A stretch of DNA of 64,000 bases from an uncultured Ignavibacteriaceae bacterium (GTDB taxonomy: Bacteria > Bacteroidota > Ignavibacteria > Ch128b), in the NCBI GenBank assembly GCA_964527925.1, contig CAZGQO010000001.1, positions 397,742 through 461,741 of the forward strand, written 5' to 3'. Both the position numbers and the translations under genes were made by a program. The notes under the pieces were generated by a model. That model was given only the letters and a program-made list of their open reading frames with translations. It was not told the origin of the DNA and made no database searches. Of the stretch, positions 1-64,000 are shown piece after piece (position 1 is the first letter of the stretch; each line of letters starts with the position of its first letter).

Positions 1-43
1 TTGCAGTGAAAATTTTTCACTTTGAAAGATTGATTTCATTTAT

Positions 44-1174
44 ATGACATTAAAAATTGGAATATTGGGCGGCGGACAACTTGCTAAAATGTCCGCTAAG
101 GCTGCTTATAGATTAGGCTTCCAGATTAATATCCTCGAAAAATCCAAAAACTCTTCCGCTGGTAAAATCACTCCAAATGAATTCATTGGTTGGGTTGACG
201 ATAAAAAATTACTTAAAAAATTCATTCAGAATTCTGATGTAATCACACTGGAAAATGAATTCATCGATAGTCATTACTTGGAATGGATTGAAAATCAGGG
301 CAAGAGGGTAATTCCTTCTTCGTTAACTGTGTCCTTGATTCAGGATAAATTCATTCAAAAATCTACTTTCGAAAAAAAGAAATTGCCTATCCCCAAATTT
401 GTCGAAATAACAGACTCCACAAATTATGAATTGCTTTCTACAATCTTTGGCAATAAGTTTTTAATTAAATCACGAAAACTTGGCTATGATGGTTATGGAA
501 ATTATCTGGTGAATAATTCTAACGATTTCGAAAAAGCTCTTACAAAACTAAAATCCCGTCACAGTAAATTAATGGCTGAAGAATTTATTGATTTCGAAAA
601 AGAAATTGCAATAATGATTGTTCGTACAAAAAAAGAAATCAGAACATATCAAGTGGTTGAAACAATTCAAAAAAATCATATCTGTCATACAGTAATCGCA
701 CCAGCTCACATCGAAGTAAAAATTAAAAAGAATGTCGAAGAAATTGGAGTGGAAGCAGTAAAATCGATTAAAGGTTACGGAATTTTTGGAATAGAATTTT
801 TTCTTGATAAATCTGGTAATGTTTTAATTAACGAAATTGCTCCCCGACCTCACAATTCTGGTCACTATACAATTGATGCCTGCATAACATCTCAATTCGA
901 AAATCACATTCGAAGCGTATTAAATCTGCCGCTTGGTTCAACAGAAATGGTTTTTCCATTTGCCGTAATGGTTAATCTTCTCGGAAAAATCAACAAAAGA
1001 AACAATCAACCTTCACTTCAAAAAATTTTAAGATATGATGATTTGCATCTTCACATTTATGGAAAAGAAGAATCACGAAAAGGCAGAAAGATGGGTCATT
1101 TAACGATTTGTGGAGAAAATCTTGATTCAATCTTAAAAAGGGCAATTCAAGCAGAAAAAGAAATAATCATATAG
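44..1174 (+). CDS. purK: N5-carboxyaminoimidazole ribonucleotide synthase (ATP-grasp), PurK
   Basis: 376-aa ORF with the N-terminal Gly-rich [11 protein letters not shown] motif typical of the PurK ATP-grasp family. It sits immediately upstream of purE and has an AGGAG-like RBS. Confidence 0.85.
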
Positions 1175-1181
1175 GAGTGAT

Positions 1182-1670
1182 ATGAAGAAAAAACCTCAAG
1201 TTGCAATAATAATGGGTAGTGACTCAGATTTTCCAATAATGCAAGAAGCGGCAAACATTCTCAAAGAATTTGATGTTGAATACGAAATTAAAATAGTTTC
1301 TGCTCACCGAACTCCTGGTTTCATGGCAAAATATACCAGCACAATTCACAAAAAAGGAATAAAAGTGATAATCGCTGGTGCTGGTGGTGCAGCTCATCTG
1401 CCAGGGATGTCCGCTTCATTCTCACCATTGCCTGTTATTGGTGTTCCAATTAAAACAAAATCGATGGATGGATTGGATTCACTCTTATCAATTGCTCAAA
1501 TGCCGGCTGGTGTTCCGGTTGCAACAGTCGCAATTAATAATGCAAGAAATGCTGGTTTGCTCGCCGTTCAAATTCTTGGAATTTGTGATAAAAAACTTTT
1601 CAAGAAAGTGGTTGAGTATAAGGAGAAACTTGCAAACGAATCTTTAAATAAGAATAAAATTTTAAGATGA
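1182..1670 (+). CDS. purE: N5-CAIR mutase PurE
   Basis: 162 aa, with the MGSDSD...SAHRTP and [10 protein letters not shown] motifs characteristic of PurE. RBS AGGAGTG lies 8 nt upstream. Confidence 0.9.
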
Positions 1671-1883
1671 ACATTCTCACTTGGCAGATATCGTTCACTG
1701 GAATTTTTACTTTTTGTAAGTTCTGAATTGTTCATTTTCTTTACTGTAATTCTTTATCGATAAGAAAATTATACTTTGAAAGTTCCTCAATGAAGAGAGT
1801 AAAAACTTGTAATTCATCAAAATCGATAAGTTTACTTCTACAGTTTTAAAAACAAATATTTCGTATTTTTCTCTTGAAGAAAT

Positions 1884-3341
1884 TTGAGTGACAAAATGAT
1901 AAATGGATTCGAAGCAGTAATAGGCTTAGAAATTCACGCTCAACTTTTAACTAAATCAAAATTGTTTTGCGGTTGTTCGACAAAATTTGGAAATCCTCCA
2001 AATACAAATGTTTGTCCAGTCTGTATGGGACATCCTGGTGTTCTTCCAGTGCTGAACAAGAAAGCCGTTGAGTTCACAATTAAAATGGGATTGGCTACAA
2101 ATTGCCTAATTAATACAACATCTTACTTTGCAAGGAAAAATTATTTTTATCCTGACCTTCCAAAGGGTTATCAAATTTCTCAGTATGAACTGCCGCTATG
2201 TTCCAATGGTTATCTTGAAATTGAAGTGAACAATCAAAATCGAAAAATTAGAATTAATCGGATTCATCTGGAAGAAGATGCAGGAAAATCAATACACGAT
2301 CAGGGAAATTTTACTTTACTCGATTATAACAGATGCGGTGTTCCTCTCATTGAAATTGTAACTGCACCTGATTTGCGAACACCAGAAGAAGCAGGTTTGC
2401 TTTTATCAAAAATTCGTCAGATAGTAAAATATCTTGAGATTTGCGATGGAAATATGGAAGAAGGAAGTTTAAGATGCGATGCTAATATTTCAGTAAGACC
2501 GGCTGGTTCTAATACTCTGGGCACTAAAACAGAAGTAAAAAATATGAACTCAATTAAAAATGTTGTCGATGCATTGAAATATGAAATTGAAAGACAGATA
2601 GAAATTTTAAGCAGTGGTGGTGAAATACTGCAACAAACTCTTCTCTGGAATCCTGATAAAAAACAAATTGAATCAATGCGAACTAAAGAAGAGAGCCACG
2701 ATTACAGATATTTTCCCGAACCTGATTTACCTTCAGTTGTTATTGATGACAATTGGCTGAATGAAATTAGAAATTCATTAAGAGAATTACCTGATCAGAA
2801 AAAGCAAAGATTCAAAGTTGAGTTCAATCTTCCTGATTATGATATTGAAATACTGACCTCAGAAAAAGATTATGCTGATTATTTTGAAATGACTTCAAAA
2901 TATACAGATGACTACAAAAGCATCAGCAACTGGTTCATGACTGATATACTGAAAATCTTGAATGAGAAAAAAATTTCAATCAAGGAATTTCCTGTCACTC
3001 CCGAAAAACTTGCTGAGTTGATTAATCTCATAAATAACAAAACTATCAGCAGCAAGATTGCTAAAGAAGTTTTTGCAGATATGTTAATCAATAACGAGTC
3101 TCCTTCAGACATAATAAAACGAAAAAATTTAGTCCAAATTTCAAATGAAGATGAGATAATGAATGTGATTGAAAAAGTCATAGACTCAAATCAGAAACAA
3201 GTGCAGGAATACTTGAACGGGAAAGAGAAAGTATTTGCACACTTCGTTGGTCAGGTGATGAAAGAAACCAGAGGCAAAGCAAATCCCGAAATAGTGAATA
3301 AATTACTCAAACAAAAATTATCATCCCTAAAAGAAAATTAA
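1884..3341 (+). CDS. gatB: Asp-tRNA(Asn)/Glu-tRNA(Gln) amidotransferase subunit B
   Basis: 485 aa. The N-terminal GLEIHAQL and YDRAGVPLIEIV-like motifs and the C-terminal GatB/YqeY domain are conserved. Confidence 0.9.
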   Translation: MSDKMINGFEAVIGLEIHAQLLTKSKLFCGCSTKFGNPPNTNVCPVCMGHPGVLPVLNKKAVEFTIKMGLATNCLINTTSYFARKNYFYPDLPKGYQISQYELPLCSNGYLEIEVNNQNRKIRINRIHLEEDAGKSIHDQGNFTLLDYNRCGVPLIEIVTAPDLRTPEEAGLLLSKIRQIVKYLEICDGNMEEGSLRCDANISVRPAGSNTLGTKTEVKNMNSIKNVVDALKYEIERQIEILSSGGEILQQTLLWNPDKKQIESMRTKEESHDYRYFPEPDLPSVVIDDNWLNEIRNSLRELPDQKKQRFKVEFNLPDYDIEILTSEKDYADYFEMTSKYTDDYKSISNWFMTDILKILNEKKISIKEFPVTPEKLAELINLINNKTISSKIAKEVFADMLINNESPSDIIKRKNLVQISNEDEIMNVIEKVIDSNQKQVQEYLNGKEKVFAHFVGQVMKETRGKANPEIVNKLLKQKLSSLKEN

Positions 3342-3394
3342 AATGTTTAATTCTTTTCACTTCAACCAATCAAAAAAAATCTAATGGTAAATTC

Positions 3395-4372
3395 ATGAAC
3401 GAAAAAGTAGCTTTAATCTTCACCGGTGGAACCATCTCAATGCGAATTGATGAAAGCACTGGCGGTGCAGTTCCATATCTGACAGGTTCTGAATTAATTG
3501 AACTCATTCCTTCAATCAAAGATCTTGCGGAAATTGAAATTTATGATTTCGGAAAATATCCAGGTCCACATATGACTCTTGATTTGATGATGGATTTAAA
3601 AAATGTTGTGAAGAAACACTTAGAGAGAGATGATATCGCAGGTGTTGTAATAACTCACGGAACAGATACGCTTGAAGAGACAGCATATCTGTTAGATCTT
3701 ACCATCAATTCACCAAAACCAGTTGTATTGACAGGTTCAATGAAAAATGCATCTGAACCAGATTGGGATGGTGAAAAGAATTTAATTGATTCAATTAATG
3801 TTGTGTTGAGAAAGAATTGTGAAGATTTAGGTGTTCTCGTTTGTATGAATGGAGAAATTAATGCTGCCAGTGAAGTCTCCAAAATTTATTCAGATGAAAT
3901 TGAATCTTTCAAAAGTCTTGATTTTGGTTCTCTTGGATTTGTTTCAAAGAATCGTGTGATAATAAATCGTTTACCAAGAAAAAGAGAATTTATTCCATCA
4001 GATAAAATTGAAAAAGATATTGATTTAATTCTTGTACATGCTGATATGGGGGATAAGTTTTTCAAGTTTAGTGCAGATGGTGGTGCTAAAGGACTTGTTG
4101 TTGAAGCTCTTGGCGTAGGCAATGTTCCACCAAAAGCTTTTGATGGAATCAAATATGTCCGAGAAAAAAATATCCCTGTCGTTTTAACATCTCGTTGTCC
4201 CGCAGGTGAAACAATGGATATTTATGGCTACTATGGTGCAGGTAAATGGCTAAAAAAAATCGGGGTTATTTTCGCAGATTATTTAAATGGTCAAAAAGCA
4301 AAAATCAAACTGGGACTTTTACTCGGAATGGGATTAAAAGAAGATGAATTGAGAAAATGGTTTGAGGAGTGA
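3395..4372 (+). CDS. ansA: L-asparaginase, type I (cytoplasmic)
   Basis: 325 aa with the N-terminal ALIFTGGTISM threonine-nucleophile motif and the ITHGTDT motif of the asparaginase/glutaminase family. Confidence 0.8.
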   Translation: MNEKVALIFTGGTISMRIDESTGGAVPYLTGSELIELIPSIKDLAEIEIYDFGKYPGPHMTLDLMMDLKNVVKKHLERDDIAGVVITHGTDTLEETAYLLDLTINSPKPVVLTGSMKNASEPDWDGEKNLIDSINVVLRKNCEDLGVLVCMNGEINAASEVSKIYSDEIESFKSLDFGSLGFVSKNRVIINRLPRKREFIPSDKIEKDIDLILVHADMGDKFFKFSADGGAKGLVVEALGVGNVPPKAFDGIKYVREKNIPVVLTSRCPAGETMDIYGYYGAGKWLKKIGVIFADYLNGQKAKIKLGLLLGMGLKEDELRKWFEE

Positions 4373-4380
4373 AAGAAATC

Positions 4381-5193
4381 TTACCAATGTTCTATCTTAA
4401 TTAAATTCTCGATTGGTCTATTAAGAAACATCTCCCCTACCTGCTTGAATCGATTTGGTAAATCACTTACATAGTAAACATAGTTTGGTTTTAATTTTGA
4501 TTGATTAATCAAATTATTTTCTTCCAGAATTTTCTTCACAGAGTGAGCTGTGGCAACTCCGCTATCGATTAATTGAACATTTTCTCCCATTATTTTCTGA
4601 ATTGTATTTTTAAGTAAAGGATAATGAGTACAACCCAGAATCAAAGTGTCAACTGAAAATTTTTTTAATTCACTTAAATATTCTTCTGCCGCAAGATAAG
4701 CTATCTTATGATTTGCCCAACCTTCCTCTACAATTGGAACAAACAAAGGACATGCTTTTCCATAAACCTCAATTGTACGATCCAATTTTTTGATTTCCAT
4801 CTCGTATGCACGACTCAAAATTGTTGCTGTTGTTCCAATTATTGCAATTCTTTTATTCTTTGTTACTTCAACAGCTTTTTCTGAACCTGGTTCTATCACG
4901 CCTGTGACAGGTAAATCAGTAATGCTTTTTATTTCATCAAGTGCAATAGCTGAAGATGTATTACAAGCAATCACAATCATTTTTACATTTTTAGAGAGGA
5001 GAAATTTTGTGTTTTGAATTGAATATTCTTTGATTGTTCTTTCAGATTTATTCCCATAAGGCACCCGTGCAGTATCTCCAAAATAAACTATATTCTCATT
5101 TGGAAGGATATTCATTAACTCTTTTACTACCGTTAAGCCGCCAATTCCAGAATCAAAAACACCAATTGGACTTTCGGGGGAGACTTTCATCAT
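4381..5193 (-). CDS. murI: glutamate racemase
   Basis: 270 aa with the IGVFDSGIGGLTV N-terminal motif and a second conserved Cys region (GCTHYP). Its stop overlaps the glnD start by 4 nt. Confidence 0.88.
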   Translation of the reverse strand: MMKVSPESPIGVFDSGIGGLTVVKELMNILPNENIVYFGDTARVPYGNKSERTIKEYSIQNTKFLLSKNVKMIVIACNTSSAIALDEIKSITDLPVTGVIEPGSEKAVEVTKNKRIAIIGTTATILSRAYEMEIKKLDRTIEVYGKACPLFVPIVEEGWANHKIAYLAAEEYLSELKKFSVDTLILGCTHYPLLKNTIQKIMGENVQLIDSGVATAHSVKKILEENNLINQSKLKPNYVYYVSDLPNRFKQVGEMFLNRPIENLIKIEHW

Positions 5194-7769
5194 GAAGAGG
5201 CAAAAGTCCTTTCAAAGTTTGAAAGTGCTGAAGTTAATTCTTTCTTGATGAACTCAAATTTGGAGGGCAGAATTTTTTGGAGATTTGAATCAAGAACATA
5301 AAAACTATCAAACGCACCATTTAACTTGGTTCCAATCTTCGCAAAGTAAATATTTAACTCCAACTCTGTAAGCTTCTTTGTGATCAAGTAGAGCAAACCA
5401 ATTCTATCTGATGCGTGAATATCAATTATGGTGTATCGGGGATGATTTTCAAAATTTACTTCAACACCAATGTATGAAATTAATTTTTTATCGATTCGTT
5501 TCCACTTATTGCGATGTTCTTCGAAAGCTTTTTCAAGATCATAATTTTGAAGTAAAACACGGGTTAGATTTTCAGCCAGTTCTTCAAAATGTTCTTCAGT
5601 CAATGGTTGGTGATTAATAAAATCTGTGATTTTGAAAGTGTCTATTATAATTCCATCCTTTCGTGTGAAAATGCTTGCATCGTGAATATTGCAATCGCTA
5701 ATCGAAATAGAACCACAAATTTTTGAAAGCAAACCTTTTGCATCTTTTGTGATTACAGTAAGCTGGGTATATTCTTCTGTATTGTTGTGAAGTATTGAAA
5801 GGACAAGACCTTTTTTTATTTCATCGATGTGAGATGCAATTTCATCTTCGGTGAAAGTGTATATGTAATTGACATCATTCATTAATTCGAGATGCTCAAA
5901 GTATTCCTTTTTGTCTATGGAATATTTTGAAAGATCAAGCTTTTCAAAATCGGGACTTAACAATTCTTCTGCACTGATATTGAAAAAAATCATTTCCTGT
6001 GTTTTTGAATACAAATCATCCAACAAAGAACTCTTCCATGATGTCCATAAACTTGGATTTACAGCTGAAAGGTCTGCATAAGTTAACAAGTAAAGAAAAT
6101 CCAGTTCTCTCAAATTCTTAAACTTTTCTCTGAAAGAATTAAGTATTGTTGCATCATTCAGATTTCTTCTAAACGCCGTCTGTTCCATCAAAAGATGATT
6201 TTCAACCAGAAACGACACTAGTTGTATTTCTTCTTCCGAGTAACCGAATCTTTGCATCACATTTTCAGCGATCTGTGCACCGATCAATTCATGTCCATAC
6301 TGTGTAATTGGTTTGGCAATGTCATGAAACAAAATTGCCAGTAAAAGCAACTCTTTATTTGCATATTTTCTGAATAGATTCCCAATTTGAGAGTTATCAA
6401 GTTCGAGATTATAAATATTTTTTATAGCCATTAATGTATGTTCATCAGTAGTGTAAATATGGTAGGCATCTGGTTGAAAGAAAAACTTAAGCTTATCAAA
6501 CTCTGGAATAAGTAAACCCAGAATACCGAGTCGATGCATTTGAAAGAGTACATCGCTTATATCATCATTTATTTGTAAGATTTTTCGAAATTCATGAATT
6601 ACATCGAGGTGAGTTGCTTCAGTGCCGTCAAGATAATCTAAACTCTTTTGAATTTGTTTCATCAACTCATTATTAAAGATTGCTTTGTATTGAGCCTGAT
6701 AATTAAAGACTTTTAATATCTGATCAAGTGAAAGATTTTTTCTGGTTTTTGACTTTATGAATCTTCCGCAAAGAGAATAATCTTCATCGAGTTCATAAGT
6801 ATTGAATATTTCGCAGGGAAAAATCAGTTGCAAAGCTTCTTTGGTGAAAAATTCTAAAGTTCTTGAAATAGTTAAAGTCGATTCAAATAAAATTCTCAAC
6901 AACTTATTGTTTGCCTCATCTATGTCTATAGAACCTGGTTCAAGAAATTTAGTCACTTTAATTTGTGATTGAAAGTCAAATCTATCACGATTATTTGAGT
7001 TGACAATATGAAGAGCATTTCTTAATCGTATCAAATAATCATAAGATGAAAAAATTGATTTCATCTCAGAAGAAGAGAACAAATTATTATTTAGTATTGA
7101 AAGCAAAAATTGATTTGTTCCGGTATCGTATTTATCAAAAGACGGAATTTCGTTGTTAATTAGATAATATAACCAGCTTGCGGAATGAAGATCTCGAATT
7201 CCGCCTTTTGTGTTTTTTAAATTCGGTTCGAGTAAAAATGGAGATTTCCCATAAGTAGTGTGTCGTTTATCTACATCATTTAGAATTAACTCGATTAATT
7301 TCTTCTTTAATTCAGAATTGATGATGTTTTTAACATTCTCCACAAATTTGAGAAAGATTGTTTTAGAACCGGAAATAAATCTCAATTCAAGTAATTGAGT
7401 AAACGAGGTCAAGTCATTCTCAGCGAATTCGTAAATCTGATTAAAAGTTCTGATCGAATGTGAAACATTTATTCGGTTATCCCACAGTTCCTGAAGAATT
7501 TTAGAAATAAATCCGCTGTTTTCTTCAATTGAGTTAGTAATAAATACAATATCAACATCAGAGAAAGGGGTTAATTCCATTCTGCTTAAACCGCCAGCTG
7601 CTGCAATTGCCAAATCATCAGGTGCATCTTTTGTTAGAAATTCAATTCTATTGTTAAATAATCTCGAGTATTGAAGAGAAAAATCTAATCCTGATTTAAA
7701 TTGATTAAATTCATCAATAAGTTTGGCAGCTTTTTTAATAAAATTTTCTTTCGAATCGTTCATACGCAA
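5190..7769 (-). CDS. glnD: [protein-PII] uridylyltransferase/uridylyl-removing enzyme GlnD
   Basis: 859 aa. It has an N-terminal nucleotidyltransferase motif (GGLSRMELTPFSDVDIVF), a central HD domain (HDIAKP...DEHTL) and two C-terminal ACT-like domains. Confidence 0.8.
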   Translation of the reverse strand: MRMNDSKENFIKKAAKLIDEFNQFKSGLDFSLQYSRLFNNRIEFLTKDAPDDLAIAAAGGLSRMELTPFSDVDIVFITNSIEENSGFISKILQELWDNRINVSHSIRTFNQIYEFAENDLTSFTQLLELRFISGSKTIFLKFVENVKNIINSELKKKLIELILNDVDKRHTTYGKSPFLLEPNLKNTKGGIRDLHSASWLYYLINNEIPSFDKYDTGTNQFLLSILNNNLFSSSEMKSIFSSYDYLIRLRNALHIVNSNNRDRFDFQSQIKVTKFLEPGSIDIDEANNKLLRILFESTLTISRTLEFFTKEALQLIFPCEIFNTYELDEDYSLCGRFIKSKTRKNLSLDQILKVFNYQAQYKAIFNNELMKQIQKSLDYLDGTEATHLDVIHEFRKILQINDDISDVLFQMHRLGILGLLIPEFDKLKFFFQPDAYHIYTTDEHTLMAIKNIYNLELDNSQIGNLFRKYANKELLLLAILFHDIAKPITQYGHELIGAQIAENVMQRFGYSEEEIQLVSFLVENHLLMEQTAFRRNLNDATILNSFREKFKNLRELDFLYLLTYADLSAVNPSLWTSWKSSLLDDLYSKTQEMIFFNISAEELLSPDFEKLDLSKYSIDKKEYFEHLELMNDVNYIYTFTEDEIASHIDEIKKGLVLSILHNNTEEYTQLTVITKDAKGLLSKICGSISISDCNIHDASIFTRKDGIIIDTFKITDFINHQPLTEEHFEELAENLTRVLLQNYDLEKAFEEHRNKWKRIDKKLISYIGVEVNFENHPRYTIIDIHASDRIGLLYLITKKLTELELNIYFAKIGTKLNGAFDSFYVLDSNLQKILPSKFEFIKKELTSALSNFERTFASS

Positions 7770-7817
7770 TTATGTTATTAGTTATGTGAAGTTAACAAAC
7801 CAAAAAATAAGAAGAAA

Positions 7818-9281
<1,464 letters not shown>

Positions 9282-9546
9282 TCAACTTAAGATTTTTTTG
9301 AAAACCATATACATTCTTTTTTGCACGGAGAATTCTGAATCGCTAAAAAAAGAAGGAAATTCTTGATAGTAAATAAATAAAAACCTATTTAGGGATCTTA
9401 ATTACTAAGAAGATTTTTATTCTTTGAGGAACAACCTTTCTGAAAGAAAGGGCAATAAATATCCTTGAATGGAATTTTTAATTTTATAATGATGCTATAG
9501 TGACTTCAATTTTCTACTTCAAAAAATTTGACCAGAATTTTCAATG

Positions 9547-9741
9547 TCAAGTAATTTCATATTGTAGAATTTTTAGCTGATCCTGTGAGATACGTGTACT
9601 TAGAATTTCAATTCCAACTATCCTATCTTCCTTGTCACTGTCTAAAATTATTCCTGGATAAACTTCTTCAGATTCAATTATAGGGGACTCGTCTAATCGC
9701 AAGTATAGAGCATCATTATCTTTATCAACTTTTATTTTCAT
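9547..9741 (-). CDS. DUF2283 family protein (antitoxin-like partner of DUF4258)
   Basis: 64 aa starting MKIKVDKDNDALYLRL, the hallmark N-terminus of DUF2283. Its ATG overlaps, as ATGA, the stop of the upstream DUF4258-like reading frame. Confidence 0.7.
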   Translation of the reverse strand: MKIKVDKDNDALYLRLDESPIIESEEVYPGIILDSDKEDRIVGIEILSTRISQDQLKILQYEIT

Positions 9742-9983
9742 TTTTTTCTCCTTGCTTTTCGATCAAAAAATGCTGTTACTACTTTGTTTGGTATTATATG
9801 AGGATTTACAACTACATGAAGAACTCTCCCTTCATATTCATCAATAACCTTGAAATAATGAATATTATTATCCTTCCCTTCACTACTCCAATCTTGATTA
9901 TTAATGGTTCGCCGCACCCATTCTTCAAGAATTTTTCGCTAATTTAAAATGTTTTTCGCATGATTGGTTAGTTCAATATCCAT
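9738..9983 (-). pseudogene. DUF4258 family (toxin-like) gene interrupted by an in-frame TAG at codon 15
   Basis: Reading the minus strand by hand gives ATG(9983) MDIELTNHAKNILN, then TAG (9941-9939), then RKILEEWVRRTINNQDWSSEGKDNNIHYFKVIDEYEGRVLHVVVNPHIIPNKVVTAFFDRKARRKK in the same frame, ending at a TGA that overlaps the DUF2283 ATG. Both halves fit the DUF4258 pattern (IEFTxHAxxRM...INNPD...VVV...I.TAF). There is no in-frame ATG after the TAG. Confidence 0.6.
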
Positions 9984-10251
9984 TATCTGAAAACCTGAAC
10001 CTTCTTAATTCTGTAATCAATTAATCCAAAAATATTTCTCTTTTCAAACTCCCTATTTTTAACATTAATTCTGAAGAAAAATCTGAATTATTAGCCTATC
10101 GGAATCAACATAAATAATTTTATGAACTATAATACAAAATTAAATTATTAGAGATAATTCACATTTCTACTTTAGAGTTTAAAAACTACTCAATAATTTA
10201 GAATTAAATTTCTTTTAACTAAGTTTGTAAACTAAAAAGTGAGTTGTAAAA

Positions 10252-11127
10252 ATGATCATTAGTATGACTGGATATGGAAATGCAGAATTTGAAAGAGACG
10301 GTATTTCCTACTCTTCGGAAGTGAAAAGCCTAAATAGCAGGTATCTCGAAGTTTCAATCAAACTTCCTAAGGTTCATGCAAGCAAAGAAAATGAAATTCG
10401 CGAGTTAGTTCGTAAGTACATCAATCGAGGAAAGATTATCCTGAACGCCAACATTGAAAAGAGTACACTAGTTAATCTTCCCATTGAAATAGATGAAGAA
10501 GTAATCAAATATTTAAATCAGCTTTTCAAAAAAATCAAAAAAATCTCAAGGTCAGAAGAAAAAATAAAACTTGACCATTACCTCCGATTCTCAGAAATAT
10601 TCAAACATAAGGAAGAAGAAATTTCGGAAACTGAATTTCAGAATTTATATGAATGCATTGAAGAATCTTTGAAAAAATTAGTTGAAATGAGAATTCAGGA
10701 AGGTAAAGAACTTGAAAAAGATATTCTTCAGAGAATTGAAATTATTGAAAATGCTGTAAACGAGATTGAAATAATATGGGAAGCTCGAGCCCAGGAAGAA
10801 TTTCAGAAATTGAAAGAAAAAGCTCAAAAATTACTTACTGATGTTGAGATTGACGAAGCAAGACTTGAGCTTGAACTTGCGCTCTTACTTGATAAGTTAG
10901 ATATCACAGAAGAATGCGTTCGTCTTAAAAGTCATATCAAATTTTTCAGAGAAGCAGTTAATGGAAATGAACCAGGCGGTAGAAAACTTGGATTTTTAAC
11001 TCAAGAACTTTTGAGAGAGGCAAATACAATTGCTGCCAAATCAAATAATGCTGAAATCTCACAAAAAGTTGTTTTAATCAAAGAAGAAATTGAAAAAATA
11101 AAAGAACAAGTGCAGAACATTGAGTAA
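10252..11127 (+). CDS. yicC: YicC/YloC family stress-induced protein
   Basis: 291 aa with the MIISMTGYG N-terminus typical of YicC and a C-terminal coiled-coil/DUF1732 region. It overlaps gmk by 8 nt, as in the conserved yicC-gmk-rpoZ arrangement. Confidence 0.8.
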   Translation: MIISMTGYGNAEFERDGISYSSEVKSLNSRYLEVSIKLPKVHASKENEIRELVRKYINRGKIILNANIEKSTLVNLPIEIDEEVIKYLNQLFKKIKKISRSEEKIKLDHYLRFSEIFKHKEEEISETEFQNLYECIEESLKKLVEMRIQEGKELEKDILQRIEIIENAVNEIEIIWEARAQEEFQKLKEKAQKLLTDVEIDEARLELELALLLDKLDITEECVRLKSHIKFFREAVNGNEPGGRKLGFLTQELLREANTIAAKSNNAEISQKVVLIKEEIEKIKEQVQNIE

Positions 11128-11698
11128 GAAACCAAAACTAATCGTAATTTCAGCTCCGAGTGGAACAGGCAAGACCAGTGTAATTAAAGAAATCTTAAAA
11201 CAATTTTCAGATAAATTAACTTTCTCAATCTCCGCAACCACTCGCAAAAAAAGATCAAATGAAACAAACGGTGTTGAGTATTATTTTCTAACTGTAGAAG
11301 AATTCAAAAAGAAAATTGAAAATGATGAGTTCATAGAGTGGGAAGAGATTTATGGTGATTACTACGGGACACTAAAATCAGAAGTGCAAAGAGCATTCAA
11401 TGAAGGAAAACATATTTTATTCGAATTGGATGTGAAAGGCAGTTTGAAACTAAAAAAACTTTATCCAGAGTCAATTTTAATTTTTATAGTCCCACCAAGC
11501 ATAGAAGAGCTTGAAAAAAGACTTAAGAAACGCAATACCGAAACTCAGGAAAGTCTTCAGAAAAGAATCGATAGAGCCAAAATGGAATTAGAACAAGCCA
11601 GGTATTTCGATTATAAAGTAGAAAACTATGACCTGAATCAGGCAATTGAAGGAACAAGAAAAATCATAGAAAAAATTTTAGAAGAAAACAATAATTAA
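11120..11698 (+). CDS. gmk: guanylate kinase
   Basis: 192 aa with the P-loop ISAPSGTGKTS, the SISATTR motif and the YYF...EF GMP-binding region. Confidence 0.85.
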   Translation: MSKKPKLIVISAPSGTGKTSVIKEILKQFSDKLTFSISATTRKKRSNETNGVEYYFLTVEEFKKKIENDEFIEWEEIYGDYYGTLKSEVQRAFNEGKHILFELDVKGSLKLKKLYPESILIFIVPPSIEELEKRLKKRNTETQESLQKRIDRAKMELEQARYFDYKVENYDLNQAIEGTRKIIEKILEENNN

Positions 11699-11900
11699 TC
11701 TACAACTAATCAACCTTCTTGATTTATTTAATTTTTTACAGCGAAAATCTGAACAATTTCACATGCATTTAATAAATGGATTACTTGACTTATTAATTAG
11801 ATGAAAAACAACCATCAGATCTTTATTTCATATTAGAAAAAATTCTTATCTTTGTAAGATAAATGGTGGTATAATTAAACTAATATCAGAGGTAAAAACT

Positions 11901-12194
11901 ATGCCCTTGAAACCCATTGAATTGAAAGAACTCGAGAAACATACAGAAAGTATTTATGAGGCAATTATTGTGGCTGCAAAAGAAGCTCGTCAAATTAGTG
12001 CTGAAATGAAAATTGAATTCAACAAAAGATTATCTGAACTTCCTCCACAGATTCAAACTACTGATGATCAGGAGGAAATTGAAAATCCTGATCAAATCAG
12101 GATTAGTAAAGAACTGGAACAGAAAGGAAAACCAACCGAGCAAGCTCTTGAAGCATTGCTCAAAGGCGAAATTGTTTACAGATATACAAAATAA
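11901..12194 (+). CDS. rpoZ: DNA-directed RNA polymerase subunit omega (FCB-type)
   Basis: 97 aa. SIYEAIIVAAKEARQISAEMK...ENPDQIRISKELEQKGKPTEQALEALLKGEIVYR closely parallels Bacteroides-type RpoZ (MYETVVIISKRANQISVEMK...ENREQIEIS...KPT...GKIYYR). Position after gmk is as expected. Confidence 0.8.
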   Translation: MPLKPIELKELEKHTESIYEAIIVAAKEARQISAEMKIEFNKRLSELPPQIQTTDDQEEIENPDQIRISKELEQKGKPTEQALEALLKGEIVYRYTK

Positions 12195-12199
12195 TTTGA

Positions 12200-13420
12200 T
12201 TGAATATCTTAAAAAACAAAAAAATAATCGTTGGAGTAAGCGGTGGAATTGCCGCTTACAAAACCTGTTATCTCGTTCGCGAACTTGTGAAATCAGATGC
12301 ACAGGTTCGCGTCGTGATGACGTCTTCTGCTTGTGAATTTGTTTCTCCACTTACTTTTTCCACTCTTTCAAAAAACGAAGTAATCACAAATATTTTTCCT
12401 GAGAAAAAATCGAATATAAAAACTTCAACTTGGCATATTCATCTTGCAAGATGGGCAGATTTGATTGTTATTGCACCCGCAACTATCAACACCATTGCAA
12501 AAATAAATTACGGAATAGCGGATAATGCTCTAACCACACTTATTTCTGCCCGAAGGTCTCCACTTCTGATTGTTCCTGCTGCCGATGAAGATATGTATTT
12601 AAGTGAATCGAATAGAAAAAATATCACTGAACTTAAAATGAAAGGTGTATTTTTCCTTGAAGCTGAATTTGGAGAACTCGCAAGCGGGTTAACAGGTCTT
12701 GGCAGGATGGCTGAAGTCGATACAATTTTGCAAAAAATTAGGTCTATACTTTCAAATTCTCACAAAGATTTAATGAACAAAAAAGTTTTGATTACTTCAG
12801 GTCCGACATACGAACCAATTGATCCGGTTAGATTCATTGGTAATAGATCAAGTGGAAAAATGGGACATTCACTTGCACTTGCAGCTTTATACCGTGGTGC
12901 AAAAGTTACTGTTATTACTGGTCCAACTAATCTTGTTTTTCCTGAGAATATAAAATTGATTAAAGTGAACACAGCTGAAGAAATGTATAATGCTGTTTTA
13001 AAAGAATTTCCTCGAAATGAAATTTTCATTTCTGCTGCAGCTGTTGCAGATTACAAACCGCTAAAAATTTTAGAATCTAAAATTAAGAAAGGACAGAACA
13101 GATTAGTTCTTGAACTTACTGCTACAAAGGATATCTTGAAAGAAATTTCGAAAATCAAAAAGAAAAAACAGATTGTTGTTGGCTTCTCTGTAGAAACTGA
13201 AAATGAAATTGAAAACTCCCTAAAAAAATTAGAATCAAAAAATCTCGATTTAATAGTGGTTAACAACCCTCTCCAAAAAGGTGCGGGTTTTGAAGTTGAT
13301 ACTAACAAGATTCAAATTATAAATAGAAATAAAGAAATAATTAACTTTCCATTGAAATTTAAATTTGATGCTGCAAATGATATATTAAATGAGATTAAAA
13401 AACTTTTCAAAACAAAATGA
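12200..13420 (+). CDS. coaBC: bifunctional phosphopantothenoylcysteine decarboxylase / phosphopantothenate-cysteine ligase
   Basis: 406 aa. KKIIVGVSGGIAAYK is the flavoprotein N-terminal motif and the C-terminal half is the CoaB ligase domain. It starts at a TTG. Confidence 0.85.
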   Translation: MNILKNKKIIVGVSGGIAAYKTCYLVRELVKSDAQVRVVMTSSACEFVSPLTFSTLSKNEVITNIFPEKKSNIKTSTWHIHLARWADLIVIAPATINTIAKINYGIADNALTTLISARRSPLLIVPAADEDMYLSESNRKNITELKMKGVFFLEAEFGELASGLTGLGRMAEVDTILQKIRSILSNSHKDLMNKKVLITSGPTYEPIDPVRFIGNRSSGKMGHSLALAALYRGAKVTVITGPTNLVFPENIKLIKVNTAEEMYNAVLKEFPRNEIFISAAAVADYKPLKILESKIKKGQNRLVLELTATKDILKEISKIKKKKQIVVGFSVETENEIENSLKKLESKNLDLIVVNNPLQKGAGFEVDTNKIQIINRNKEIINFPLKFKFDAANDILNEIKKLFKTK

Positions 13421-14148
13421 ATCAAAATTTATTTGATCGAATCGAAGATTTTCTAAGATATCAGCAAGAACTTGGAGTTCCAATTTTTGTATCCGACGTC
13501 TCAGATAAATCAACTTTAGTTAAAAAATTAAACACTAAGTTTATCGGTTTAACTTTAAATAGCATCGAAGAAAATTTTGTGAAAGCAAAATCTCTCGAAG
13601 AACTGGATAGTTTAATTAATCAATGTCAGAAATGTCCACTTGGAAAAACCAGAACAAAATTTGTTTTTGGAGTTGGTAATCCAGCAGCGGATATTGTTTT
13701 TGTTGGCGAAGCGCCGGGTGCTGATGAAGATGCTCAAGGCGAACCATTCGTTGGCAGAGCCGGTAAGTTATTAACAGAAACTTTAATTCGTATCGGATTG
13801 AGAAGAGAAGAAGTCTACATTTGCAATATCCTAAAATGCCGTCCACCAAATAATCGTGATCCTCTTCCATCAGAAGTTGAAAAATGTGAGCCATATCTTT
13901 TGAAACAGTTAAGCTTAATCAAACCAAGAATAATTGTTGCTTTAGGAAGAATTGCAGGGAATACATTGCTTCGCAAATCAGAAACTCTATCGACTCTTAG
14001 AAAAAATGTTTATAATTATTTTGATATTCCTCTCTTTATTACTTACCATCCTGCTGCAATTTTAAGAAATATGGGATGGAAGGATTCCTTTGTGCAGGAT
14101 TTGCTGAACATGAAAAATTATTACGATAACATAATGAAAAATAATTAA
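13417..14148 (+). CDS. uracil-DNA glycosylase, family 4
   Basis: 243 aa with the GEAPGADED, EPFVGRAGKLL and CNILKCRPPNNR motifs, plus a roughly 70-aa N-terminal extension carrying a Cys-x2-Cys. Confidence 0.8.
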   Translation: MNQNLFDRIEDFLRYQQELGVPIFVSDVSDKSTLVKKLNTKFIGLTLNSIEENFVKAKSLEELDSLINQCQKCPLGKTRTKFVFGVGNPAADIVFVGEAPGADEDAQGEPFVGRAGKLLTETLIRIGLRREEVYICNILKCRPPNNRDPLPSEVEKCEPYLLKQLSLIKPRIIVALGRIAGNTLLRKSETLSTLRKNVYNYFDIPLFITYHPAAILRNMGWKDSFVQDLLNMKNYYDNIMKNN

Positions 14149-14163
14149 GGTAGTGAGGTTCTT

Positions 14164-15675
14164 ATGCCAAGAAAGTCGAATTCAAACAGAGATTTTAAAA
14201 TATCCGTTGAAATACCAAAGCATACACCGCCTAATGCGGTTGAGATTGAGAAAAGTGTTCTTGGCGCAATTTTAAATGATAACAGAATCATAAACAGAGT
14301 TATTGAGTTAATCCAACGGGACGAGGTCTTTTATTCTGAATCAAACAGAAAAATCTTCCGAGCCATAAAAGAATTAGTTCTGGACAACAAACCTGAAAAC
14401 ATTGATTTGTTAGTGGTCTCAGAACAATTAAGAAAAAATGGCGAACTGGAAGATATCGGTGGAATAGAGTACTTACTCGAACTCATAAAGGATACTGTGA
14501 GTTCTGAAGTAATTGAAAATCATTGCAAGATATTAATCGAAAAATTTATGGTAAGAGAATTAATTGATCATTCTCTAAAGATTGTCTCTAAAGGTTACGA
14601 TGGTTCTTCCGATGTGTTTGAATTACTGGACGAAGCTGAATCTGGAATTTTTGAGATTTCTGAAAGCAAATTCAAAAAAACTTATTTATCACTTCAAGAA
14701 GCAGTAAATAAGACTGAACAAATTCTTGCAAAAATTCGAGAGTCCGGTGTATCAGGAATTCCAACTGGTTATTCTAAATTCAATGAATTAACTGGGGGGT
14801 TTCAGAATTCTGATTTAATAATAATTGCTGCAAGACCAGGTATTGGTAAAACAGCTCTGGCTCTTTCTCTTGCACATAATATTGCAAAGTATTCAAAGGC
14901 TCCTGTTGGTTTCTTTAGTCTTGAAATGACAACATCACAAATTGTTATGCGTCTTTTAAGTGCCGAATCAAAAATTGATATAAAAAATATTCGAACTGCA
15001 AGAATCCATAAAAGTGAGGAAGCAGATTTTTATAAAGCTATCAGAACATTGGCAAAACTTCCAATTTACATTGATGATACACCAGCATTATCATTGCTCG
15101 AATTACGAGCAAAATCAAGAAGAATGATTACAGAACATGGAGTAAAAATTATTTTTGTTGATTATCTGCAATTGATGCAGGGTCCTGCAAATGTTGAAAC
15201 TCGTGAACGAGAAATTTCATACATATCTCGTGGATTGAAAAGTTTAGCAAAAGAACTTGATATTCCAATCATCGCACTTGCCCAATTAAATCGTCAAGTA
15301 GAGCAAAGAACTGAAAAAAGACCACTACTATCAGATCTAAGAGAATCAGGTGCGATTGAACAGGATGCTGATATTGTTTGCTTTATTCATAGACATGATC
15401 TTTACAAAAAGCAAACAAGAGATTCTGTTGAAGAAAATGTTGAAGCAGATTCTTATGACAAACCAAAAGTTGTTGAAATAATTATTGCAAAGCAGAGAAA
15501 TGGCCCAACTGGTTCTTTTGAATTATTATTCAAACCAAATCTTGCAAGATTCGAAGATTTAACTAAACAAGAGGTTGACCAGTATCATTTATCAATAACT
15601 GCATCCAAAGGAGATGAATCAGGTTCTGATAGTGGAAGCAACGAATCAGATGACTCATTCACTACACCATTTTAA
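14164..15675 (+). CDS. dnaB: replicative DNA helicase
   Basis: 503 aa with the DnaB N-terminal domain and a RecA-like core carrying Walker A (ARPGIGKT), the H2/H3 motifs and the arginine finger region. Confidence 0.9.
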   Translation: MPRKSNSNRDFKISVEIPKHTPPNAVEIEKSVLGAILNDNRIINRVIELIQRDEVFYSESNRKIFRAIKELVLDNKPENIDLLVVSEQLRKNGELEDIGGIEYLLELIKDTVSSEVIENHCKILIEKFMVRELIDHSLKIVSKGYDGSSDVFELLDEAESGIFEISESKFKKTYLSLQEAVNKTEQILAKIRESGVSGIPTGYSKFNELTGGFQNSDLIIIAARPGIGKTALALSLAHNIAKYSKAPVGFFSLEMTTSQIVMRLLSAESKIDIKNIRTARIHKSEEADFYKAIRTLAKLPIYIDDTPALSLLELRAKSRRMITEHGVKIIFVDYLQLMQGPANVETREREISYISRGLKSLAKELDIPIIALAQLNRQVEQRTEKRPLLSDLRESGAIEQDADIVCFIHRHDLYKKQTRDSVEENVEADSYDKPKVVEIIIAKQRNGPTGSFELLFKPNLARFEDLTKQEVDQYHLSITASKGDESGSDSGSNESDDSFTTPF

Positions 15676-15700
15676 AGAACGAACAGTCATCGAAAGCGAA

Positions 15701-16579
15701 TTAAAATTTTGAAGTCAGTTGTTGTTTATTCTTAATCAAACTTTTTAATCGATTTATATTCATAATATCCTCTTTCATGCCTTCACCTTTCGGTGTCTCC
15801 AAAATCTTGGGGAAATTTATAAATCTTTTATCATTCATTATAAAACGAAAACCATTCAAACCGATTTTTCCAAGACCGATATGTTCATGTCTATCAACTC
15901 TTTCGCCCAAACCTTTTTTTGAATCATTCAAATGAAAAGCTTTTAAATATTTTAATCCAATTATTGCATCAAATTCTTCGATTGTTTTTTCGTAAGCTTT
16001 TTCAGTTCTTAAATCATATCCCGCAGCAAAAATATGGCAGGTATCGATGCATACAGCAAGGCGATTTTTATCTTCGACCAGATCAATAATTTTTCTTATG
16101 TGTTCAAATCTATAACCAATGCTTGTTCCTTGCCCAGCTGTGGTTTCAATCATACTTTTAACTTTAAAACCCCGGGTCGCAGAATGAGCAATATTAATTG
16201 ATTCGGCAATTAATTTTATTCCGTCTTCTTCCCCTCTTCCCATATGTGAACCAGGATGAAAATTCAAGTAATTAATTCCGAGTAGTTCACATCTTTTCAA
16301 TTCATCAATAAAAGCCTTTCTCGATTTTTTTAGAATTTCTTTGTCCTTTGCACATAAATTAATCAGGTATGAATCATGAGCAACGATTGGATAAATTTTT
16401 GTAACTTTTAAGAGTCTTTTATAATTTTGAACGACCTGTTCATTTAATGGTCTGGAATTCCATTGATTACTATTTTTTGTAAAAATTTGAAGAGTTGTAC
16501 AACCAATACTTGCTGCTCTTTCAACAGCTTTATCAACTCCACCTGCAATCGAGGTATGAGCTCCAAGTAAAATTTTCAT
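15701..16579 (-). CDS. nfo: deoxyribonuclease IV (endonuclease IV)
   Basis: MKILLGAHTSIAGG...NSNQW...HDSYLINL...IDTCHIFAAGYD are the canonical Nfo motifs. The listed ORF runs to 16744, but the conserved N-terminus starts at the internal ATG at 16579 and the extension would overlap anmK. Confidence 0.85.
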   Translation of the reverse strand: MKILLGAHTSIAGGVDKAVERAASIGCTTLQIFTKNSNQWNSRPLNEQVVQNYKRLLKVTKIYPIVAHDSYLINLCAKDKEILKKSRKAFIDELKRCELLGINYLNFHPGSHMGRGEEDGIKLIAESINIAHSATRGFKVKSMIETTAGQGTSIGYRFEHIRKIIDLVEDKNRLAVCIDTCHIFAAGYDLRTEKAYEKTIEEFDAIIGLKYLKAFHLNDSKKGLGERVDRHEHIGLGKIGLNGFRFIMNDKRFINFPKILETPKGEGMKEDIMNINRLKSLIKNKQQLTSKF

Positions 16580-16595
16580 ATTAGGAATTCCTCTT

Positions 16596-17780
16596 ATGTA
16601 TAGATTAAGTAAATTACAAAAAAAGAAGAAAAAGTTAGTCATAGGATTGATGTCTGGAACATCTATGGATGGAATTGATGCTGTTCTGCTTGAAATAACC
16701 GGCAATGGATTAAAGACAAAATTTAAAGAATTGTACTTCAACACTTATCCTTATCCGAAAGGATTAAAAAATCTCATCTTGAAAAACTCAATGAAATCTA
16801 CAAGTAATGTTGAAGACATCACAAGACTCAATTTTTTAATCGGGAAATTATTCGCTAAAGCTGCAATTAATCTTTGCGAAGAATATGGAATTGATATCAG
16901 CAAAATAGATTTAATTGGTTCGCATGGACAGACCATTCATCATCTGCCAAGAAGTAAAAAAATGTTTGGACACGAAATCAAAGCAACATTGCAGATTGGT
17001 GATCCATCGGTAATTGCAAAAATCACAAATGTTCCTGTTGTTGGCGATTTCAGAGTTGGGGATATGGCTCTCGGTGGTGAAGGAGCTCCGTTAGTTCCAT
17101 ATTTTGATTTCATTACCTTTAGATCTAATAGAATTAACAGATCTCTATTAAACATCGGTGGAATCTCCAACATTACAATTCTTAAAAAAGGTTGTTCTCT
17201 CGAAGATGTGATTGCCTTTGATACTGGTCCAGGGAATGTACTGATTGATTTACTTGTCAAAAAATTTTACAGAAAATCATTTGATCGCGATGGTGAAATT
17301 GCCTTCAGCGGAAAAATTAACAATGCGCTTTTTCAAAAAATTGTAAAGTATGATAAATTCATCAAACTGAAACCGCCAAAATCTACAGGAAGAGAAAGAT
17401 ATAACGAAGAATTTATTTCCAATGTTCTCGATGGATTATCTCACCTCCGAAAAGCTGATATCATTAGAACATTCAGTGAATATACCGGCTATGTAACATT
17501 TTACAACTACAATAAATTTATAAGAAAAGAATGTGAGATATCTGAATTACTTGTCAGCGGTGGCGGTGCAAATAACAATTATATTATGCAAAGTCTTCAA
17601 AGATATTTTGGAGATAAAATCAAAGTAAAAAAAGTAGAAGAAAAAATTGTTTCATCTGATGCAAAAGAAGCTGTGTGTTTTGCACTATTAGCAAATGAAA
17701 CCATATCAGAAAATCCAACTAATATTCCTCAAGTAACAGGCTCTTCTCGTAAATCCATTCTTGGAAAAATCTGTCTATGA
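16596..17780 (+). CDS. anmK: anhydro-N-acetylmuramic acid kinase
   Basis: 394 aa with the LVIGLMSGTSMDGIDAVL N-terminus of AnmK and an ASKHA-fold ATPase core. The start is ambiguous (16596 or the internal ATG at 16650). Its stop overlaps the next gene. Confidence 0.8.
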   Translation: MYRLSKLQKKKKKLVIGLMSGTSMDGIDAVLLEITGNGLKTKFKELYFNTYPYPKGLKNLILKNSMKSTSNVEDITRLNFLIGKLFAKAAINLCEEYGIDISKIDLIGSHGQTIHHLPRSKKMFGHEIKATLQIGDPSVIAKITNVPVVGDFRVGDMALGGEGAPLVPYFDFITFRSNRINRSLLNIGGISNITILKKGCSLEDVIAFDTGPGNVLIDLLVKKFYRKSFDRDGEIAFSGKINNALFQKIVKYDKFIKLKPPKSTGRERYNEEFISNVLDGLSHLRKADIIRTFSEYTGYVTFYNYNKFIRKECEISELLVSGGGANNNYIMQSLQRYFGDKIKVKKVEEKIVSSDAKEAVCFALLANETISENPTNIPQVTGSSRKSILGKICL

Positions 17781-18703
17781 GCAGAATAATTATCACCGGT
17801 TCATCTGGTTATCTGGGAACTCATCTTTGCAATAGCCTTAGACATGAAACCGAAAAAATTTTCGCACTCTACAATTCAAATCAACCTGAAATTGAAAACA
17901 TTGAAAAAATAAAAATAGATTTACTTCAAACTGATGAATTAAATTTGTTATTTAAAGACATAAAACCGGATTATGTAATTCATCTTGCCGCTGTAACTCC
18001 CTCAAAGTCTTTTGAAGTTGATGAGAAGTATATCTATTCAGTTAATGTTGATTTAACCGGAAAGATTGCTTCACTCTGTCATTTTTTCAACTCATATTTA
18101 ATTTTTACATCAACAGATCTCGTTTACGCTGAAGGTGAAAACATCAAAGAAGACCATGAACTTAATCCATTAAATCTTTATGCTCGAACGAAGTTAGAAG
18201 CTGAGAAAGTTGTACATAGATACGCAAAATATTTTTTGATTCTCAGGACATCTTTGATGTATGGATTTTCAATTTCAAAACACAAATCTTTTTTTGATTA
18301 CTCATTTATAAAATTACTCAACGGTGAAACTGTAAAAGCTTTTTATAATCAATTCAGAAATTCTTTATTCGTTGAAGAAGCAGCTAAGTTTATTAATCAA
18401 TTTTTGAATTTAAAATTACCCGATAACTCAGTAATGAATTTCTGTGGATTCGAGAATCTATCAAGATTTGAGATGCTTTATAAAACTGCAGAAATTTTTG
18501 ACTTGAACAAAGATTTAATTCTCAAAGAATCCTGCGAGAATTTCAAAGAATATAAAATGGCAAAGCGACTTCATTTAAATTTTGATAGAATGAAATCGTT
18601 TAATTTATTACCTAAAACTTTTGAAGAGAATTTACTTTATCTCAAAAGTAATTTTGATCGTTACAAACCATACATAATCAAATATCAGCAAAATGAGTTT
18701 TAA
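17777..18703 (+). CDS. NAD-dependent epimerase/dehydratase (SDR family, RmlD-like)
   Basis: 308 aa with the Rossmann motif ITGSSGYLGTHL and a YxxxK-containing region. Confidence 0.6.
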   Translation: MSRIIITGSSGYLGTHLCNSLRHETEKIFALYNSNQPEIENIEKIKIDLLQTDELNLLFKDIKPDYVIHLAAVTPSKSFEVDEKYIYSVNVDLTGKIASLCHFFNSYLIFTSTDLVYAEGENIKEDHELNPLNLYARTKLEAEKVVHRYAKYFLILRTSLMYGFSISKHKSFFDYSFIKLLNGETVKAFYNQFRNSLFVEEAAKFINQFLNLKLPDNSVMNFCGFENLSRFEMLYKTAEIFDLNKDLILKESCENFKEYKMAKRLHLNFDRMKSFNLLPKTFEENLLYLKSNFDRYKPYIIKYQQNEF

Positions 18704-19493
18704 ATCTAAGAAAAAATATGGGCAGCATTTTTTAATTGATAAAAACATCACTAAAAAAATCATAAAAGCAATTTCTCCATTGGCTGAAGATTTTATTGTG
18801 GAAATTGGTCCAGGCAAAGGTGCACTTACTGAAGAACTTTATCGTCACTCAAAAAATCTCGTCCTTGTTGAAATTGATAATGAATTAATTGAAGAATTAA
18901 GAAATAAATTTCCCGACATAAGAATTATAAATAAAGATATACTCGATTGCGACTTCAGTTCAGAATTTTTTGATTCAAAATTTCGAATTGTTGGAAATAT
19001 TCCCTATTACATAACGAGTCAGATAATTTTTAAGATTTTTGATAATTATAAAATCGTTAAAGATGCTGTATTCATGATTCAGAAAGAAGTAGCTGAACGA
19101 ATTATTGCAAAACCTAAGACGAAAGATTATGGAATCTTAAGTGTTTTTGCTCAATTTTATTCTGAACCAGAAAATCTTTTCAATGTTTCCAAGAATGTTT
19201 TTTATCCACAACCTGAAGTAGAATCTGCTGTTATTCATTTGAAAATCAAAAAAGAAATTCCACTTACTTCAGAAGAAGAAAAAATTTTCAGACAGATTGT
19301 TAAAGCAGCTTTTAATCAACGAAGAAAAACCCTCAGAAATTCACTTCAAAAAATTTTTTCTAACTTAAGGGGAGATTTGAAAATAAAATTCTTCCAACTC
19401 GATTTTGATTTCTCAAAGAGAGCGGAAGAGCTAACTCTAATCGATTTTTTTTATCTTGCAAAAAATTTTGCTGAATTAAAATCAAACAATTAA
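18693..19493 (+). CDS. rsmA: 16S rRNA (adenine1518/1519-N6)-dimethyltransferase
   Basis: 266 aa with the KKKYGQHFLIDKNI N-terminus and the SAM-binding VEIGPGKGALT motif. Confidence 0.85.
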   Translation: MSFKSKKKYGQHFLIDKNITKKIIKAISPLAEDFIVEIGPGKGALTEELYRHSKNLVLVEIDNELIEELRNKFPDIRIINKDILDCDFSSEFFDSKFRIVGNIPYYITSQIIFKIFDNYKIVKDAVFMIQKEVAERIIAKPKTKDYGILSVFAQFYSEPENLFNVSKNVFYPQPEVESAVIHLKIKKEIPLTSEEEKIFRQIVKAAFNQRRKTLRNSLQKIFSNLRGDLKIKFFQLDFDFSKRAEELTLIDFFYLAKNFAELKSNN

Positions 19494-19510
19494 ACCAATC
19501 TTAATTTTTT

Positions 19511-20446
19511 ATGATGAAATATATTAAAGCTTTGAATGTTTTTGATCTCTGTGCTGTGATTTTTTATTTATTCCTGATTTTCATGAATTTAATTTTCCAT
19601 GAACGAGTTGTTCACACAATTTCTTTGTTAACAATTGAAATCCTAATGATAATATTTGTGTTCATTGTTGCTTATCAGGATTACAAACAAAACAACTCAT
19701 TCTGGCGAAACATTCACATCTGGTATCTGGCACCAATGATTTTTATAACTTTCAAACAACTTTATTTCTTGGTTCATCCCATTCATCCAGTTGATTATGA
19801 TGAACTTCTTATCAAAATCGATCGATTTATCTTTGGAACCGATCCCACAAAGTTTTTAGAAAAATTCTCTCATCCATTATTAACAGAAATTCTTCAAGTT
19901 GTGTATACTTCTTTTTATCTCTTACCAATCATAGTTGGAGTAGATTTGCTGAGAAGTAAAAAATATGATGAGTTTGAGTTTGCCGCATTTTTAATTGTTT
20001 ATGGATTTTTCCTTTCTTACTTAGGATATTTTTCAATGCCAGCTGTGGGACCAAGATTTACGCTTCACAATTTTTTTAATATAGATAATGAATTGCCAGG
20101 TTTATTTTTGACTCCATTTCTGAGAGAATTCGTCAATATTGGTGAATCTATTCCAAAGGGTACAATTAATCCGCATGAATTAGTGCAACGGGATGTGTTT
20201 CCGTCTGGACACACTCAGATGACATTGCTAACGATGTACGCAGCTGTAGAATTTAACAGCAGAACAAAACGATTTATGTTAGTAGTTGGCTCTCTTTTGA
20301 TTTTTTCAACAGTTTATTTGAGATATCATTATGTGATTGATTTGATTGCGGGAACTCTTTTCGCAATTTTTACTCTGTGGTCAGGAAGAAAAATTTATCG
20401 ATGGTGGAATTCTTACACTAACAGAAGAATTCCTGAATGGGTTTAA
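19511..20446 (+). CDS. PAP2 superfamily integral membrane protein
   Basis: 311 aa and multi-TM. It carries the PAP2 phosphatase motifs (FPSGHT and an RYHYVIDLIAG-like SRxxxxxHxxxD). Confidence 0.6.
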   Translation: MMKYIKALNVFDLCAVIFYLFLIFMNLIFHERVVHTISLLTIEILMIIFVFIVAYQDYKQNNSFWRNIHIWYLAPMIFITFKQLYFLVHPIHPVDYDELLIKIDRFIFGTDPTKFLEKFSHPLLTEILQVVYTSFYLLPIIVGVDLLRSKKYDEFEFAAFLIVYGFFLSYLGYFSMPAVGPRFTLHNFFNIDNELPGLFLTPFLREFVNIGESIPKGTINPHELVQRDVFPSGHTQMTLLTMYAAVEFNSRTKRFMLVVGSLLIFSTVYLRYHYVIDLIAGTLFAIFTLWSGRKIYRWWNSYTNRRIPEWV

Positions 20447-20766
20447 GATGAATATAATTTACGATCAACATTTTGAATTACATCGACAATCAGTGGAAAA
20501 TATCTATCAAGACTGCAATTCACATCCAATCTTAAATTACATCTTTCTGAACTGCCACGACATTCCACACAAATTTTTTGATGAAGTGCATCGACATAAT
20601 CAGACACCTTATCACTTTGAACTGAATGAACAACATCAACAATTTTATCAATATATAACTCAACAGCACAGCTCTCATCATCTGTCATTTTGCATTTTCC
20701 ATTTTCATCTGAATCAACACAAATTGAACAAACTTTTTCTCTTATGGCTTTTAAGTATGTATCCAT
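20443..20766 (-). CDS. small cysteine-rich hypothetical protein (8 Cys; putative metal-binding)
   Basis: 107 aa with CSIC-x8-C-x8-C and CVEC-x6-C-x8-C spacing. A GGAGA RBS lies 9 nt upstream of the ATG. It fills the gap between PAP2 and the real ubiE start exactly. The overlapping plus-strand ORF 20346-20798 has His-rich antisense-like composition and is judged spurious. Confidence 0.5.
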   Translation of the reverse strand: MDTYLKAIREKVCSICVDSDENGKCKMTDDESCAVELYIDKIVDVVHSVQSDKVSDYVDALHQKICVECRGSSERCNLRLDVNCSLDRYFPLIVDVIQNVDRKLYSS

Positions 20767-20797
20767 TTTTAATTCTCCAATTGACAGAGCAAAGATA

Positions 20798-21553
20798 ATG
20801 AGTTCGAATAAGAAATTAAATAAACTTAATTTAGCCGACCAAACTCAGAAAAGAGAGTTTGTCAAAAATATGTTCAACTCGATTTATAGAACCTATGATT
20901 TCTTAAATCATTTCTTGAGTTTTGGTATTGATATTTACTGGCGTAAAAGATCACTAAAAAATATTTATTTACATCAAAATGATGTCTGTCTGGATCTTGC
21001 TGCAGGTACAGGTGATTTTGGAATTGAAGTTTACAAAAAATTTAAATGTAATGTAATCGGTTATGATATTGCGGAAAATTCACTGAAAGTTTTTCGTGAG
21101 AAAATTATCAAAAAAAATCTTGATCAATCAAAGTTCACACTTATTATTGGTGAGGCAGAAAATATTCAACTTGAAGATGAATCTGTAAATCTTATCACAA
21201 TTTCTTTTGGGATACGAAATTTCTACGATTCTCAAAAAGCTTTAGATGAAATGTTTAGAGTTTTAAAATCAGGAGGAAAATTAGTTATTCTCGAATTTGG
21301 TTTACCAAAAAATAGACTACTTCTTACTCTTTACAAGTTTTACTTTGAAAAAATTCTTCCCTTTCTTGGCCGCATCATTTCAAAAGATGAATCAGCATAT
21401 AAATATCTTCCTCTTTCAGTAAATTTCTTCGAACAGGAAAAGGATATTGTAAGTGAAATGATTAAATCAGGTTTCAGAGAAATTAAAGTTGAAAATCTAA
21501 CTTTCGGAATTGTGAAACTCTACACAGCTAAAAAAACTCCCGATTACAACTGA
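20798..21553 (+). CDS. ubiE: demethylmenaquinone/ubiquinone C-methyltransferase (class I SAM methyltransferase)
   Basis: The conserved N-terminus (KREFVKNMFNSIYRTYDFLNHFLSFGIDIYWRK) and the SAM motif LDLAAGTGD are present. The listed ORF begins at 20690, but the family N-terminus supports the ATG at 20798. Confidence 0.8.
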   Translation: MSSNKKLNKLNLADQTQKREFVKNMFNSIYRTYDFLNHFLSFGIDIYWRKRSLKNIYLHQNDVCLDLAAGTGDFGIEVYKKFKCNVIGYDIAENSLKVFREKIIKKNLDQSKFTLIIGEAENIQLEDESVNLITISFGIRNFYDSQKALDEMFRVLKSGGKLVILEFGLPKNRLLLTLYKFYFEKILPFLGRIISKDESAYKYLPLSVNFFEQEKDIVSEMIKSGFREIKVENLTFGIVKLYTAKKTPDYN

Positions 21554-21578
21554 CTTCACAAAAGATTTCTTCAAAAAT

Positions 21579-22172
21579 TCATCCGGAAAAATATTTCCTA
21601 CTCAAGTACTCTCTTAATTTCACCAGAGCTTTGTATCGATGACTGATTTTATTTTTAATTTCAGAAGGAAGTTCAGCGTAAGTTAATTCAAAACCATCAG
21701 GTTTGAATAATGGATCATAACCAAAACCATTGTTTCCTCTTGGTTCATCAATAATTTCACCAGTAACTTCCCCAATAAAAATTTCATCTTCATCTTTCGA
21801 TTTAAAGTTTATAACGCATATGAATTTTGCCGTGTGCGGTTTCGGTTTAGCCTTGAGTTCTTGAAGAAGTTTTTCATTATTCTCCTGATAGTCATGTTCA
21901 ACACCTGCATAGCGAGATGAATAGATTCCAGGTTCACCATTTAATGCGTCAACCATTAATCCAGAATCGTCAGCAAAAGTTGAAATATTTGTCAATTCAA
22001 AAACTGTGTGAGCCTTTTTCTTTGCATTGCCTTCAAAATCTGGTGCATCTTCAGTAACCTGAACATTCAAATTCAAATCTTGAAGCGCTAGAACTTCGAC
22101 ATTCAGGTCAGAAAGAATTTCCCGTGCTTCTTTTAATTTATGTGGATTGTTGGTTGCAAAAATTAATTTCAT
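21579..22172 (-). CDS. rdgB: non-canonical purine NTP pyrophosphatase (Ham1/RdgB)
   Basis: 197 aa with the MKLIFATNNPHKLKE N-terminus and the FGYDPLF motif. Confidence 0.85.
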   Translation of the reverse strand: MKLIFATNNPHKLKEAREILSDLNVEVLALQDLNLNVQVTEDAPDFEGNAKKKAHTVFELTNISTFADDSGLMVDALNGEPGIYSSRYAGVEHDYQENNEKLLQELKAKPKPHTAKFICVINFKSKDEDEIFIGEVTGEIIDEPRGNNGFGYDPLFKPDGFELTYAELPSEIKNKISHRYKALVKLREYLSRKYFSG

Positions 22173-22177
22173 ATAAA

Positions 22178-23521
22178 TCAGTTAACTCTATTTAAGAGTG
22201 TTCTGAGTTCTTCACTTGATTTTTGTTTAACTTCATCAACATCAAGAGTTTTGAACTCGCGATTAAAATAAACCCAATTCCCATCAATCATCACACTCTT
22301 TATGTTAGTATGATCACATGAATAAACTATCGTTGAGTACAAATTCTCTTCCGAAATCAAAACTGAGTTATGAATTTGATTGAGTTCAAGCAAAACAAGG
22401 TCTGCAATTTTCCCTTCTTCAATACTTCCAACTAACTTGTCGATATGCAATGCTTTTGCACCGCCGAGTGTTGCCAGTTCAAAAACCGTTTTTGCATCCA
22501 TTATTGTAGGGCCATGAAATGGTTTTTGAATTAGTGAAGCAAGCCGCATTTCAACAAAGATATCAAGATAGTTGTTACAAGGTGCACCATCAGCACCGAG
22601 TGAAACAGAAATGTTTTCTTTCAGATATCTTGGAATGTTTGCAATTCCTGATGCAAGTTTTAAGTTGGAAGATGGACAGTGAAGAACTCGTGCATTTCTT
22701 TTCTTCATCAATTGAATTTCATTTTCATTTAACCAGATGCAATGAGCAATACAACTTTTATCATTGAGTATATTTAATTCTTCAAAACTTTCAATATTAT
22801 CTTTTCCTGTTCTTTTTCGAACTGCATCAAGTTCAGATTTGTTTTCGCTTGCGTGAGTGTGAAAAAGTGAATTAGGAAAATCATTCAACATCTGATTTGT
22901 TTCTCTTAACAAATTATCTGAACATGTTAAAATGAATCTTGGAGCAAAAGCATACTTAATCCTTCCATTCGCAGAATTGTGAAAAATTTTTGCTAGTTCT
23001 TCTGACGATTTGAGTGCACTTTCAGTCGATTCGGAAAGTTTAGAATAAAGTGTATTGATATCCATCATTGCCTTGCCATGAAATGCCCTCAGACCGGTTG
23101 AAATCAATTGGTCAAAAATTATGTCTGAATGATGTAAACTGCCCATATCAAGAATTGTTGTTGTTCCACATCTAATCAATTCACTAATTCCAAGCAGTGC
23201 TGAATATTTAATTGAATCTTTGTTGTGAGCATATTCATAAGGCATAATTTTCATTTGAAGCCAATCGAGTAACTCAAGATCATCAGCTAAACCTCGAAAG
23301 ATAGTTTGACAAAGATGAATATGGGTTTGAATAAAACCAGGTATTAAGACTTCATCATTAGCATTGATGATTTTGATGCTGTTTTCTTTTGCGTACTGTT
23401 CAAGTCTATCTGTTTTATCGATTTTTTCTATTTTGTTTTCATTAATGAGTACGGAGTGATTAGATAGGATTTCATAATTACGATTCATCGTAATTATGTA
23501 TTTAGGCGAGATTACAATCAT
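22178..23521 (-). CDS. amidohydrolase, MtaD/SAH deaminase (atrazine chlorohydrolase) family
   Basis: 447 aa with the metal-binding motif GFIQTHIHLCQ and an HASE...D pattern. Confidence 0.7.
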   Translation of the reverse strand: MIVISPKYIITMNRNYEILSNHSVLINENKIEKIDKTDRLEQYAKENSIKIINANDEVLIPGFIQTHIHLCQTIFRGLADDLELLDWLQMKIMPYEYAHNKDSIKYSALLGISELIRCGTTTILDMGSLHHSDIIFDQLISTGLRAFHGKAMMDINTLYSKLSESTESALKSSEELAKIFHNSANGRIKYAFAPRFILTCSDNLLRETNQMLNDFPNSLFHTHASENKSELDAVRKRTGKDNIESFEELNILNDKSCIAHCIWLNENEIQLMKKRNARVLHCPSSNLKLASGIANIPRYLKENISVSLGADGAPCNNYLDIFVEMRLASLIQKPFHGPTIMDAKTVFELATLGGAKALHIDKLVGSIEEGKIADLVLLELNQIHNSVLISEENLYSTIVYSCDHTNIKSVMIDGNWVYFNREFKTLDVDEVKQKSSEELRTLLNRVN

Positions 23522-23898
23522 TTGTTTTTCTCGATTATTTCATCCAGAACTGAGAATGCATATCTCAAGTGAGGGATAACAATTGAACCACCTACTATTA
23601 ATGCAATATTCATAGCTTCATAAAGTTCTTCTTTTGTTGCACCAAGTTTGATGCATTGTTCAAGATGATAAAAGACGCAATCGTTACATCTCAGAACCAT
23701 TGATGCAACAAGACCCATCATTTCTTTATACTTTGATGGAACTGAACCTTCGTGATATGCTTTTGTATCAAGGGCAAAAAATTTTTTGAAATCACTGAAG
23801 CCAGAGTTCAATATTTTTTCATTCATTTGACTACGAAAAAGATGAAAATCTTCATATTTACTCATATTAATCCTTTCAATCTTACCAGAGATAGCCAA
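23518..23898 (-). CDS. carboxymuconolactone decarboxylase (AhpD-like) family protein
   Basis: 126 aa with the CNDCVFYH Cys-x2-Cys/His core of the CMD family. Confidence 0.7.
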   Translation of the reverse strand: MAISGKIERINMSKYEDFHLFRSQMNEKILNSGFSDFKKFFALDTKAYHEGSVPSKYKEMMGLVASMVLRCNDCVFYHLEQCIKLGATKEELYEAMNIALIVGGSIVIPHLRYAFSVLDEIIEKNK

Positions 23899-24392
23899 GA
23901 TTTAATCCTGCAATCAAAGAAGCACCACCAAAAGACAATCCTGCAATCTGACCGAAATAATATCTTAATCCACCAAAAACTTCTACACCAAATTGATTGA
24001 AATTCCATTTATAACCAATATCTCCACCCACTCCAAGGAAAGTGCTTGAATGAGTCACAGGTGTAATTAGATATTTTTCTTTTGCATTCCAGAACAAAAT
24101 ATCAGCAGATGGACCATACCATAATCCAACCACAGGTTTTGAATCCTGATACCATCGATAAGCTCCACCAAAACCAAACGCTAAATTTGAAAAAGAACCA
24201 ATATCATATCCAACAAAATTTGCGCGAAGTGCAATTGAGTTATCGTTGTCATAACGAAATTCATATTGCACATTCATAACTCCCCAGAATAAACCAAGTG
24301 GATTTGCCATAACCGCTCGTCTTGGTTGAGCGTAAATTATTGTGCTGCTTATTATAAAAAGTATAAATAAATTTTTGCTCATAACGACCCTC

Positions 24393-24409
<17 letters not shown>
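23882..24409 (-). CDS. small secreted outer-membrane β-barrel protein (DUF3575-like)
   Basis: About 175 aa. Signal peptide [19 protein letters not shown], Gly/Tyr/aromatic-rich amphipathic strands, and a C-terminal GYLW ending typical of β-barrels. The start may instead be the internal ATG near 24382. Confidence 0.5.
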
Positions 24410-27227
<2,818 letters not shown>

Positions 27228-27309
27228 ATAGTAATAATTATCTCACAAATTTAACTTTCATATTAAATAATATAATTTTGATTTTCAAATAAAACGAATT
27301 GGAAAAACA

Positions 27310-27891
27310 ATGAACTATTTTACTGTTAATGAAATTTATACTTCTGAAATCTTTGTTAAAGATTCCAGATTCATCGGAATTCTAATTCCAATAAATTCAA
27401 AAGATGAATTTCAGGAGTTTTTAAACAAACTCTGGAAAGAAAATCCAAAAGCCAGACATATTTGCTATGCTTATATTTTAGATGAAATTAACTATCATTA
27501 CTATGACGATGGTGAACCAAGTGGAACAGCTGGATTAAGAATATACACTGCTATGAAAATTAAGAAACTATCCAGATGTGCATTGTATGTGATCAGATAT
27601 TTTGGTGGAACAAAACTGGGAACTGGACCTCTTGCTAAAGCTTATTTTGACATTAGTATGAAAGTAATCAACGAAGCCAAGATTGTTGAAAAATTTGAAT
27701 CAAAAACTTTTCATATAGAATTAGACTACCCTGTATATCAAAAAGTGAAAAACATTTTAAATGAATTCTCAATTGATTCCATGAAAATTTCTTATACTGA
27801 AAAAGTTCTATGTGAGGTAAATGTTCGAATTGATAAAATTGATGAATTTGTAAAATTACTCAATAATTCTGGTGTGATTGTGAAAGACTAA
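27310..27891 (+). CDS. yigZ: YigZ/IMPACT family protein
   Basis: 193 aa with the IMPACT N-domain motifs (HICYAY, DDGEPSGTAG, YFGGTKLGTG). Confidence 0.75.
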   Translation: MNYFTVNEIYTSEIFVKDSRFIGILIPINSKDEFQEFLNKLWKENPKARHICYAYILDEINYHYYDDGEPSGTAGLRIYTAMKIKKLSRCALYVIRYFGGTKLGTGPLAKAYFDISMKVINEAKIVEKFESKTFHIELDYPVYQKVKNILNEFSIDSMKISYTEKVLCEVNVRIDKIDEFVKLLNNSGVIVKD

Positions 27892-28328
27892 AATTGATTT
27901 TGTGTTCTTTTCCTTTCATTCAAAAAGAGTTTGATTCCACTAAAATCATTTATTAAAGAAAGCAGCCTATTAAAACTTGCCTGACTCATCTCAAAAAATC
28001 TTCTTCTAAAACTCTCTCTTTCAAATTCGTTAAAGCCTGAAATCATTTCATTAAGTTTAGATTTTATTTGATCAAGAGCCTCAGCCAAATTTTTTTCCAT
28101 TTCCTTTTTGTAATCATCCGAGACATCAGCTTCTGTCTGACTCAAGATTTTCAGAAGTCCCGAACAGTATTTTGCAGAGAAGGAAATATCTTCCAAAAGC
28201 TGCGTGTTTTCCAACCTGAAAATTGTTTCAATTAGATTAAAGACATCGAGTTCATTTTTAATATCTGTTTTTGAAAATCTTTTATAATCATTCAAAAAAT
28301 TTTCTGCTTGAGTTATTGAGTCTGACAT
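27888..28328 (-). CDS. hypothetical protein (predicted helical, cytoplasmic)
   Basis: 146-aa ORF with no recognisable motif. It is the last gene of the lepA-lepB-S8 co-directional run, separated from the S8 start by 1 nt. Confidence 0.4.
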   Translation of the reverse strand: MSDSITQAENFLNDYKRFSKTDIKNELDVFNLIETIFRLENTQLLEDISFSAKYCSGLLKILSQTEADVSDDYKKEMEKNLAEALDQIKSKLNEMISGFNEFERESFRRRFFEMSQASFNRLLSLINDFSGIKLFLNERKRTQNQF

Positions 28329-28329
28329 A

Positions 28330-30306
28330 TCAATAATTCCTTAATAGTATCATTTTTTTTGTTTGGTTAAAGTTTTTCGATTTGAACCGATACAAATAAA
28401 TTCCATTGGCTGCAGGTCGACCGTCGTCATCTCTTCCATCCCAGAAAAATGATTGATACACTCCCTTTGAAAGGAAACTATTGCTGATTAGAGTTCTGAC
28501 TTTTCTTCCAAGTATATCATAAATTTCGAAATCAACTACATCATCAACAGGTAATTTGAATCTAAAGTTTGTTTTGGAGATGAAAGGATTCGGATAGTTT
28601 TGTTCAAGATCGAATGTAGTAAGATTTATAGGATTTAATTGAATTAAATCAATTTGTTTTGATTTCAATTTTAACAAATAGTAAAGATTATCATCTGGAA
28701 CTCGAAGTTTTTTATTTGCTGTTACTACTTCAAAGTAAAATCCATATATTTTATTTTCATCAAGGTCAGATAAATCAACTCTATATTTAATCTGATTTTC
28801 TATAAACATCTTTCGTGAACTTAAAAGTGCACCATCTTCATCTGTCAAAACAGTAATCACACTATCAATTGCTAAAGAATCAATAAAAGTTTTATATAAA
28901 TAAGTTAAACTTCCACGTGAGATTAGAACAGGATAAGAAACAGCTTTTCTTGCATTTGCAATTCCCCAGCCATAAATAGTATCAGGTCTATTTGCTTGAC
29001 TTGCTGTTTTTCTAATTATATCCCTCACCTGATATTGATCAATCTCTGGATAATTTGAAATTAAGAGTCCTGCAATTCCAGCTACAATTGGAGTTGCTGC
29101 GGATGTGCCTGTTGCTGTTGTATAATTTAAATAAGTTCCTGGTGAAACTGTATAAATAGAAACACCCATTGCACAAACATCGGGTTTGATTCTTCCATCG
29201 CTTGTTGGACCTCGAGACGAAAATCCAGCAATATATCCATTAGAATACACCGCACCTACTGCGAGAACATAATTAGCATCAGCTGGAGAAACTATGTACT
29301 TCCATGGGGAATTGAATTCGTTACCTGCAGCAGTCACTGTCACTACACCACGAACAAAAGCAGAATCAACAGCTCTTGCAACAATTGTTGTTCTTCCATT
29401 CATATCCCGATAAGTATAGCTTTCCATTGGATCATCAAACTCACTATAACCAAGAGAGCTACTTGTAACATCAACTCCTAATCTTTCCATCCATTCTAAA
29501 GCTGCAGCGTAGTTATCTTCTTCTATTCTTCTTTCACTTCGAATGTCTTCTGTTTTCGCAAGGATATATTTTGAGTTATAAGATGCACCATAGAGTTTAC
29601 CATCTTTTTTGCCGGCAATAATTCCAAGAATCATTGTTCCATGAATATCCTGTGAAGGATGATCATTAGGTCCGTTTGCTGTTACAGAATCCTGAAATAC
29701 AAAATCATATTCAGCGATTACATTTGTATTTTCAATTGCTTCGTGTGTTTTCCATCTGAATCCAGAATCAAGCAAACCAATAATTACATTCTCACCAGTT
29801 ATTCCTTTTGAATGAACTGCTGGAATTTCGGAGAGATTTAGTTGGGTAAAAGAGTTTCCGTAATCGTTTGTAACTTTTGAGAGAGTTTCTTCCAGCAAAA
29901 TTTCATCATCAAATTTTTTCTTAAAAGATTTAACTCTCTCAATTTTTTCAACGAATTCAAAAGATTGAATTATCTCAATTTGATTTTCATCTAAATAACA
30001 AGAAACAGCATTGAACCAGTTTAATTTGTTAATAATTTTTATTCCCAGATTTTCAATTGCTTTGATGTAAGGTTCGTAAATCGGATAATCACCGTAAAGA
30101 AAAAATTGACCATTTAAAGCTTTTCTTCTTCTTTTGAGTGCTTTTGGAGAGAAACTTTTTGAGAGCTCAGATTCAATTGAAGATTTGTTGAAATAAGTTC
30201 TATTGGCTTCACCTTTATCTTTGAAAAAGATAAAATATTTTTTTTGAGATGAAAGTCCTGCCGTCAGTAAAATTATCAGAAAGAAACCAATAAACTTTAA
30301 ATTCAT
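28330..30306 (-). CDS. S8 (subtilisin-like) serine peptidase with T9SS C-terminal sorting domain
   Basis: 658 aa with a signal peptide, an I9-like propeptide and the Asp/His/Ser catalytic motifs (GLLDSGF, HGTMILG, GTSAATP). The C-terminus (NYPNPF...EIYDILGRKV...GIYLYRF...KKMILLRNY) matches the T9SS type-A CTD. Confidence 0.85.
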   Translation of the reverse strand: MNLKFIGFFLIILLTAGLSSQKKYFIFFKDKGEANRTYFNKSSIESELSKSFSPKALKRRRKALNGQFFLYGDYPIYEPYIKAIENLGIKIINKLNWFNAVSCYLDENQIEIIQSFEFVEKIERVKSFKKKFDDEILLEETLSKVTNDYGNSFTQLNLSEIPAVHSKGITGENVIIGLLDSGFRWKTHEAIENTNVIAEYDFVFQDSVTANGPNDHPSQDIHGTMILGIIAGKKDGKLYGASYNSKYILAKTEDIRSERRIEEDNYAAALEWMERLGVDVTSSSLGYSEFDDPMESYTYRDMNGRTTIVARAVDSAFVRGVVTVTAAGNEFNSPWKYIVSPADANYVLAVGAVYSNGYIAGFSSRGPTSDGRIKPDVCAMGVSIYTVSPGTYLNYTTATGTSAATPIVAGIAGLLISNYPEIDQYQVRDIIRKTASQANRPDTIYGWGIANARKAVSYPVLISRGSLTYLYKTFIDSLAIDSVITVLTDEDGALLSSRKMFIENQIKYRVDLSDLDENKIYGFYFEVVTANKKLRVPDDNLYYLLKLKSKQIDLIQLNPINLTTFDLEQNYPNPFISKTNFRFKLPVDDVVDFEIYDILGRKVRTLISNSFLSKGVYQSFFWDGRDDDGRPAANGIYLYRFKSKNFNQTKKMILLRNY

Positions 30307-30318
30307 TGATTTTACAAT

Positions 30319-31263
30319 TTAATTCGTGATCAATTTTGCAATTCGTTTAATTCTAACGGTTGACAACTTTTTGAAGAAATCAGGGAATAGCGGCAGTTCT
30401 TTATCCCATGACCAGTAAATAATTAACGGCTCACCAATTATTAAATCTTCAGGAACATATCCCCAGAAACGACTATCCGCACTATCATCTCTGTTATCAC
30501 CCATCATGAAGTAATAATTCTTTTTAATCACATAAGTTTTAGCTGGTTTTCCATCAATAAAAATTTCATCACCTCTTACACTTACCACTTCACGACCATA
30601 CTCTCGATTAATTAAAGTTCGATATTGTTCTATATTTTGTAACGATAATTGTATCGTGTCGCCTTTTTTAGGAACATAAAGAGGTCCATAGTTATCTTCA
30701 TTAAAGTTAGAAAATCTTGGAAAGATGAATGGATTACCAACTCCTCTTGGCGTTGGTACTGGATTTAGAAATTTCATTTTTGGCGGAGGTGGAAATAACT
30801 CTCCGTTTACATACAATACTTTATCAACAATTGTGATTGTGTCACCAGGAATCCCAACACATCTTTTGATGTAATTCATAATTTCTACATGACGCAGCTC
30901 GTCTCTATCACCTGGATATTCAAAAACTATCACATCACCTCTTTTCACAATTTTTAATTTTGGGAATTGATAATAAGGCAGTGCAACATTTGTGAAAGGA
31001 ATATTTCTTGGAGTTGTTGCACCCAATGTGAATTTTGTCACGAGAAGAAAATCACCTGGAAGTAAAGTGTCTTCCATCGAACCAGTTGGAATTGTATAAG
31101 CTTCAACAACAAAGGTTTTTAAGATTAATGCGGCAACCGCAGCCCAAAGTAAGTTTTTCACATTATCAATAAATTTTTCCTTAGCTGTTCTCTTTGCTTT
31201 TTGTTCTTCTTTAATTCGTTTTCTTTCTCTTCTTTTTTCAAAATAATTTTTGAACCAATCCAT
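30319..31263 (-). CDS. lepB: signal peptidase I
   Basis: About 314 aa with one N-terminal TM segment, the catalytic Ser motif GSMEDTL, GDNRDDSADSRFWG and a Lys box. The listed ORF extends to 31338 into lepA; the internal ATG at 31263 is preferred. Confidence 0.85.
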   Translation of the reverse strand: MDWFKNYFEKRRERKRIKEEQKAKRTAKEKFIDNVKNLLWAAVAALILKTFVVEAYTIPTGSMEDTLLPGDFLLVTKFTLGATTPRNIPFTNVALPYYQFPKLKIVKRGDVIVFEYPGDRDELRHVEIMNYIKRCVGIPGDTITIVDKVLYVNGELFPPPPKMKFLNPVPTPRGVGNPFIFPRFSNFNEDNYGPLYVPKKGDTIQLSLQNIEQYRTLINREYGREVVSVRGDEIFIDGKPAKTYVIKKNYYFMMGDNRDDSADSRFWGYVPEDLIIGEPLIIYWSWDKELPLFPDFFKKLSTVRIKRIAKLITN

Positions 31264-31285
31264 TATTACTCCTTTACTAATATTT

Positions 31286-33094
31286 TTAATCTTCCATTGA
31301 AAGAATAGCCAGAAATGCTTCCTGTGGAATTTCCACATTTCCGACTTGCTTCATACGCTTCTTACCTTCTTTCTGTTTCTCAAGTAATTTTCTTTTTCTT
31401 GTCACATCACCGCCATAACATTTTGCAAGAACATTTTTCCTTAAAGGTTTGATTACATCACGAGCGATGACTTTACTTCCAATTGCTGCTTGAATAACGA
31501 CTTCAAATAATTGTCGTGGAATTAACTCCTTAAGTTTTGAACACAACTTTCTTCCCCATTCATACGCTTTAGATCTATGAACAATGAAAGAAAATGCATC
31601 AACAGGATCTCCATTTAAAAGAATCTCAACTTTCACAAGATCTGATTCGCGATAACCAATAAACTCATAATCAAACGATGCGTAACCACGAGAGATTGAT
31701 TTCAACTTATCATAAAAGTCAAAGATTATTTCTGAAAGTGGTAATTCATATTGCATATCTACTCGAGTCGAACTTAAATAAGTTGTACTTTTATGAATTC
31801 CTCTTCGATCCATGCATAGTTTCATTATACTTCCAACGAATTCACCAGGTGTGACAATCTGAGCTTTCACAAATGGTTCTTCTATAAAATCAATTTCACC
31901 AAGAGGTGGCATGTGAGCAGGATTATCAACAATAATTTTTTCACCGTTTCGTTTAGTTACATGATACTCAACATTGGGAATTGTCGTGATTATGTCCTGA
32001 TTAAACTCTCGTGATAACCTTTCCTGAACAATTTCCATGTGGAGCAATCCTAAAAATCCGCATCGGAAACCAAATCCAAGGGCAGCAGAAGTTTCCGGTT
32101 GATAGGTTAAAGCAGCATCATTTAAAACATACTTATCGAGAGCATCACGAAGTTCTTGATACTTATCACTATTGGTTGGATAGAGTCCGCTGAAAACCAT
32201 AGGTTTGACTTCTTTGTAACCGTGGAGCGGTTCGGTTGCTGGATTATCAATATTAGTGATTGTATCTCCAACTTTTGTATCGTGAACATCTTTCACACCA
32301 GCAATCAAATAACCAACATTTCCCGATTCGAGATATCCAGTTCTAACTGGTTTTAATTCTAAAATACCTACTTCTTCAGCAATAAAAGTTTTTGATGTTC
32401 TGAAAAATTTTATTTTTTGACCTTCTCGAATTTCACCATCAAAAATTCTGATGTAAGTTATCACTCCTCGATATGTATCATATTTAGAATCGAAAATTAA
32501 AGCACGCAAAGGTTTATTTTTTCCATCAACAGGCGGCGGGATTCTTCCAACAATTGCTTTTAGAACTTCATCAACACCGATTTTTTGTTTGGCTGAAACA
32601 AGTATTATTTCTTCTTTCTTACATCCAATCAAATCAATTATTTGCTGCGAGACATTTTCAATATCAGCACTTGGTAAATCAATTTTATTTATGACTGGAA
32701 TAATCTCAAGTCCCGCTTCAATTGCCATGTAAAGATTACTGATTGTTTGAGCTTCAACTCCCTGAGAAGCATCGACAACCAGCAGAGCACCTTCGCATGC
32801 AGCAAGTGAACGAGAAACTTCGTAAGTAAAATCGACATGACCAGGAGTATCGATGAGATTTAAGATATATTGTTTCCCATCGGTATGTTGATACTTCATT
32901 TGAACAGCATGAGACTTTATAGTAATCCCTCGCTCACGCTCAAGATCCATATCATCAAGAACCTGATCCACAAGTTCTCTTTCAGTTATGGCTCCTGTTC
33001 TTTCAAGTAATCTATCGGCTAAAGTTGATTTACCGTGATCAATATGAGCAATAATGCAAAAATTCCTGAATTCAGACATAATCTCTTTCTTCAT
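31286..33094 (-). CDS. lepA: translation elongation factor 4
   Basis: 602 aa with the [18 protein letters not shown]-domain and the LepA-specific C-terminal domain. The start could equally be 33094 or the ATG at 33079. Confidence 0.95.
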
Positions 33095-33386
33095 GAAATT
33101 AAGTTAATCTGAGTGAAGATATACAAAGGAATAAACTAAATTATTTTTTTCAATATATCATTGAACTTAGATATTTTTCAATAATTGAAATTTAATTTTA
33201 GATGAAAATTTGCATTAACTTATCAAATTAAACAAAATTATTACTCTGGTTTAGAACGCAAAAAATAGACTTGGTTACAAAATTTAAGAGAGCATGCAAC
33301 CACTTCATAATCAAAATTCTTCAGCAGTGGTTCAATAAAACCGAATTAGAATTTTATTTTTAGTTTAGAAAAAAGAATAAAGTGAA

Positions 33387-35201
33387 ATGAAAAATTTAAT
33401 ATCAAAATCAGCAATCATTATGCTTTTCATTTGTTCTAATTTATTTTCTCAGATCATCTTTGGTTGGATTTCGGATACCCACATTGGTTCACCCGGTGCA
33501 GAAGAAGATCTTTTGAAAGTTGTGAACGTGATAAACAAACAAAATGTACTCTTTACAATTATCTCAGGAGATATAGCTGAAAAAGGTTCAGATAAAGAAC
33601 TCATCTCTGCCAAAAAGATTTTTGAAAAATTAAATCGACCTTACTTCATTATTCCAGGCAATCACGATACAAAATGGAGCGAATCTGGATGTACAAAATT
33701 TTCCCAGATTTTTGGTGATAACAGGTTTTTCTTTCTTTATAATGATTATTGTTTTATTGGAATCAATAGTGGAATCCCTTTGCGAGGAGGCGGCGGACAC
33801 ATTGCACCCGAAGATATTGAATGGTTGAAACACAAACTGAGTAAACTATCTTCTTCAACGAAAGTTATTTTAACGGTTCATCACCCGGCAAACTCTGAAA
33901 TTGACAACAATAGAGAATTACTCAGATTGCTAAATAAATTTGATAAAGTTTTGATACTGGTTGGTCATGGTCATTCAAATCGTTCATTAAACTCTGATGG
34001 AATCAAAGGTGTGATGGGAAGGTCAAGTTTGAGTAAGTCTGAATCACCAGGATTTAATCTTGTGAAACTTCAAAATGACAGCGTCTGGATCGAAACGCAC
34101 AACTTAGAGAATAAAAAATTATGGTATCAGAACTCGTTGTATAAAATTAGTTCTGAAAAAGATCTGGAAAAAATTCAAATGGACTCAGTTAAATCAGACA
34201 TTAAAAGAATTTTCGATTCAAAAACATCTCTTGTGAAAACAGGAGTTTTGATTGGAAAAAATTTACTACTTGCGGATTTGAATGGTTATGTTTATTCAAT
34301 ATCTCTAACTGGTCGAATCAACTGGGAAAAATATTTCGCAACTCCTTTTTTCGCTAAACCTGTTGTATATAAAAACAAAATAATCTTCGCAGGTTCTGAT
34401 GGAAGTATTTTTATTCTCAATCAAAAAAATGGAAAGTTAATTAAGAAGTATAATCTAAATTCTTACATCATTGCAACCCCTGTAATCGTTAAAGACAGAT
34501 TGGTTGTTTTTACAAATGATGGTTGCGTTCAAATAATCAATTTGAAAAGTGATAAAATAATCAGGAAGAAAGTTGCGGAAAGGAATTTTGAAACAATTCC
34601 TTTCACTTTTAATCAGAACATATTAATTGGTAACTGGGATAATTTCCTTTACAATTTGGTTGTTCACAAAGGTGATTCAATTTCAGTTGAATGGAAATGG
34701 ATGGAGAACAAAAATTTTTATTACTCACCTGCTGCTTGTTTTCCAGTAATCGATAAGTTTGATAGAATATTTGTTTCAACTCCTGACAAATTTATTTCTG
34801 GAATAGATTTGAAAACTGGCAGAACTGTGTTTCGGTCCAATGATTTTAATGCGTGGGAATCGATTGGAATTGATGATGAAAAGAAAACACTATTTGTCAA
34901 AGGTCTCGTAGATACACTTTATGCAGTCTCGTTGAGTGGTTCCACACCTCAATTATTCTGGAAATCTTTTATAGGTTATGGTCTTGACACAAATCCAATC
35001 CCGCTTTCATTTTTTCAGAACAAAATTTTGGTTCCAGCGAAAAATGGTAATCTTTATGTAGTTGATTCCAAAACAGGCAAGCTGATTAATTCATTTTTTC
35101 TGGGAAATGCAAGACTTAATAACATCGTAAAACTAAATCAAAATGAAGTAATCGTTTCAAACATGGATGGAGAAATTTATAGAGTGAAAATTAATCAATG
35201 A
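33387..35201 (+). CDS. secreted metallophosphoesterase fused to a PQQ-like β-propeller repeat domain
   Basis: 604 aa with a signal peptide and an N-terminal calcineurin-like phosphoesterase domain (GDIAEKG, GNHD, VHHP, GHGH motifs). The C-terminal roughly 330 aa contain repeated β-propeller blades with D/G-x-Y/F-x-L/V spacing. Confidence 0.6.
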   Translation: MKNLISKSAIIMLFICSNLFSQIIFGWISDTHIGSPGAEEDLLKVVNVINKQNVLFTIISGDIAEKGSDKELISAKKIFEKLNRPYFIIPGNHDTKWSESGCTKFSQIFGDNRFFFLYNDYCFIGINSGIPLRGGGGHIAPEDIEWLKHKLSKLSSSTKVILTVHHPANSEIDNNRELLRLLNKFDKVLILVGHGHSNRSLNSDGIKGVMGRSSLSKSESPGFNLVKLQNDSVWIETHNLENKKLWYQNSLYKISSEKDLEKIQMDSVKSDIKRIFDSKTSLVKTGVLIGKNLLLADLNGYVYSISLTGRINWEKYFATPFFAKPVVYKNKIIFAGSDGSIFILNQKNGKLIKKYNLNSYIIATPVIVKDRLVVFTNDGCVQIINLKSDKIIRKKVAERNFETIPFTFNQNILIGNWDNFLYNLVVHKGDSISVEWKWMENKNFYYSPAACFPVIDKFDRIFVSTPDKFISGIDLKTGRTVFRSNDFNAWESIGIDDEKKTLFVKGLVDTLYAVSLSGSTPQLFWKSFIGYGLDTNPIPLSFFQNKILVPAKNGNLYVVDSKTGKLINSFFLGNARLNNIVKLNQNEVIVSNMDGEIYRVKINQ

Positions 35202-35854
35202 GTGAAATGAAAAAATATACAGGAATAATTTTCGATATCGACGGAACATTAACATCAACCAACGAATTGATTTTTGCAACATTTAATCACATCGCCCAGA
35301 AATATGAAGGCAGAACTTATTCAGATGAAGAAATTATTGCGATGTTTGGTCCCACTGAAGATGTAATCCTCAAAGAAAAATTTAATGGAGACAAATTCAA
35401 AGAAGTGTATGATGAGTATTATAAGTTCTACCAGGAAAAACATCCACGAATGGCTGATCTCTATCCGGGAATTGTTGATATACTTAAAATGATTAAATCT
35501 AAAAATATTCACACTTCTATTTTTACAGGTAAAGGGAAAAAGACTACTACAATTACTCTGGAAATTCTTGGCATTGAAAAGTTTTTTGATTTGATAATAA
35601 CTGGTGATGATGTAAAAAATCACAAACCTAATCCTGAGGGAATTTATAAATTTTTAAATCACTTCAATCTACCTAAAGAGAAAGTTCTAATGGTTGGTGA
35701 CTCAGTTGCAGATATTATTGCTGCTAAAGAAGCAGGGGTAAATATTGCTTCAGTTGTGTGGGATTCTTATGCAAAAGATGAAGTCGTGAAATTAAATCCA
35801 TTGCATTTTGAGACTGTCAATTCTTTTCGTTCATGGCTCGAAACGGTTATTTAA
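35198..35854 (+). CDS. HAD-IA family hydrolase (phosphoglycolate phosphatase/PpaX-like)
   Basis: 218 aa with the FDIDGTL motif I, the TGKG motif II region and the GDSVADI motif IV. Its start overlaps the upstream stop as ATGA. Confidence 0.75.
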   Translation: MSEMKKYTGIIFDIDGTLTSTNELIFATFNHIAQKYEGRTYSDEEIIAMFGPTEDVILKEKFNGDKFKEVYDEYYKFYQEKHPRMADLYPGIVDILKMIKSKNIHTSIFTGKGKKTTTITLEILGIEKFFDLIITGDDVKNHKPNPEGIYKFLNHFNLPKEKVLMVGDSVADIIAAKEAGVNIASVVWDSYAKDEVVKLNPLHFETVNSFRSWLETVI

Positions 35855-35856
35855 AA

Positions 35857-35890
35857 AAAGAGGCCAGACTAAATCTGACCTCCAACATTC
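35857..35890. terminator. bidirectional rho-independent terminator between convergent genes
   Basis: AGAGGCCAGA-ctaaa-TCTGACCTC is a 9-bp stem with one mismatch and a 5-nt loop. It is preceded by an A7 run and followed by a T-rich tract (CATTCTTTTG). Confidence 0.55.
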
Positions 35891-35906
35891 TTTTGCATTA
35901 AGTGTT

Positions 35907-37247
35907 TTATTTTCTACCGCCAATGTTGAGTGGAAATACAAGAGATACTCTTGGTTCAATCCTTTTTTGTGTTTTGTAGCGTATTATATTATCATCCTTA
36001 TCATATTCGGGAGCAAATGTCCATTGATATAAAAACGAAACCAACAAATAGGTCAAAGGTTTATAACCGACCTCAGCTGTTAAAATTGATCTATCATCCA
36101 GAGTAAAAATATCTTTTTCATCTTCAATATTGATTTTATCATAGGAAGCTCTGAAAACATAACTTGCATTCTTAGGTGAAAGATCAGTTTGCAGTCTCAA
36201 AATTCCTGATTTCGAAATCTTATCATATCTTGAATAGGATCCTAAAATTTGAACGAAGTTCAATACATCAACCAGCAACTCACCATAGTAAGAATTTCCC
36301 ATTGAACGAGTTTGTTCAAGTACTTTTGCATTACTTGTTATAAACCCATTTGCTGAATCAACAATCAATCGCTTTACTTCGTAAACTTGATTGAAATATC
36401 TTGGAATGAATTGATCACCATTAAACCATCGCTCAAACTTCAGATCTATTCCAGCCAATCCAAACAAATTAAAGGCAAATCCAGCACCAATTGTCGCACC
36501 ACTTCCAAAGTCAATAATTTTTGTATAGTTTGAGTAAAGATTTACTCTAAGAATTTTTGTTTTGACGACTGGAAGTAAAGCATCAAGTCCTACTATAGAA
36601 ATGTTACCTTTGTCTTCAAGAACTTTCAATTTTTTAGTTGATGGATCAATAACAGCATTTGTAACTCCAGCATAGTCATTCAAATCAGTTGCTAAAGTTG
36701 CACCAACTTCGAGATTTCCAATGACAGGGACTTTTGCGAGATCAGTAAATTGAAGTGGTCTTGTATAACCTCTCAAACCTAATAAACCTTTTCCACTTAA
36801 ATCGCCATAAACTGACTCAAATCCAAATTTTCCAAAATCGATATCAAGCTCAACTCCAATTTTTCTGTTATCATAGGAAGCACGGTTGTTGTAGTAATAA
36901 ATTATGTTTCCCTGACCAAGAATTGCTCGATCCAATCCGCCCACTCTAATGTAAAATGGATCACCTTTATAACCATAACGCACATATTTAATCAAACTTA
37001 GATAATCAGAAAACGAATTAAATTCCTCATTTCTCAAGTTGAAATCTCTGTTGAAACGAAAATTTAAATCAAGTCCTACACCAAATTTCCCAACCGCAAT
37101 ATCAGGTGCAATGCTGAATAAATAATATGGCTCACCGTTAATATAGGTTAAACCTAATCCTCCCATAAATTGGTTTTGATTATTGAGGAAGGACTGAGTA
37201 AAAGCCTGTGCAGCAACAAATAGTATAACGAGTATACCTTTTCTCAT
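35907..37247 (-). CDS. secreted outer-membrane protein (family unassigned; last gene of the T9SS/EPS run)
   Basis: 446 aa with signal peptide MRKGILVILFVAAQAFTQ and a GGAG RBS. It is rich in alternating hydrophobic/polar Gly/Tyr/Asn β-strand-like segments. Confidence 0.5.
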   Translation of the reverse strand: MRKGILVILFVAAQAFTQSFLNNQNQFMGGLGLTYINGEPYYLFSIAPDIAVGKFGVGLDLNFRFNRDFNLRNEEFNSFSDYLSLIKYVRYGYKGDPFYIRVGGLDRAILGQGNIIYYYNNRASYDNRKIGVELDIDFGKFGFESVYGDLSGKGLLGLRGYTRPLQFTDLAKVPVIGNLEVGATLATDLNDYAGVTNAVIDPSTKKLKVLEDKGNISIVGLDALLPVVKTKILRVNLYSNYTKIIDFGSGATIGAGFAFNLFGLAGIDLKFERWFNGDQFIPRYFNQVYEVKRLIVDSANGFITSNAKVLEQTRSMGNSYYGELLVDVLNFVQILGSYSRYDKISKSGILRLQTDLSPKNASYVFRASYDKINIEDEKDIFTLDDRSILTAEVGYKPLTYLLVSFLYQWTFAPEYDKDDNIIRYKTQKRIEPRVSLVFPLNIGGRK

Positions 37248-37275
37248 TTTAACTCCTTTTTTTTTAAATTAATAA

Positions 37276-37943
37276 TTATAAGAGTTTTATGAAAAAATTA
37301 CTTAGTAAGATTGAACCTGGAAGTAAATAGTATTTGATGACTTTGAGTTAATCGGATAAAATAAATTCCACTTGAAAGATTTGAGTAATTAAAAATTATC
37401 GGCGTAGTGAATGTGATTTTACTGAAGATTTTTTTCCAAGGATGTTGTAAATTTCAAAATTCATTTCTCCCCTGAAATTATCATTTGGTCCATCGATTTC
37501 AATATTTTTTGATTTTAAATCATTCCGTAGGGAAAACTTGATTGGCGAATTATTCCCTTCATCGACAATTGATTGTTGATAAAAGATATGAATAGTGTCC
37601 GAATAAGCAAATGTCCCATCGTTATCGATTTATTTCAGTCGGTAAAAATAATTGTCTGTTGAAGGTAAGGTAGAGTCAACATAAACATAGTGCTTGGGAG
37701 AATTTGAATTTCCACTTCCGGGTACAAAATCGATTGAATTAAAAATCAAATTTCCATCACCACGTTGAATTTCGAATCCATAGTTATTGACTTCGGTTGC
37801 AGTCCCCCAACGCAATAGAATTCCATTGCTCAATGCAAAACCTTCAAAATATAATAATCAATTGGGAGAATATCATTCTTGATTTGACCATTTAGATTAA
37901 TCTGAAATATTAATCCCAGAATTAGTGTAATCATTTTATTCAT
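37276..37943 (-). pseudogene. decayed small secreted T9SS-CTD protein gene (frameshifts plus in-frame TAA)
   Basis: Its ATG overlaps the TGA of the upstream giant gene (ATGA). Frame A gives the signal peptide MNKMITLILGLIFQINLNGQ... and stops after 37 codons. A -1 shift in a T4 run restores ...FEGFALSNGILLRWGTATEVNNYGFEIQRGD...NYFYRLK. An in-frame TAA (expected CAA/Gln) is followed in frame by IDNDGTFAYSD...SPIKFSL...NFEIYNILGKK, a T9SS CTD start. The remainder of the CTD is scattered over other frames. Confidence 0.6.
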
Positions 37944-40900
37944 CTTACAATTGCCATTTTTTGAATGACTGATTTAGTTTTGTCACCTTTTTTTGCAATT
38001 ACTTTATATAAGTAAACCCCATTGCCCAATAAATCGCCATCTTCATCTCTTCCATCCCAGAAAATTTTGTTGAAGTTTGTAGTCAGATCAAAGGAGTTTA
38101 ATTTCAATTCTTTAACCATTCTTCCAGCGACAGTATAAATTTTGATTGTTAGTTCATCGGGAATTTGAGTTAAAACAAAAGTGAAATAAGTTTGATTAGA
38201 AAATGGATTCGGGAAGTTATAAACCCTCAGAATTTCCATATCAGCAGTCACTCTGAAATATTTATCGAGTACAGGCTCGGATTGAATTCGACCATAAACA
38301 TCTTTAGTAAATACTTTTAAGTTATGATCACCTTTTGAAAGTTTGACCGGATAAAGAATTGAAATTTTTCTAATTGTTGAATCGTGATCATAAACCAAAT
38401 TACTTGAATAAACTCTCGAGACATCGAGATAAATTTGAATTGCAGATGTATCAGTAACGGGGAACCATATTGGATAATTAAACTCCAATTGAATTGATGC
38501 ATCAGGTTCTACATAATCCCAATCACGAATTTCCTTGTTATTTATTTTCAAAAGAACAGATGCACTTGAAATTGAAGTTGTTGTATCCTTTTTTACATAG
38601 AAGTTCTTAATGTAAAAGTTATTGTTTTCAAATAATTCATTAATCTGATTATCAACATCAATAGATAAACGAAAACTAAATTCACCAAAGCCATCATAAA
38701 TCTTATTCATGTAAGTATGAGAAAGAGAGATAAAAGATCCCGAACTTAGATTTGAAATTAAAGTATCTATTAAAATGAAATTATAATTATCACTTTTGGT
38801 TAATTCAAGTAGAACTCTAAAACTATCAGTTATGGATTGACCAACATTGAAAATTTTAGCATAGTAGTTAATTGATTCTCCCTGAGAAATTGAATCTTTA
38901 TCCAATGAAATGGTCTGATAATTAACTGCCAGTTCTGGTGCAAGGTCGAATTCACATCCAAGTGAAAAAATTTCAGGGGTTTGTTTTGACTCGTTCGCAT
39001 ATAATTTTGCGATGAGTTTTAATGATGGATAGACTTTTGCATCAACAGATGATAGTGATATTGAATCTCTGTCAGTTAGTAAATTCCATAAAGTATCAAC
39101 TAATCCATCTTTTCTAATTCCTAATGGAAGATAAATTATTCTTGAATTTTCAGGACGCAAAGTTTCAAGCTTTATATATTTCCAGTTTCCCGAGTTTGAA
39201 ATAACAGGAAACACTACATATCCTGAATCAAAAGTCACATTTTTTGAAATCTCAATTTGTGCAACACCAGTGAACAATTTTTTAGAATCTTCAGGAACAG
39301 AACCAATTGGCGCACCTTTTTTACCAAGAATACACCAACTCTCACGATATTTAAGGCTGTCAATGTATTTGCTTCCTAACAGTTTGATAGTGTTCCTTAC
39401 ACTTGTGCTCATGATATTCTGTTGTGCATCCGCTGAAACTGTCATTGCAAGCAAGGTATTTGCAGGTAAGCTATTAATGTAATTGATTAACGAATCTCGA
39501 ACTCCAACATCTGGTACTTGAAAGTATCTTATATTGGATGGTCTTAAAGTAATCGAATCAATAATAGAAGTTGCAAGACCCCAATAGTAAGTATTAGGTA
39601 GTTGCTCATAACCATTCAATTGTATTGAACCGAATGAACCATCATGAGCACCTGCTGATTGAATTCTTAGAGTTGTTCTTTCAGAACTTAATTTCCAGCT
39701 CATTGAGACGGTATCAAAGTAAGTATTGTTATAAACAAAATCGGTTTTATTATCTAGTGGTCTATCAGTATAAATTTTATAGATAGGGAATTTTTGAATA
39801 AAAGATTTTGGCTTAGCCCAGTAAGAAGATAAATTATCAGTTCGCATTCGATAAAAATATCTTTGATTAGGTAACAAATTCGGTAGAGGAATTCTGGTAA
39901 TTAAAGAATCAAAATTTTTATAAACCCCAATGGGTTGCTCAAAATTTTCTGATGAAGATATTTCCAACAAAATTCTTTCATTATCATTTAATCGTCTAAT
40001 AAATGGATTCAATACAATTAATGTGTCCCGATATGTATTGTAATAATCAGATGCTTCAATTGAACTAAGTGAGGTTGAATTTATTACATAATCGAATTCT
40101 GCTAAATTATCATCCTCATAAATCTCATTGACTAAATTTTGCGGATCAAGTATAATTTTGATAATTCTGTTCCCAATGATATTATTCACAGGAATTGAAA
40201 TAAAAAGTGTGTCGAAATTTTTTGTAAAAGGAATATAAAATTCTGAATTGAATATAATTGAGTCACCCGAACTATCCTCTAATCTAATTTTGATCGAATC
40301 ACCAGTAACAATACCAAGATTCGAAACAATTACTCTGAATTTCACAGAATCCATTTGATCGTTAGGTTGGTCTGTTATCAAAGAAATTTTTGATTCATTT
40401 ATTGAAAGATTTGGTTTTTCTGGAATTGGAAAACCTATTATTGGATCCCCAAATAATAAATTACAATAAGTAAATACAAGATTTACATCACTTAAACCGG
40501 TCTCATTTAATTGTCTGAATTTCGAAAGTGTATGTATTCTTCCAATTGTTTTAATCGAATCTCTTAGTAATGCCTCATAGAAATATTTTGGAAATCTCAA
40601 TGATGTTGAAAGATATCCCCAACTTGAATTTCCCAGATAAGAGATTGCCTGTCCGTTCGGTGATTGACAGATAAAAATTTCTCCAAAAGCATCTACATCC
40701 GGTTCTGCAAATTTCCCTGTTGAACAACCAAAATCAGTTATAAGCGGGAATCTATCATTGTATTTATTTTTAAGATGTTCCACTTCAGAAATTGAATTAT
40801 CCCATGTCCTTGTTCCACTATGACCAATGTAAGAGATAAATAATCCTCCTTCATCAATTTTTTGTTGTACTTCTTCTAAAGTATAAAGACCAAAGTTTGT

Positions 40901-43321
40901 TGGAGGATTAAAAGTTTTATAGAAATGTGTTCCAAGTCCATATAAAGGTGAAGTTCTGACTAAATTATTTAACAAATAATTATTCGTTGCAATAATCTGT
41001 GCAACTTCATTGGGTTTATTACCATCCCCACCACTAAAGATCAAGAATAGTTTATTAAACTCGTCAAATTTTCTACTCACATAAGTCTGGTGTTTCTGAA
41101 GGTAGAAAAGAGCCTGATTATCGTTATTTGCTGGAATTCTTCCTACAAACATCTGTGGAAAATAAACATTGATTGTATCCCACATTACATACCATATATC
41201 ACTCACAGGAGAACCAAAAGCAGTAACAATATTTTTCTTTCTGGGAATTGGTGTGGGAGAAACAACATCTTTATAATCAAAATTTGCATCTCCAACAATT
41301 GTAAGGAAACTTGGTTTTGGTGGAGTCCAATTTTTATAAGCACTCATCAGAAAACTTTTAATTGCCTCAGCGGAAAGCATACCAAATGAAAATTCATCAT
41401 ATATATCTTCATCAAAAACAAGCTCAACTCTTACATTGTAATTATTTTGAATAAAATTTTTGTAAACATTCACTGAACTTTCTAAAATTTTATTTGATAT
41501 TAAAATGTAATCAGCTCCTCGAGAAGGATTCCTGAGGTTTGTAAAAGTTTTAAGCTTTTTGAAGATAGGTTGATTGGTTTTAGAAGATGTTGTTATGAAG
41601 TATTTATCACCACCTTTTATAGTATCAATAAAATAAATTGTAGATGGATTACTTCCTTGCACTTGAAAATTTACAAACTTTTTAAATTCAGGATATATCT
41701 TATAAACAATCAAGTTGTTCACATCAATAATATTATCAACTCTAATAACTCTTTCAGTTTGAAGTACTGAATCGGGAATTATTATCATCAAAGTATCATT
41801 AACAGCGATATTTCGTCTATAATAATCAACATCCACCCAGTCAATTAAAGATTGATGAAATGACGCTTCTGATGGTAATCCAAATATTCTGACTGTATTT
41901 GTTCCTTGAACAAGCTGGTTGGAACTAAATGTCTTTGAGAAGTTTACAGTTTGCTTGAAATTATAAATAATTGTGTCTTGAGATGTTGTGCTGTTTAAAC
42001 TTATTCCGTTTTTATGAGCACTCGTTCCACCACTTGATGCGTAACTAATTAAACGAGCTATAACATATACAGGTGAGTTGGTCAAAAAATCTCTGGCAGT
42101 AAATGTGACTGAAGTCGAACTAGAATTTTCAATAACCAACCATGTAAAAGTTTTATTCTCCTGCCAGAAAGGCAGCTGTACTCTCGGAACAACGGCATCG
42201 TAATACCAGAGTCTAACATCATTTTCAAGATGAATTTTTACTAAATGAGAATTGACCGTATCTGTTGAAGATGAAATATGAGTATTCACAAGATTTATTC
42301 TTTTCCCATCCGTTCCTCCCCAAGTTAACCAGACAATCGATGTATCTGTGTATCTATTTAAATATTGAATATAATCCTGCCCAATACCAACAATCTGTCT
42401 GTAATTCTGGTAAGTATAATTGCGTTCAGCATAAAATTCTATGTAATCACCAGGATTAAATTGTTCATCATCTTCACCATAAACAAAAATTAGCTGCTCT
42501 TTACCACGATTAAAAAGTTTGAAAGTTTTAGGATTGATGTTTGATAAATTTATTCCCCAACTCACTAAATCATCATAAGTTATCCTGTAAAGATTATCTG
42601 AAGCTATCGCAAGTTTTAGATATTGTTTAGAATAATCTATCCAATTCCCTGTTGTATCGTTTGAAGTAAGATGTGGATTAAAAGATTTATACTTAATTGC
42701 ATCGTCAAAATTTATAATCACATCTCTTAACATTTCATCAAATGGAGTCAATGGATTATTATTTCTGGGATATGGTTTATTTGCATCAACCATTTTTACA
42801 CTTATTATGCATGAATCAATTATAACGAGTTTTTTCTCTGAGATTGAATATCGATGTGTGTTTAATTTGATTACTGCCACATAAAAATCTCGTATCCATG
42901 TATAGCCTACTAATTCAATTTCATTTTCAGGATAGAACGATTTATAAAATAAAGATTCATCAAAATTTGTTGATGCATATCTAAGGGTCGAATCATTTTC
43001 TAACTCAACTTCAGGATTTGTTGCTAAGAGAACATTTTCTTTTTCGGTTGTGAATTTTTCTGAGATGGATATATCAATTTTTGCTTCAGGAGGAATAGCG
43101 AGGTAAAATACTCTTGATGGAAGCTTTGGCAACCCTGGTTTTGATTCGTCTAACTGATAAATGAAATCGATTAGTTTGTAACCGTCTTTATCAGATTCGA
43201 TATATGCTTCTGCTGAGTTTATAAATTTTAATACAAAACCTTCCTCATTCTTGCTGATAATTTTCGTCTGGCTAAATAAAACAGCAGGTAAGATCAACAA
43301 AATCAGTGATAAATTTCTCAT
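37940..43321 (-). CDS. peptidase C25 (gingipain/PorU-like) family protein with T9SS C-terminal sorting domain, 1793 aa
   Basis: Signal peptide MRNLSLILLILPAVLFSQ. A caspase-like His/Cys dyad sits in C25-type context and spacing (SYIGHSGTRTWDN ... LITDFGCSTGKFAEPD, about 32 residues apart, encoded near 40700-40830). The C-terminal 90 aa (NFPNPFSNQTYFTF...KIYTVAGRMV...GVYLYKV...KMAIVR) are a canonical T9SS CTD. Confidence 0.75.
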   Translation of the reverse strand: MRNLSLILLILPAVLFSQTKIISKNEEGFVLKFINSAEAYIESDKDGYKLIDFIYQLDESKPGLPKLPSRVFYLAIPPEAKIDISISEKFTTEKENVLLATNPEVELENDSTLRYASTNFDESLFYKSFYPENEIELVGYTWIRDFYVAVIKLNTHRYSISEKKLVIIDSCIISVKMVDANKPYPRNNNPLTPFDEMLRDVIINFDDAIKYKSFNPHLTSNDTTGNWIDYSKQYLKLAIASDNLYRITYDDLVSWGINLSNINPKTFKLFNRGKEQLIFVYGEDDEQFNPGDYIEFYAERNYTYQNYRQIVGIGQDYIQYLNRYTDTSIVWLTWGGTDGKRINLVNTHISSSTDTVNSHLVKIHLENDVRLWYYDAVVPRVQLPFWQENKTFTWLVIENSSSTSVTFTARDFLTNSPVYVIARLISYASSGGTSAHKNGISLNSTTSQDTIIYNFKQTVNFSKTFSSNQLVQGTNTVRIFGLPSEASFHQSLIDWVDVDYYRRNIAVNDTLMIIIPDSVLQTERVIRVDNIIDVNNLIVYKIYPEFKKFVNFQVQGSNPSTIYFIDTIKGGDKYFITTSSKTNQPIFKKLKTFTNLRNPSRGADYILISNKILESSVNVYKNFIQNNYNVRVELVFDEDIYDEFSFGMLSAEAIKSFLMSAYKNWTPPKPSFLTIVGDANFDYKDVVSPTPIPRKKNIVTAFGSPVSDIWYVMWDTINVYFPQMFVGRIPANNDNQALFYLQKHQTYVSRKFDEFNKLFLIFSGGDGNKPNEVAQIIATNNYLLNNLVRTSPLYGLGTHFYKTFNPPTNFGLYTLEEVQQKIDEGGLFISYIGHSGTRTWDNSISEVEHLKNKYNDRFPLITDFGCSTGKFAEPDVDAFGEIFICQSPNGQAISYLGNSSWGYLSTSLRFPKYFYEALLRDSIKTIGRIHTLSKFRQLNETGLSDVNLVFTYCNLLFGDPIIGFPIPEKPNLSINESKISLITDQPNDQMDSVKFRVIVSNLGIVTGDSIKIRLEDSSGDSIIFNSEFYIPFTKNFDTLFISIPVNNIIGNRIIKIILDPQNLVNEIYEDDNLAEFDYVINSTSLSSIEASDYYNTYRDTLIVLNPFIRRLNDNERILLEISSSENFEQPIGVYKNFDSLITRIPLPNLLPNQRYFYRMRTDNLSSYWAKPKSFIQKFPIYKIYTDRPLDNKTDFVYNNTYFDTVSMSWKLSSERTTLRIQSAGAHDGSFGSIQLNGYEQLPNTYYWGLATSIIDSITLRPSNIRYFQVPDVGVRDSLINYINSLPANTLLAMTVSADAQQNIMSTSVRNTIKLLGSKYIDSLKYRESWCILGKKGAPIGSVPEDSKKLFTGVAQIEISKNVTFDSGYVVFPVISNSGNWKYIKLETLRPENSRIIYLPLGIRKDGLVDTLWNLLTDRDSISLSSVDAKVYPSLKLIAKLYANESKQTPEIFSLGCEFDLAPELAVNYQTISLDKDSISQGESINYYAKIFNVGQSITDSFRVLLELTKSDNYNFILIDTLISNLSSGSFISLSHTYMNKIYDGFGEFSFRLSIDVDNQINELFENNNFYIKNFYVKKDTTTSISSASVLLKINNKEIRDWDYVEPDASIQLEFNYPIWFPVTDTSAIQIYLDVSRVYSSNLVYDHDSTIRKISILYPVKLSKGDHNLKVFTKDVYGRIQSEPVLDKYFRVTADMEILRVYNFPNPFSNQTYFTFVLTQIPDELTIKIYTVAGRMVKELKLNSFDLTTNFNKIFWDGRDEDGDLLGNGVYLYKVIAKKGDKTKSVIQKMAIVR

Positions 43322-43351
43322 TCACTCCTCCTGAAATCTGATATATTAAGA

Positions 43352-44059
43352 TTACCTTTTTATTATAAAAAAGAAAATCCTCAAAAAAAATAGAGGGATG
43401 CCAATAAAATATCGAACAAAATATCTTTCAGGGCTTTGAATTAATCTAAACAACCATTCTAATTGAAATTTTCTAATAATTTTTGGAGAACGCTTTTGAT
43501 AACCAAGATAGTAATTCATCAAATTACCGACACAAATAAATTTTTTATCTGGAAATGATTTGAATAATTCATAAGCTGTAAATTCTTGCTTCGGTACTCC
43601 CATTCCAATTATAACAACATCTGATTCATTATTAAACAGTAACTCCTTTATTTCATTTGTGTTTTCAAAATAACCATGATAGTAATTTTCAATGTTTAAG
43701 AATTTTAACCTACAATCATTCATAAATTTTTCACGATTGAAATCTCCTCCAATAAAAATAAATTTTCGGTTCATTGTTTTTAATCTATCTATAATAATTG
43801 AATTAATCTCTGTTGCGTCAATTCTATCAGTTTGTTTATTCAAGACCTTCAAAAATAAATACATGCCAATCCCTTCCTGAAACACAAAAAAATTCTTAAG
43901 TAAATTTCTGTAATTCTTATCTTCATGGGCAACATTAAAACAATGCTGATTAAAATAAGTGACTAAATAACCTTTTGAATCCGTTAATATCTGAGTAATG
44001 ATTTCTTCGAGTTTGCCTCTCGTTAAAATTAATTGATTAATTAGTTCACTCATCTTCAT
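43352..44059 (-). CDS. WecB/TagA/CpsF family glycosyltransferase
   Basis: 235 aa with the GMGVPKQE and EWLFRL..SPERYFVRY motifs characteristic of WecB/TagA N-acetylmannosaminyl-type transferases. Confidence 0.65.
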   Translation of the reverse strand: MKMSELINQLILTRGKLEEIITQILTDSKGYLVTYFNQHCFNVAHEDKNYRNLLKNFFVFQEGIGMYLFLKVLNKQTDRIDATEINSIIIDRLKTMNRKFIFIGGDFNREKFMNDCRLKFLNIENYYHGYFENTNEIKELLFNNESDVVIIGMGVPKQEFTAYELFKSFPDKKFICVGNLMNYYLGYQKRSPKIIRKFQLEWLFRLIQSPERYFVRYFIGIPLFFLRIFFFIIKR

Positions 44060-44083
44060 AGATTTAATGATAGGGAATTTTAT

Positions 44084-45160
44084 TCATTTTTCATTCAGAA
44101 GTTGTGTATAGATTTGAACCAATTTCACTATGTAGAATTCTGGTTCTGGGAGGCTAAAAACTTTGGTTCGTAAATTCTCACCAAAAGATGAATAATAATC
44201 CACTGGTTTCTTCATCAAATCCCTAACAACTTTTTCTAATTCTTTTTCATCTGGATTAATTAAAAAGCCATTAACTCGATCCTCAATAAATTCTGAAATT
44301 CCACCAGTTTTTCCACCAATAAAAATTTTACCAAAATATCCAGCTTCTAACATTGAGTAAGGGAACGAATCCATTCTTGATGGCTGAACAACATAATCAG
44401 CCAGTCGATAAAAAGCGGAAATCTCTTTTTGTGGTTCAATTAAAATAATCGATGAATTGGAAAAGTTTTTTTGGAGTTTTGAATTAATGTCCGTGATTAA
44501 GATCACTTTTAAGTTTGAAAATTCATCTGAGAGTTTTGAAAACACATTCAATAAAATATCAACTCCTTTGTCTTTGTGAAATCTGCCAACAAATAGAAAC
44601 ACTCGGTCATTATCTCTGATTCTTAATTTTTGTCTCAGATCTTTTTCATTGACTTTACTTTCAATCGAACCAAAAGAAATTGGATTATAAATCTGAATTA
44701 TTTTATCAGGATTAATTTTATAATTAGAAATAAGACTTTGCTTAACTGCGTTACTAACAGCGATAATTTTATCAGACTTAAAACTTAACCATCTGAAACC
44801 CTTTACCAAACTATGAACTGTTGCAATTGTCTTAATATTAATTTGGTTCTTCAAAAGATTTGCAAGCAATTCAGGATAACGGTGATGTGTGTGAATAATT
44901 TGAATTTCATTTTCGATACATATTTTCTTCAAGTCTTTTAGATTTTGATTCAAATAGAAAATATTATTAATCCCAGTTTTGAAATTCAAAATAAATGGTT
45001 GAATATCAAGATCTTTCAATCTTTCCAATCCATCACCACCATTAGTTAGAAAATAAACTTTAATATCCTGTCGCTTTTTAAATTCAGAAAACAATAAAAG
45101 TAAATACCTACTCACTCCCCATGTGTAGTTAAAATAAGGAGAGATATGAAGTACATTCAT
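44084..45160 (-). CDS. glycosyltransferase family 4
   Basis: 358 aa with a GT-B fold C-terminal domain carrying an E-x7-E-like region (EAGYFGKIFIGGKTGGISEFIEDRVNGFLINP). Confidence 0.65.
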   Translation of the reverse strand: MNVLHISPYFNYTWGVSRYLLLLFSEFKKRQDIKVYFLTNGGDGLERLKDLDIQPFILNFKTGINNIFYLNQNLKDLKKICIENEIQIIHTHHRYPELLANLLKNQINIKTIATVHSLVKGFRWLSFKSDKIIAVSNAVKQSLISNYKINPDKIIQIYNPISFGSIESKVNEKDLRQKLRIRDNDRVFLFVGRFHKDKGVDILLNVFSKLSDEFSNLKVILITDINSKLQKNFSNSSIILIEPQKEISAFYRLADYVVQPSRMDSFPYSMLEAGYFGKIFIGGKTGGISEFIEDRVNGFLINPDEKELEKVVRDLMKKPVDYYSSFGENLRTKVFSLPEPEFYIVKLVQIYTQLLNEK

Positions 45161-46302
45161 TTCAATACCAATGAATTATATAGATTTTCAAAAAAACCAA
45201 TACATTTTTCTTTTGTGAATGTTGTTTCCATTGCTTTTTTACCATTTAATCCAAGTTTCATTCTTAATTCGGGATCATTTTTAAGTTTAATAATCATTCT
45301 TACACAGGTTTCTAAATCACCAAAGGGATAGACATATCCACAATTTACTCCTTCAACAATTTCTTTTATTCCACCAACATCACTTGAAACAATTGGAACA
45401 CCAGCAGACATTGCTTCCCAGATTGTAAGAGGTAAACCCTCCCGCTCAGAGGTCATCAACAGCACATCAAGTAAAGAAATTAATTGGAATGGATTTTCAA
45501 CATATCCTAAAAAGGTCACATTTTTTTCAAGTTCTAATGATATGGCTAAATTTCTTATTTCATTCAACAATACACCATCACCCATGAAAATAAAATGTAT
45601 ATCTTCAACTTTTTTATTAATGATTGACTTCAAAACCATCAACGCAAAATCAACTCTTTTTTCCGAATCTATTCTACCAATCATTCCGACAAGAAAATTT
45701 TTTTTTCTAATTTCCTTTACTGAATAAAGAATTTCTTGATTCAAAATATTAAGAGCTGTATTAACGATTGAATTATAATAAAAATCTGATTTCTTGAATA
45801 ATTTAGAATCATTGAACAAAATCTTAAGACTGCTTTTCGAAGGAGCTATAGCTATTTCGCATCCTTTAAGGAAATAAATAAGAGTATGAAAAGCGTAAAG
45901 TATAATTCTTTGAGGTTTGTTATAGTATTCGTTAAAAATAAAAACTCCATGATAATTATAAATATGATTCTTCCTTAAGATAATACTGAGCATTCCCAAT
46001 AAAATATATGCTTTCGTAGAATGCGAATGTAAAATATCCACTCTTTCCTTTTTGATAATTCGATAAATTTCAATTAACGATTTAAATGGCAGTTTATTAC
46101 CAAGACTTTTTAATTCATAAACACTCACATTCGATTTGTTTAATTTCTTCTTAATTTCTTCCCCACCTTCATAAATTAGAATGTGTGAATATTTTTCTTG
46201 ATCCAGATTATCAAAAATCATTTTTAAATGAGTGAAACGCCCATCTGCAAGAGCAGTTATATGTTCAGCTACATGACAAATTTTTATTTTTCTTTCATAC
46301 AT
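45157..46302 (-). CDS. glycosyltransferase family 4
   Basis: 381 aa with EGLPLTIWEAMSAGVPIVSSDVGGIKEIVEGVNCGYVYPFGD, the canonical GT4 EX7E region. It overlaps its neighbours by 4 and 19 nt. Confidence 0.75.
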   Translation of the reverse strand: MYERKIKICHVAEHITALADGRFTHLKMIFDNLDQEKYSHILIYEGGEEIKKKLNKSNVSVYELKSLGNKLPFKSLIEIYRIIKKERVDILHSHSTKAYILLGMLSIILRKNHIYNYHGVFIFNEYYNKPQRIILYAFHTLIYFLKGCEIAIAPSKSSLKILFNDSKLFKKSDFYYNSIVNTALNILNQEILYSVKEIRKKNFLVGMIGRIDSEKRVDFALMVLKSIINKKVEDIHFIFMGDGVLLNEIRNLAISLELEKNVTFLGYVENPFQLISLLDVLLMTSEREGLPLTIWEAMSAGVPIVSSDVGGIKEIVEGVNCGYVYPFGDLETCVRMIIKLKNDPELRMKLGLNGKKAMETTFTKEKCIGFFENLYNSLVLK

Positions 46303-47390
46303 TTTTCGAAAACTTCTAAATAATTTTTCACAACTTTTTGCCAGCTAAACTGTTTTGCTAAAGCTTTAGAATTAGAAGAAATCTTAATTAGATCAGCTTG
46401 ATTGTTTTTAATAAAATCAAAAATCTCATTAAAACTTTGATGATCTTCTGGATTATAAATAAATCCACTCTTACAGTGCCTGATTACTTCAGCTATTCCT
46501 ACATTTCTGTGAACCATAGGTATCAAACCTTGACTCATACATTCCAGACAGAAAATTGAAAAAGAGTCAAATGCTGGACCTTTGATTACAAAATGTTTAT
46601 CCTTCAAAAATTCTCTTAAACTTTCACCTGACATTAATTTGATTTTATAAATGTAGAAATTTTCTTTCAAACTAATTGAACCTTCTTCTATTCCTATAAT
46701 AAACAGTTCAATTGGTAAATCAGAAATTTTATTTAATAATTTTATTAATTCATCCAGACCTCTTTCAATATTTGTGGATGTACCATTATAAAAAACGAAT
46801 CTAAATTGGACTGTGAATTTTTTTTGATCTGCTTCAGTAAAAAAAATTTCATCGAGTCCATTGTAAATCACCTCAGAACTTTTGACTAAATCCTGATAGT
46901 TTTTCCTGAATTCATTAAGTAATAAGTTAGATACAAAAACATTTGCATTACTTTTTTTGATCGCTAATTTTTCAAGCATTAAAACTCTTGCTTTTCGTAA
47001 ATAGTTGGATTTATGAGTTCCAGATATGATCTCATTTTTAAGCACACCATGATAGGTCGTCACAATTTTTAATCTGAGAAAATTTTTTAATAGTAAAAAA
47101 AGAATTTGAAACACTTCAAGATTGACGATGTGAATAATATCTGGTTGTTCCTTCAATAAATAATGAATAATTCTAATCAGACCTAACTTCAATACATATG
47201 GCTCTTTAGAAATTATTTTTTTCCCAAATAATCTTTGAACTAACGAAACATCAGAATTCTTAAAAAAATAATCTATAAATACAACATTCTTTCCTTCTTG
47301 ATTCAAATGAAACAAAAGCCTTTTCCCGAATTTTTCGGGACCAGATAAAATTTCTGACTCATTATATCTTCCCATTAAAACTATTGTCAT
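46284..47390 (-). CDS. glycosyltransferase (GT-B fold, GT4-like)
   Basis: 368 aa with the C-terminal motif CLECMSQGLIPMVHRNVGIAEVIRHCKSGFIYNPED. Confidence 0.6.
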   Translation of the reverse strand: MTIVLMGRYNESEILSGPEKFGKRLLFHLNQEGKNVVFIDYFFKNSDVSLVQRLFGKKIISKEPYVLKLGLIRIIHYLLKEQPDIIHIVNLEVFQILFLLLKNFLRLKIVTTYHGVLKNEIISGTHKSNYLRKARVLMLEKLAIKKSNANVFVSNLLLNEFRKNYQDLVKSSEVIYNGLDEIFFTEADQKKFTVQFRFVFYNGTSTNIERGLDELIKLLNKISDLPIELFIIGIEEGSISLKENFYIYKIKLMSGESLREFLKDKHFVIKGPAFDSFSIFCLECMSQGLIPMVHRNVGIAEVIRHCKSGFIYNPEDHQSFNEIFDFIKNNQADLIKISSNSKALAKQFSWQKVVKNYLEVFEKCMKEK

Positions 47391-47391
47391 T

Positions 47392-48645
47392 TCAAACCAA
47401 ATTGTTTGCTTTTGTGAATCTTATCAAATAGAAAACTTGAAGAATTAAAATTAAGATTGAACTCAAAATAAGAGATATAACTGCACCAGAAATTCCAAAA
47501 TATTTTATAAAAATCAGATTAAAAATAAAGTAAAGCAATACAGCGAGAAAAGTTATAAACATATTAATTTTTTCCAGTCTAAATGAGTTCAACAATACTC
47601 CATTCAAACCAATTAAAAATATAATTGGAATAGCAAATGATAATTGTTTTAAGTAAAAAACTGAGTCGAGAAATTTAATTCCAAATAAAACTTTCACAAG
47701 AAATTCTCCGAATATTTCAAAAAAAACAACAGTAAAAATTCCAAGACTAAAAAGCAAAAGAAAATCGACTTTTAATTGTGAAATAAATTTCTTTTGATCA
47801 AAATCAGCATACATCTTTGAATAAAAATTGAAAGATTGTAAATAAAAAATTGATGATAAAACTGATGTCTGTCTGAACAAACTCGAAGCAACGGAATAAA
47901 CAGCAACATCATGATTCCCCCTGAGAGATTGGAGAATTAAAATATCAATTCTCTCAAAAGTCATTACAAAAATTACAGACAGTGCAAAAGGGAAGGAAAC
48001 TTTAACCAGATTCTTAATAACTACCCAGTTGAACGTTTTAAATAAATCAATAAGTTTTATCTCATTTATTTTACTTACTAAATATAGAAATTGAAATACC
48101 AGAATAAGAAACAAAAAAGATAAACTAATATGAACTTCTACTCTGGTTATTGTAAAGTAAATTAAAAGTAAAAACAATATTAGTCGAGTGTAAAAAATTG
48201 AATAAAAGCTGATGCTGAATTTGTTTTTACCGTTCAAATAAAAAATGAGTATCTGCAAAATTGAATAGAAAAAATTTATTAGAGATATTAAAACAATGAT
48301 TAAACTGATATATATATCACCTTTGAAATAAACCAACGGTACAGGTAAGAAAAAAATCATTAACAATAATTTGAATGAAATTGTATTAGTAAGTTGATTT
48401 ATTCTAAGTTTTCCTGAAGCGGCTTCCCTTTGAATATAAATCGGAAATCCAAAATCAATAAATGCAGCTAAAATATTTGTAAATGCAAAAGCGGATACTA
48501 TTAATCCGTAAAGTTCCTTGTCAACATATCTCGCAATTGAAATATAGAATGCAAAAAAAGTTAATCGTTCAAAAATATTATAAAGAAAAATATACTTACC
48601 ATTTGCCCAGATTGATTTTAATTCACCTCTGAATTCCGAAAACAT
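47392..48645 (-). CDS. polysaccharide biosynthesis protein / oligosaccharide flippase (Wzx-like)
   Basis: 417 aa, extremely hydrophobic with about 12 predicted TM segments, positioned next to the glycosyltransferases. Confidence 0.6.
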   Translation of the reverse strand: MFSEFRGELKSIWANGKYIFLYNIFERLTFFAFYISIARYVDKELYGLIVSAFAFTNILAAFIDFGFPIYIQREAASGKLRINQLTNTISFKLLLMIFFLPVPLVYFKGDIYISLIIVLISLINFFYSILQILIFYLNGKNKFSISFYSIFYTRLILFLLLIYFTITRVEVHISLSFLFLILVFQFLYLVSKINEIKLIDLFKTFNWVVIKNLVKVSFPFALSVIFVMTFERIDILILQSLRGNHDVAVYSVASSLFRQTSVLSSIFYLQSFNFYSKMYADFDQKKFISQLKVDFLLLFSLGIFTVVFFEIFGEFLVKVLFGIKFLDSVFYLKQLSFAIPIIFLIGLNGVLLNSFRLEKINMFITFLAVLLYFIFNLIFIKYFGISGAVISLILSSILILILQVFYLIRFTKANNLV

Positions 48646-48652
48646 ACAAAGT

Positions 48653-49948
48653 CTATCTTCTTGCTAGCCAGAGTTCTGGATTTTGTTTTTCTCTTTCTTT
48701 CCAGATTTCTAGATGTAACATCTCGCCACTTAAACTTTCACCGCTAAGCGCAATTATATCTCCTCTTTTTAATAATTGTCCTTCAGTAACAAGTACATCA
48801 GAGAGGTAAGCATAAACTGTTCTATAATCTTCCGAATGATTGAGAATAATGATATTTCCATAACCTGGTAACCAGTGTACAATTGAAACTACTCCATCAG
48901 CAATTGCCTTAACAGGTGAACCAAATGGAGCTGCTATATCAACACCAAAATTGAGTGTGACTGTATTCAGAACCGGATTTTTCTGTTTTCCAAACCGATT
49001 TACTATTCTGCCATTAACGGGCCATGGTAGTCTTCCTTTCATCTTTGAAAACGAAGAAAATTTTGGAAGAGCGTTAAATAAATCTTCACGATTCTCAGAA
49101 AGAGTTGTTGTTTTATTATATGAATTTTTGGTTTGTTGCTTGGTTTCGTTTTTTCTTACTGATTTTTGTTGTTGAAGTCGCTTTTGTTCTTCCAGAGCTT
49201 TTTGTTTTGCAATGAGTTCTTCTTTTCGTTTTTGTTCAATTAGCTTCTCAATCAGGCTTGTAATTTGTTTTTCTGATTGTTTTTTTCTCTCGAGATCTTC
49301 AAGTAAGGCTTCTTTATTATTTCTGAGGGAACTAACTACATTTCTTTTCTCTGAAATTTTTTCTCTTAAAGTAGTCTCGTCTTTTGATTTTTGAGTTCTA
49401 AGAGTTTCTTTTTCATTTAGAACCTGAAGTAAATTTTGTTTTTCTCTTTCAACTTCTAAAGCCTTAGCTTTAATTAATTCAAGTCGACGTTTTCTTTCCT
49501 CAGAGAATTTTTGAAAATATTTATATCTAAGTAATGCTTGATTTATTGATTCACTGCTTAATAATAATTCAAGCGGATTTCTTTTTCCATATTTATAAAG
49601 GTTAATGACATGCTGTTCATATTCAGATTGAAGTGATTTGAATTCTCGTTCTGCTGTCTTTAAATCCATTTCTCGGAGTTTAATCTCTTCGTTTAGTCTT
49701 TTCTCCTCCTGAGTCAATTGATTAATCAAATTCCGAATCAGTTGAAGTTGTTTATCATAATCATCAATAAACTCTAAATTTTTTTTCTCGGCTCTTTGGA
49801 TTTCTTTTAATTTTTTATCTAGTAGTTGGATTTCATTTCGAATCTTTTCAAGTTCTTTCTTTCGAGATTGTATAGAATCTCCTCGTTGTGCCAGCAGAAT
49901 AACAAACATTAAAAAAATTAGAGAAGCTATAATTTTTATTTTTACCAT
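48653..49948 (-). CDS. M23 family metallopeptidase with N-terminal coiled-coil (EnvC-like murein hydrolase activator)
   Basis: 431 aa with a signal peptide and a roughly 250-aa Glu/Lys/Gln-rich coiled-coil. The C-terminal LytM/M23 domain carries GVDIAAPFGSPVKAIADGVV and NIIILNHSEDYRTVYAYL. Confidence 0.75.
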   Translation of the reverse strand: MVKIKIIASLIFLMFVILLAQRGDSIQSRKKELEKIRNEIQLLDKKLKEIQRAEKKNLEFIDDYDKQLQLIRNLINQLTQEEKRLNEEIKLREMDLKTAEREFKSLQSEYEQHVINLYKYGKRNPLELLLSSESINQALLRYKYFQKFSEERKRRLELIKAKALEVEREKQNLLQVLNEKETLRTQKSKDETTLREKISEKRNVVSSLRNNKEALLEDLERKKQSEKQITSLIEKLIEQKRKEELIAKQKALEEQKRLQQQKSVRKNETKQQTKNSYNKTTTLSENREDLFNALPKFSSFSKMKGRLPWPVNGRIVNRFGKQKNPVLNTVTLNFGVDIAAPFGSPVKAIADGVVSIVHWLPGYGNIIILNHSEDYRTVYAYLSDVLVTEGQLLKRGDIIALSGESLSGEMLHLEIWKEREKQNPELWLARR

Positions 49949-50712
49949 CTCTTAATTACCACATCTTCTGGTACCTCTGGATATTGAATAACAGTCTCCT
50001 TATTGATATAAATTTCTGAAAAATTTATTTCAAGCCAATTATCTTTCTTTAAATCAATAAATCTAATTTTACTTGGAAATCGAATCCCATTTTTATCCTT
50101 AATGAAACCATTTAATGTCATATTAAGAGTAAATTCACTCCCTTTGATCATTTTAATTTCCGATATCATCCTTGAAGATTTATCAAAATAAAAGTCGATC
50201 CTCCTATCATTTTTAATTTTGGAAAACCTATAAAAATTTCCACTATCAATAACAGGTGAACTCGAATCAGAGTTAATCTGATCAGGATTGATATAACCAA
50301 GTAATAATGAGTAAATCAAATTTTTGTTTATTTCATCCGCAAAATATTTTCTCAATTTGCTTGAACTAAAACTTGCATAGATCAATTGGTTATTAAAATT
50401 GTTATGAATCATTATTGAATCATCGTTCAAATAAAGATTGCCAACATATATACCCAATGGACCCCAGAGATCAATACGTGCCCGGTTGTCTTTAAGAGTT
50501 ATCATTTCGAATTCTAACTTGACTGGAAAATTTTTGGTCGATAAAGAAATAGTTCCCGATGCAGAAATTGAATTGATACTTTCAAAATTTGATTTATACT
50601 CGTTAAGTAATTCATCGAAACTTATTGACTCATAAGTAACTTTTTTCGAAGTGCTGCATGAAATCAATAACGAAAGAGCAAAAATGACTGATAAATTAGA
50701 ACGAATATTCAT
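49942..50712 (-). CDS. outer-membrane lipoprotein, DUF4292/LolB-like
   Basis: 256 aa with lipobox LLISC and a size and context (between a TPR protein and the EnvC-like M23 peptidase) matching what I believe is a conserved Bacteroidota TPR/DUF4292/M23 trio. Confidence 0.5.
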   Translation of the reverse strand: MNIRSNLSVIFALSLLISCSTSKKVTYESISFDELLNEYKSNFESINSISASGTISLSTKNFPVKLEFEMITLKDNRARIDLWGPLGIYVGNLYLNDDSIMIHNNFNNQLIYASFSSSKLRKYFADEINKNLIYSLLLGYINPDQINSDSSSPVIDSGNFYRFSKIKNDRRIDFYFDKSSRMISEIKMIKGSEFTLNMTLNGFIKDKNGIRFPSKIRFIDLKKDNWLEINFSEIYINKETVIQYPEVPEDVVIKRW

Positions 50713-52520
50713 TTAATTTCATTCAATTTTTGTTTGATAGATTCATTTTCTGGATTGAGTTTTAATGCCAGTTCATAATACTCTTTTGCATCTTCGACCT
50801 TGTTCAATTTTATTGAAACATCACCCATATGTTCGAGTATTTCAGCACTCGGTGAACCTTGATCAATTGCAAGTTTGATATACTTAGCAGCGGTTTCATA
50901 ATCACCCATTTGAAAGTAAATCCAGCCGAGTGTATCAAGGTAAGAATCAACCAGCGAATCCTTTTCCAGTGATTTTTTTGAAAGCTCTAAAGCTCTTTCG
51001 AGATTATATTTCCGCTCTGCAAGGCTATAGGCATAATTATTCATTATCATTGAATCATCAGGATATACCTTCAATGCTTCTTCATACATCGAATCGGATT
51101 CAATGTAATAACCAGCATCTTTTAATAACATAGGCAAATTAACCAGTGCAGCGTGATTTTTACTATCAATCTTAAGCGCATTTCGACAATATTCAATTGC
51201 TTCGTTATAATTTTTAATTTTACCAAGGGTATAACCCATCAATACTAACAAATCAGGATTTTCAGGACTAAGTTCGATAGCTTTCGAAAAATATTTTGCC
51301 GCTTGATTGTAATCAGAAATCTGTAAATAAGAAAAACCAAGAGTTGAGTTGAAATCAACATCGTTTTCATAGTAAGAAATCAAAGGCGTTAATAATCGAA
51401 TTGAATTTTCATAATTATTATTTCTATAAATTCCATAAGCAATATTCTTAAAATTTTCTCTTGAGACTTTATCACCAAGAACAAAATTCATCAACTTATC
51501 TTCTATATTCTGATTATCAATCAATTTTAAAGCAAGAAGAAAACTTGATATTAGTGTATCGTTATTTTTGAATCTCTTCTCGAACCTTTCAATTAATGAT
51601 TTACGACTTACCGAATCTTTATAAGATTTTTCAAAAATCATATCATACATACCAATACTAAATAAATTACTGTCTGATAATGATATTTCAGAAAAAGCTT
51701 CATCTATGTGAAAAAATGCATCTGTGTATTTTTTTTCATCCAATAAAAGCTGAGCTATTAAAAAATTAAGAAGCGAATTTTTTGGATATTTCTCATACCA
51801 ATCAAATGCAACTTTCTTTGCTTCTTCATTTTTATTTCTAATGTAATAGAGAGTTAAAAGTGTTGCTTTCCAATTAAAATTACGCGGTTCGATATAGATT
51901 AATGACTTTAAAACTTTTTCACATTTATCATAATCTGATTGTGAGATGTAATACTCATAAAGTTCCCCCAAAGCTCGAGTATTTTCTGGATCTATTTCAA
52001 GAATTTTTTCATAAATTTTTTCTGTTGTATCAGTATCTTCCGAAGAATATAAACTTGCAAGAACAAAATAAGCATCGATATAAGTTGAATCGTTCTTTAT
52101 TATTCGATGTAACAAATTAGCAGCTTTTCTAAATTCATAAATCTGATAATAAAATTGACTTGCACCAAACAAATAATATGGTTGAAGAACCGAATCAGGA
52201 TAAGAAAGTAATTTTTCAAAATACTTCTGAGCAAGTTCAAATTTTTCAATCTTCAATAGTTCATTTCCAAGTGCAAAATATATGGCAGGATTTTCTTCAA
52301 ATATTAAAGCTTCTTGAAATTCAAGAATTGCTTTTTCTGATCTTTCTTGAAGCGAATAAGTAAGTCCATCAATAAAATGTCTCTTGGCTTCAATGTTTTT
52401 TATGGATATTAAAGCATCTTTATAGTACTTGTTGTCCTTATAAGTTTTTTCTTGAGAAACCAAGAAACCATTAATTGAGACGAATATTATTAGAAAAAAT
52501 ATTAAGTTTTTCATGTACAA
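50709..52520 (-). CDS. tetratricopeptide repeat protein
   Basis: 603 aa with a signal peptide followed by more than 10 TPR-like repeats (the AxxYxxLG..Y..A....A pattern recurs). Confidence 0.75.
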   Translation of the reverse strand: MYMKNLIFFLIIFVSINGFLVSQEKTYKDNKYYKDALISIKNIEAKRHFIDGLTYSLQERSEKAILEFQEALIFEENPAIYFALGNELLKIEKFELAQKYFEKLLSYPDSVLQPYYLFGASQFYYQIYEFRKAANLLHRIIKNDSTYIDAYFVLASLYSSEDTDTTEKIYEKILEIDPENTRALGELYEYYISQSDYDKCEKVLKSLIYIEPRNFNWKATLLTLYYIRNKNEEAKKVAFDWYEKYPKNSLLNFLIAQLLLDEKKYTDAFFHIDEAFSEISLSDSNLFSIGMYDMIFEKSYKDSVSRKSLIERFEKRFKNNDTLISSFLLALKLIDNQNIEDKLMNFVLGDKVSRENFKNIAYGIYRNNNYENSIRLLTPLISYYENDVDFNSTLGFSYLQISDYNQAAKYFSKAIELSPENPDLLVLMGYTLGKIKNYNEAIEYCRNALKIDSKNHAALVNLPMLLKDAGYYIESDSMYEEALKVYPDDSMIMNNYAYSLAERKYNLERALELSKKSLEKDSLVDSYLDTLGWIYFQMGDYETAAKYIKLAIDQGSPSAEILEHMGDVSIKLNKVEDAKEYYELALKLNPENESIKQKLNEIK

Positions 52521-52645
52521 AAGTTATCTAATGATAGTTAAATAAACAAGAAACCTTATTTTTTGTTCATAACTTTTTCAAAGAACATCAAATCTGAAAA
52601 CTCTTTAACTTAGTCTAAAAAAATCGATTTTCATATTTTATTAAC

Positions 52646-53575
52646 TTGCAATCAAAAACGAACAGAATTATGAATTACGATTTAGCTGTTGCCCATACAT
52701 GGGAATATGATATAGATTTTATTAACTCAATCAAAGATGTATTGAGTACCAAAAGTTTACTCACTCTGTTAATCTCTTACGAAAATTTACATGAAGTTTT
52801 TACTCAAATTAAAAACGACGAAATAAAATGTAAGTTCTTCCTTGACCGAGCATCAGATGCAGAAGAAGAATTTGAACCACTGGCAAAACTCATGGAAGAA
52901 AAACAAGTATTTATATTAAACAAATATTCCCATGTTGAATTTGCAACTGATAAGGCAACAATGCATCTGGAGTTTATCACGAATGGAATTAACACGCCTT
53001 ATACAATTATCATCTCACCATATAAAGAAAAGAAAGATATAGAGCTTTCACTCGAACAATTAGCAAAACTTGGCAGACCATTTATTATCAAACCTGCAAA
53101 CACAACTGGCGGTGGAATTGGTGTAGTTACTGGTGCTGAAACATTAGCCGATGTTCTAAAAGCAAGAAAAACTCTTGAAAACGATAAGTATCTTTTACAG
53201 GGAAAAATAGAACCTGTAGAGATTGACAACAAAAGATTCTGGTTTAGATCTTTCTATGCATTTGGTAAAATTATTCATTGCTGGTGGAATGATTTGACTC
53301 ACATCTATGATGAAGTAGATTCAAGTGAATATGAAAAATATAATCTCCATGAAATGGATGAAATAGTAAACAAAATTCACAAAATCACTAATCTCGAATT
53401 TTTCTCAACTGAAATTGCACTAACAAAAGAACAGAATTTTGTGGTAATTGATTATGTAAATGATCAGTGCGATATGCGATTCAAATCAAAACATTTTGAT
53501 GGTGTGCCTGATAGTGTAGTTTATGAGATAATTGAAAATTTAGCAGAGTTTATTTTAAGTCATAAAAAAAATTAA
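52646..53575 (+). CDS. ATP-grasp domain protein of unknown specificity
   Basis: 309 aa. RPFIIKPANTTGGGIGVV resembles the ATP-grasp K-x-GS-G-GV loop, followed by the LLQGKIEPVEIDNKRFWFRSF region. The real start is probably the ATG at 52670 (MNYDLAV...). It is an orphan divergent gene. Confidence 0.5.
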   Translation: MQSKTNRIMNYDLAVAHTWEYDIDFINSIKDVLSTKSLLTLLISYENLHEVFTQIKNDEIKCKFFLDRASDAEEEFEPLAKLMEEKQVFILNKYSHVEFATDKATMHLEFITNGINTPYTIIISPYKEKKDIELSLEQLAKLGRPFIIKPANTTGGGIGVVTGAETLADVLKARKTLENDKYLLQGKIEPVEIDNKRFWFRSFYAFGKIIHCWWNDLTHIYDEVDSSEYEKYNLHEMDEIVNKIHKITNLEFFSTEIALTKEQNFVVIDYVNDQCDMRFKSKHFDGVPDSVVYEIIENLAEFILSHKKN

Positions 53576-54519
53576 AATTCTTTTTCATCTAAACTTTCAA
53601 CAAGTCGTAAGTAGCTTTCATATCTTTCGGGTGGGATTATTTCTTCCTCAACACCTTTTTTGACGGCGCATTCGGGTTCGTGAGTATGTGTACAGGTGTT
53701 GAACTTACAATTCTTTGCCAATAAAGATATTTCCCGGAAATAATGAGTAATATCTTCTCTTGATAATCCATAAGGTTCAATTTCTCTCACTCCAGGTGTA
53801 TCAATTACAAAAGTATTTTCATTGATTTTGAACAATTGAGCTGTGACGGTTGTGTGTCTGCCTTTATTCCATGCATCAGATATTTCACCAACTTTCTGAT
53901 TAATCCTTGAATCTATTGAATTAAGTATTGATGATTTTCCAACGCCAGAATGCCCAATAAAAACCGAAGTTTTACCCTGAATCAATTTTTTGATTTCGTC
54001 AATGCCCATCCCGTTTATAACTGAAGTTCGAACTACTTTATAACCTAAAGCTGAGTAAAGTTCATACCAGTAATCAAACTTCTTTTTCTTAACGAGATCA
54101 TATTTATTAATCACAATGATTGGGGTTGTTTCACAACTTTCGGCAGTCACAATTATTCTATCCAGCACACGATTATTAAATTTTGGTTTATCGATTGAAA
54201 CTACACAAAAAGTATAATTTACATTAGCAGCAATTATTTGTTCAAATCTTTTTCCTTTTTCAGAAACACCTTTTATGTATGGAGCCTTACGGGAAAGATA
54301 ATTTCTTCTTGTTGGAATTTTTTCAATTACACCAGTTCCATCTTCGTTTAATTCGAAATCAACAATATCTCCAACAACAACTAAATCGGTGTAAAGGAGT
54401 TTTTCTTTTTTCCACTCAGCTTCAAGTTTTAGTTTGCCCCGTAAAAAACATCTAATTTCTCTATCCTCATAGAGGACATAATAATCTTTACTTTCGATAC
54501 GACTAACCATTCCTTTCAT
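53572..54519 (-). CDS. rsgA: ribosome small-subunit-dependent GTPase A
   Basis: 315 aa with an OB-fold N-domain, a circularly permuted GTPase (VINKYDL, GHSGVGKSS) and the C-terminal zinc motif CKFNTCTHTHEPECAV. Confidence 0.9.
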   Translation of the reverse strand: MKGMVSRIESKDYYVLYEDREIRCFLRGKLKLEAEWKKEKLLYTDLVVVGDIVDFELNEDGTGVIEKIPTRRNYLSRKAPYIKGVSEKGKRFEQIIAANVNYTFCVVSIDKPKFNNRVLDRIIVTAESCETTPIIVINKYDLVKKKKFDYWYELYSALGYKVVRTSVINGMGIDEIKKLIQGKTSVFIGHSGVGKSSILNSIDSRINQKVGEISDAWNKGRHTTVTAQLFKINENTFVIDTPGVREIEPYGLSREDITHYFREISLLAKNCKFNTCTHTHEPECAVKKGVEEEIIPPERYESYLRLVESLDEKEF

Positions 54520-54561
54520 AATTTGCGAAAATAATTAAATGGATTTGAATTTATTCTTCTC

Positions 54562-54599
54562 ATCAAAAAAATAAAAGCTCGCACTTGATGGCGAGCTTT
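54562..54599 (-). terminator. rho-independent terminator downstream of the OMP/lipoprotein cluster
   Basis: On the minus strand AAAGCTCGC-catcaagt-GCGAGCTTT is a perfect 9-bp stem, followed by TATTTTTTTGA. Confidence 0.7.
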
Positions 54600-54620
54600 C
54601 ATGATAGATTTGATCAATGC

Positions 54621-56042
54621 TTAAAACCTGAATGTGGTCGAGAAAACTACATTGGTCAATCTCAAATCTTGGTAGGTTCTCGAAACACCTGAGCCGTAAT
54701 TATCACCAATGTTTTTCCATTTACCAAAGATATAGGCAAGATCAAAAGAAAATCCTTCACTTGAAATATAACCCAATCCAAATGTGAAATACTTTCTATT
54801 AAAATCAGAAGGATCATTTTTGAAAGGAGAGTTTTTAACGAAATGCCCGCCTCTAATTCTAAATCCTGAATTGAACAAATTATATTCAGCACCAAGTGAA
54901 TAATCCATCACACTTCTAAAGAGTTGTTTTATATCTCGGTTGTTTTTAAGAATCTGAGTAGCTGAGAGTCGTTTGAATTCCATTTGAGTGTAATCGATAA
55001 GATTAATATCAGCACTAATTAAAAATCCTAATTTAGATACAGAAAAACCTAAACCGAATTCAAACGGTGACCAGATATCATATTCAATTTTACTTGATAA
55101 TGGCGGGTCAATATCAGCAGAAAAACCTGTACCGAATTTTGAAACACCATCAACTAAATAATTTTCTTTTACAGTGTAGATAGTTGGAAATTTTACAGTT
55201 GCACCGAATCTTAGAAAATCTTTTACCCTATACATCATACCCACTTTGGCAGTGAACCCTGTCAGTTCCCATTGCAGAGTTTCTTCAAGTTTGAAGTATT
55301 GAAAATCTGCTGTTCTTGAATCATCTGGATCAGTTTTAATCGTTAAGCCATAAATATTATTAATATCTTCTTCTGAATATTCTCTGGTTCTTTCAAATTC
55401 ACCGCTAATAATTCCCAGTGTTGCACCAAAGGATAAATTTTTTGCAACTTCAATTGCACCACTAAATACCCAATTATTTTCTCCACCAGAACTCAAAATT
55501 GAACCCGATTGAAATAAGTTTCCATTAATCGGAGTATTTTCACCAGTTTGATCAGTTAAGTACAACAGATACGAAACATCACCTTTGCCTAAAAGAGCTT
55601 GAATCATTGAGGTATTTGTGTTATTAAATCCTTCGAAGTAAAGAGCATCATTGAAATTATTATTTCTATTATAGCCGAAAGCAAGAACGAAACTACCTCT
55701 GATTACGGGAAATGGAAAAACAAATCCAAGATCACTTAATTCTGTTGCGCTACTTGAAAAAATGGAAGTGTTTCCAAAAAATGTTGTGTTGTTTTCCAAA
55801 GATTGATAACTCAAGCCCCCATGAAATTCCATTCTTCTTAATTGAAAAAGTCCAGCTGGATTGTAAATAGTTGCAGAATAATCGTCGCTTACTCCAATGA
55901 AAGCATTGCCCAAACCAAGTGGTCTTGCTCCAAGTTTGAAAGGTTGAAAGCTTAATCGCAGTGCATCGTTAAAATTCTGAGCTGTTGATATACTTGAAAT
56001 AAAGAAGATTATAGTAAACAAAATTTTTGTTAGTGTTTTCAT
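54621..56042 (-). CDS. FadL/PorV-like outer-membrane channel protein
   Basis: 473 aa with a signal peptide. The N-terminal motif LGLGNAFIGVSDDYSATIYNPAGL parallels FadL-family G.AY.G.AIADDA....NPA. The protein ends with a terminal aromatic (STTFRF). Its start overlaps the upstream lipoprotein gene's stop by 4 nt. Confidence 0.6.
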   Translation of the reverse strand: MKTLTKILFTIIFFISSISTAQNFNDALRLSFQPFKLGARPLGLGNAFIGVSDDYSATIYNPAGLFQLRRMEFHGGLSYQSLENNTTFFGNTSIFSSSATELSDLGFVFPFPVIRGSFVLAFGYNRNNNFNDALYFEGFNNTNTSMIQALLGKGDVSYLLYLTDQTGENTPINGNLFQSGSILSSGGENNWVFSGAIEVAKNLSFGATLGIISGEFERTREYSEEDINNIYGLTIKTDPDDSRTADFQYFKLEETLQWELTGFTAKVGMMYRVKDFLRFGATVKFPTIYTVKENYLVDGVSKFGTGFSADIDPPLSSKIEYDIWSPFEFGLGFSVSKLGFLISADINLIDYTQMEFKRLSATQILKNNRDIKQLFRSVMDYSLGAEYNLFNSGFRIRGGHFVKNSPFKNDPSDFNRKYFTFGLGYISSEGFSFDLAYIFGKWKNIGDNYGSGVSRTYQDLRLTNVVFSTTFRF

Positions 56043-56554
56043 CTTTTTCTCTCACCTGAATTATTTCTGGATTTCGGGGTTTCGGATTCTCTGGATCTAC
56101 GTTCCTCTTTTCGGTCATTTACTTGATTAGATGAACCAGAACTTGAAGACCCACTCGTCTGTCCTGATGCATTAATAGAAGGACTCGAAAAAGTCGAAGG
56201 TGCAGAGCTTCTTCCACCATCCTGATTCCTTAATCGAGTTGCGTCGTTGTTTCTACTTTCAAAGATATTTGGTTCAGAACTTAAATAAATATCTCTCCAC
56301 CACGGTGATGTATAGTAAGGTGAAGTATAAATGTAAACTGGTTCATTGTAGTATGGTGATGAACTATACGAATGAAAACTTAAACCAAAGTTTTCAAGTT
56401 CATATTCAGAATGACAGGAACTACAATCGTTATAAAACTTTACTCTTTGAGTGTATCCATCTCTTTCTATTTCTGGATGCTTAATTATTGTATAACAGCT
56501 AAGCAAAGTTAGACTAACAAAAATCATTATGATAACTTTATTAATCAATTTCAT
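56039..56554 (-). CDS. lipoprotein with aromatic-rich block and Ser/Arg-rich disordered tail (paralog A; unknown family)
   Basis: 171 aa with lipobox LLSCYT, the Tyr/Trp/Pro-rich block SPYYNEPVYIYTSPYYTSPWWRDIY, the motif NDATRLRNQDGGRSS, and a Ser/Gly/Arg low-complexity tail. Confidence 0.55.
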   Translation of the reverse strand: MKLINKVIIMIFVSLTLLSCYTIIKHPEIERDGYTQRVKFYNDCSSCHSEYELENFGLSFHSYSSSPYYNEPVYIYTSPYYTSPWWRDIYLSSEPNIFESRNNDATRLRNQDGGRSSAPSTFSSPSINASGQTSGSSSSGSSNQVNDRKEERRSRESETPKSRNNSGERKR

Positions 56555-57924
56555 CTATCTCTCCTTCTATCTGTAGCCGGTGCTCGATTTACTGGTGGAG
56601 GTGAAGTTCTTTGTGGCGGAGTATATGTTGGATAATTATTTCTGCTTGGTGACTTATATCTTGGCGATTCATATCGAGGTGCTTCATACCTCGGAGATTC
56701 GTTTCTTCCCTCATAACGAGGAGTTGAAGAATTTTGTCGACGATTATCGTTATTAAAATTTACTCGAGATTTATTTTCAGTATTTGAACTATTGTTTTCT
56801 CTAATTCTCGGAACATACTCTCTTCTTGGTACTTCATACTCAATTCGAATTCTTTCTTTGCGATAGCTTTTATCAAATTCTTTGTCAATTGAAGTATTGT
56901 TATCATTCAATCGTTTATTTACATCGTCCGTTTTTCTGTTAATAATAATTTCTCGATCTAAACCTGGTGAATATGATTCAAATTTTCTAACTGGAGGTTG
57001 TTCGTTTTTTCGATCTGTATTGGGAGTTCTATCAGGAGTACGTGTTCCTTTTTCCTGTACATCTTTTCGATCTGGCAATCTTGGGTTTTGTTTATTCCTA
57101 TCATCTATTCGCGGAGTTTTTGATTCATTAACTCTTTTTCTTTCTTCCAGAATAATTGTTTTTGAATCCCTATCTCTTACTGAACCTGGATTTTTTTGAG
57201 TTGGAGTTCTAAGGTTTATTTCTCCCTCTCTTGTTCTAACATTCCTTGAATTAATATCTCTCAAGCCTGGTATATCATTATTTCTTGTTCTCGATCTAGC
57301 ACTTGCAGTCTGCAGATTCAAATCCCGACCCCAATTTCCAGTAATTATACTGCCTGATCTTCCACCGTCATTATTTCGTAATCTTGTAAAATCATTTTTT
57401 CTATACTGAACAATGGGTGGATATGTCCCACCATACCAGTAAGGGTCATACCACCAATATGGTGGAAGATAGAATGGATTATAAAAGGGATCATAGTAAG
57501 CAAATCCATACCAAACTCTATAGCAAGAATAATAACCCCACCACCATGGTAAGTAATAAGTTCTGCAAAATGTATAAGGATAATAGAAATAATCAAAATA
57601 CCACGGATCGTAGAAGACAGCACCGCCAACAACTATTGTAATTCCTGGATGATAAAATTTATAAGATCTGCGATGACGAGGGTAATAGTAAGTTTCTTCT
57701 TCTTCGTACTCAACTTCTCCATCTGTTGACTCATATGAAGTATCTTCTATTATTTCTCCTTCTTTTTCGACTCGTTTTTCAATGATGACTCTTTTTCTTT
57801 CGTTACGGTAAGAATAATCATCATCCTCCAATTTCAATTGGGTATAACAACCACTGAAAGTAAATAACCCCAGCAAAATCAAAACCCAAATAAATTTTTG
57901 ATTATTTTTCATCACAACCTCCAT
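56551..57924 (-). CDS. lipoprotein with extreme Tyr/Trp/Pro-rich block and Arg/Asn-rich disordered tail (paralog B; unknown family)
   Basis: 457 aa with lipobox FSGCYT. The block YDPWYFDYFYYPYTFCRTYYLPWWWGYYSCYRVWYGFAYYDPFYNPFYLPPYWWYDPYWYGG is followed by NDFTRLRNNDGGRSG, shared with paralog A. The roughly 250-aa R/N/D/K/P-rich tail ends in the tandem repeat SPRYEAPRYESPRYKSP. Confidence 0.55.
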   Translation of the reverse strand: MEVVMKNNQKFIWVLILLGLFTFSGCYTQLKLEDDDYSYRNERKRVIIEKRVEKEGEIIEDTSYESTDGEVEYEEEETYYYPRHRRSYKFYHPGITIVVGGAVFYDPWYFDYFYYPYTFCRTYYLPWWWGYYSCYRVWYGFAYYDPFYNPFYLPPYWWYDPYWYGGTYPPIVQYRKNDFTRLRNNDGGRSGSIITGNWGRDLNLQTASARSRTRNNDIPGLRDINSRNVRTREGEINLRTPTQKNPGSVRDRDSKTIILEERKRVNESKTPRIDDRNKQNPRLPDRKDVQEKGTRTPDRTPNTDRKNEQPPVRKFESYSPGLDREIIINRKTDDVNKRLNDNNTSIDKEFDKSYRKERIRIEYEVPRREYVPRIRENNSSNTENKSRVNFNNDNRRQNSSTPRYEGRNESPRYEAPRYESPRYKSPSRNNYPTYTPPQRTSPPPVNRAPATDRRRDR

Positions 57925-58080
57925 TCGTTATTAGGCCAATTATTTAATCAAAGTTAATACCAAATAGTTCCACCAAAATTTTAGGAAAATCTTAAAAAAA
58001 TCATCAATCGAATATCCATCTTAACCAGGTAGAATTGTTTGTGTCTATAAAATTATAGTTATTGTTTATTTCGGTATACA

Positions 58081-58857
58081 TTAGAATATCATTGAAGCAA
58101 ATTCAAGTCGAAAAGCTCTATCCCCGCCATAAGTATCGTTAATCCTATTCGAAGTGAGATTTCTTATATCTAACCCAATGGTTAATCCCTTACCAATGGA
58201 CCACCTAACACCTGCATTAAAATAACCTCTTCCTTTTCCAACCTTACTCTCATCGTCATTGAGAGCAAAATCATATTCTACAACAACAGAGACTTGACTC
58301 CCGATTGTTTTCTCTAATCCAAGCATAAGATTTAAGTTTTTATCTTGATCTGAAGTTTCAAGGCTGTAGTTTAAAGAACCATGAAGACTAAGCAATCCAA
58401 GAAAATTAAAATTCTTGCTGCTTGCTACAAAAAATCCAGGTGACTTTATTTCGAACCTTCTCAGTGTATCAATGAATTCACCTTTCCCTTGAGAATCGAA
58501 ACCAATTAAAATTGCTGGAAAGTTGGGCTCTTCATCAAAAATTCTTAATCGAACATTTACGCCAGGATACTTATAAAATTTTAAATCTCCCTTACCAATA
58601 AAATTTGCAGCACCATAAGAAATCCCAAAATTAAATTGATCAAAAATTCCAACGTCTATCTTTAAAGAAAGCACTCCGCCTGGCAATTGTTCTGAAAAAA
58701 TGGAGAACATTCCTTTTTTCAATATTCCTGCAGTGTTCATATCGACTACATATCTTGGTTCAATATCAGATTTTGCTCCAGCACTTCCCTGACCAAAAAT
58801 ATTTCCATTGAAAATCAACAAAAGAATAAGGGAAACAACCAACTTTAAAAATTTCAT
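58081..58857 (-). CDS. outer-membrane β-barrel protein (porin-like, unassigned)
   Basis: 258 aa with signal peptide MKFLKLVVSLILLLIFNGNIFGQ, alternating-residue β-strands, and a C-terminal FASMIF ending with a terminal Phe. Confidence 0.5.
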   Translation of the reverse strand: MKFLKLVVSLILLLIFNGNIFGQGSAGAKSDIEPRYVVDMNTAGILKKGMFSIFSEQLPGGVLSLKIDVGIFDQFNFGISYGAANFIGKGDLKFYKYPGVNVRLRIFDEEPNFPAILIGFDSQGKGEFIDTLRRFEIKSPGFFVASSKNFNFLGLLSLHGSLNYSLETSDQDKNLNLMLGLEKTIGSQVSVVVEYDFALNDDESKVGKGRGYFNAGVRWSIGKGLTIGLDIRNLTSNRINDTYGGDRAFRLEFASMIF

Positions 58858-58967
58858 AGTATTACTCCTGAATTGATTTGAAAATCTCTACTTAATGTAA
58901 ACTTCACGAATTAAAATCACAAAATTTTAGAAATATCTTTTCACCAAAAGTTATTAAATCTGTTTAA

Positions 58968-59966
58968 TCAATTTTTCAATTCAAACTTCGATTTAAAGCC
59001 ATCAGTTTTACCGTTTTTTGAAACAACATAATCGAAACCTTCACGCACAGAATAAGCTCCAATCTCTCCTTTTTTATTTAATGCGATAAAAGCAGCCTGA
59101 AATGGCTCTTTCAAAATGTTTTTATTCTTTTCAATTAATCTTCTAACAGCAAATTCGCAAGCTTCTTGAGGTGAATAACCCTCTCTCATTTTTTCAACAA
59201 TTAAAAACGAACCCAGGGTTCTCATAATTGTTTCACCAACACCTGTTGCACCTGCAGCTCCAACTTCATTATCTACATAAAGTCCCGCACCAATAATCGG
59301 TGAATCACCAACTCTTCCATGAATTTTCCACCTGAGTCCACTTGTTGTGCAAGCACCAGATATATTCCCATATCTATCAATTGCTAACATTGTAATTGTA
59401 TCATGAGACTCGTTACCAATCCAATTATCTTCCTTAGAAAGACTTTCTTTCCATTTAATCCACATTTGTCTCGATTTTTCAGTAAGAAGATTTTCTTCCT
59501 TGAAGCCATAAGCCAGGGCAAACTTTTTTGCACCTTCACCGGCTAACATCACATGTTTAGTTTTTTCCATCACGAGTCTTGCAACTGAGATTGGATTTTT
59601 AATGTTTTGAAGATACGCAACAGCACCAGCTCTGCCTTTCCAATCCATAATAGATGCATCGAGTGTAACGATTCCATCTTCGTCAGGTAAACCACCATAA
59701 CCGACAGTGTAATTTTCAGGATCATCTTCTGCGACACGAACACCTATTTCAACTGCATCAAGAGAATTTCCACCACTTGCAAGAATTTCCCACGCTTTAA
59801 AATTTGGGCCTCTATCCCTATCCCAAGTAGAAATTACAACGGGAATATCTGATTTACCCTGGAAAGATAATTTATTCGCAAAAACTTTATTAAAACTAAT
59901 TAGCTTAAAACCAGCACCAAAGACTATAGATGAAACAATGAATTTTCTCCGGGATATGTTTTTCAC
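58968..59966 (-). CDS. N4-(β-N-acetylglucosaminyl)-L-asparaginase / isoaspartyl peptidase (Ntn hydrolase), Tat-secreted
   Basis: 332 aa with the twin-arginine signal SRRKFIVSSIVFGAG. The autoproteolytic site is in the context HDTITMLAIDRYGNISGACTTSG, with GAGLYVDNEVGAAGATG. Confidence 0.75.
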   Translation of the reverse strand: MKNISRRKFIVSSIVFGAGFKLISFNKVFANKLSFQGKSDIPVVISTWDRDRGPNFKAWEILASGGNSLDAVEIGVRVAEDDPENYTVGYGGLPDEDGIVTLDASIMDWKGRAGAVAYLQNIKNPISVARLVMEKTKHVMLAGEGAKKFALAYGFKEENLLTEKSRQMWIKWKESLSKEDNWIGNESHDTITMLAIDRYGNISGACTTSGLRWKIHGRVGDSPIIGAGLYVDNEVGAAGATGVGETIMRTLGSFLIVEKMREGYSPQEACEFAVRRLIEKNKNILKEPFQAAFIALNKKGEIGAYSVREGFDYVVSKNGKTDGFKSKFELKN

Positions 59967-59979
59967 ATCGAACCCCTTT

Positions 59980-61386
59980 TTAGTTTTTAATTTTATAAGT
60001 AGTGATTCCTTTCTTGTCTTCCAGTTCGATATTAATTCTCTTCAATTCATCTCTAATTTTATCAGCAAGATCAAACCTTTTTTCTGATCTTAATTGAGTT
60101 CTAATCTCTATGATAATATTCATTAATTTATCAACGAGTTGATTATCAAATGATTTTTTTGAATCCAGATCGACAATTCCTAAAACATCCGATGCAAGTT
60201 TTTTGAAAGCATCCAACATTAAATTTTTATTGGATTGATTTAATTTTTCATGTTTTGCCAGAAATGAATTGACTTCTTTCACAAGATCAAAGATAACCGC
60301 TACGGCTTGAGGAGTATTAAAATTATCATCCATCGCTTCTTCGAATTCATTGAAGAATCTGCTGGTATCGAAAATTTCTTGTTCGGAATCAGTAATTGGA
60401 GCTGTCTGTACTTGATGAATTGAATTGTATATCCTTTTTAAGGCATTTTCCGCATTCTGCAATAATTCGATTGAAAAATTAAGAGGAGCTGAATAAACTG
60501 TTTGAGAATAAAGTAACCTGAGAGCTTCTGCAGGATGATTTTCTAAAATTTCTCGTGTAGTAAAGAAATTGCCCAGAGATTTTGACATTTTTTGATTATC
60601 AATGTTTAGAAAACCGAAATGAATCCAGTAACGAGCAAATTCTTTTCCTGTTGCTGCTTCACTCTGAGCTATTTCATTTTCATGATGAGGAAAAATTAAA
60701 TCATTTCCACCAGAATGAATATCAAAAGTTTCACCAAGATTGCACATAGACATAGCCGAGCATTCAATATGCCAGCCAGGTCTTCCTTTTCCCCAGGGAC
60801 TTTCCCAGTATGGTTCACCAGGCTTTGCTGATTTCCACAAAGCGAAATCGGCAGGATTCTTTTTTTGTTCATTAACATCAACTCTTGCACCGCTTATTAA
60901 TTCATCTAATTTTTTACCGGATAGTTTTCCATACTCAGGAAATTTTGTCACATCATAAAAAACATCTCCATTAACCTGGTAGGCAACACCTTTTTCGATT
61001 AATTTCTTAATCAACTCAATAATATTCTGAATATTTTCAGTTGCTTTTGTATAAATATCGGCAGGTTTGATTTTTAATTTCTGAATGTCTTCAAAGAAGG
61101 CTTGAGAGTATTTTGCAGCAATATTTGATGCTGTCGTTCCTTCGGCAATTGCTTTATTAATAATTTTATCATCGATATCAGTCAGATTCATCACAAATTT
61201 CACTTCAAAACCTTTGTAGATAAAATATCGTTTGATTATGTCAATCATAACAAAAGAACGTGCGTTGCCGATATGAAAATAATCATAAACTGTGGGACCA
61301 CACATATACATTTTTACTTGGCCAGGTTCAAGAGGTATGAATTCTTCAATTTTTCTTGTGAGCGTATTGTAAAATCTAATCGCCAT
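59980..61386 (-). CDS. cysS: cysteine--tRNA ligase
   Basis: 468 aa with the class I HIGH (HIGNARS) and KMSKS motifs and Zn-binding Cys residues. Confidence 0.95.
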   Translation of the reverse strand: MAIRFYNTLTRKIEEFIPLEPGQVKMYMCGPTVYDYFHIGNARSFVMIDIIKRYFIYKGFEVKFVMNLTDIDDKIINKAIAEGTTASNIAAKYSQAFFEDIQKLKIKPADIYTKATENIQNIIELIKKLIEKGVAYQVNGDVFYDVTKFPEYGKLSGKKLDELISGARVDVNEQKKNPADFALWKSAKPGEPYWESPWGKGRPGWHIECSAMSMCNLGETFDIHSGGNDLIFPHHENEIAQSEAATGKEFARYWIHFGFLNIDNQKMSKSLGNFFTTREILENHPAEALRLLYSQTVYSAPLNFSIELLQNAENALKRIYNSIHQVQTAPITDSEQEIFDTSRFFNEFEEAMDDNFNTPQAVAVIFDLVKEVNSFLAKHEKLNQSNKNLMLDAFKKLASDVLGIVDLDSKKSFDNQLVDKLMNIIIEIRTQLRSEKRFDLADKIRDELKRINIELEDKKGITTYKIKN

Positions 61387-61875
61387 AACTTTTCAATTTT
61401 TATGAAAATATACTGAATGCTTGAAAGATTTGAAAACAATCCTTTACTTGTTTAGCTACCTTGTATTCAAAATTGTTAGAGTAGGTATTGCTAGATTAAT
61501 TCTGGTGAAAGACTATTAATAAACTTGAAGCTTTTTTACTATAAAATTAACAAAGTAAAAAATACCATTCGAATTCGTTCAGTAAACCAAAACATTCGAA
61601 TTAAAATGAAAACCCTGAACAAGTAATTTGAACTGGTTATTGATTACAAACAAGCAACATAAAATTGTGAGGTAAATTAGTTATTAGAATTTGAAAAGCA
61701 TCATATTTTCTATTCATACTTTTAAGTTTAAGAGTTCCAGTGCATCCTTGATAAACTTTCATTCTGAGCATACTAAAAATTTTTTAAAAATTCCACTTGC
61801 ACCTATCTAATAAATTACTTAATATGATTTTAGTAACTTATTGAAATAAAAAAAAATATAAGTTCAAAAAATTTG

Positions 61876-61949
61876 CTTAGAGCTGACTAAGATGGTCAAG
61901 ACGATTTAAGGAGAAGAGGTATCTAATACCTTTCTCCTTCAGCTCTAAG
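61876..61949 (+). promoter_or_regulatory. long bipartite hairpin in the gcvT 5' leader (candidate cis-regulatory RNA)
   Basis: The outer perfect 11-bp stem CTTAGAGCTGA/TCAGCTCTAAG encloses an inner roughly 14-bp stem AAGGAGAAGAGGTAT/ATACCTTTCTCCTT with a 1-nt bulge, plus a 21-nt asymmetric internal loop. It ends 17 nt before the gcvT ATG, and the gcvT RBS (AAGGGA) lies outside the structure. Confidence 0.4.
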
Positions 61950-61965
61950 CTGAAAGGGAATAAAA

Positions 61966-63054
61966 ATGGTAAAACAAACTAAGCTATTTCCAGTACATCA
62001 AAATTTAAACGCAAAAATAGTAGAATTTGCCGGCTTCCAAATGCCAGTCTATTATTCATCAATTGTTGAAGAACACAACGCTGTAAGAAATTCCGTTGGT
62101 GTATTTGATGTTTCCCATATGGGTGAAATTTTTGTCAAAGGACCTGATGATTTAAGATTTGTTCAGAAAATTACAATCAATGATGCGTCAAAATTAAAAC
62201 CCGGCAAAGTTCAGTACTCGGCTATGTGTTATGAAGATGGTGGAATTGTTGATGATCTTCTTGTCTACAAATTAGATGATGGTTTTATGCTGGTTGTGAA
62301 TGCATCAAATAAAGACAAAGATTTTGAATGGGTGAAGAAAAATCTTCAAGATGAAAATATAGAAATAATCGATCGCAGTGATGATATAACTCTAATTGCC
62401 GTACAAGGTCCAAAGTCTGCTGAAACATTAAAGGATTTGGTGGATTTCGATATCTTCGAATTAAAATATTATACTTTCAAAGAAGGAAAAATTCTTGATG
62501 AGAACGGGATAATTTCAAGAACAGGTTATACTGGCGAATTGGGTTTCGAAATTTATTTTGAAGGAAACGAAGAAACAGCAAGTAAAATCTGGAATGCAAT
62601 TCTCGAAGCAGGTAAAAAATTTGAAATTAAATGTTGCGGTTTAGGTTCTCGAGATAGTTTAAGATTGGAAATGGGTTATTGTTTATATGGTAATGATATT
62701 GACCAAACAACAAATCCATTGGAAGCAAATTTAGGTTGGTTAACTAAGCTGGATAAAGATTATTTCATCGGTAAAGATGCTCTATTAATAATTAAGCAAG
62801 AAGGTTTGAAACGAAAACTTTTAGGATTTGAACTATTAGAGAAAGGTATTCCACGACATGGTAATGAAATTTATTTAAATGATAGAAAGATTGGTTATGT
62901 AACAAGTGGAACCCATTCACCTACTTTAAATAAACCAATTGGTCTTGGTTATTTCGATATAAATTCATTGACCGATGAATCAATATTTGAAATTGATAAT
63001 AGAGGAAGACGGATTAAAGCAAAACTTACAAAAGTACCATTTATACAAAAATGA
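61966..63054 (+). CDS. gcvT: glycine cleavage system aminomethyltransferase T protein
   Basis: 362 aa with the MPVYYSSIVEEHNAVRNSVGVFDVSHMG N-terminal folate-binding motif of GcvT. Confidence 0.9.
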   Translation: MVKQTKLFPVHQNLNAKIVEFAGFQMPVYYSSIVEEHNAVRNSVGVFDVSHMGEIFVKGPDDLRFVQKITINDASKLKPGKVQYSAMCYEDGGIVDDLLVYKLDDGFMLVVNASNKDKDFEWVKKNLQDENIEIIDRSDDITLIAVQGPKSAETLKDLVDFDIFELKYYTFKEGKILDENGIISRTGYTGELGFEIYFEGNEETASKIWNAILEAGKKFEIKCCGLGSRDSLRLEMGYCLYGNDIDQTTNPLEANLGWLTKLDKDYFIGKDALLIIKQEGLKRKLLGFELLEKGIPRHGNEIYLNDRKIGYVTSGTHSPTLNKPIGLGYFDINSLTDESIFEIDNRGRRIKAKLTKVPFIQK

Positions 63055-63770
63055 AAATAGAAACATTTTTTCTTTTTGAGGATAACCTAAAGGAATTAAC
63101 TATTAACAAAAGTGTTGTTATTGTTGATTTACTGAGAGCTAGTTCAACAATTATTACTGCACTAGCAAATGGTGCAAAATCAATCATTCCTGCACCTACC
63201 GTTGAGGAAGCTGTTAAGATTGCAAAAAACCTTGAAAAATCTACCTATTTACTTTGTGGAGAAAGAAATACAAGAATAATTGATGGTTTTAATCTTGGAA
63301 ATTCACCAATCGAATATGAAAAAGAAAAAATTGAAGGTAAAAAACTTATTCTCTCAACTACAAACGGTACAAAACTTTTTGAATTAGCAAAGCATGCAAA
63401 AAAAATTCTTATTGGAACCACTTTGAACGCCTCATCACTTGTTGATAGAATGATAGAATTAGATAATGAATGGATGATTCTTTGCGCGGGTAGAGATAGC
63501 CAATATGATGAATCAGATGCGATTGCAACTGGTCTATTCTTATCTTTGCTTTACAAAAAGAAAATTGAATTAGAATTGAACGATGCTTCAAAAACCTCCT
63601 TATTGATTTATAATTCTGCAGCTGAAAATTTAAGGGATGCTTTAAAAAAAACTGACCATGGAAAAATTCTCATTGATAATGGTTTTGAAAGTGATATTGA
63701 TTTTATTTCACAGATAGACAAATTCAATCTTAATGGAACTAACGTAAACAACAATATTGTGAAAGAGTAA
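63051..63770 (+). CDS. comB: 2-phosphosulfolactate phosphatase (ComB) family protein
   Basis: 239 aa with the VVIVDLLRASSTIITAL motif and a DxxDAIA region typical of ComB. It overlaps the gcvT stop. Confidence 0.7.
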   Translation: MKIETFFLFEDNLKELTINKSVVIVDLLRASSTIITALANGAKSIIPAPTVEEAVKIAKNLEKSTYLLCGERNTRIIDGFNLGNSPIEYEKEKIEGKKLILSTTNGTKLFELAKHAKKILIGTTLNASSLVDRMIELDNEWMILCAGRDSQYDESDAIATGLFLSLLYKKKIELELNDASKTSLLIYNSAAENLRDALKKTDHGKILIDNGFESDIDFISQIDKFNLNGTNVNNNIVKE

Positions 63771-64000
63771 TGAAAAGAAGAAAAAGAATTTCGGATACAA
63801 CTATCAGCTCTGAAGACTTTTTTATTCCATATGAGATTAAAAAATCTATTTTTGGATTCGTTTTATTAGTAGTTGGAATTCTTATTGGTCTATCCATTTT
63901 TACTTACCATCCTTCTGACTATACTTATATCCAAAATATTTCAATTAAAGATTTTTTCTTCCTTATTGATCCGAATTCTGATGTATCAGATCTGGCAAGG
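63770..64000 (+). CDS. partial CDS, membrane protein N-terminus (possibly DNA translocase FtsK); truncated by window end
   Basis: The ATG overlaps the comB stop (TAATG). The basic N-terminus MKRRKRISD is followed by a TM helix IFGFVLLVVGILIGLSIFTY, resembling the FtsK/SpoIIIE N-terminal region. The assignment is tentative. Confidence 0.3.
   Translation, partial: MKRRKRISDTTISSEDFFIPYEIKKSIFGFVLLVVGILIGLSIFTYHPSDYTYIQNISIKDFFFLIDPNSDVSDLAR

What the first reader, a model, noticed from the sequence alone, without database searches (positions are those of the whole stretch)
35857..52520. A roughly 16.6 kb single-strand envelope supercluster links polysaccharide genes, a C25/PorU-like T9SS peptidase and an OMP
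Eleven minus-strand genes are separated by gaps of -19 to +30 nt. The run ends at a convergent terminator hairpin (35857-35890) and is preceded by the divergent promoter region at 52521-52645. In order of transcription the genes are: a TPR protein, a DUF4292-like lipoprotein, an EnvC-like M23 peptidase, a Wzx-like flippase, three GT4-type glycosyltransferases, a WecB/TagA transferase, a 1793-aa peptidase-C25 protein with a T9SS CTD, a decayed small CTD gene, and a secreted OMP.

In Porphyromonas, the C25-family sortase PorU attaches T9SS cargo to an anionic LPS glycan whose synthesis needs glycosyltransferases and a flippase, but those genes are scattered. Here a PorU-like C25 protein appears to be co-transcribed with a complete glycan-assembly set. 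That suggests a dedicated T9SS cargo-anchoring glycan locus, an arrangement I have not seen described. The alternative is that the C25 protein is simply a cargo protease placed next to an EPS locus.
Basis: partly seen in the sequence, partly recalled or inferred. Interest (0 to 1): 0.65.

Follow-up and report, generated by a model that had tools for sequence, protein, structure and literature searches.

The report
PorU-like sortase gene tied to glycan genes
In this Ignavibacteria genome, and in every relative I could examine, a large enzyme resembling the sortase that anchors secreted proteins to the cell surface lies beside sugar-chain-building genes, which suggests the enzyme and its sugar anchor are made together, though no experiment has tested this.

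Summary
The gene run is real: ten intact minus-strand genes plus one decayed gene, closed by a strong terminator.

The 1793-aa C25 protein is of the PorU sortase type, not a gingipain-like protease. Its best profile matches are NCBIfam PorU2 and PorU, both below their cut-offs. Its only PDB peptidase sequence match is P. gingivalis PorU. An AlphaFold model of residues 221-1072 matches PorU over about 945 alignment columns, but gingipains over the catalytic half only. His834 and Cys866 are invariant in 120 of 120 relatives.

The 16.6 kb is not one unit. The conserved part is a WecG/TagA transferase next to the C25 gene, in 11 of 11 loci. GT4b-GT4c-WecG-C25 is kept in all nine Ignavibacteria orthologue loci with an upstream flank. 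The TPR, LolB-like and EnvC-like genes and the 446-aa outer-membrane protein are variable neighbours. That protein is a roughly 20-stranded barrel and is not PorV-like.

The glycan set is incomplete: the 40 longest ORFs of the window, all scanned, include no initiating transferase, ligase or polymerase.

A second, more PorU-like paralogue family in Ignavibacteria sits beside the missing gene classes. I could not show that both families occur in one genome.

This is a new variant of a known kind.

The parts
52515..52645 (.). Divergent intergenic region upstream of the run
   Evidence: ORF coordinates and sequence. The promoter scan is uninformative.
50709..52514 (-). TPR protein. A variable neighbour, not part of the conserved core.
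   Evidence: Pfam TPR families. Present upstream only in the window and L003; the L009 flank begins inside the DUF4292 gene.
49942..50712 (-). DUF4292 / LolB1-like lipoprotein. A variable neighbour.
   Evidence: PF14125 at E 2e-14. LolB1_Flavo scores 48.7 bits against a cut-off of 50.
48653..49948 (-). EnvC-like M23 peptidase. A variable neighbour.
   Evidence: PF01551. EnvC NF008644 scores 118.8 bits, below its cut-off of 270.
47392..48645 (-). Wzx-like flippase (Polysacc_synt)
   Evidence: PF01943 and PF13440. A Polysacc_synt gene sits in the cluster in the window, L004, L005, L009, L094 and L097, but not in L002 or L006.
46284..47390 (-). GT4 glycosyltransferase a, in the variable distal part of the glycan set
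   Evidence: Pfam. An orthologue is present in L002, L005 and L006. Other genes (Glf, GT2, other GT4s or polytopic membrane proteins) take its place in L003, L004 and L009.
45157..46302 (-). GT4 glycosyltransferase b, part of the conserved core
   Evidence: Pfam. Orthologues are present in all nine Ignavibacteria loci with an upstream flank.
44084..45160 (-). GT4 glycosyltransferase c, part of the conserved core
   Evidence: Pfam. Conserved in all nine loci.
43352..44059 (-). WecG/TagA/CpsF (GT26) transferase acting on an undecaprenyl-PP-linked acceptor. It is the invariant neighbour of the C25 gene.
   Evidence: PF03808 at E 1e-29. Closest solved relative is TagA 7MPK, E 3e-14. It lies next to the C25 gene in 11 of 11 loci.
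37940..43321 (-). 1793-aa PorU/PorU2-type C25 peptidase. Domains in order: signal peptide, Propeptide_C25-like N-terminus, PorU-like module, ILEI domain, CARDB, T9SS type A CTD.
40106..42661 (-). PorU-like module (residues 221-1072), which includes the C25 catalytic domain (residues 605-961)
   Evidence: NF052324 covers residues 221-1072. AlphaFold pLDDT is 90.7. The top Foldseek hit is PorU 6ZA2.
40820..40822 (-). Codon for the catalytic His834
   Evidence: Aligns with the HGG motif of PorU. Invariant in 120 of 120 relatives. Codon checked.
40724..40726 (-). Codon for the catalytic Cys866
   Evidence: Aligns with the catalytic Cys region of PorU. Invariant in 120 of 120 relatives. Codon checked.
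39311..39571 (-). ILEI/FAM3-like domain (residues 1251-1337), a candidate glycan-binding module
   Evidence: PF15711 at E 1e-14. Matches FAM3B 2YOP at E 5e-5. Among the most conserved segments, at 0.71.
37964..38215 (-). T9SS type A C-terminal sorting domain
   Evidence: TIGR04183 scores 33.1 bits against a cut-off of 23. The last 150 residues align with the C-terminus of PorU itself, E 9e-7.
37298..37943 (-). Decayed small T9SS cargo gene (signal peptide, small domain, CTD)
   Evidence: Two frameshifts and one in-frame TAA. Intact copies of about 213 aa in L008 and L009.
35907..37247 (-). Conserved Ignavibacteria outer-membrane beta-barrel of about 20 strands. Not PorV-like, and a variable neighbour.
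   Evidence: AlphaFold pLDDT 83.6. Only generic porin matches, TM 0.3-0.4. No PorV, PorV2 or Pfam match. It follows the C25 gene only in the window, L005, L008 and L009.
35859..35883 (-). Intrinsic terminator closing the run
   Evidence: An 11-bp stem with 5 G-C pairs, followed by a T-run.

Best explanation
**What it is.** The functional unit is not the whole 16.6 kb. It is a conserved Ignavibacteria module made of [Wzx], the GT4 genes, WecG/TagA and a PorU-type C25 enzyme. Housekeeping envelope genes flank it by lineage-specific accident: TPR, LolB-like and EnvC-like upstream, and a decayed small cargo gene plus a conserved barrel protein downstream.

**Proposed mechanism.** Shown steps and inferred steps are marked.
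1. The C25 protein is exported by Sec and then by the T9SS, using its type A CTD. The signal peptide and CTD are shown; their use is inferred.
2. It sits on the cell surface like PorU. There it uses its intact His834/Cys866 dyad to remove the CTD of T9SS cargo and to join the new C-terminus to a sugar. The dyad and the PorU fold are shown; the activity is inferred.
3. The acceptor is a short lipid-linked oligosaccharide. A primer made by a transferase encoded elsewhere is extended on undecaprenyl-PP by the adjacent WecG/TagA-type enzyme and the GT4 enzymes, then flipped by the adjacent Wzx. The enzyme families are shown; the pathway is inferred. It parallels the single-copy A-linking saccharide of P. 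gingivalis.
4. The conserved ILEI/FAM3-like domain, which this family shares with NCBIfam PorU2 proteins, binds or presents that glycan. This is inferred.

The protein is best described as a PorU2-like paralogue of the T9SS sortase whose glycan-acceptor genes are physically linked to it.
For: - **Profile matches.** PorU2 NF052324 scores 370 bits and PorU NF033707 258 bits, over residues 221-1072. No gingipain model is matched.
- **PDB by sequence.** The only C25 match is PorU 6ZA2. It covers the catalytic region and the last 150 residues.
- **Fold.** PorU gives E 3.6e-34, 945 alignment columns and TMq 0.51. RgpB and Kgp give about 1e-17, about 490-520 columns and TMq 0.33.
- **Catalytic residues.** His834 and Cys866 are invariant in 120 of 120 relatives. 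The catalytic, ILEI and CTD segments are the most conserved.
- **Family.** The protein is conserved across Ignavibacteria at 43-88% identity, and nearly all listed relatives are about 1795 aa long.
- **Synteny.** GT4b-GT4c-WecG-C25 is kept in L002-L006, L008, L009 and L094, with at least five different outer contexts. WecG is still adjacent in the most divergent member, L097, where it is inverted, and in a sister clade, L098, where WecG precedes two tandem C25-ILEI genes.
- **WecG identity.** Its closest solved relative is TagA, which acts on Und-PP-GlcNAc.
- **Known precedent.** P. gingivalis cargo is amide-linked by PorU to a linking sugar at the end of a single-copy pentasaccharide. That linker is built by an initiator plus three glycosyltransferases and needs the flippase PorS (PMC7468200, PMC13086638).
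Against: - No experiment or transcript data bear on any step.
- The protein scores below the curated NCBIfam cut-offs for PorU (420) and PorU2 (450).
- The locus has no initiating transferase, no ligase and no genes that would give a sugar a free amine.
- No PorV, PorV2 or PorZ partner lies beside it. Bona fide Bacteroidota PorU2 genes pair with PorV2 and have no glycosyltransferase neighbours.
- A second Ignavibacteria family scores higher on the PorU model (288-296 bits) and could be the real cargo sortase.
- The N-terminal Propeptide_C25-like region (E 6e-10) is a gingipain-like feature.
Confidence: 0.5

Rival explanations
1. The C25 protein is itself a T9SS cargo: a surface or secreted cysteine protease. 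It is anchored to, or binds through its ILEI domain, the polysaccharide made by the neighbouring genes. It does not act as a sortase for other proteins.
For: It has a type A CTD and a Propeptide_C25-like N-terminus, as gingipains do. It falls below the PorU and PorU2 cut-offs. No PorV-like partner is adjacent. A more PorU-like paralogue family exists in the class.
Against: Sequence and fold resemblance to PorU extends over about 850 residues and several domains. Gingipains match the catalytic half only. PorU itself carries a CTD that is not removed (PMC11285876). The near-constant length and the single conserved genomic position across the class are unusual for a cargo protease family.
Confidence: 0.2
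2. The adjacency has no functional meaning. A general LPS, O-antigen or EPS locus and a C25 gene stayed neighbours through shared descent. The tight spacing simply reflects a compact genome.
For: All full orthologous loci come from one class. The distal part of the glycan cluster varies as ordinary O-antigen loci do (Glf, GT2, PMT_2, polytopic proteins). Bacteroidota PorU2 genes have no glycosyltransferase neighbours.
Against: The outer flanks have been reshuffled at least five ways while WecG-C25 stayed together, at C25 identities down to 37% and about 25%. The adjacency survives an inversion (L097) and a tandem duplication (L098). The second PorU-like family is independently embedded in glycan genes: 38 of 47 and 38 of 40 loci.
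Confidence: 0.15
3. It is a PorU2-type CTD signal peptidase or sortase serving a subset of cargo, but the neighbouring glycan is not its acceptor. The glycan genes could instead glycosylate the enzyme or its cargo, or build an unrelated surface layer.
For: PorU-type fold and catalytic dyad. The locus has no amine-sugar genes.
Against: It does not explain why WecG in particular stays next to the gene in 11 of 11 loci, nor the strong conservation of the ILEI domain.
Confidence: 0.15

Closest known systems
PorU, the T9SS C-terminal signal peptidase and sortase of Porphyromonas gingivalis (PDB 6ZA2; NCBIfam NF033707)
   Same: Multi-domain fold over about 850 residues. C25 His/Cys dyad at aligned positions. 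A C-terminal T9SS CTD that aligns with the CTD of PorU itself.
   Different: It is 1793 aa against 1158 aa. It has an extra Propeptide_C25-like N-terminus and about 630 extra residues carrying ILEI and CARDB domains. It scores 258 bits against a cut-off of 420. No porV gene is adjacent. Its gene lies inside a glycan locus, whereas the A-LPS genes of P. gingivalis lie elsewhere (PMC7468200).
NCBIfam 'putative T9SS sortase PorU2' (NF052324), with its partner PorV2 (NF052325). These are curated but uncharacterised, and I found no paper on them.
   Same: It is the best-scoring family, at 370 bits. Orthologues score 367-419 bits. The ILEI domain is shared and the total length is similar. In the NJ tree, family A groups with the PorU2-type clades.
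   Different: It is below the cut-off of 450. Bona fide members score 633-895 bits, lack the 220-aa N-terminal extension, are preceded by a PorV2 barrel and have no glycosyltransferase neighbours. Here there is no PorV2, and a WecG/GT4 set takes that position.
A-LPS / A-linking-saccharide pathway of P. gingivalis (WbaP, GtfC, GtfF, VimF, PorS/Wzx, PorR/WbpE, Vim proteins)
   Same: The same gene classes for a short, unpolymerised, lipid-linked oligosaccharide: several glycosyltransferases plus a dedicated Wzx flippase. That oligosaccharide is the acceptor for PorU transpeptidation (PMC7468200, PMC13086638).
   Different: In P. gingivalis these genes do not lie next to porU. Here the initiator and the amine-sugar genes are missing from the locus. 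WecG (GT26) has no described counterpart in the P. gingivalis set. No orthology was shown, only equivalence of gene class.
Gingipains RgpB and Kgp (C25 cargo proteases)
   Same: The C25 catalytic fold (Foldseek E about 1e-17). A Propeptide_C25-like N-terminal region. A T9SS CTD.
   Different: No sequence match at E<=0.01. Only the catalytic half superposes. There are no haemagglutinin or adhesin domains.

Membership tests
PorU (T9SS sortase, NF033707) | Scores at or above the curated NCBIfam cut-off (420 bits) | tested here: not met
   258.2 bits, covering model positions 4-744 of 1095
PorU (T9SS sortase, NF033707) | C25 catalytic His/Cys dyad present and conserved | tested here: met
   His834 and Cys866 align with the PorU motifs and are invariant in 120 of 120 relatives
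PorU (T9SS sortase, NF033707) | Overall multi-domain fold like PorU rather than like a gingipain | tested here: met
   Foldseek: 6ZA2 at E 3.6e-34 over 945 columns; RgpB and Kgp at about 1e-17 over about 500 columns
PorU (T9SS sortase, NF033707) | Carries a T9SS CTD that is kept after secretion | tested here: inconclusive
   The CTD is present (TIGR04183 at 33 bits) and aligns best with the CTD of PorU itself. Whether it is kept cannot be read from sequence.
PorU (T9SS sortase, NF033707) | Works with a PorV barrel, whose gene is often adjacent | tested here: not met
   The adjacent 446-aa barrel has no PorV, PorQ or PorV2 match and about 20 strands. A weak PorV-superfamily OMP lies 2.1 kb upstream, at 55.9 bits against a cut-off of 90.
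PorU (T9SS sortase, NF033707) | Removes cargo CTDs and transfers cargo to a glycan | not testable with these tools
   Needs genetics and mass spectrometry
PorU2 (NF052324, putative) | Scores at or above the curated cut-off (450 bits) | tested here: not met
   370.3 bits; it is the best-scoring family. Orthologues score 367-419 bits. True members score 633-895 bits.
PorU2 (NF052324, putative) | Paired with a PorV2 (NF052325) gene | tested here: not met
   PorV2 directly precedes PorU2 in L013 and L014, at 486-500 bits. No such gene appears in the window locus or in any family A locus.
PorU2 (NF052324, putative) | ILEI domain downstream of the catalytic module | tested here: met
   PF15711 at residues 1251-1337. 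It is also present in P0160, P0162 and P0172.
Gingipain-type C25 cargo protease | Detectable sequence similarity to gingipain catalytic domains | tested here: not met
   No RgpB or Kgp chain at E<=0.01 in the PDB sequence search
Gingipain-type C25 cargo protease | N-terminal C25 prodomain | tested here: met
   Propeptide_C25 PF08126 at E 6e-10, residues 59-210
Complete Wzx/Wzy-type glycan assembly locus | Flippase and glycosyltransferases | tested here: met
   Polysacc_synt, three GT4 genes and WecG
Complete Wzx/Wzy-type glycan assembly locus | Initiating phosphoglycosyl transferase (Bac_transf or WecA type) | tested here: not met
   None among the 40 longest ORFs of the 64 kb window, all scanned with Pfam or carrying a Pfam annotation
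Complete Wzx/Wzy-type glycan assembly locus | Polymerase or ligase (Wzy/WaaL) | tested here: not met
   None in the window (same calls). Some relatives carry extra polytopic proteins in the cluster.
A-LPS linking-sugar pathway (Wbp/Vim) | Genes that make a sugar with a free amine for amide linkage | tested here: not met
   No aminotransferase, deacetylase or aminoacyl-transferase in the locus. A DegT aminotransferase does occur beside the family B paralogue in other genomes.

The most novel reading that the evidence does not exclude
Ignavibacteria may organise T9SS surface anchoring as two sortase-centred glycan loci that complement each other.

- **The family B (PorU-leaning) locus.** It carries a PglF-like dehydratase, a DegT aminotransferase, a small PglC-like initiating transferase and, in at least one case, a WaaL/Wzy_C protein. 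No acetyltransferase gene was seen in the one fully annotated locus (L093). This set could make an undecaprenyl-PP-linked amino sugar that keeps a free amine.
- **The family A (PorU2-like) locus in this window.** It carries the WecG/TagA and GT4 extension enzymes and the flippase.
- **The built-in ILEI domain of family A.** It would take over the glycan-presenting job that the separate protein PorZ does in P. gingivalis.

If this is right, the gene neighbourhood alone spells out a complete sortase-plus-acceptor pathway outside the classical Bacteroidota models.
Probability: 0.15. Interest if true: 0.75.

Novelty: new variant of a known kind. Interest (0 to 1): 0.5.

Why it matters
In the model organisms, the glycan that T9SS cargo is anchored to took two decades to define, and its genes do not lie next to porU.

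Here a PorU-type enzyme is physically and evolutionarily tied to a small set of lipid-linked-glycan genes. That gives a compact, directly testable candidate for a sortase-plus-acceptor unit in a different lineage.

It also gives a first genomic context for the uncharacterised PorU2 branch and its ILEI domain. It shows as well that both PorU-like families of Ignavibacteria live inside glycan loci.

The practical uses are in annotation and in experiments. These proteins are currently labelled 'C25 family cysteine peptidase' or 'hypothetical protein'. The result also points to which genes to delete in culturable Ignavibacteria.

Tried and rejected
1. **Literature.** No paper mentions PorU2. The 36 text hits were artefacts, and the one T9SS paper among them was not opened. 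No paper combines PorU with Ignavibacteria. Eight papers mention T9SS with Ignavibacteria, none about this locus.

2. **The 446-aa OMP as a PorV or PorV2 analogue. Rejected.** It has no family match, no PDB sequence match, about 20 strands, and only generic porin fold matches.

3. **Whether families A and B occur in one genome. Several routes, none conclusive.**
   - Accession numbers of cluster members did not overlap.
   - Contig lengths were not shared across the hit tables.
   - P0045 (family A) and P0147 (family B) come from the same JGI sample. Their contigs have GC3 of about 0.13 and 0.27, so they belong to different organisms.
   - No family B protein named for Rosettibacter firmus, and none matching the MAG contigs that carry family A, appeared. 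This is only weak evidence that some genomes have family A alone.

4. **Tetranucleotide correlation.** It was too unspecific to bin the contigs.

5. **Promoter scan.** It was uninformative in this AT-rich DNA: 92 sites found against 102 expected.

7. **RNA genes.** Rfam and tRNA scans of the window found nothing.

8. **Genome-collection scan.** The single-protein scan returned only 7 loci. The synteny sample is therefore 11 loci, not hundreds.

Full report
**Observation**

The ORF listing gives ten intact minus-strand ORFs between 35907 and 52520. Gaps in transcription order are -4, -7, +7, +1, -19, -4, +24, +30 and -4 nt.

Pfam and NCBIfam confirm each assignment:
- TPR protein.
- DUF4292, which scores 48.7 bits on LolB1_Flavo against a cut-off of 50.
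- M23 peptidase, with EnvC as best match.
- Polysacc_synt (Wzx-like).
- Three GT4 proteins.
- WecG/TagA/CpsF.
- A 1793-aa Peptidase_C25 protein with Propeptide_C25, ILEI, CARDB and Por_Secre_tail matches.
- A 446-aa protein with no Pfam match.

The stretch between the C25 gene and the last gene encodes a small signal-peptide-plus-CTD protein. It reads through only with two frameshifts and one in-frame TAA. Relatives L008 and L009 have an intact gene of about 213 aa at that spot, so it is a pseudogene here.

A terminator with an 11-bp stem and a T-run lies at 35883-35859 on the minus strand. It is the only strong one on that strand in the run. The TPR gene probably starts at the ATG at 52514. 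The sigma-70 promoter scan is uninformative: 92 sites found against 102 expected.

**What the C25 protein is**

NCBIfam places it with the T9SS sortases. 'Putative sortase PorU2' (NF052324) scores 370 bits over residues 221-1072. PorU (NF033707) scores 258 bits. Both are below their cut-offs of 450 and 420.

Against all PDB sequences, the only peptidase matched is P. gingivalis PorU (6ZA2, E 2e-12). The match covers the catalytic region and the last 150 residues. No gingipain appears at E<=0.01. The ILEI region matches FAM3B.

An AlphaFold model of residues 221-1072 has pLDDT 90.7. It matches PorU at E 3.6e-34 over 945 alignment columns, with TMq 0.51. RgpB and Kgp match at about 1e-17 to 1e-18 over about 490-520 columns, the catalytic half only.

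His834 and Cys866 align with the catalytic motifs of PorU and are invariant in 120 of 120 relatives. The catalytic, ILEI and CTD segments are the most conserved parts, at 0.71 mean consensus frequency.

**The protein family and its relatives**

The protein belongs to a family I call family A. Nearly all members are about 1795 aa long, and the family is found across Ignavibacteria MAGs and in Rosettibacter firmus at 43-88% identity.

A second Ignavibacteria family, family B, is about 1900-1940 aa. It scores higher on PorU (288-296 bits) than on PorU2 (231-249 bits).

Bona fide PorU2 proteins score 633-895 bits and are 1620-1715 aa. Where a name is given, it is Bacteroidota (P0170, Crocinitomicaceae). 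They lack the 220-aa N-terminal extension. In both loci examined they are directly preceded by a PorV2 barrel (NF052325, 486-500 bits) and have no glycosyltransferase neighbours.

A neighbour-joining tree of the shared module groups family A with the PorU2-type clades. It places family B apart, nearer canonical PorU. I found no paper on PorU2 or on PorU in Ignavibacteria.

**Synteny**

This is the main new result.
- In eight orthologous loci besides the window's own (L002-L006, L008, L009, L094; C25 identity to the window protein 42-60%), the order GT4b-GT4c-WecG-C25 is kept.
- The outer context differs among them. Upstream it is TPR-DUF4292-M23, an OPT transporter, EF-G or an AMP-binding enzyme. 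Downstream it is OMP-HAD, PqqD/M20, an EVE-domain gene or gyrA.
- Two loci have insertions inside the module. L008 has a PMT_2 protein and a polytopic protein between WecG and C25. L094 has an opposite-strand GT2 there.
- In the most divergent family A member (L097, 37% identity over the module), WecG and one GT4 gene are inverted but still abut the C25 gene.
- In a sister clade (L098), WecG precedes two tandem C25-ILEI genes.

So WecG lies next to a C25-ILEI gene in 11 of 11 loci.

The Wzx gene is present in most loci but not all. The TPR, DUF4292, M23 genes and the OMP are each present in only a minority.

The 16.6 kb 'supercluster' is thus three juxtaposed modules, and only the middle one is conserved. 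Co-transcription remains plausible here, given the tiny gaps and the absence of internal terminators. It is untested, and L097 shows it is not a conserved requirement.

**The glycan genes**

The closest solved relative of the WecG-like protein is TagA, the Und-PP-GlcNAc ManNAc transferase (7MPK, E 3e-14).

The locus has a flippase and four glycosyltransferases. Among the 40 longest ORFs of the window, all scanned with Pfam or carrying a Pfam annotation, there is no initiating phosphoglycosyl transferase, no Wzy or WaaL, and no sugar-modifying genes. It is therefore not a complete assembly set.

Its content fits a short, unpolymerised oligosaccharide built on a primer made elsewhere.

This parallels current knowledge of P. 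gingivalis. There, cargo is amide-linked to a linking sugar (PMC7468200). That sugar ends a single-copy pentasaccharide built on undecaprenyl-PP by an initiator (WbaP) plus GtfC, GtfF and VimF, and then flipped (PMC13086638). The resemblance is one of gene classes, not of demonstrated orthology.

**Family B context**

In 77 metagenome loci, family B has a small Bac_transf (PglC-like) gene upstream on the same strand in 38 of 47 loci with enough flank. It has GlmS downstream in 38 of 40. DegT aminotransferase usually accompanies them. L093 also has a Polysacc_synt_2 dehydratase, a Wzy_C/WaaL-family protein and a GT2.

These are exactly the gene classes missing from the window locus. That makes a two-locus pathway attractive, but I could not show that the two families share a genome:
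- The one shared sample contains two different organisms, with GC3 of 0.13 and 0.27.
- No family B protein named for Rosettibacter firmus, and none matching the MAG contigs that carry family A, turned up. Some genomes may therefore have family A only.

**The 446-aa OMP**

It is well conserved, at 48-91% identity among the 120 best of 700 hits, all unannotated. AlphaFold models a barrel of about 20 strands with pLDDT 83.6. The model has only generic porin matches, at TM 0.3-0.4. There is no PorV, PorV2 or PDB sequence match. It follows the C25 gene in four of the loci only. I do not count it as part of the system.

**Most likely mechanism**

Confidence is about 0.5. The proposal is a PorU2-like T9SS sortase-type transpeptidase whose lipid-linked glycan acceptor is extended and flipped by the adjacent WecG, GT4 and Wzx genes, with the ILEI domain as a candidate glycan-binding module.
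- Shown: the families, the fold, the catalytic dyad, the CTD and the conserved adjacency.
- Inferred: surface location, CTD cleavage, transpeptidation, the identity of the acceptor and the role of the ILEI domain. The idea that ILEI-fold domains bind carbohydrate rests on my own knowledge of the POMGnT1 stem domain. The role of PorZ as A-LPS carrier is likewise from memory.

The rivals are a glycan-bound cargo protease (0.2), meaningless inherited adjacency (0.15), and a sortase whose acceptor is not the neighbouring glycan (0.15).

**Novelty and score**

The components are all known kinds, and the idea extends established PorU/A-LPS biology. What appears undescribed is the conserved physical coupling of a PorU-type gene to glycan-assembly genes. 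It holds in two paralogous families. It also gives the uncharacterised PorU2/ILEI branch its first genomic context.

I rate this a new variant of a known kind, with interest 0.5. It is useful and testable. It is purely computational, and the question of which paralogue is the working sortase is unresolved.

Noticed in passing
L010-L012, L015-L093 (other genomes and metagenomes): A second Ignavibacteria PorU-like family, about 1900-1940 aa, scores higher on PorU than on PorU2. It lies in a conserved context: [GT2, Wzy_C], DegT, small Bac_transf, [Polysacc_synt_2 or an unknown 551-aa protein], the C25 gene, then GlmS. Bac_transf is upstream in 38 of 47 loci and GlmS downstream in 38 of 40.
   Followed up: partly
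L013 7920-14004; L014 7858-14112: Bona fide NCBIfam PorU2 genes are directly preceded by a PorV2 barrel gene (486-500 bits). This forms a two-gene unit with no glycosyltransferase neighbours. Only one PorU2-type protein carries a taxon name (P0170, Crocinitomicaceae). No publication on this pair was found.
   Followed up: partly
L098 1328-11980: A WecG gene is followed by two tandem C25-ILEI genes (1614 and 1659 aa), from a clade between family A and PorU2. The taxon is unknown.
   Followed up: no
window 54621-57924 (minus strand): A 473-aa FadL/TodX-like outer-membrane protein has weak PorV/PorQ-family (55.9 bits, cut-off 90) and BamG (64 bits, cut-off 250) matches. Two ORFs with no family match (171 and 457 aa) lie immediately upstream of it on the minus strand, overlapping by 4 nt each. 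This lies 2.1 kb upstream of the run.
   Followed up: partly
window 37298-37943; L008 about 9450-10090; L009 about 15390-16030: The small gene between the C25 gene and the OMP is a minimal T9SS cargo: signal peptide, one small domain with an 'RLKQIDNDG' motif, and a CTD. It is intact in relatives and decayed here.
   Followed up: partly
window 28330-30306 (minus strand): A 658-aa Peptidase_S8 protein has a Por_Secre_tail domain, so at least one more T9SS cargo is encoded in the window. A signal peptidase I gene and lepA lie next to it.
   Followed up: no
L008 (JAWABG010000024.1): A 15-kb contig carrying a family A orthologue and typical Ignavibacteria neighbours is deposited under 'Candidatus Woesearchaeota archaeon'. 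It is probably a mis-binned contig in an archaeal MAG.
   Followed up: no
window 52646-53575 (plus strand): The divergently transcribed 309-aa gene has only weak ATP-grasp (RimK/LysX-like) matches and no Pfam hit at 1e-6.
   Followed up: no

Follow-up and report, generated by a model that had tools for sequence, protein, structure and literature searches.

A conserved lipoprotein-barrel gene unit suggests a previously undescribed envelope module in Ignavibacteria and related bacteria

Two coupled lipoprotein genes and their neighbors

Two adjacent open reading frames (ORFs) of extreme composition in the window (the whole 64-kb stretch of DNA analyzed here) raise the question of whether they are genes at all and, if they are, what kind of envelope component they encode. 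Both lie on the minus strand, where the original prediction had read proteins of 171 and 457 amino acids (aa) overlapping by 4 nucleotides; the small ORF is indeed present at 56039..56554 and the large one at 56551..57924, the overlap having the sequence ATGA. The small ORF shares a second 4-nucleotide overlap with the ORF of a FadL-fold, 14-stranded outer-membrane barrel (BamG/FadL-like, 473 aa; 54621..56042, minus strand), and the small lipoprotein gene is translationally coupled to both neighbors, ribosome-binding sites being present along with the overlaps. This barrel gene is the last of the module (a terminator-like hairpin of 12 bp followed by a T-run, at 54571..54602 on the same strand, lies 19 nucleotides past its stop codon), and the first encodes a 258-aa outer-membrane beta-barrel resembling the N-terminal part of YjbH (58081..58857, minus strand). 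Translation of the large gene probably begins at its second ATG, at 57912 (Met5, giving 453 aa), because a GGAGG lies 6 nucleotides upstream of it and all homologs start there.

We evaluated whether the two ORFs might be artefacts, that is, non-coding or antisense frames arising from low-complexity DNA. Their low-complexity composition would allow this, as would the fact that a public gene caller skipped the ortholog in one locus (L013). Against it, the orthologs are full-length (24 homologous clusters align over the whole large protein and 14 over the small one) and hold their reading frame across 30-85% identity; the start, the ribosome-binding site and the lipobox are all conserved; and pN is far below pS (in the large protein, pN is 0.08-0.18 for the aromatic block and about 0.4 for the tail, compared with a pS of about 0.65-0.7), indicating purifying selection on real coding genes, as the original prediction had argued from the likeness of the two proteins. 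The opposite-strand ORFs are short and unconserved, and an exhaustive profile search retrieves 285 representative clusters of the large-protein family at E ≤ 1e-3 (80 representatives at E ≤ 1e-10). The artefact reading is in effect already refuted. The proposed paralogy of the two proteins is borne out by BLASTP (E = 8e-10) and by reciprocal profile matches within the window (E = 2e-11 and 7e-7); both ORFs are genuine genes, translationally coupled, and their products are paralogous lipoproteins.

Architecture of an unnamed lipoprotein family

The large protein is divided into sharply different segments, all encoded on the minus strand. Its signal peptide and lipobox (57847..57924) end in the lipidated Cys26, and the Tyr-Thr pair predicted to follow the anchor is found in both paralogs (LLSC-YT and FSGC-YT); in the alignment of close homologs of the large protein, C26, Y27, T28 and Q29 are invariant. 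An acidic head (residues 27-78, net charge -11; 57691..57846) precedes the aromatic block (residues 79-174; 57403..57690), of which 45% is Tyr, Trp or Phe and 57% when Pro is included. The earlier estimate of about 45 Tyr, Trp, Phe or Pro residues in 70 is close to the 46 of 70 counted at residues 105-174; 36 of these 70 are Tyr, Trp or Phe, and the next-best 70-aa stretch among all ORFs of at least 150 aa in the window reaches 19. With a Wimley-White interfacial energy of -33.5 kcal/mol the block is the most favorable 96-aa stretch in the window, despite being hydrophilic on the Kyte-Doolittle scale (negative mean).

The block is followed by the motif RKNDFTRLRNNDGGRS (57355..57402), in which R175, R181, L182, R183, G187 and R189 are invariant among homologs. 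The near-identical motif reported for the two proteins was recovered as NDFTRLRNNDGGRS and NDATRLRNQDGGRS (the latter in the small protein, at 56207..56248, minus strand), with RLRNxDGGR as the common core. Behind it extends a polycationic, compositionally disordered tail (56554..57354); residues 175-457 together are 18% Arg and 12% Asn, with a net charge of +25. Tandem PRYE(S/A) pentapeptides (56645..56724) reflect a true DNA tandem repeat (Tandem Repeats Finder: period 15, 3.7 copies, 56645-56700), as had been proposed, and PRYE-type repeats are kept in orthologs of the large protein. Long, highly basic tails had been ascribed to both proteins, a description that suits the large tail better because the small tail is mainly Ser (25%) and has a net charge of only +6. 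The small protein ends in RNNSGERKR (56042..56068, minus strand), a second motif-like copy in which R163, N165, S166, G167, E168, R169 and K170 are invariant in close homologs; this C-terminal motif persists in divergent paralogs that lack the internal one.

AlphaFold2 predicts no fold for the large protein (pLDDT 42 outside the signal peptide), and charge-hydropathy analysis places its head and tail in the disordered class. The low confidence may come from the shallow alignment (22 sequences) and need not mean that the protein is disordered. By composition the aromatic block counts as 'ordered', and no part of the protein is more strongly constrained; it may therefore fold within a complex.

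The same architecture (signal peptide and lipobox, invariant lipidated Cys-Tyr-Thr-Gln, acidic head, aromatic block, RLRNxDGGR-type motif, polycationic disordered tail and Arg-rich C-terminus) is shared throughout the large-protein family, which occurs in Ignavibacteria-type metagenome-assembled genomes and on some metagenome contigs that are unassigned and richer in GC. GCYT is found in 118 of the 119 full-length representatives; the median head has 57 aa and a net charge of -11, and the median tail 193 aa and a net charge of +26. Aromatic blocks run to about 100 aa with 45-50% Tyr, Trp or Phe (family median 33.5 aromatic residues in 70), and the polycationic low-complexity tails, of about 200-280 aa, end in Arg residues (Arg is the last residue in 101/143 members). 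A strict NDGGR-type motif occurs in 51/143 members, as against 0.02 per shuffled sequence. Neither lipoprotein matches Pfam, NCBIfam or the PDB sequences, in agreement with the original prediction that the architecture belongs to no named family.

Barrel partners and placement in the envelope

The suggestion that the lipoproteins co-occur with the flanking outer-membrane protein genes proved correct: a FadL-like barrel adjoins the large or the small lipoprotein in 15/15 loci examined, in every case with the lipoprotein gene upstream of the barrel gene. The small paralog is present in 12 of these loci, and in 11 the gene immediately upstream of the large lipoprotein is that of the YjbH-like barrel. 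Part of this synteny may be inherited, because most loci come from related genomes that share cysS and rsgA flanks; the linkage also holds in loci with different flanking genes (L005, L009 and L010) and in one with a GC content of 0.55 (L011), and look-ups starting from the FadL-like barrel return the same module. The conserved pairing of lipoprotein and barrel genes suggests that Ignavibacteria and related bacteria have an envelope module not described before. The size of the family, the heme motif of the small paralog (below) and the FadL/BamG type of the downstream barrel had escaped the original prediction.

The FadL-fold barrel is confidently modeled (AlphaFold2 pLDDT 90.5), and two roles were considered for it. 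As an Ignavibacteria BamG or a BamG paralog it would form, with the lipoproteins standing in for BamH, a BAM-type accessory module aiding the assembly of outer-membrane proteins or lipoproteins. BamG is its best NCBIfam match (64 bits, E = 1e-17) and its best PDB profile match (PorV matches are far worse), and the top two Foldseek matches are BtBamG (9hiv_F, 1.5e-20) and PgBamG (1.4e-17). Its conserved N-terminus, which we take to be about seven residues longer than that of Escherichia coli FadL, fits as well, as do the envelope-biogenesis-type genes nearby (a TPR protein, DUF4292 and an M23 peptidase). Six of the seven other FCB phyla are reported to conserve BamG and BamH (PMC12611786), and many FCB genomes carry the two genes side by side (PMC12611786; PMC12578637). 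However, the BamG score is far under the equivalog cut-off of 250 bits, FadL is structurally almost as good a match (EcFadL, 5e-17), and the lipoproteins have neither a predicted fold, nor the export signal, nor any similarity to BamH. Moreover, Liu et al. have already assigned a BamG/BamH pair in Ignavibacterium album (IALB_1455/1454), which may or may not be the same locus as the one in the window. On balance we consider this role rather unlikely.

The barrel could instead be a working FadL-type channel for hydrophobic compounds or lipids, with the aromatic lipoproteins as acceptors or chaperones at the inner leaflet (compare MlaA-OmpC); the substrates would be hydrophobic or aromatic compounds, or mislocalized lipids. 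Pfam Toluene_X is matched above its cut-off (46 versus 29.7 bits), the NPA(G) hatch motif is invariant (N61, P62, A63, G64), the fold also matches FadL, TodX and CymD, and the aromatic block is strongly interface-seeking. We regard this as unlikely: the acidic head and a polycationic tail of 200-280 aa have no obvious role with hydrophobic substrates, no fatty-acid or aromatic-catabolism genes were found nearby, the YjbH-like barrel is left unexplained and, to our knowledge, FadL systems work alone and need no lipoprotein partner.

Where the lipoproteins face bears on a further reading, that of a surface scaffold raised in the original prediction. In Bacteroidota, from which the rule derives (rather than from Ignavibacteriota), surface export is signaled by at least two acidic residues at positions +1 to +6 after the anchor Cys; 122/142 large-family members and 14/14 small-family members have no acidic residue there, and surface placement is thus not favored. 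A surface-exposed or secreted sticky matrix protein, exported by the barrels and self-associating through its Tyr/Trp block in an amyloid-like or adhesive manner, would accord with the extreme Tyr/Trp/Pro content and Arg-rich tail, a composition resembling adhesive or phase-separating sequences, with the S/T-P-P-K/R-type repeats in many family tails (similar to SPKK DNA-binding motifs), and with the exopolysaccharide-related annotation of the YjbH family. Minerals, eDNA or acidic exopolysaccharide would be the extracellular ligands of the Arg-rich tail. Besides the absent export signal, searches of Pfam and NCBIfam gave no similarity to curli, Fap or any secretion-system part, the window copy of the small barrel matches YjbH weakly and over part of the profile, and we know of no case in which proteins pass through the lumen of a FadL-type barrel, which the hatch domain plugs. 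This makes export to the surface quite improbable.

The small lipoprotein carries CSSCH (56411..56425, minus strand), a CXXCH c-type heme-attachment motif, with an invariant His26-Pro27 upstream (56474..56479). Both are invariant in 15/15 close homologs and present in 11/12 diverse small-paralog lineages, the L005 lineage having no CXXCH. Such conservation, together with the overlap of the small gene with the barrel gene, a weak Haem_bd match in one paralog (E = 0.089) and the abundance of multiheme cytochromes in nearby Ignavibacteria loci, would fit a trans-outer-membrane redox module, in which the small protein is a monoheme cytochrome docked to the barrel (a 'split' Cyc2-like porin-cytochrome) and the large one a scaffold. 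Heme cannot be central to the module, however, because the small paralog is absent from 3/15 loci and the L005 lineage has lost the motif; CXXCH was found in no large-family member, the barrel is of the FadL type with a hatch plug and not a Cyc2-like open porin, and one heme, as far as we know, is unable to span a membrane. We therefore hold a redox module to be very improbable.

Our preferred reading, which we put forward tentatively as possible rather than probable, is that these are periplasm-facing outer-membrane lipoproteins that partner the barrel, their aromatic block lying in the membrane interface and their cationic tail binding anionic envelope material. A periplasmic orientation is suggested by the lack of acidic residues behind the anchor Cys in most members, and CXXCH would likewise mature in the periplasm. 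Two elements, the lipidated N-terminus with its invariant CYT(Q/I) and the aromatic block with its preference for interfaces, would keep the protein on the periplasmic side of the outer membrane or against the wall of the barrel. What BamG binds in its partner lipoprotein is the lipidated N-tail (PMC12611786; PMC12578637), and a similar contact could explain why CYT(Q/I) is invariant next to the lipid anchor in the present family. From there the tail, long, cationic and disordered, would reach into the periplasm and bind peptidoglycan, anionic lipid or acidic polysaccharide, acting as a tether or spacer, and the small paralog would be an accessory subunit, in most lineages probably with one covalently bound heme. 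We infer the partnership from gene adjacency, the sole link between the lipoproteins and the barrels, and the charge of the tail is what suggests a polyanion partner; no peptidoglycan-, lipid- or polysaccharide-binding domain is recognizable in the lipoproteins.

Relation to known envelope systems

A close parallel is the BamG-BamH pair, in which a FadL-fold 14-stranded barrel is likewise encoded beside a lipoprotein gene and whose BamG chains are the best structural and profile matches of the barrel described here; BamH, however, folds into two domains, is exposed at the surface and carries an acidic export signal (PMC12611786; PMC12578637). With FadL, TodX and CymD the barrel has in common the Toluene_X match, the NPA hatch motif and TM-scores of 0.6-0.7 (to FadL structures), and differs in its genetic setting: at 15/15 loci it is coupled to disordered lipoproteins (one or two), and at most loci a second, small barrel is part of the unit.

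That second barrel (which has a signal peptide and a mature chain beginning with Gln) recalls the YjbEFGH and GfcABCD operons, which are associated with outer-membrane polysaccharide and in which a YjbH-family outer-membrane barrel occurs alongside lipoproteins and a low-complexity protein. Six of six tested orthologs match the N-terminal part of Pfam YjbH (PF06082, best E = 3.2e-7), but only about 95 of the 658 profile positions are matched, the protein has 258 aa instead of about 700, and the window copy scores under the cut-off (12.7 versus 24 bits); within the module we saw no gene of the YjbF/YjbG/GfcC-like, Wza or Wzc type. Cyc2-type fused porin-cytochromes similarly combine a single CXXCH near the N-terminus of a secreted polypeptide with an outer-membrane barrel, whereas here the heme-motif protein and the FadL-type barrel are products of separate genes and the motif-bearing paralog is dispensable in some lineages.

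For the lipoproteins themselves, NHBA of Neisseria, an Arg-rich, polyanion-binding surface lipoprotein with a C-terminal barrel domain, illustrates why polyanion binding comes to mind for a disordered, Arg-rich stretch of a lipoprotein, and indolicidin, a Trp/Pro/Arg-rich interfacial secreted peptide of 13 residues, how Trp/Pro-rich stretches partition into membrane interfaces, although neither is related in sequence to the proteins described here. LpoB and RcsF are lipid-anchored in the outer membrane, have a long flexible segment that crosses envelope layers (RcsF being held by beta-barrels) and end in a small folded domain, with linkers of 30-60 aa. The lipid-anchored outer-membrane N-terminus and the long flexible segment are the shared features; the proteins described here differ in that a mature chain of about 430 aa is almost wholly without a predicted fold and has an extreme aromatic block and a net tail charge of about +25.

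The lipoprotein pair and its family

Two minus-strand open reading frames, of 457 aa (56551..57924) and 171 aa (56039..56554), overlap by 4 nt as originally predicted, and the same 4-nt overlap recurs between the smaller ORF and the next one (54621..56042). In both proteins a Cys followed by Tyr-Thr closes a signal peptide with a hydrophobic h-region (lipobox FSG-C26 for the large protein, LLS-C20 for the small, in a pattern-level test), the pattern of SPII-substrate lipoproteins, and this Cys is invariant in the alignments of both families (A1, A2 and A7). The Tyr/Trp/Pro block described for the large protein is real (46 of the 70 residues at 105-174 are Y/W/F/P, and 36 are Y/W/F), and among the window's ORFs of 150 aa or longer no other goes above 19 of 70. 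The related motifs of the pair, NDFTRLRNNDGGRS and NDATRLRNQDGGRS, were found as described, and the PRYE(S/A) peptide repeat is encoded by a genuine 15-nt DNA tandem repeat. The statement that both proteins end in highly basic tails suits the large protein (18% Arg, net charge +25) better than the small one, whose tail is mostly Ser-rich with a net charge of only +6. The longest form of the large ORF begins at the ATG at 57924 (MEVVM..., with the alternative start inside 57912..57924); because GGAGG lies 6 nt upstream of the ATG at 57912, and because every homologue begins there, translation probably starts at Met5, giving a protein of 453 aa.

The proposed paralogy is supported by BLASTP (E = 8e-10) and by the family profiles, each of which detects the other protein in the window (2e-11 and 7e-7). 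Homologues of the large protein fall into 24 clusters (at 90% identity) that align with it end to end at 30-85% identity, and those of the small protein into 14. Nei-Gojobori counts against five orthologues gave a pN of 0.08-0.18 and a pS of about 0.7 in the aromatic block, compared with about 0.4 and 0.65 in the tail; strong purifying selection therefore acts on the block, where pN is far under pS, and constraint on the tail is weaker. A lack of homologues, or ORFs lying antisense to a true gene, had been named as grounds for abandoning the prediction. Homologues exist and constraint is present, and on the pattern of selection and the homologue alignments we reject the antisense explanation, leaving artefact ORFs with a negligible probability.

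An exhaustive search of 1.84 billion representative sequences with a profile of the N-terminal 200 residues (A3) returned 285 large-lipoprotein relatives at E <= 1e-3, 80 of them at E <= 1e-10. Named sources of these proteins are metagenome-assembled genomes of Ignavibacteria, Ignavibacteriales or Melioribacteraceae, and two distant loci have GC contents of 0.43 and 0.55. Those of the listed representatives that are 250 aa or longer have a uniform architecture: the signal peptide is followed by GC(Y/F)(T/S) in 118 of 119, an acidic head (median 57 aa, net charge -11) separates the Cys from a YRRY-type motif, Y/W/F in the aromatic block number 33.5 per 70 residues at the median, and the basic tail has a median length of 193 aa and a net charge of +26. 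Arg is the final residue in 101 of 143 family members. A strict NDGGR-type motif occurs in 51/143 (0.02 per shuffled sequence); the idea that this internal motif is also the C-terminal one was discarded, since the strict pattern is C-terminal in only 6/143, and the common ending is Gly or Ser followed by two or three Arg. A family-wide disulfide in the aromatic block was likewise rejected because the number of Cys after the lipobox varies (none in 34 members, one in 48, two in 54).

Neither lipoprotein, nor any of 10 further diverse family members, matches a Pfam or NCBIfam model; the large-family profile has no match in the PDB, and tblastn against plasmids found no match to the lipoproteins. 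Our literature searches on a disordered lipoprotein paired with FadL, and on Ignavibacteria envelope proteomics, returned nothing relevant. At one related locus (L013, 4129..5460) an intact 443-aa large-lipoprotein ORF is absent from the public gene call for its 6.9-Mb contig, in which the small paralogue is wrongly extended upstream in another frame. The low-complexity family is apparently hard for gene finders and is probably under-annotated; a Pfam or NCBIfam model for it would better annotate several hundred protein clusters.

AlphaFold2 predicts no domain in the large protein (22-sequence alignment, mean pLDDT 42), only the signal-peptide helix, and the model is unusable. By charge-hydropathy the head and tail are compositionally disordered and the aromatic block is not. 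On the Wimley-White scale no other 96-aa stretch in the window partitions to the interface as favourably as the block (-33.5 kcal/mol), whose Kyte-Doolittle mean is negative, the signature of a predicted interface-seeking rather than membrane-spanning segment. In Bacteroidota, surface export of lipoproteins calls for two or more acidic residues among the first six that follow the Cys; neither window protein has any there (YTQLKL and YTIIKH at +1 to +6), nor do 122 of 142 large-family and all 14 small-family members. If the rule carries over to Ignavibacteriota, the lipoproteins would face the periplasm. This orientation bears on the suggestion, made in the original prediction, of a surface adhesive, amyloid or mineral-binding matrix. 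The extreme composition that gave rise to the suggestion is present and speaks for it; against it, about 16 family members show no Pfam or NCBIfam match that would place them with the curli CsgA/B or Fap amyloids, the module contains no Csg or Fap genes, and the export signal is absent from both window proteins; we consider a surface matrix improbable.

A module with two outer-membrane barrels

The two lipoprotein genes lie between genes for a 258-aa barrel (58081..58857, minus strand) and a 473-aa FadL-fold barrel (54621..56042, minus strand), in the order 258-aa barrel, large lipoprotein, small lipoprotein, 473-aa barrel, and a strong terminator-like hairpin follows (54602..54571). The original prediction had asked whether the lipoproteins co-occur with flanking outer-membrane protein genes, and they do. 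Profile matches were scored in the window and in 14 fetched loci, 15 sequence sets of which two, L005 and L006, are apparently one sequence: the FadL-like barrel lies directly downstream of the lipoprotein or lipoproteins in 15/15, the 258-aa barrel directly upstream in 11/15, and the small paralogue is present in 12/15. Two look-ups that took distant barrel homologues, instead of the lipoprotein, as their starting point recovered the same module. Many loci have cysS upstream and, on the downstream side, rsgA, a TPR protein, DUF4292 and an M23 peptidase, so some of the shared gene order may reflect common inheritance and not independent maintenance; the linkage persists where the flanks differ, at L005 and L009 (a sigma-54 two-component system upstream), at L010 (a TPR/GWxTD protein downstream) and at the GC-0.55 locus L011.

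The 473-aa barrel scores 46 bits against Pfam PF03349 (Toluene_X/FadL; cut-off 29.7), and its AlphaFold2 model (31-sequence alignment, pLDDT 90.5) has strands and N-terminal helices that fit FadL structures; the score, the 14-stranded barrel and the N-terminal hatch with its NPA motif (N61, P62, A63 and G64 are invariant) place it among the FadL/Toluene_X channels. The chain terminates on its last strand, and its N-terminus exceeds the one of E. coli FadL by about 7 residues, compared with about 12 in B. thetaiotaomicron BamG. Foldseek against the PDB ranked BamG of B. thetaiotaomicron first (9hiv_F, 1.5e-20), followed by P. gingivalis BamG (9hjm_F, 1.4e-17), E. coli FadL (5e-17) and F. johnsoniae BamG (9n2d_B, 1.2e-16). 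A profile of the barrel family also had 9hiv_F as its first PDB match (4.9e-5), and single-sequence PDB searches with both barrels gave nothing useful. Against the NCBIfam BamG model (NF053685) the barrel scores 64.2 bits (E = 1.1e-17), short of the curated cut-off of 250, and against PorV_fam 55.9 bits, short of 90. Identity with PorV or PorQ of type IX secretion, or a PorV-like function, was rejected, the structural match to PorV (8gl6_F, 3e-6, TM 0.36-0.45) being poor and far behind those to FadL and BamG. The modelled barrel is thus of FadL fold, apparently somewhat nearer BamG than the transport FadLs, and is a candidate BamG only.

According to two papers of 2025 (PMC12611786; PMC12578637), BamG is itself a FadL-like barrel that has no transport role, and its gene lies next to that of BamH in many genomes of the FCB group, including I. 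album (IALB_1455/1454). The module could be a BAM-type accessory, for which the structural ranking and the adjacent lipoprotein gene speak and against which stand the sub-threshold BamG score and the dissimilarity of the lipoproteins to BamH; we think this unlikely. The module could instead handle hydrophobic substrates or lipids, in keeping with the Pfam assignment and the conserved hatch, which we likewise think unlikely.

Conservation of the 258-aa barrel is high (46-76% identity), and each of the six orthologues tested matches Pfam PF06082 (YjbH) over profile positions about 11-105 of about 650, with a best E of 3.2e-7; the window copy itself scores 12.7 bits, under the cut-off of 24, and profile matches to OmpG in the PDB are weak (0.17). 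Both barrels (54621..56042 and 58081..58857) have an invariant Gln at the end of the signal sequence (Q22, Q23), so the mature chains probably begin with Gln. This fits the Q-rule for signal-peptidase-I substrates of Bacteroidetes, a rule that, according to the same paper, does not extend across the whole FCB group (PMC5837995).

Several features of the neighbourhood deserve record. In most related loci a protein of 119-128 aa with an N-terminal membrane helix is encoded directly upstream of the 258-aa barrel (L002 6682..7041, L008 6664..7044, L012 6774..7142, L013 2837..3196, L014 2892..3278); the window has a 110-nt gap at that site (58858..58967), so the gene has been lost from it. At L005 (4445..7242), L009 (4364..7182) and L012 (2128..4967) a PAS/HAMP histidine kinase lies upstream together with a sigma-54-dependent response regulator, and the pair may control the module or merely share its synteny. 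At the most divergent locus (L010, 3378..5498) the gene after the barrel encodes a TPR protein of 706 aa that has a GWxTD domain and matches TPR_Slam faintly. Large multihaem cytochromes carrying Por_Secre_tail, the type IX C-terminal sorting domain, are encoded a few kb from the module at L007 (364..4652) and L012 (1..1064). In the window, a conserved TPR protein of 603 aa (50709..52520, minus strand), encoded downstream of the FadL-like barrel at a distance of three genes, exceeds the Pfam cut-off for the CcmH/CycH TPR domain (59 versus 42 bits), a score that may mean little because TPR cross-matches are common. A 1793-aa protein (37940..43321, minus strand) combining a gingipain-type Peptidase_C25 with its propeptide, ILEI, CARDB and, at the C-terminus, a FlgD_ig-like domain is likely to be a large protease, either secreted or on the surface. 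Rfam has no family reaching its gathering score over 1..64000, which implies that the window has no tRNA or rRNA genes or known riboswitches.

A candidate haem site in the small paralogue

The original prediction described the paralogues without mentioning that the small protein contains a CSSCH sequence (CxSCH, residues 44-48; 56411..56425) with His26-Pro27 (56474..56479) upstream of it. Both are invariant in 15/15 close homologues. Over 12 diverse lineages Cys20, Tyr21, Pro27 and Trp85-Trp86 are invariant, and CXXCH with His26 is kept in 11, being lost in the L005 lineage. The internal RLRN motif is gone from divergent small paralogues, and the C-terminal RNNSGER-type ending is kept. A CXXCH with a potential axial ligand corresponds, at motif level only, to a c-type cytochrome, and we infer haem binding from this motif. 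The protein looks like a one-haem module in which roughly 35 residues separate the lipid anchor from the aromatic block. At domain level it has no cytochrome-family match in Pfam or NCBIfam, and a single orthologue weakly matches Haem_bd (E = 0.089). Should haem be bound, the whole module might serve trans-outer-membrane redox chemistry. The conservation of the motif favours such a role, and its loss in the L005 lineage speaks against it; we rate a redox module as very improbable. Our literature search on Cyc2 and Ignavibacteria yielded general extracellular-electron-transfer background only.

Proposed role and comparison with known systems

Two conclusions are established: the large lipoproteins are a large unnamed family of fixed architecture and no predicted fold, and this family is tightly coupled genetically to a FadL/BamG-type barrel. 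Tentatively, we prefer to read the lipoproteins as partners of that barrel that face the periplasm. The lipidated, invariant CYT(Q/I) N-terminus and the interface-seeking aromatic block would keep them on the outer membrane's inner face or against the barrel, and the polycationic tail would extend into the periplasm and bind anionic envelope material. The chief weakness of this and the other readings is that gene adjacency and translational coupling form the sole link between lipoproteins and barrel. The probability that remains goes to something other than the explanations considered here.

A more ambitious version, distinctly improbable, sees in the module a new Ignavibacteria-type (FCB-group) envelope machine. 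The FadL-type barrel would capture, or be threaded by, a lipoprotein almost without fixed structure, whose Tyr/Trp block and poly-Arg tail would build a multivalent periplasmic network or tether the outer membrane to the cell wall, and the monohaem paralogue would render this network redox-responsive. Block and tail would correspond to the Tyr-Arg "sticker" grammar known from phase-separating proteins. If true, the Gram-negative envelope would be kept together, or its state sensed, by a structural principle that is new.

If the preferred reading, partnership with the barrel, holds, many Ignavibacteria-type bacteria use an undescribed lipoprotein class in their outer-membrane architecture, one with almost no predicted fold, a half-aromatic core and a polycationic tail, hard-wired to a FadL/BamG-type barrel. 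It would broaden what was recently found for FadL-like barrels of the superphylum, which serve as lipoprotein docking platforms rather than transporters, and would supply a candidate outer-membrane/cell-wall tether for lineages without Lpp. The family is also a test case for disordered, Tyr/Arg-rich proteins acting in the periplasm. The module is limited to a little-studied lineage and the functional roles are proposals, and the proposed link to lipoprotein docking by FadL-like barrels is testable.

BamH, the partner of BamG, is a folded two-domain surface lipoprotein with a carbohydrate-binding-like fold and an acidic export signal; with a pLDDT of 42 and no predicted domain in the large protein, no acidic residue at +1 to +6 and no NCBIfam or Pfam match, the lipoproteins do not fit BamH. 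They are not OmpA-, Pal- or Lpp-type peptidoglycan tethers either, since no OmpA_C-like or Lpp coiled-coil domain was detected, and any peptidoglycan binding would thus be electrostatic, through the tail. As far as sequence-level searches reach, no relative of known function emerged for them, whether by structure or by sequence. These failed assignments, together with a module composition (two barrels with one or two disordered lipoproteins) that appears to match no described system, lead us to regard the protein family and the module as new and the mechanism as a proposal; the nearest analogy is the BamG-BamH pair.
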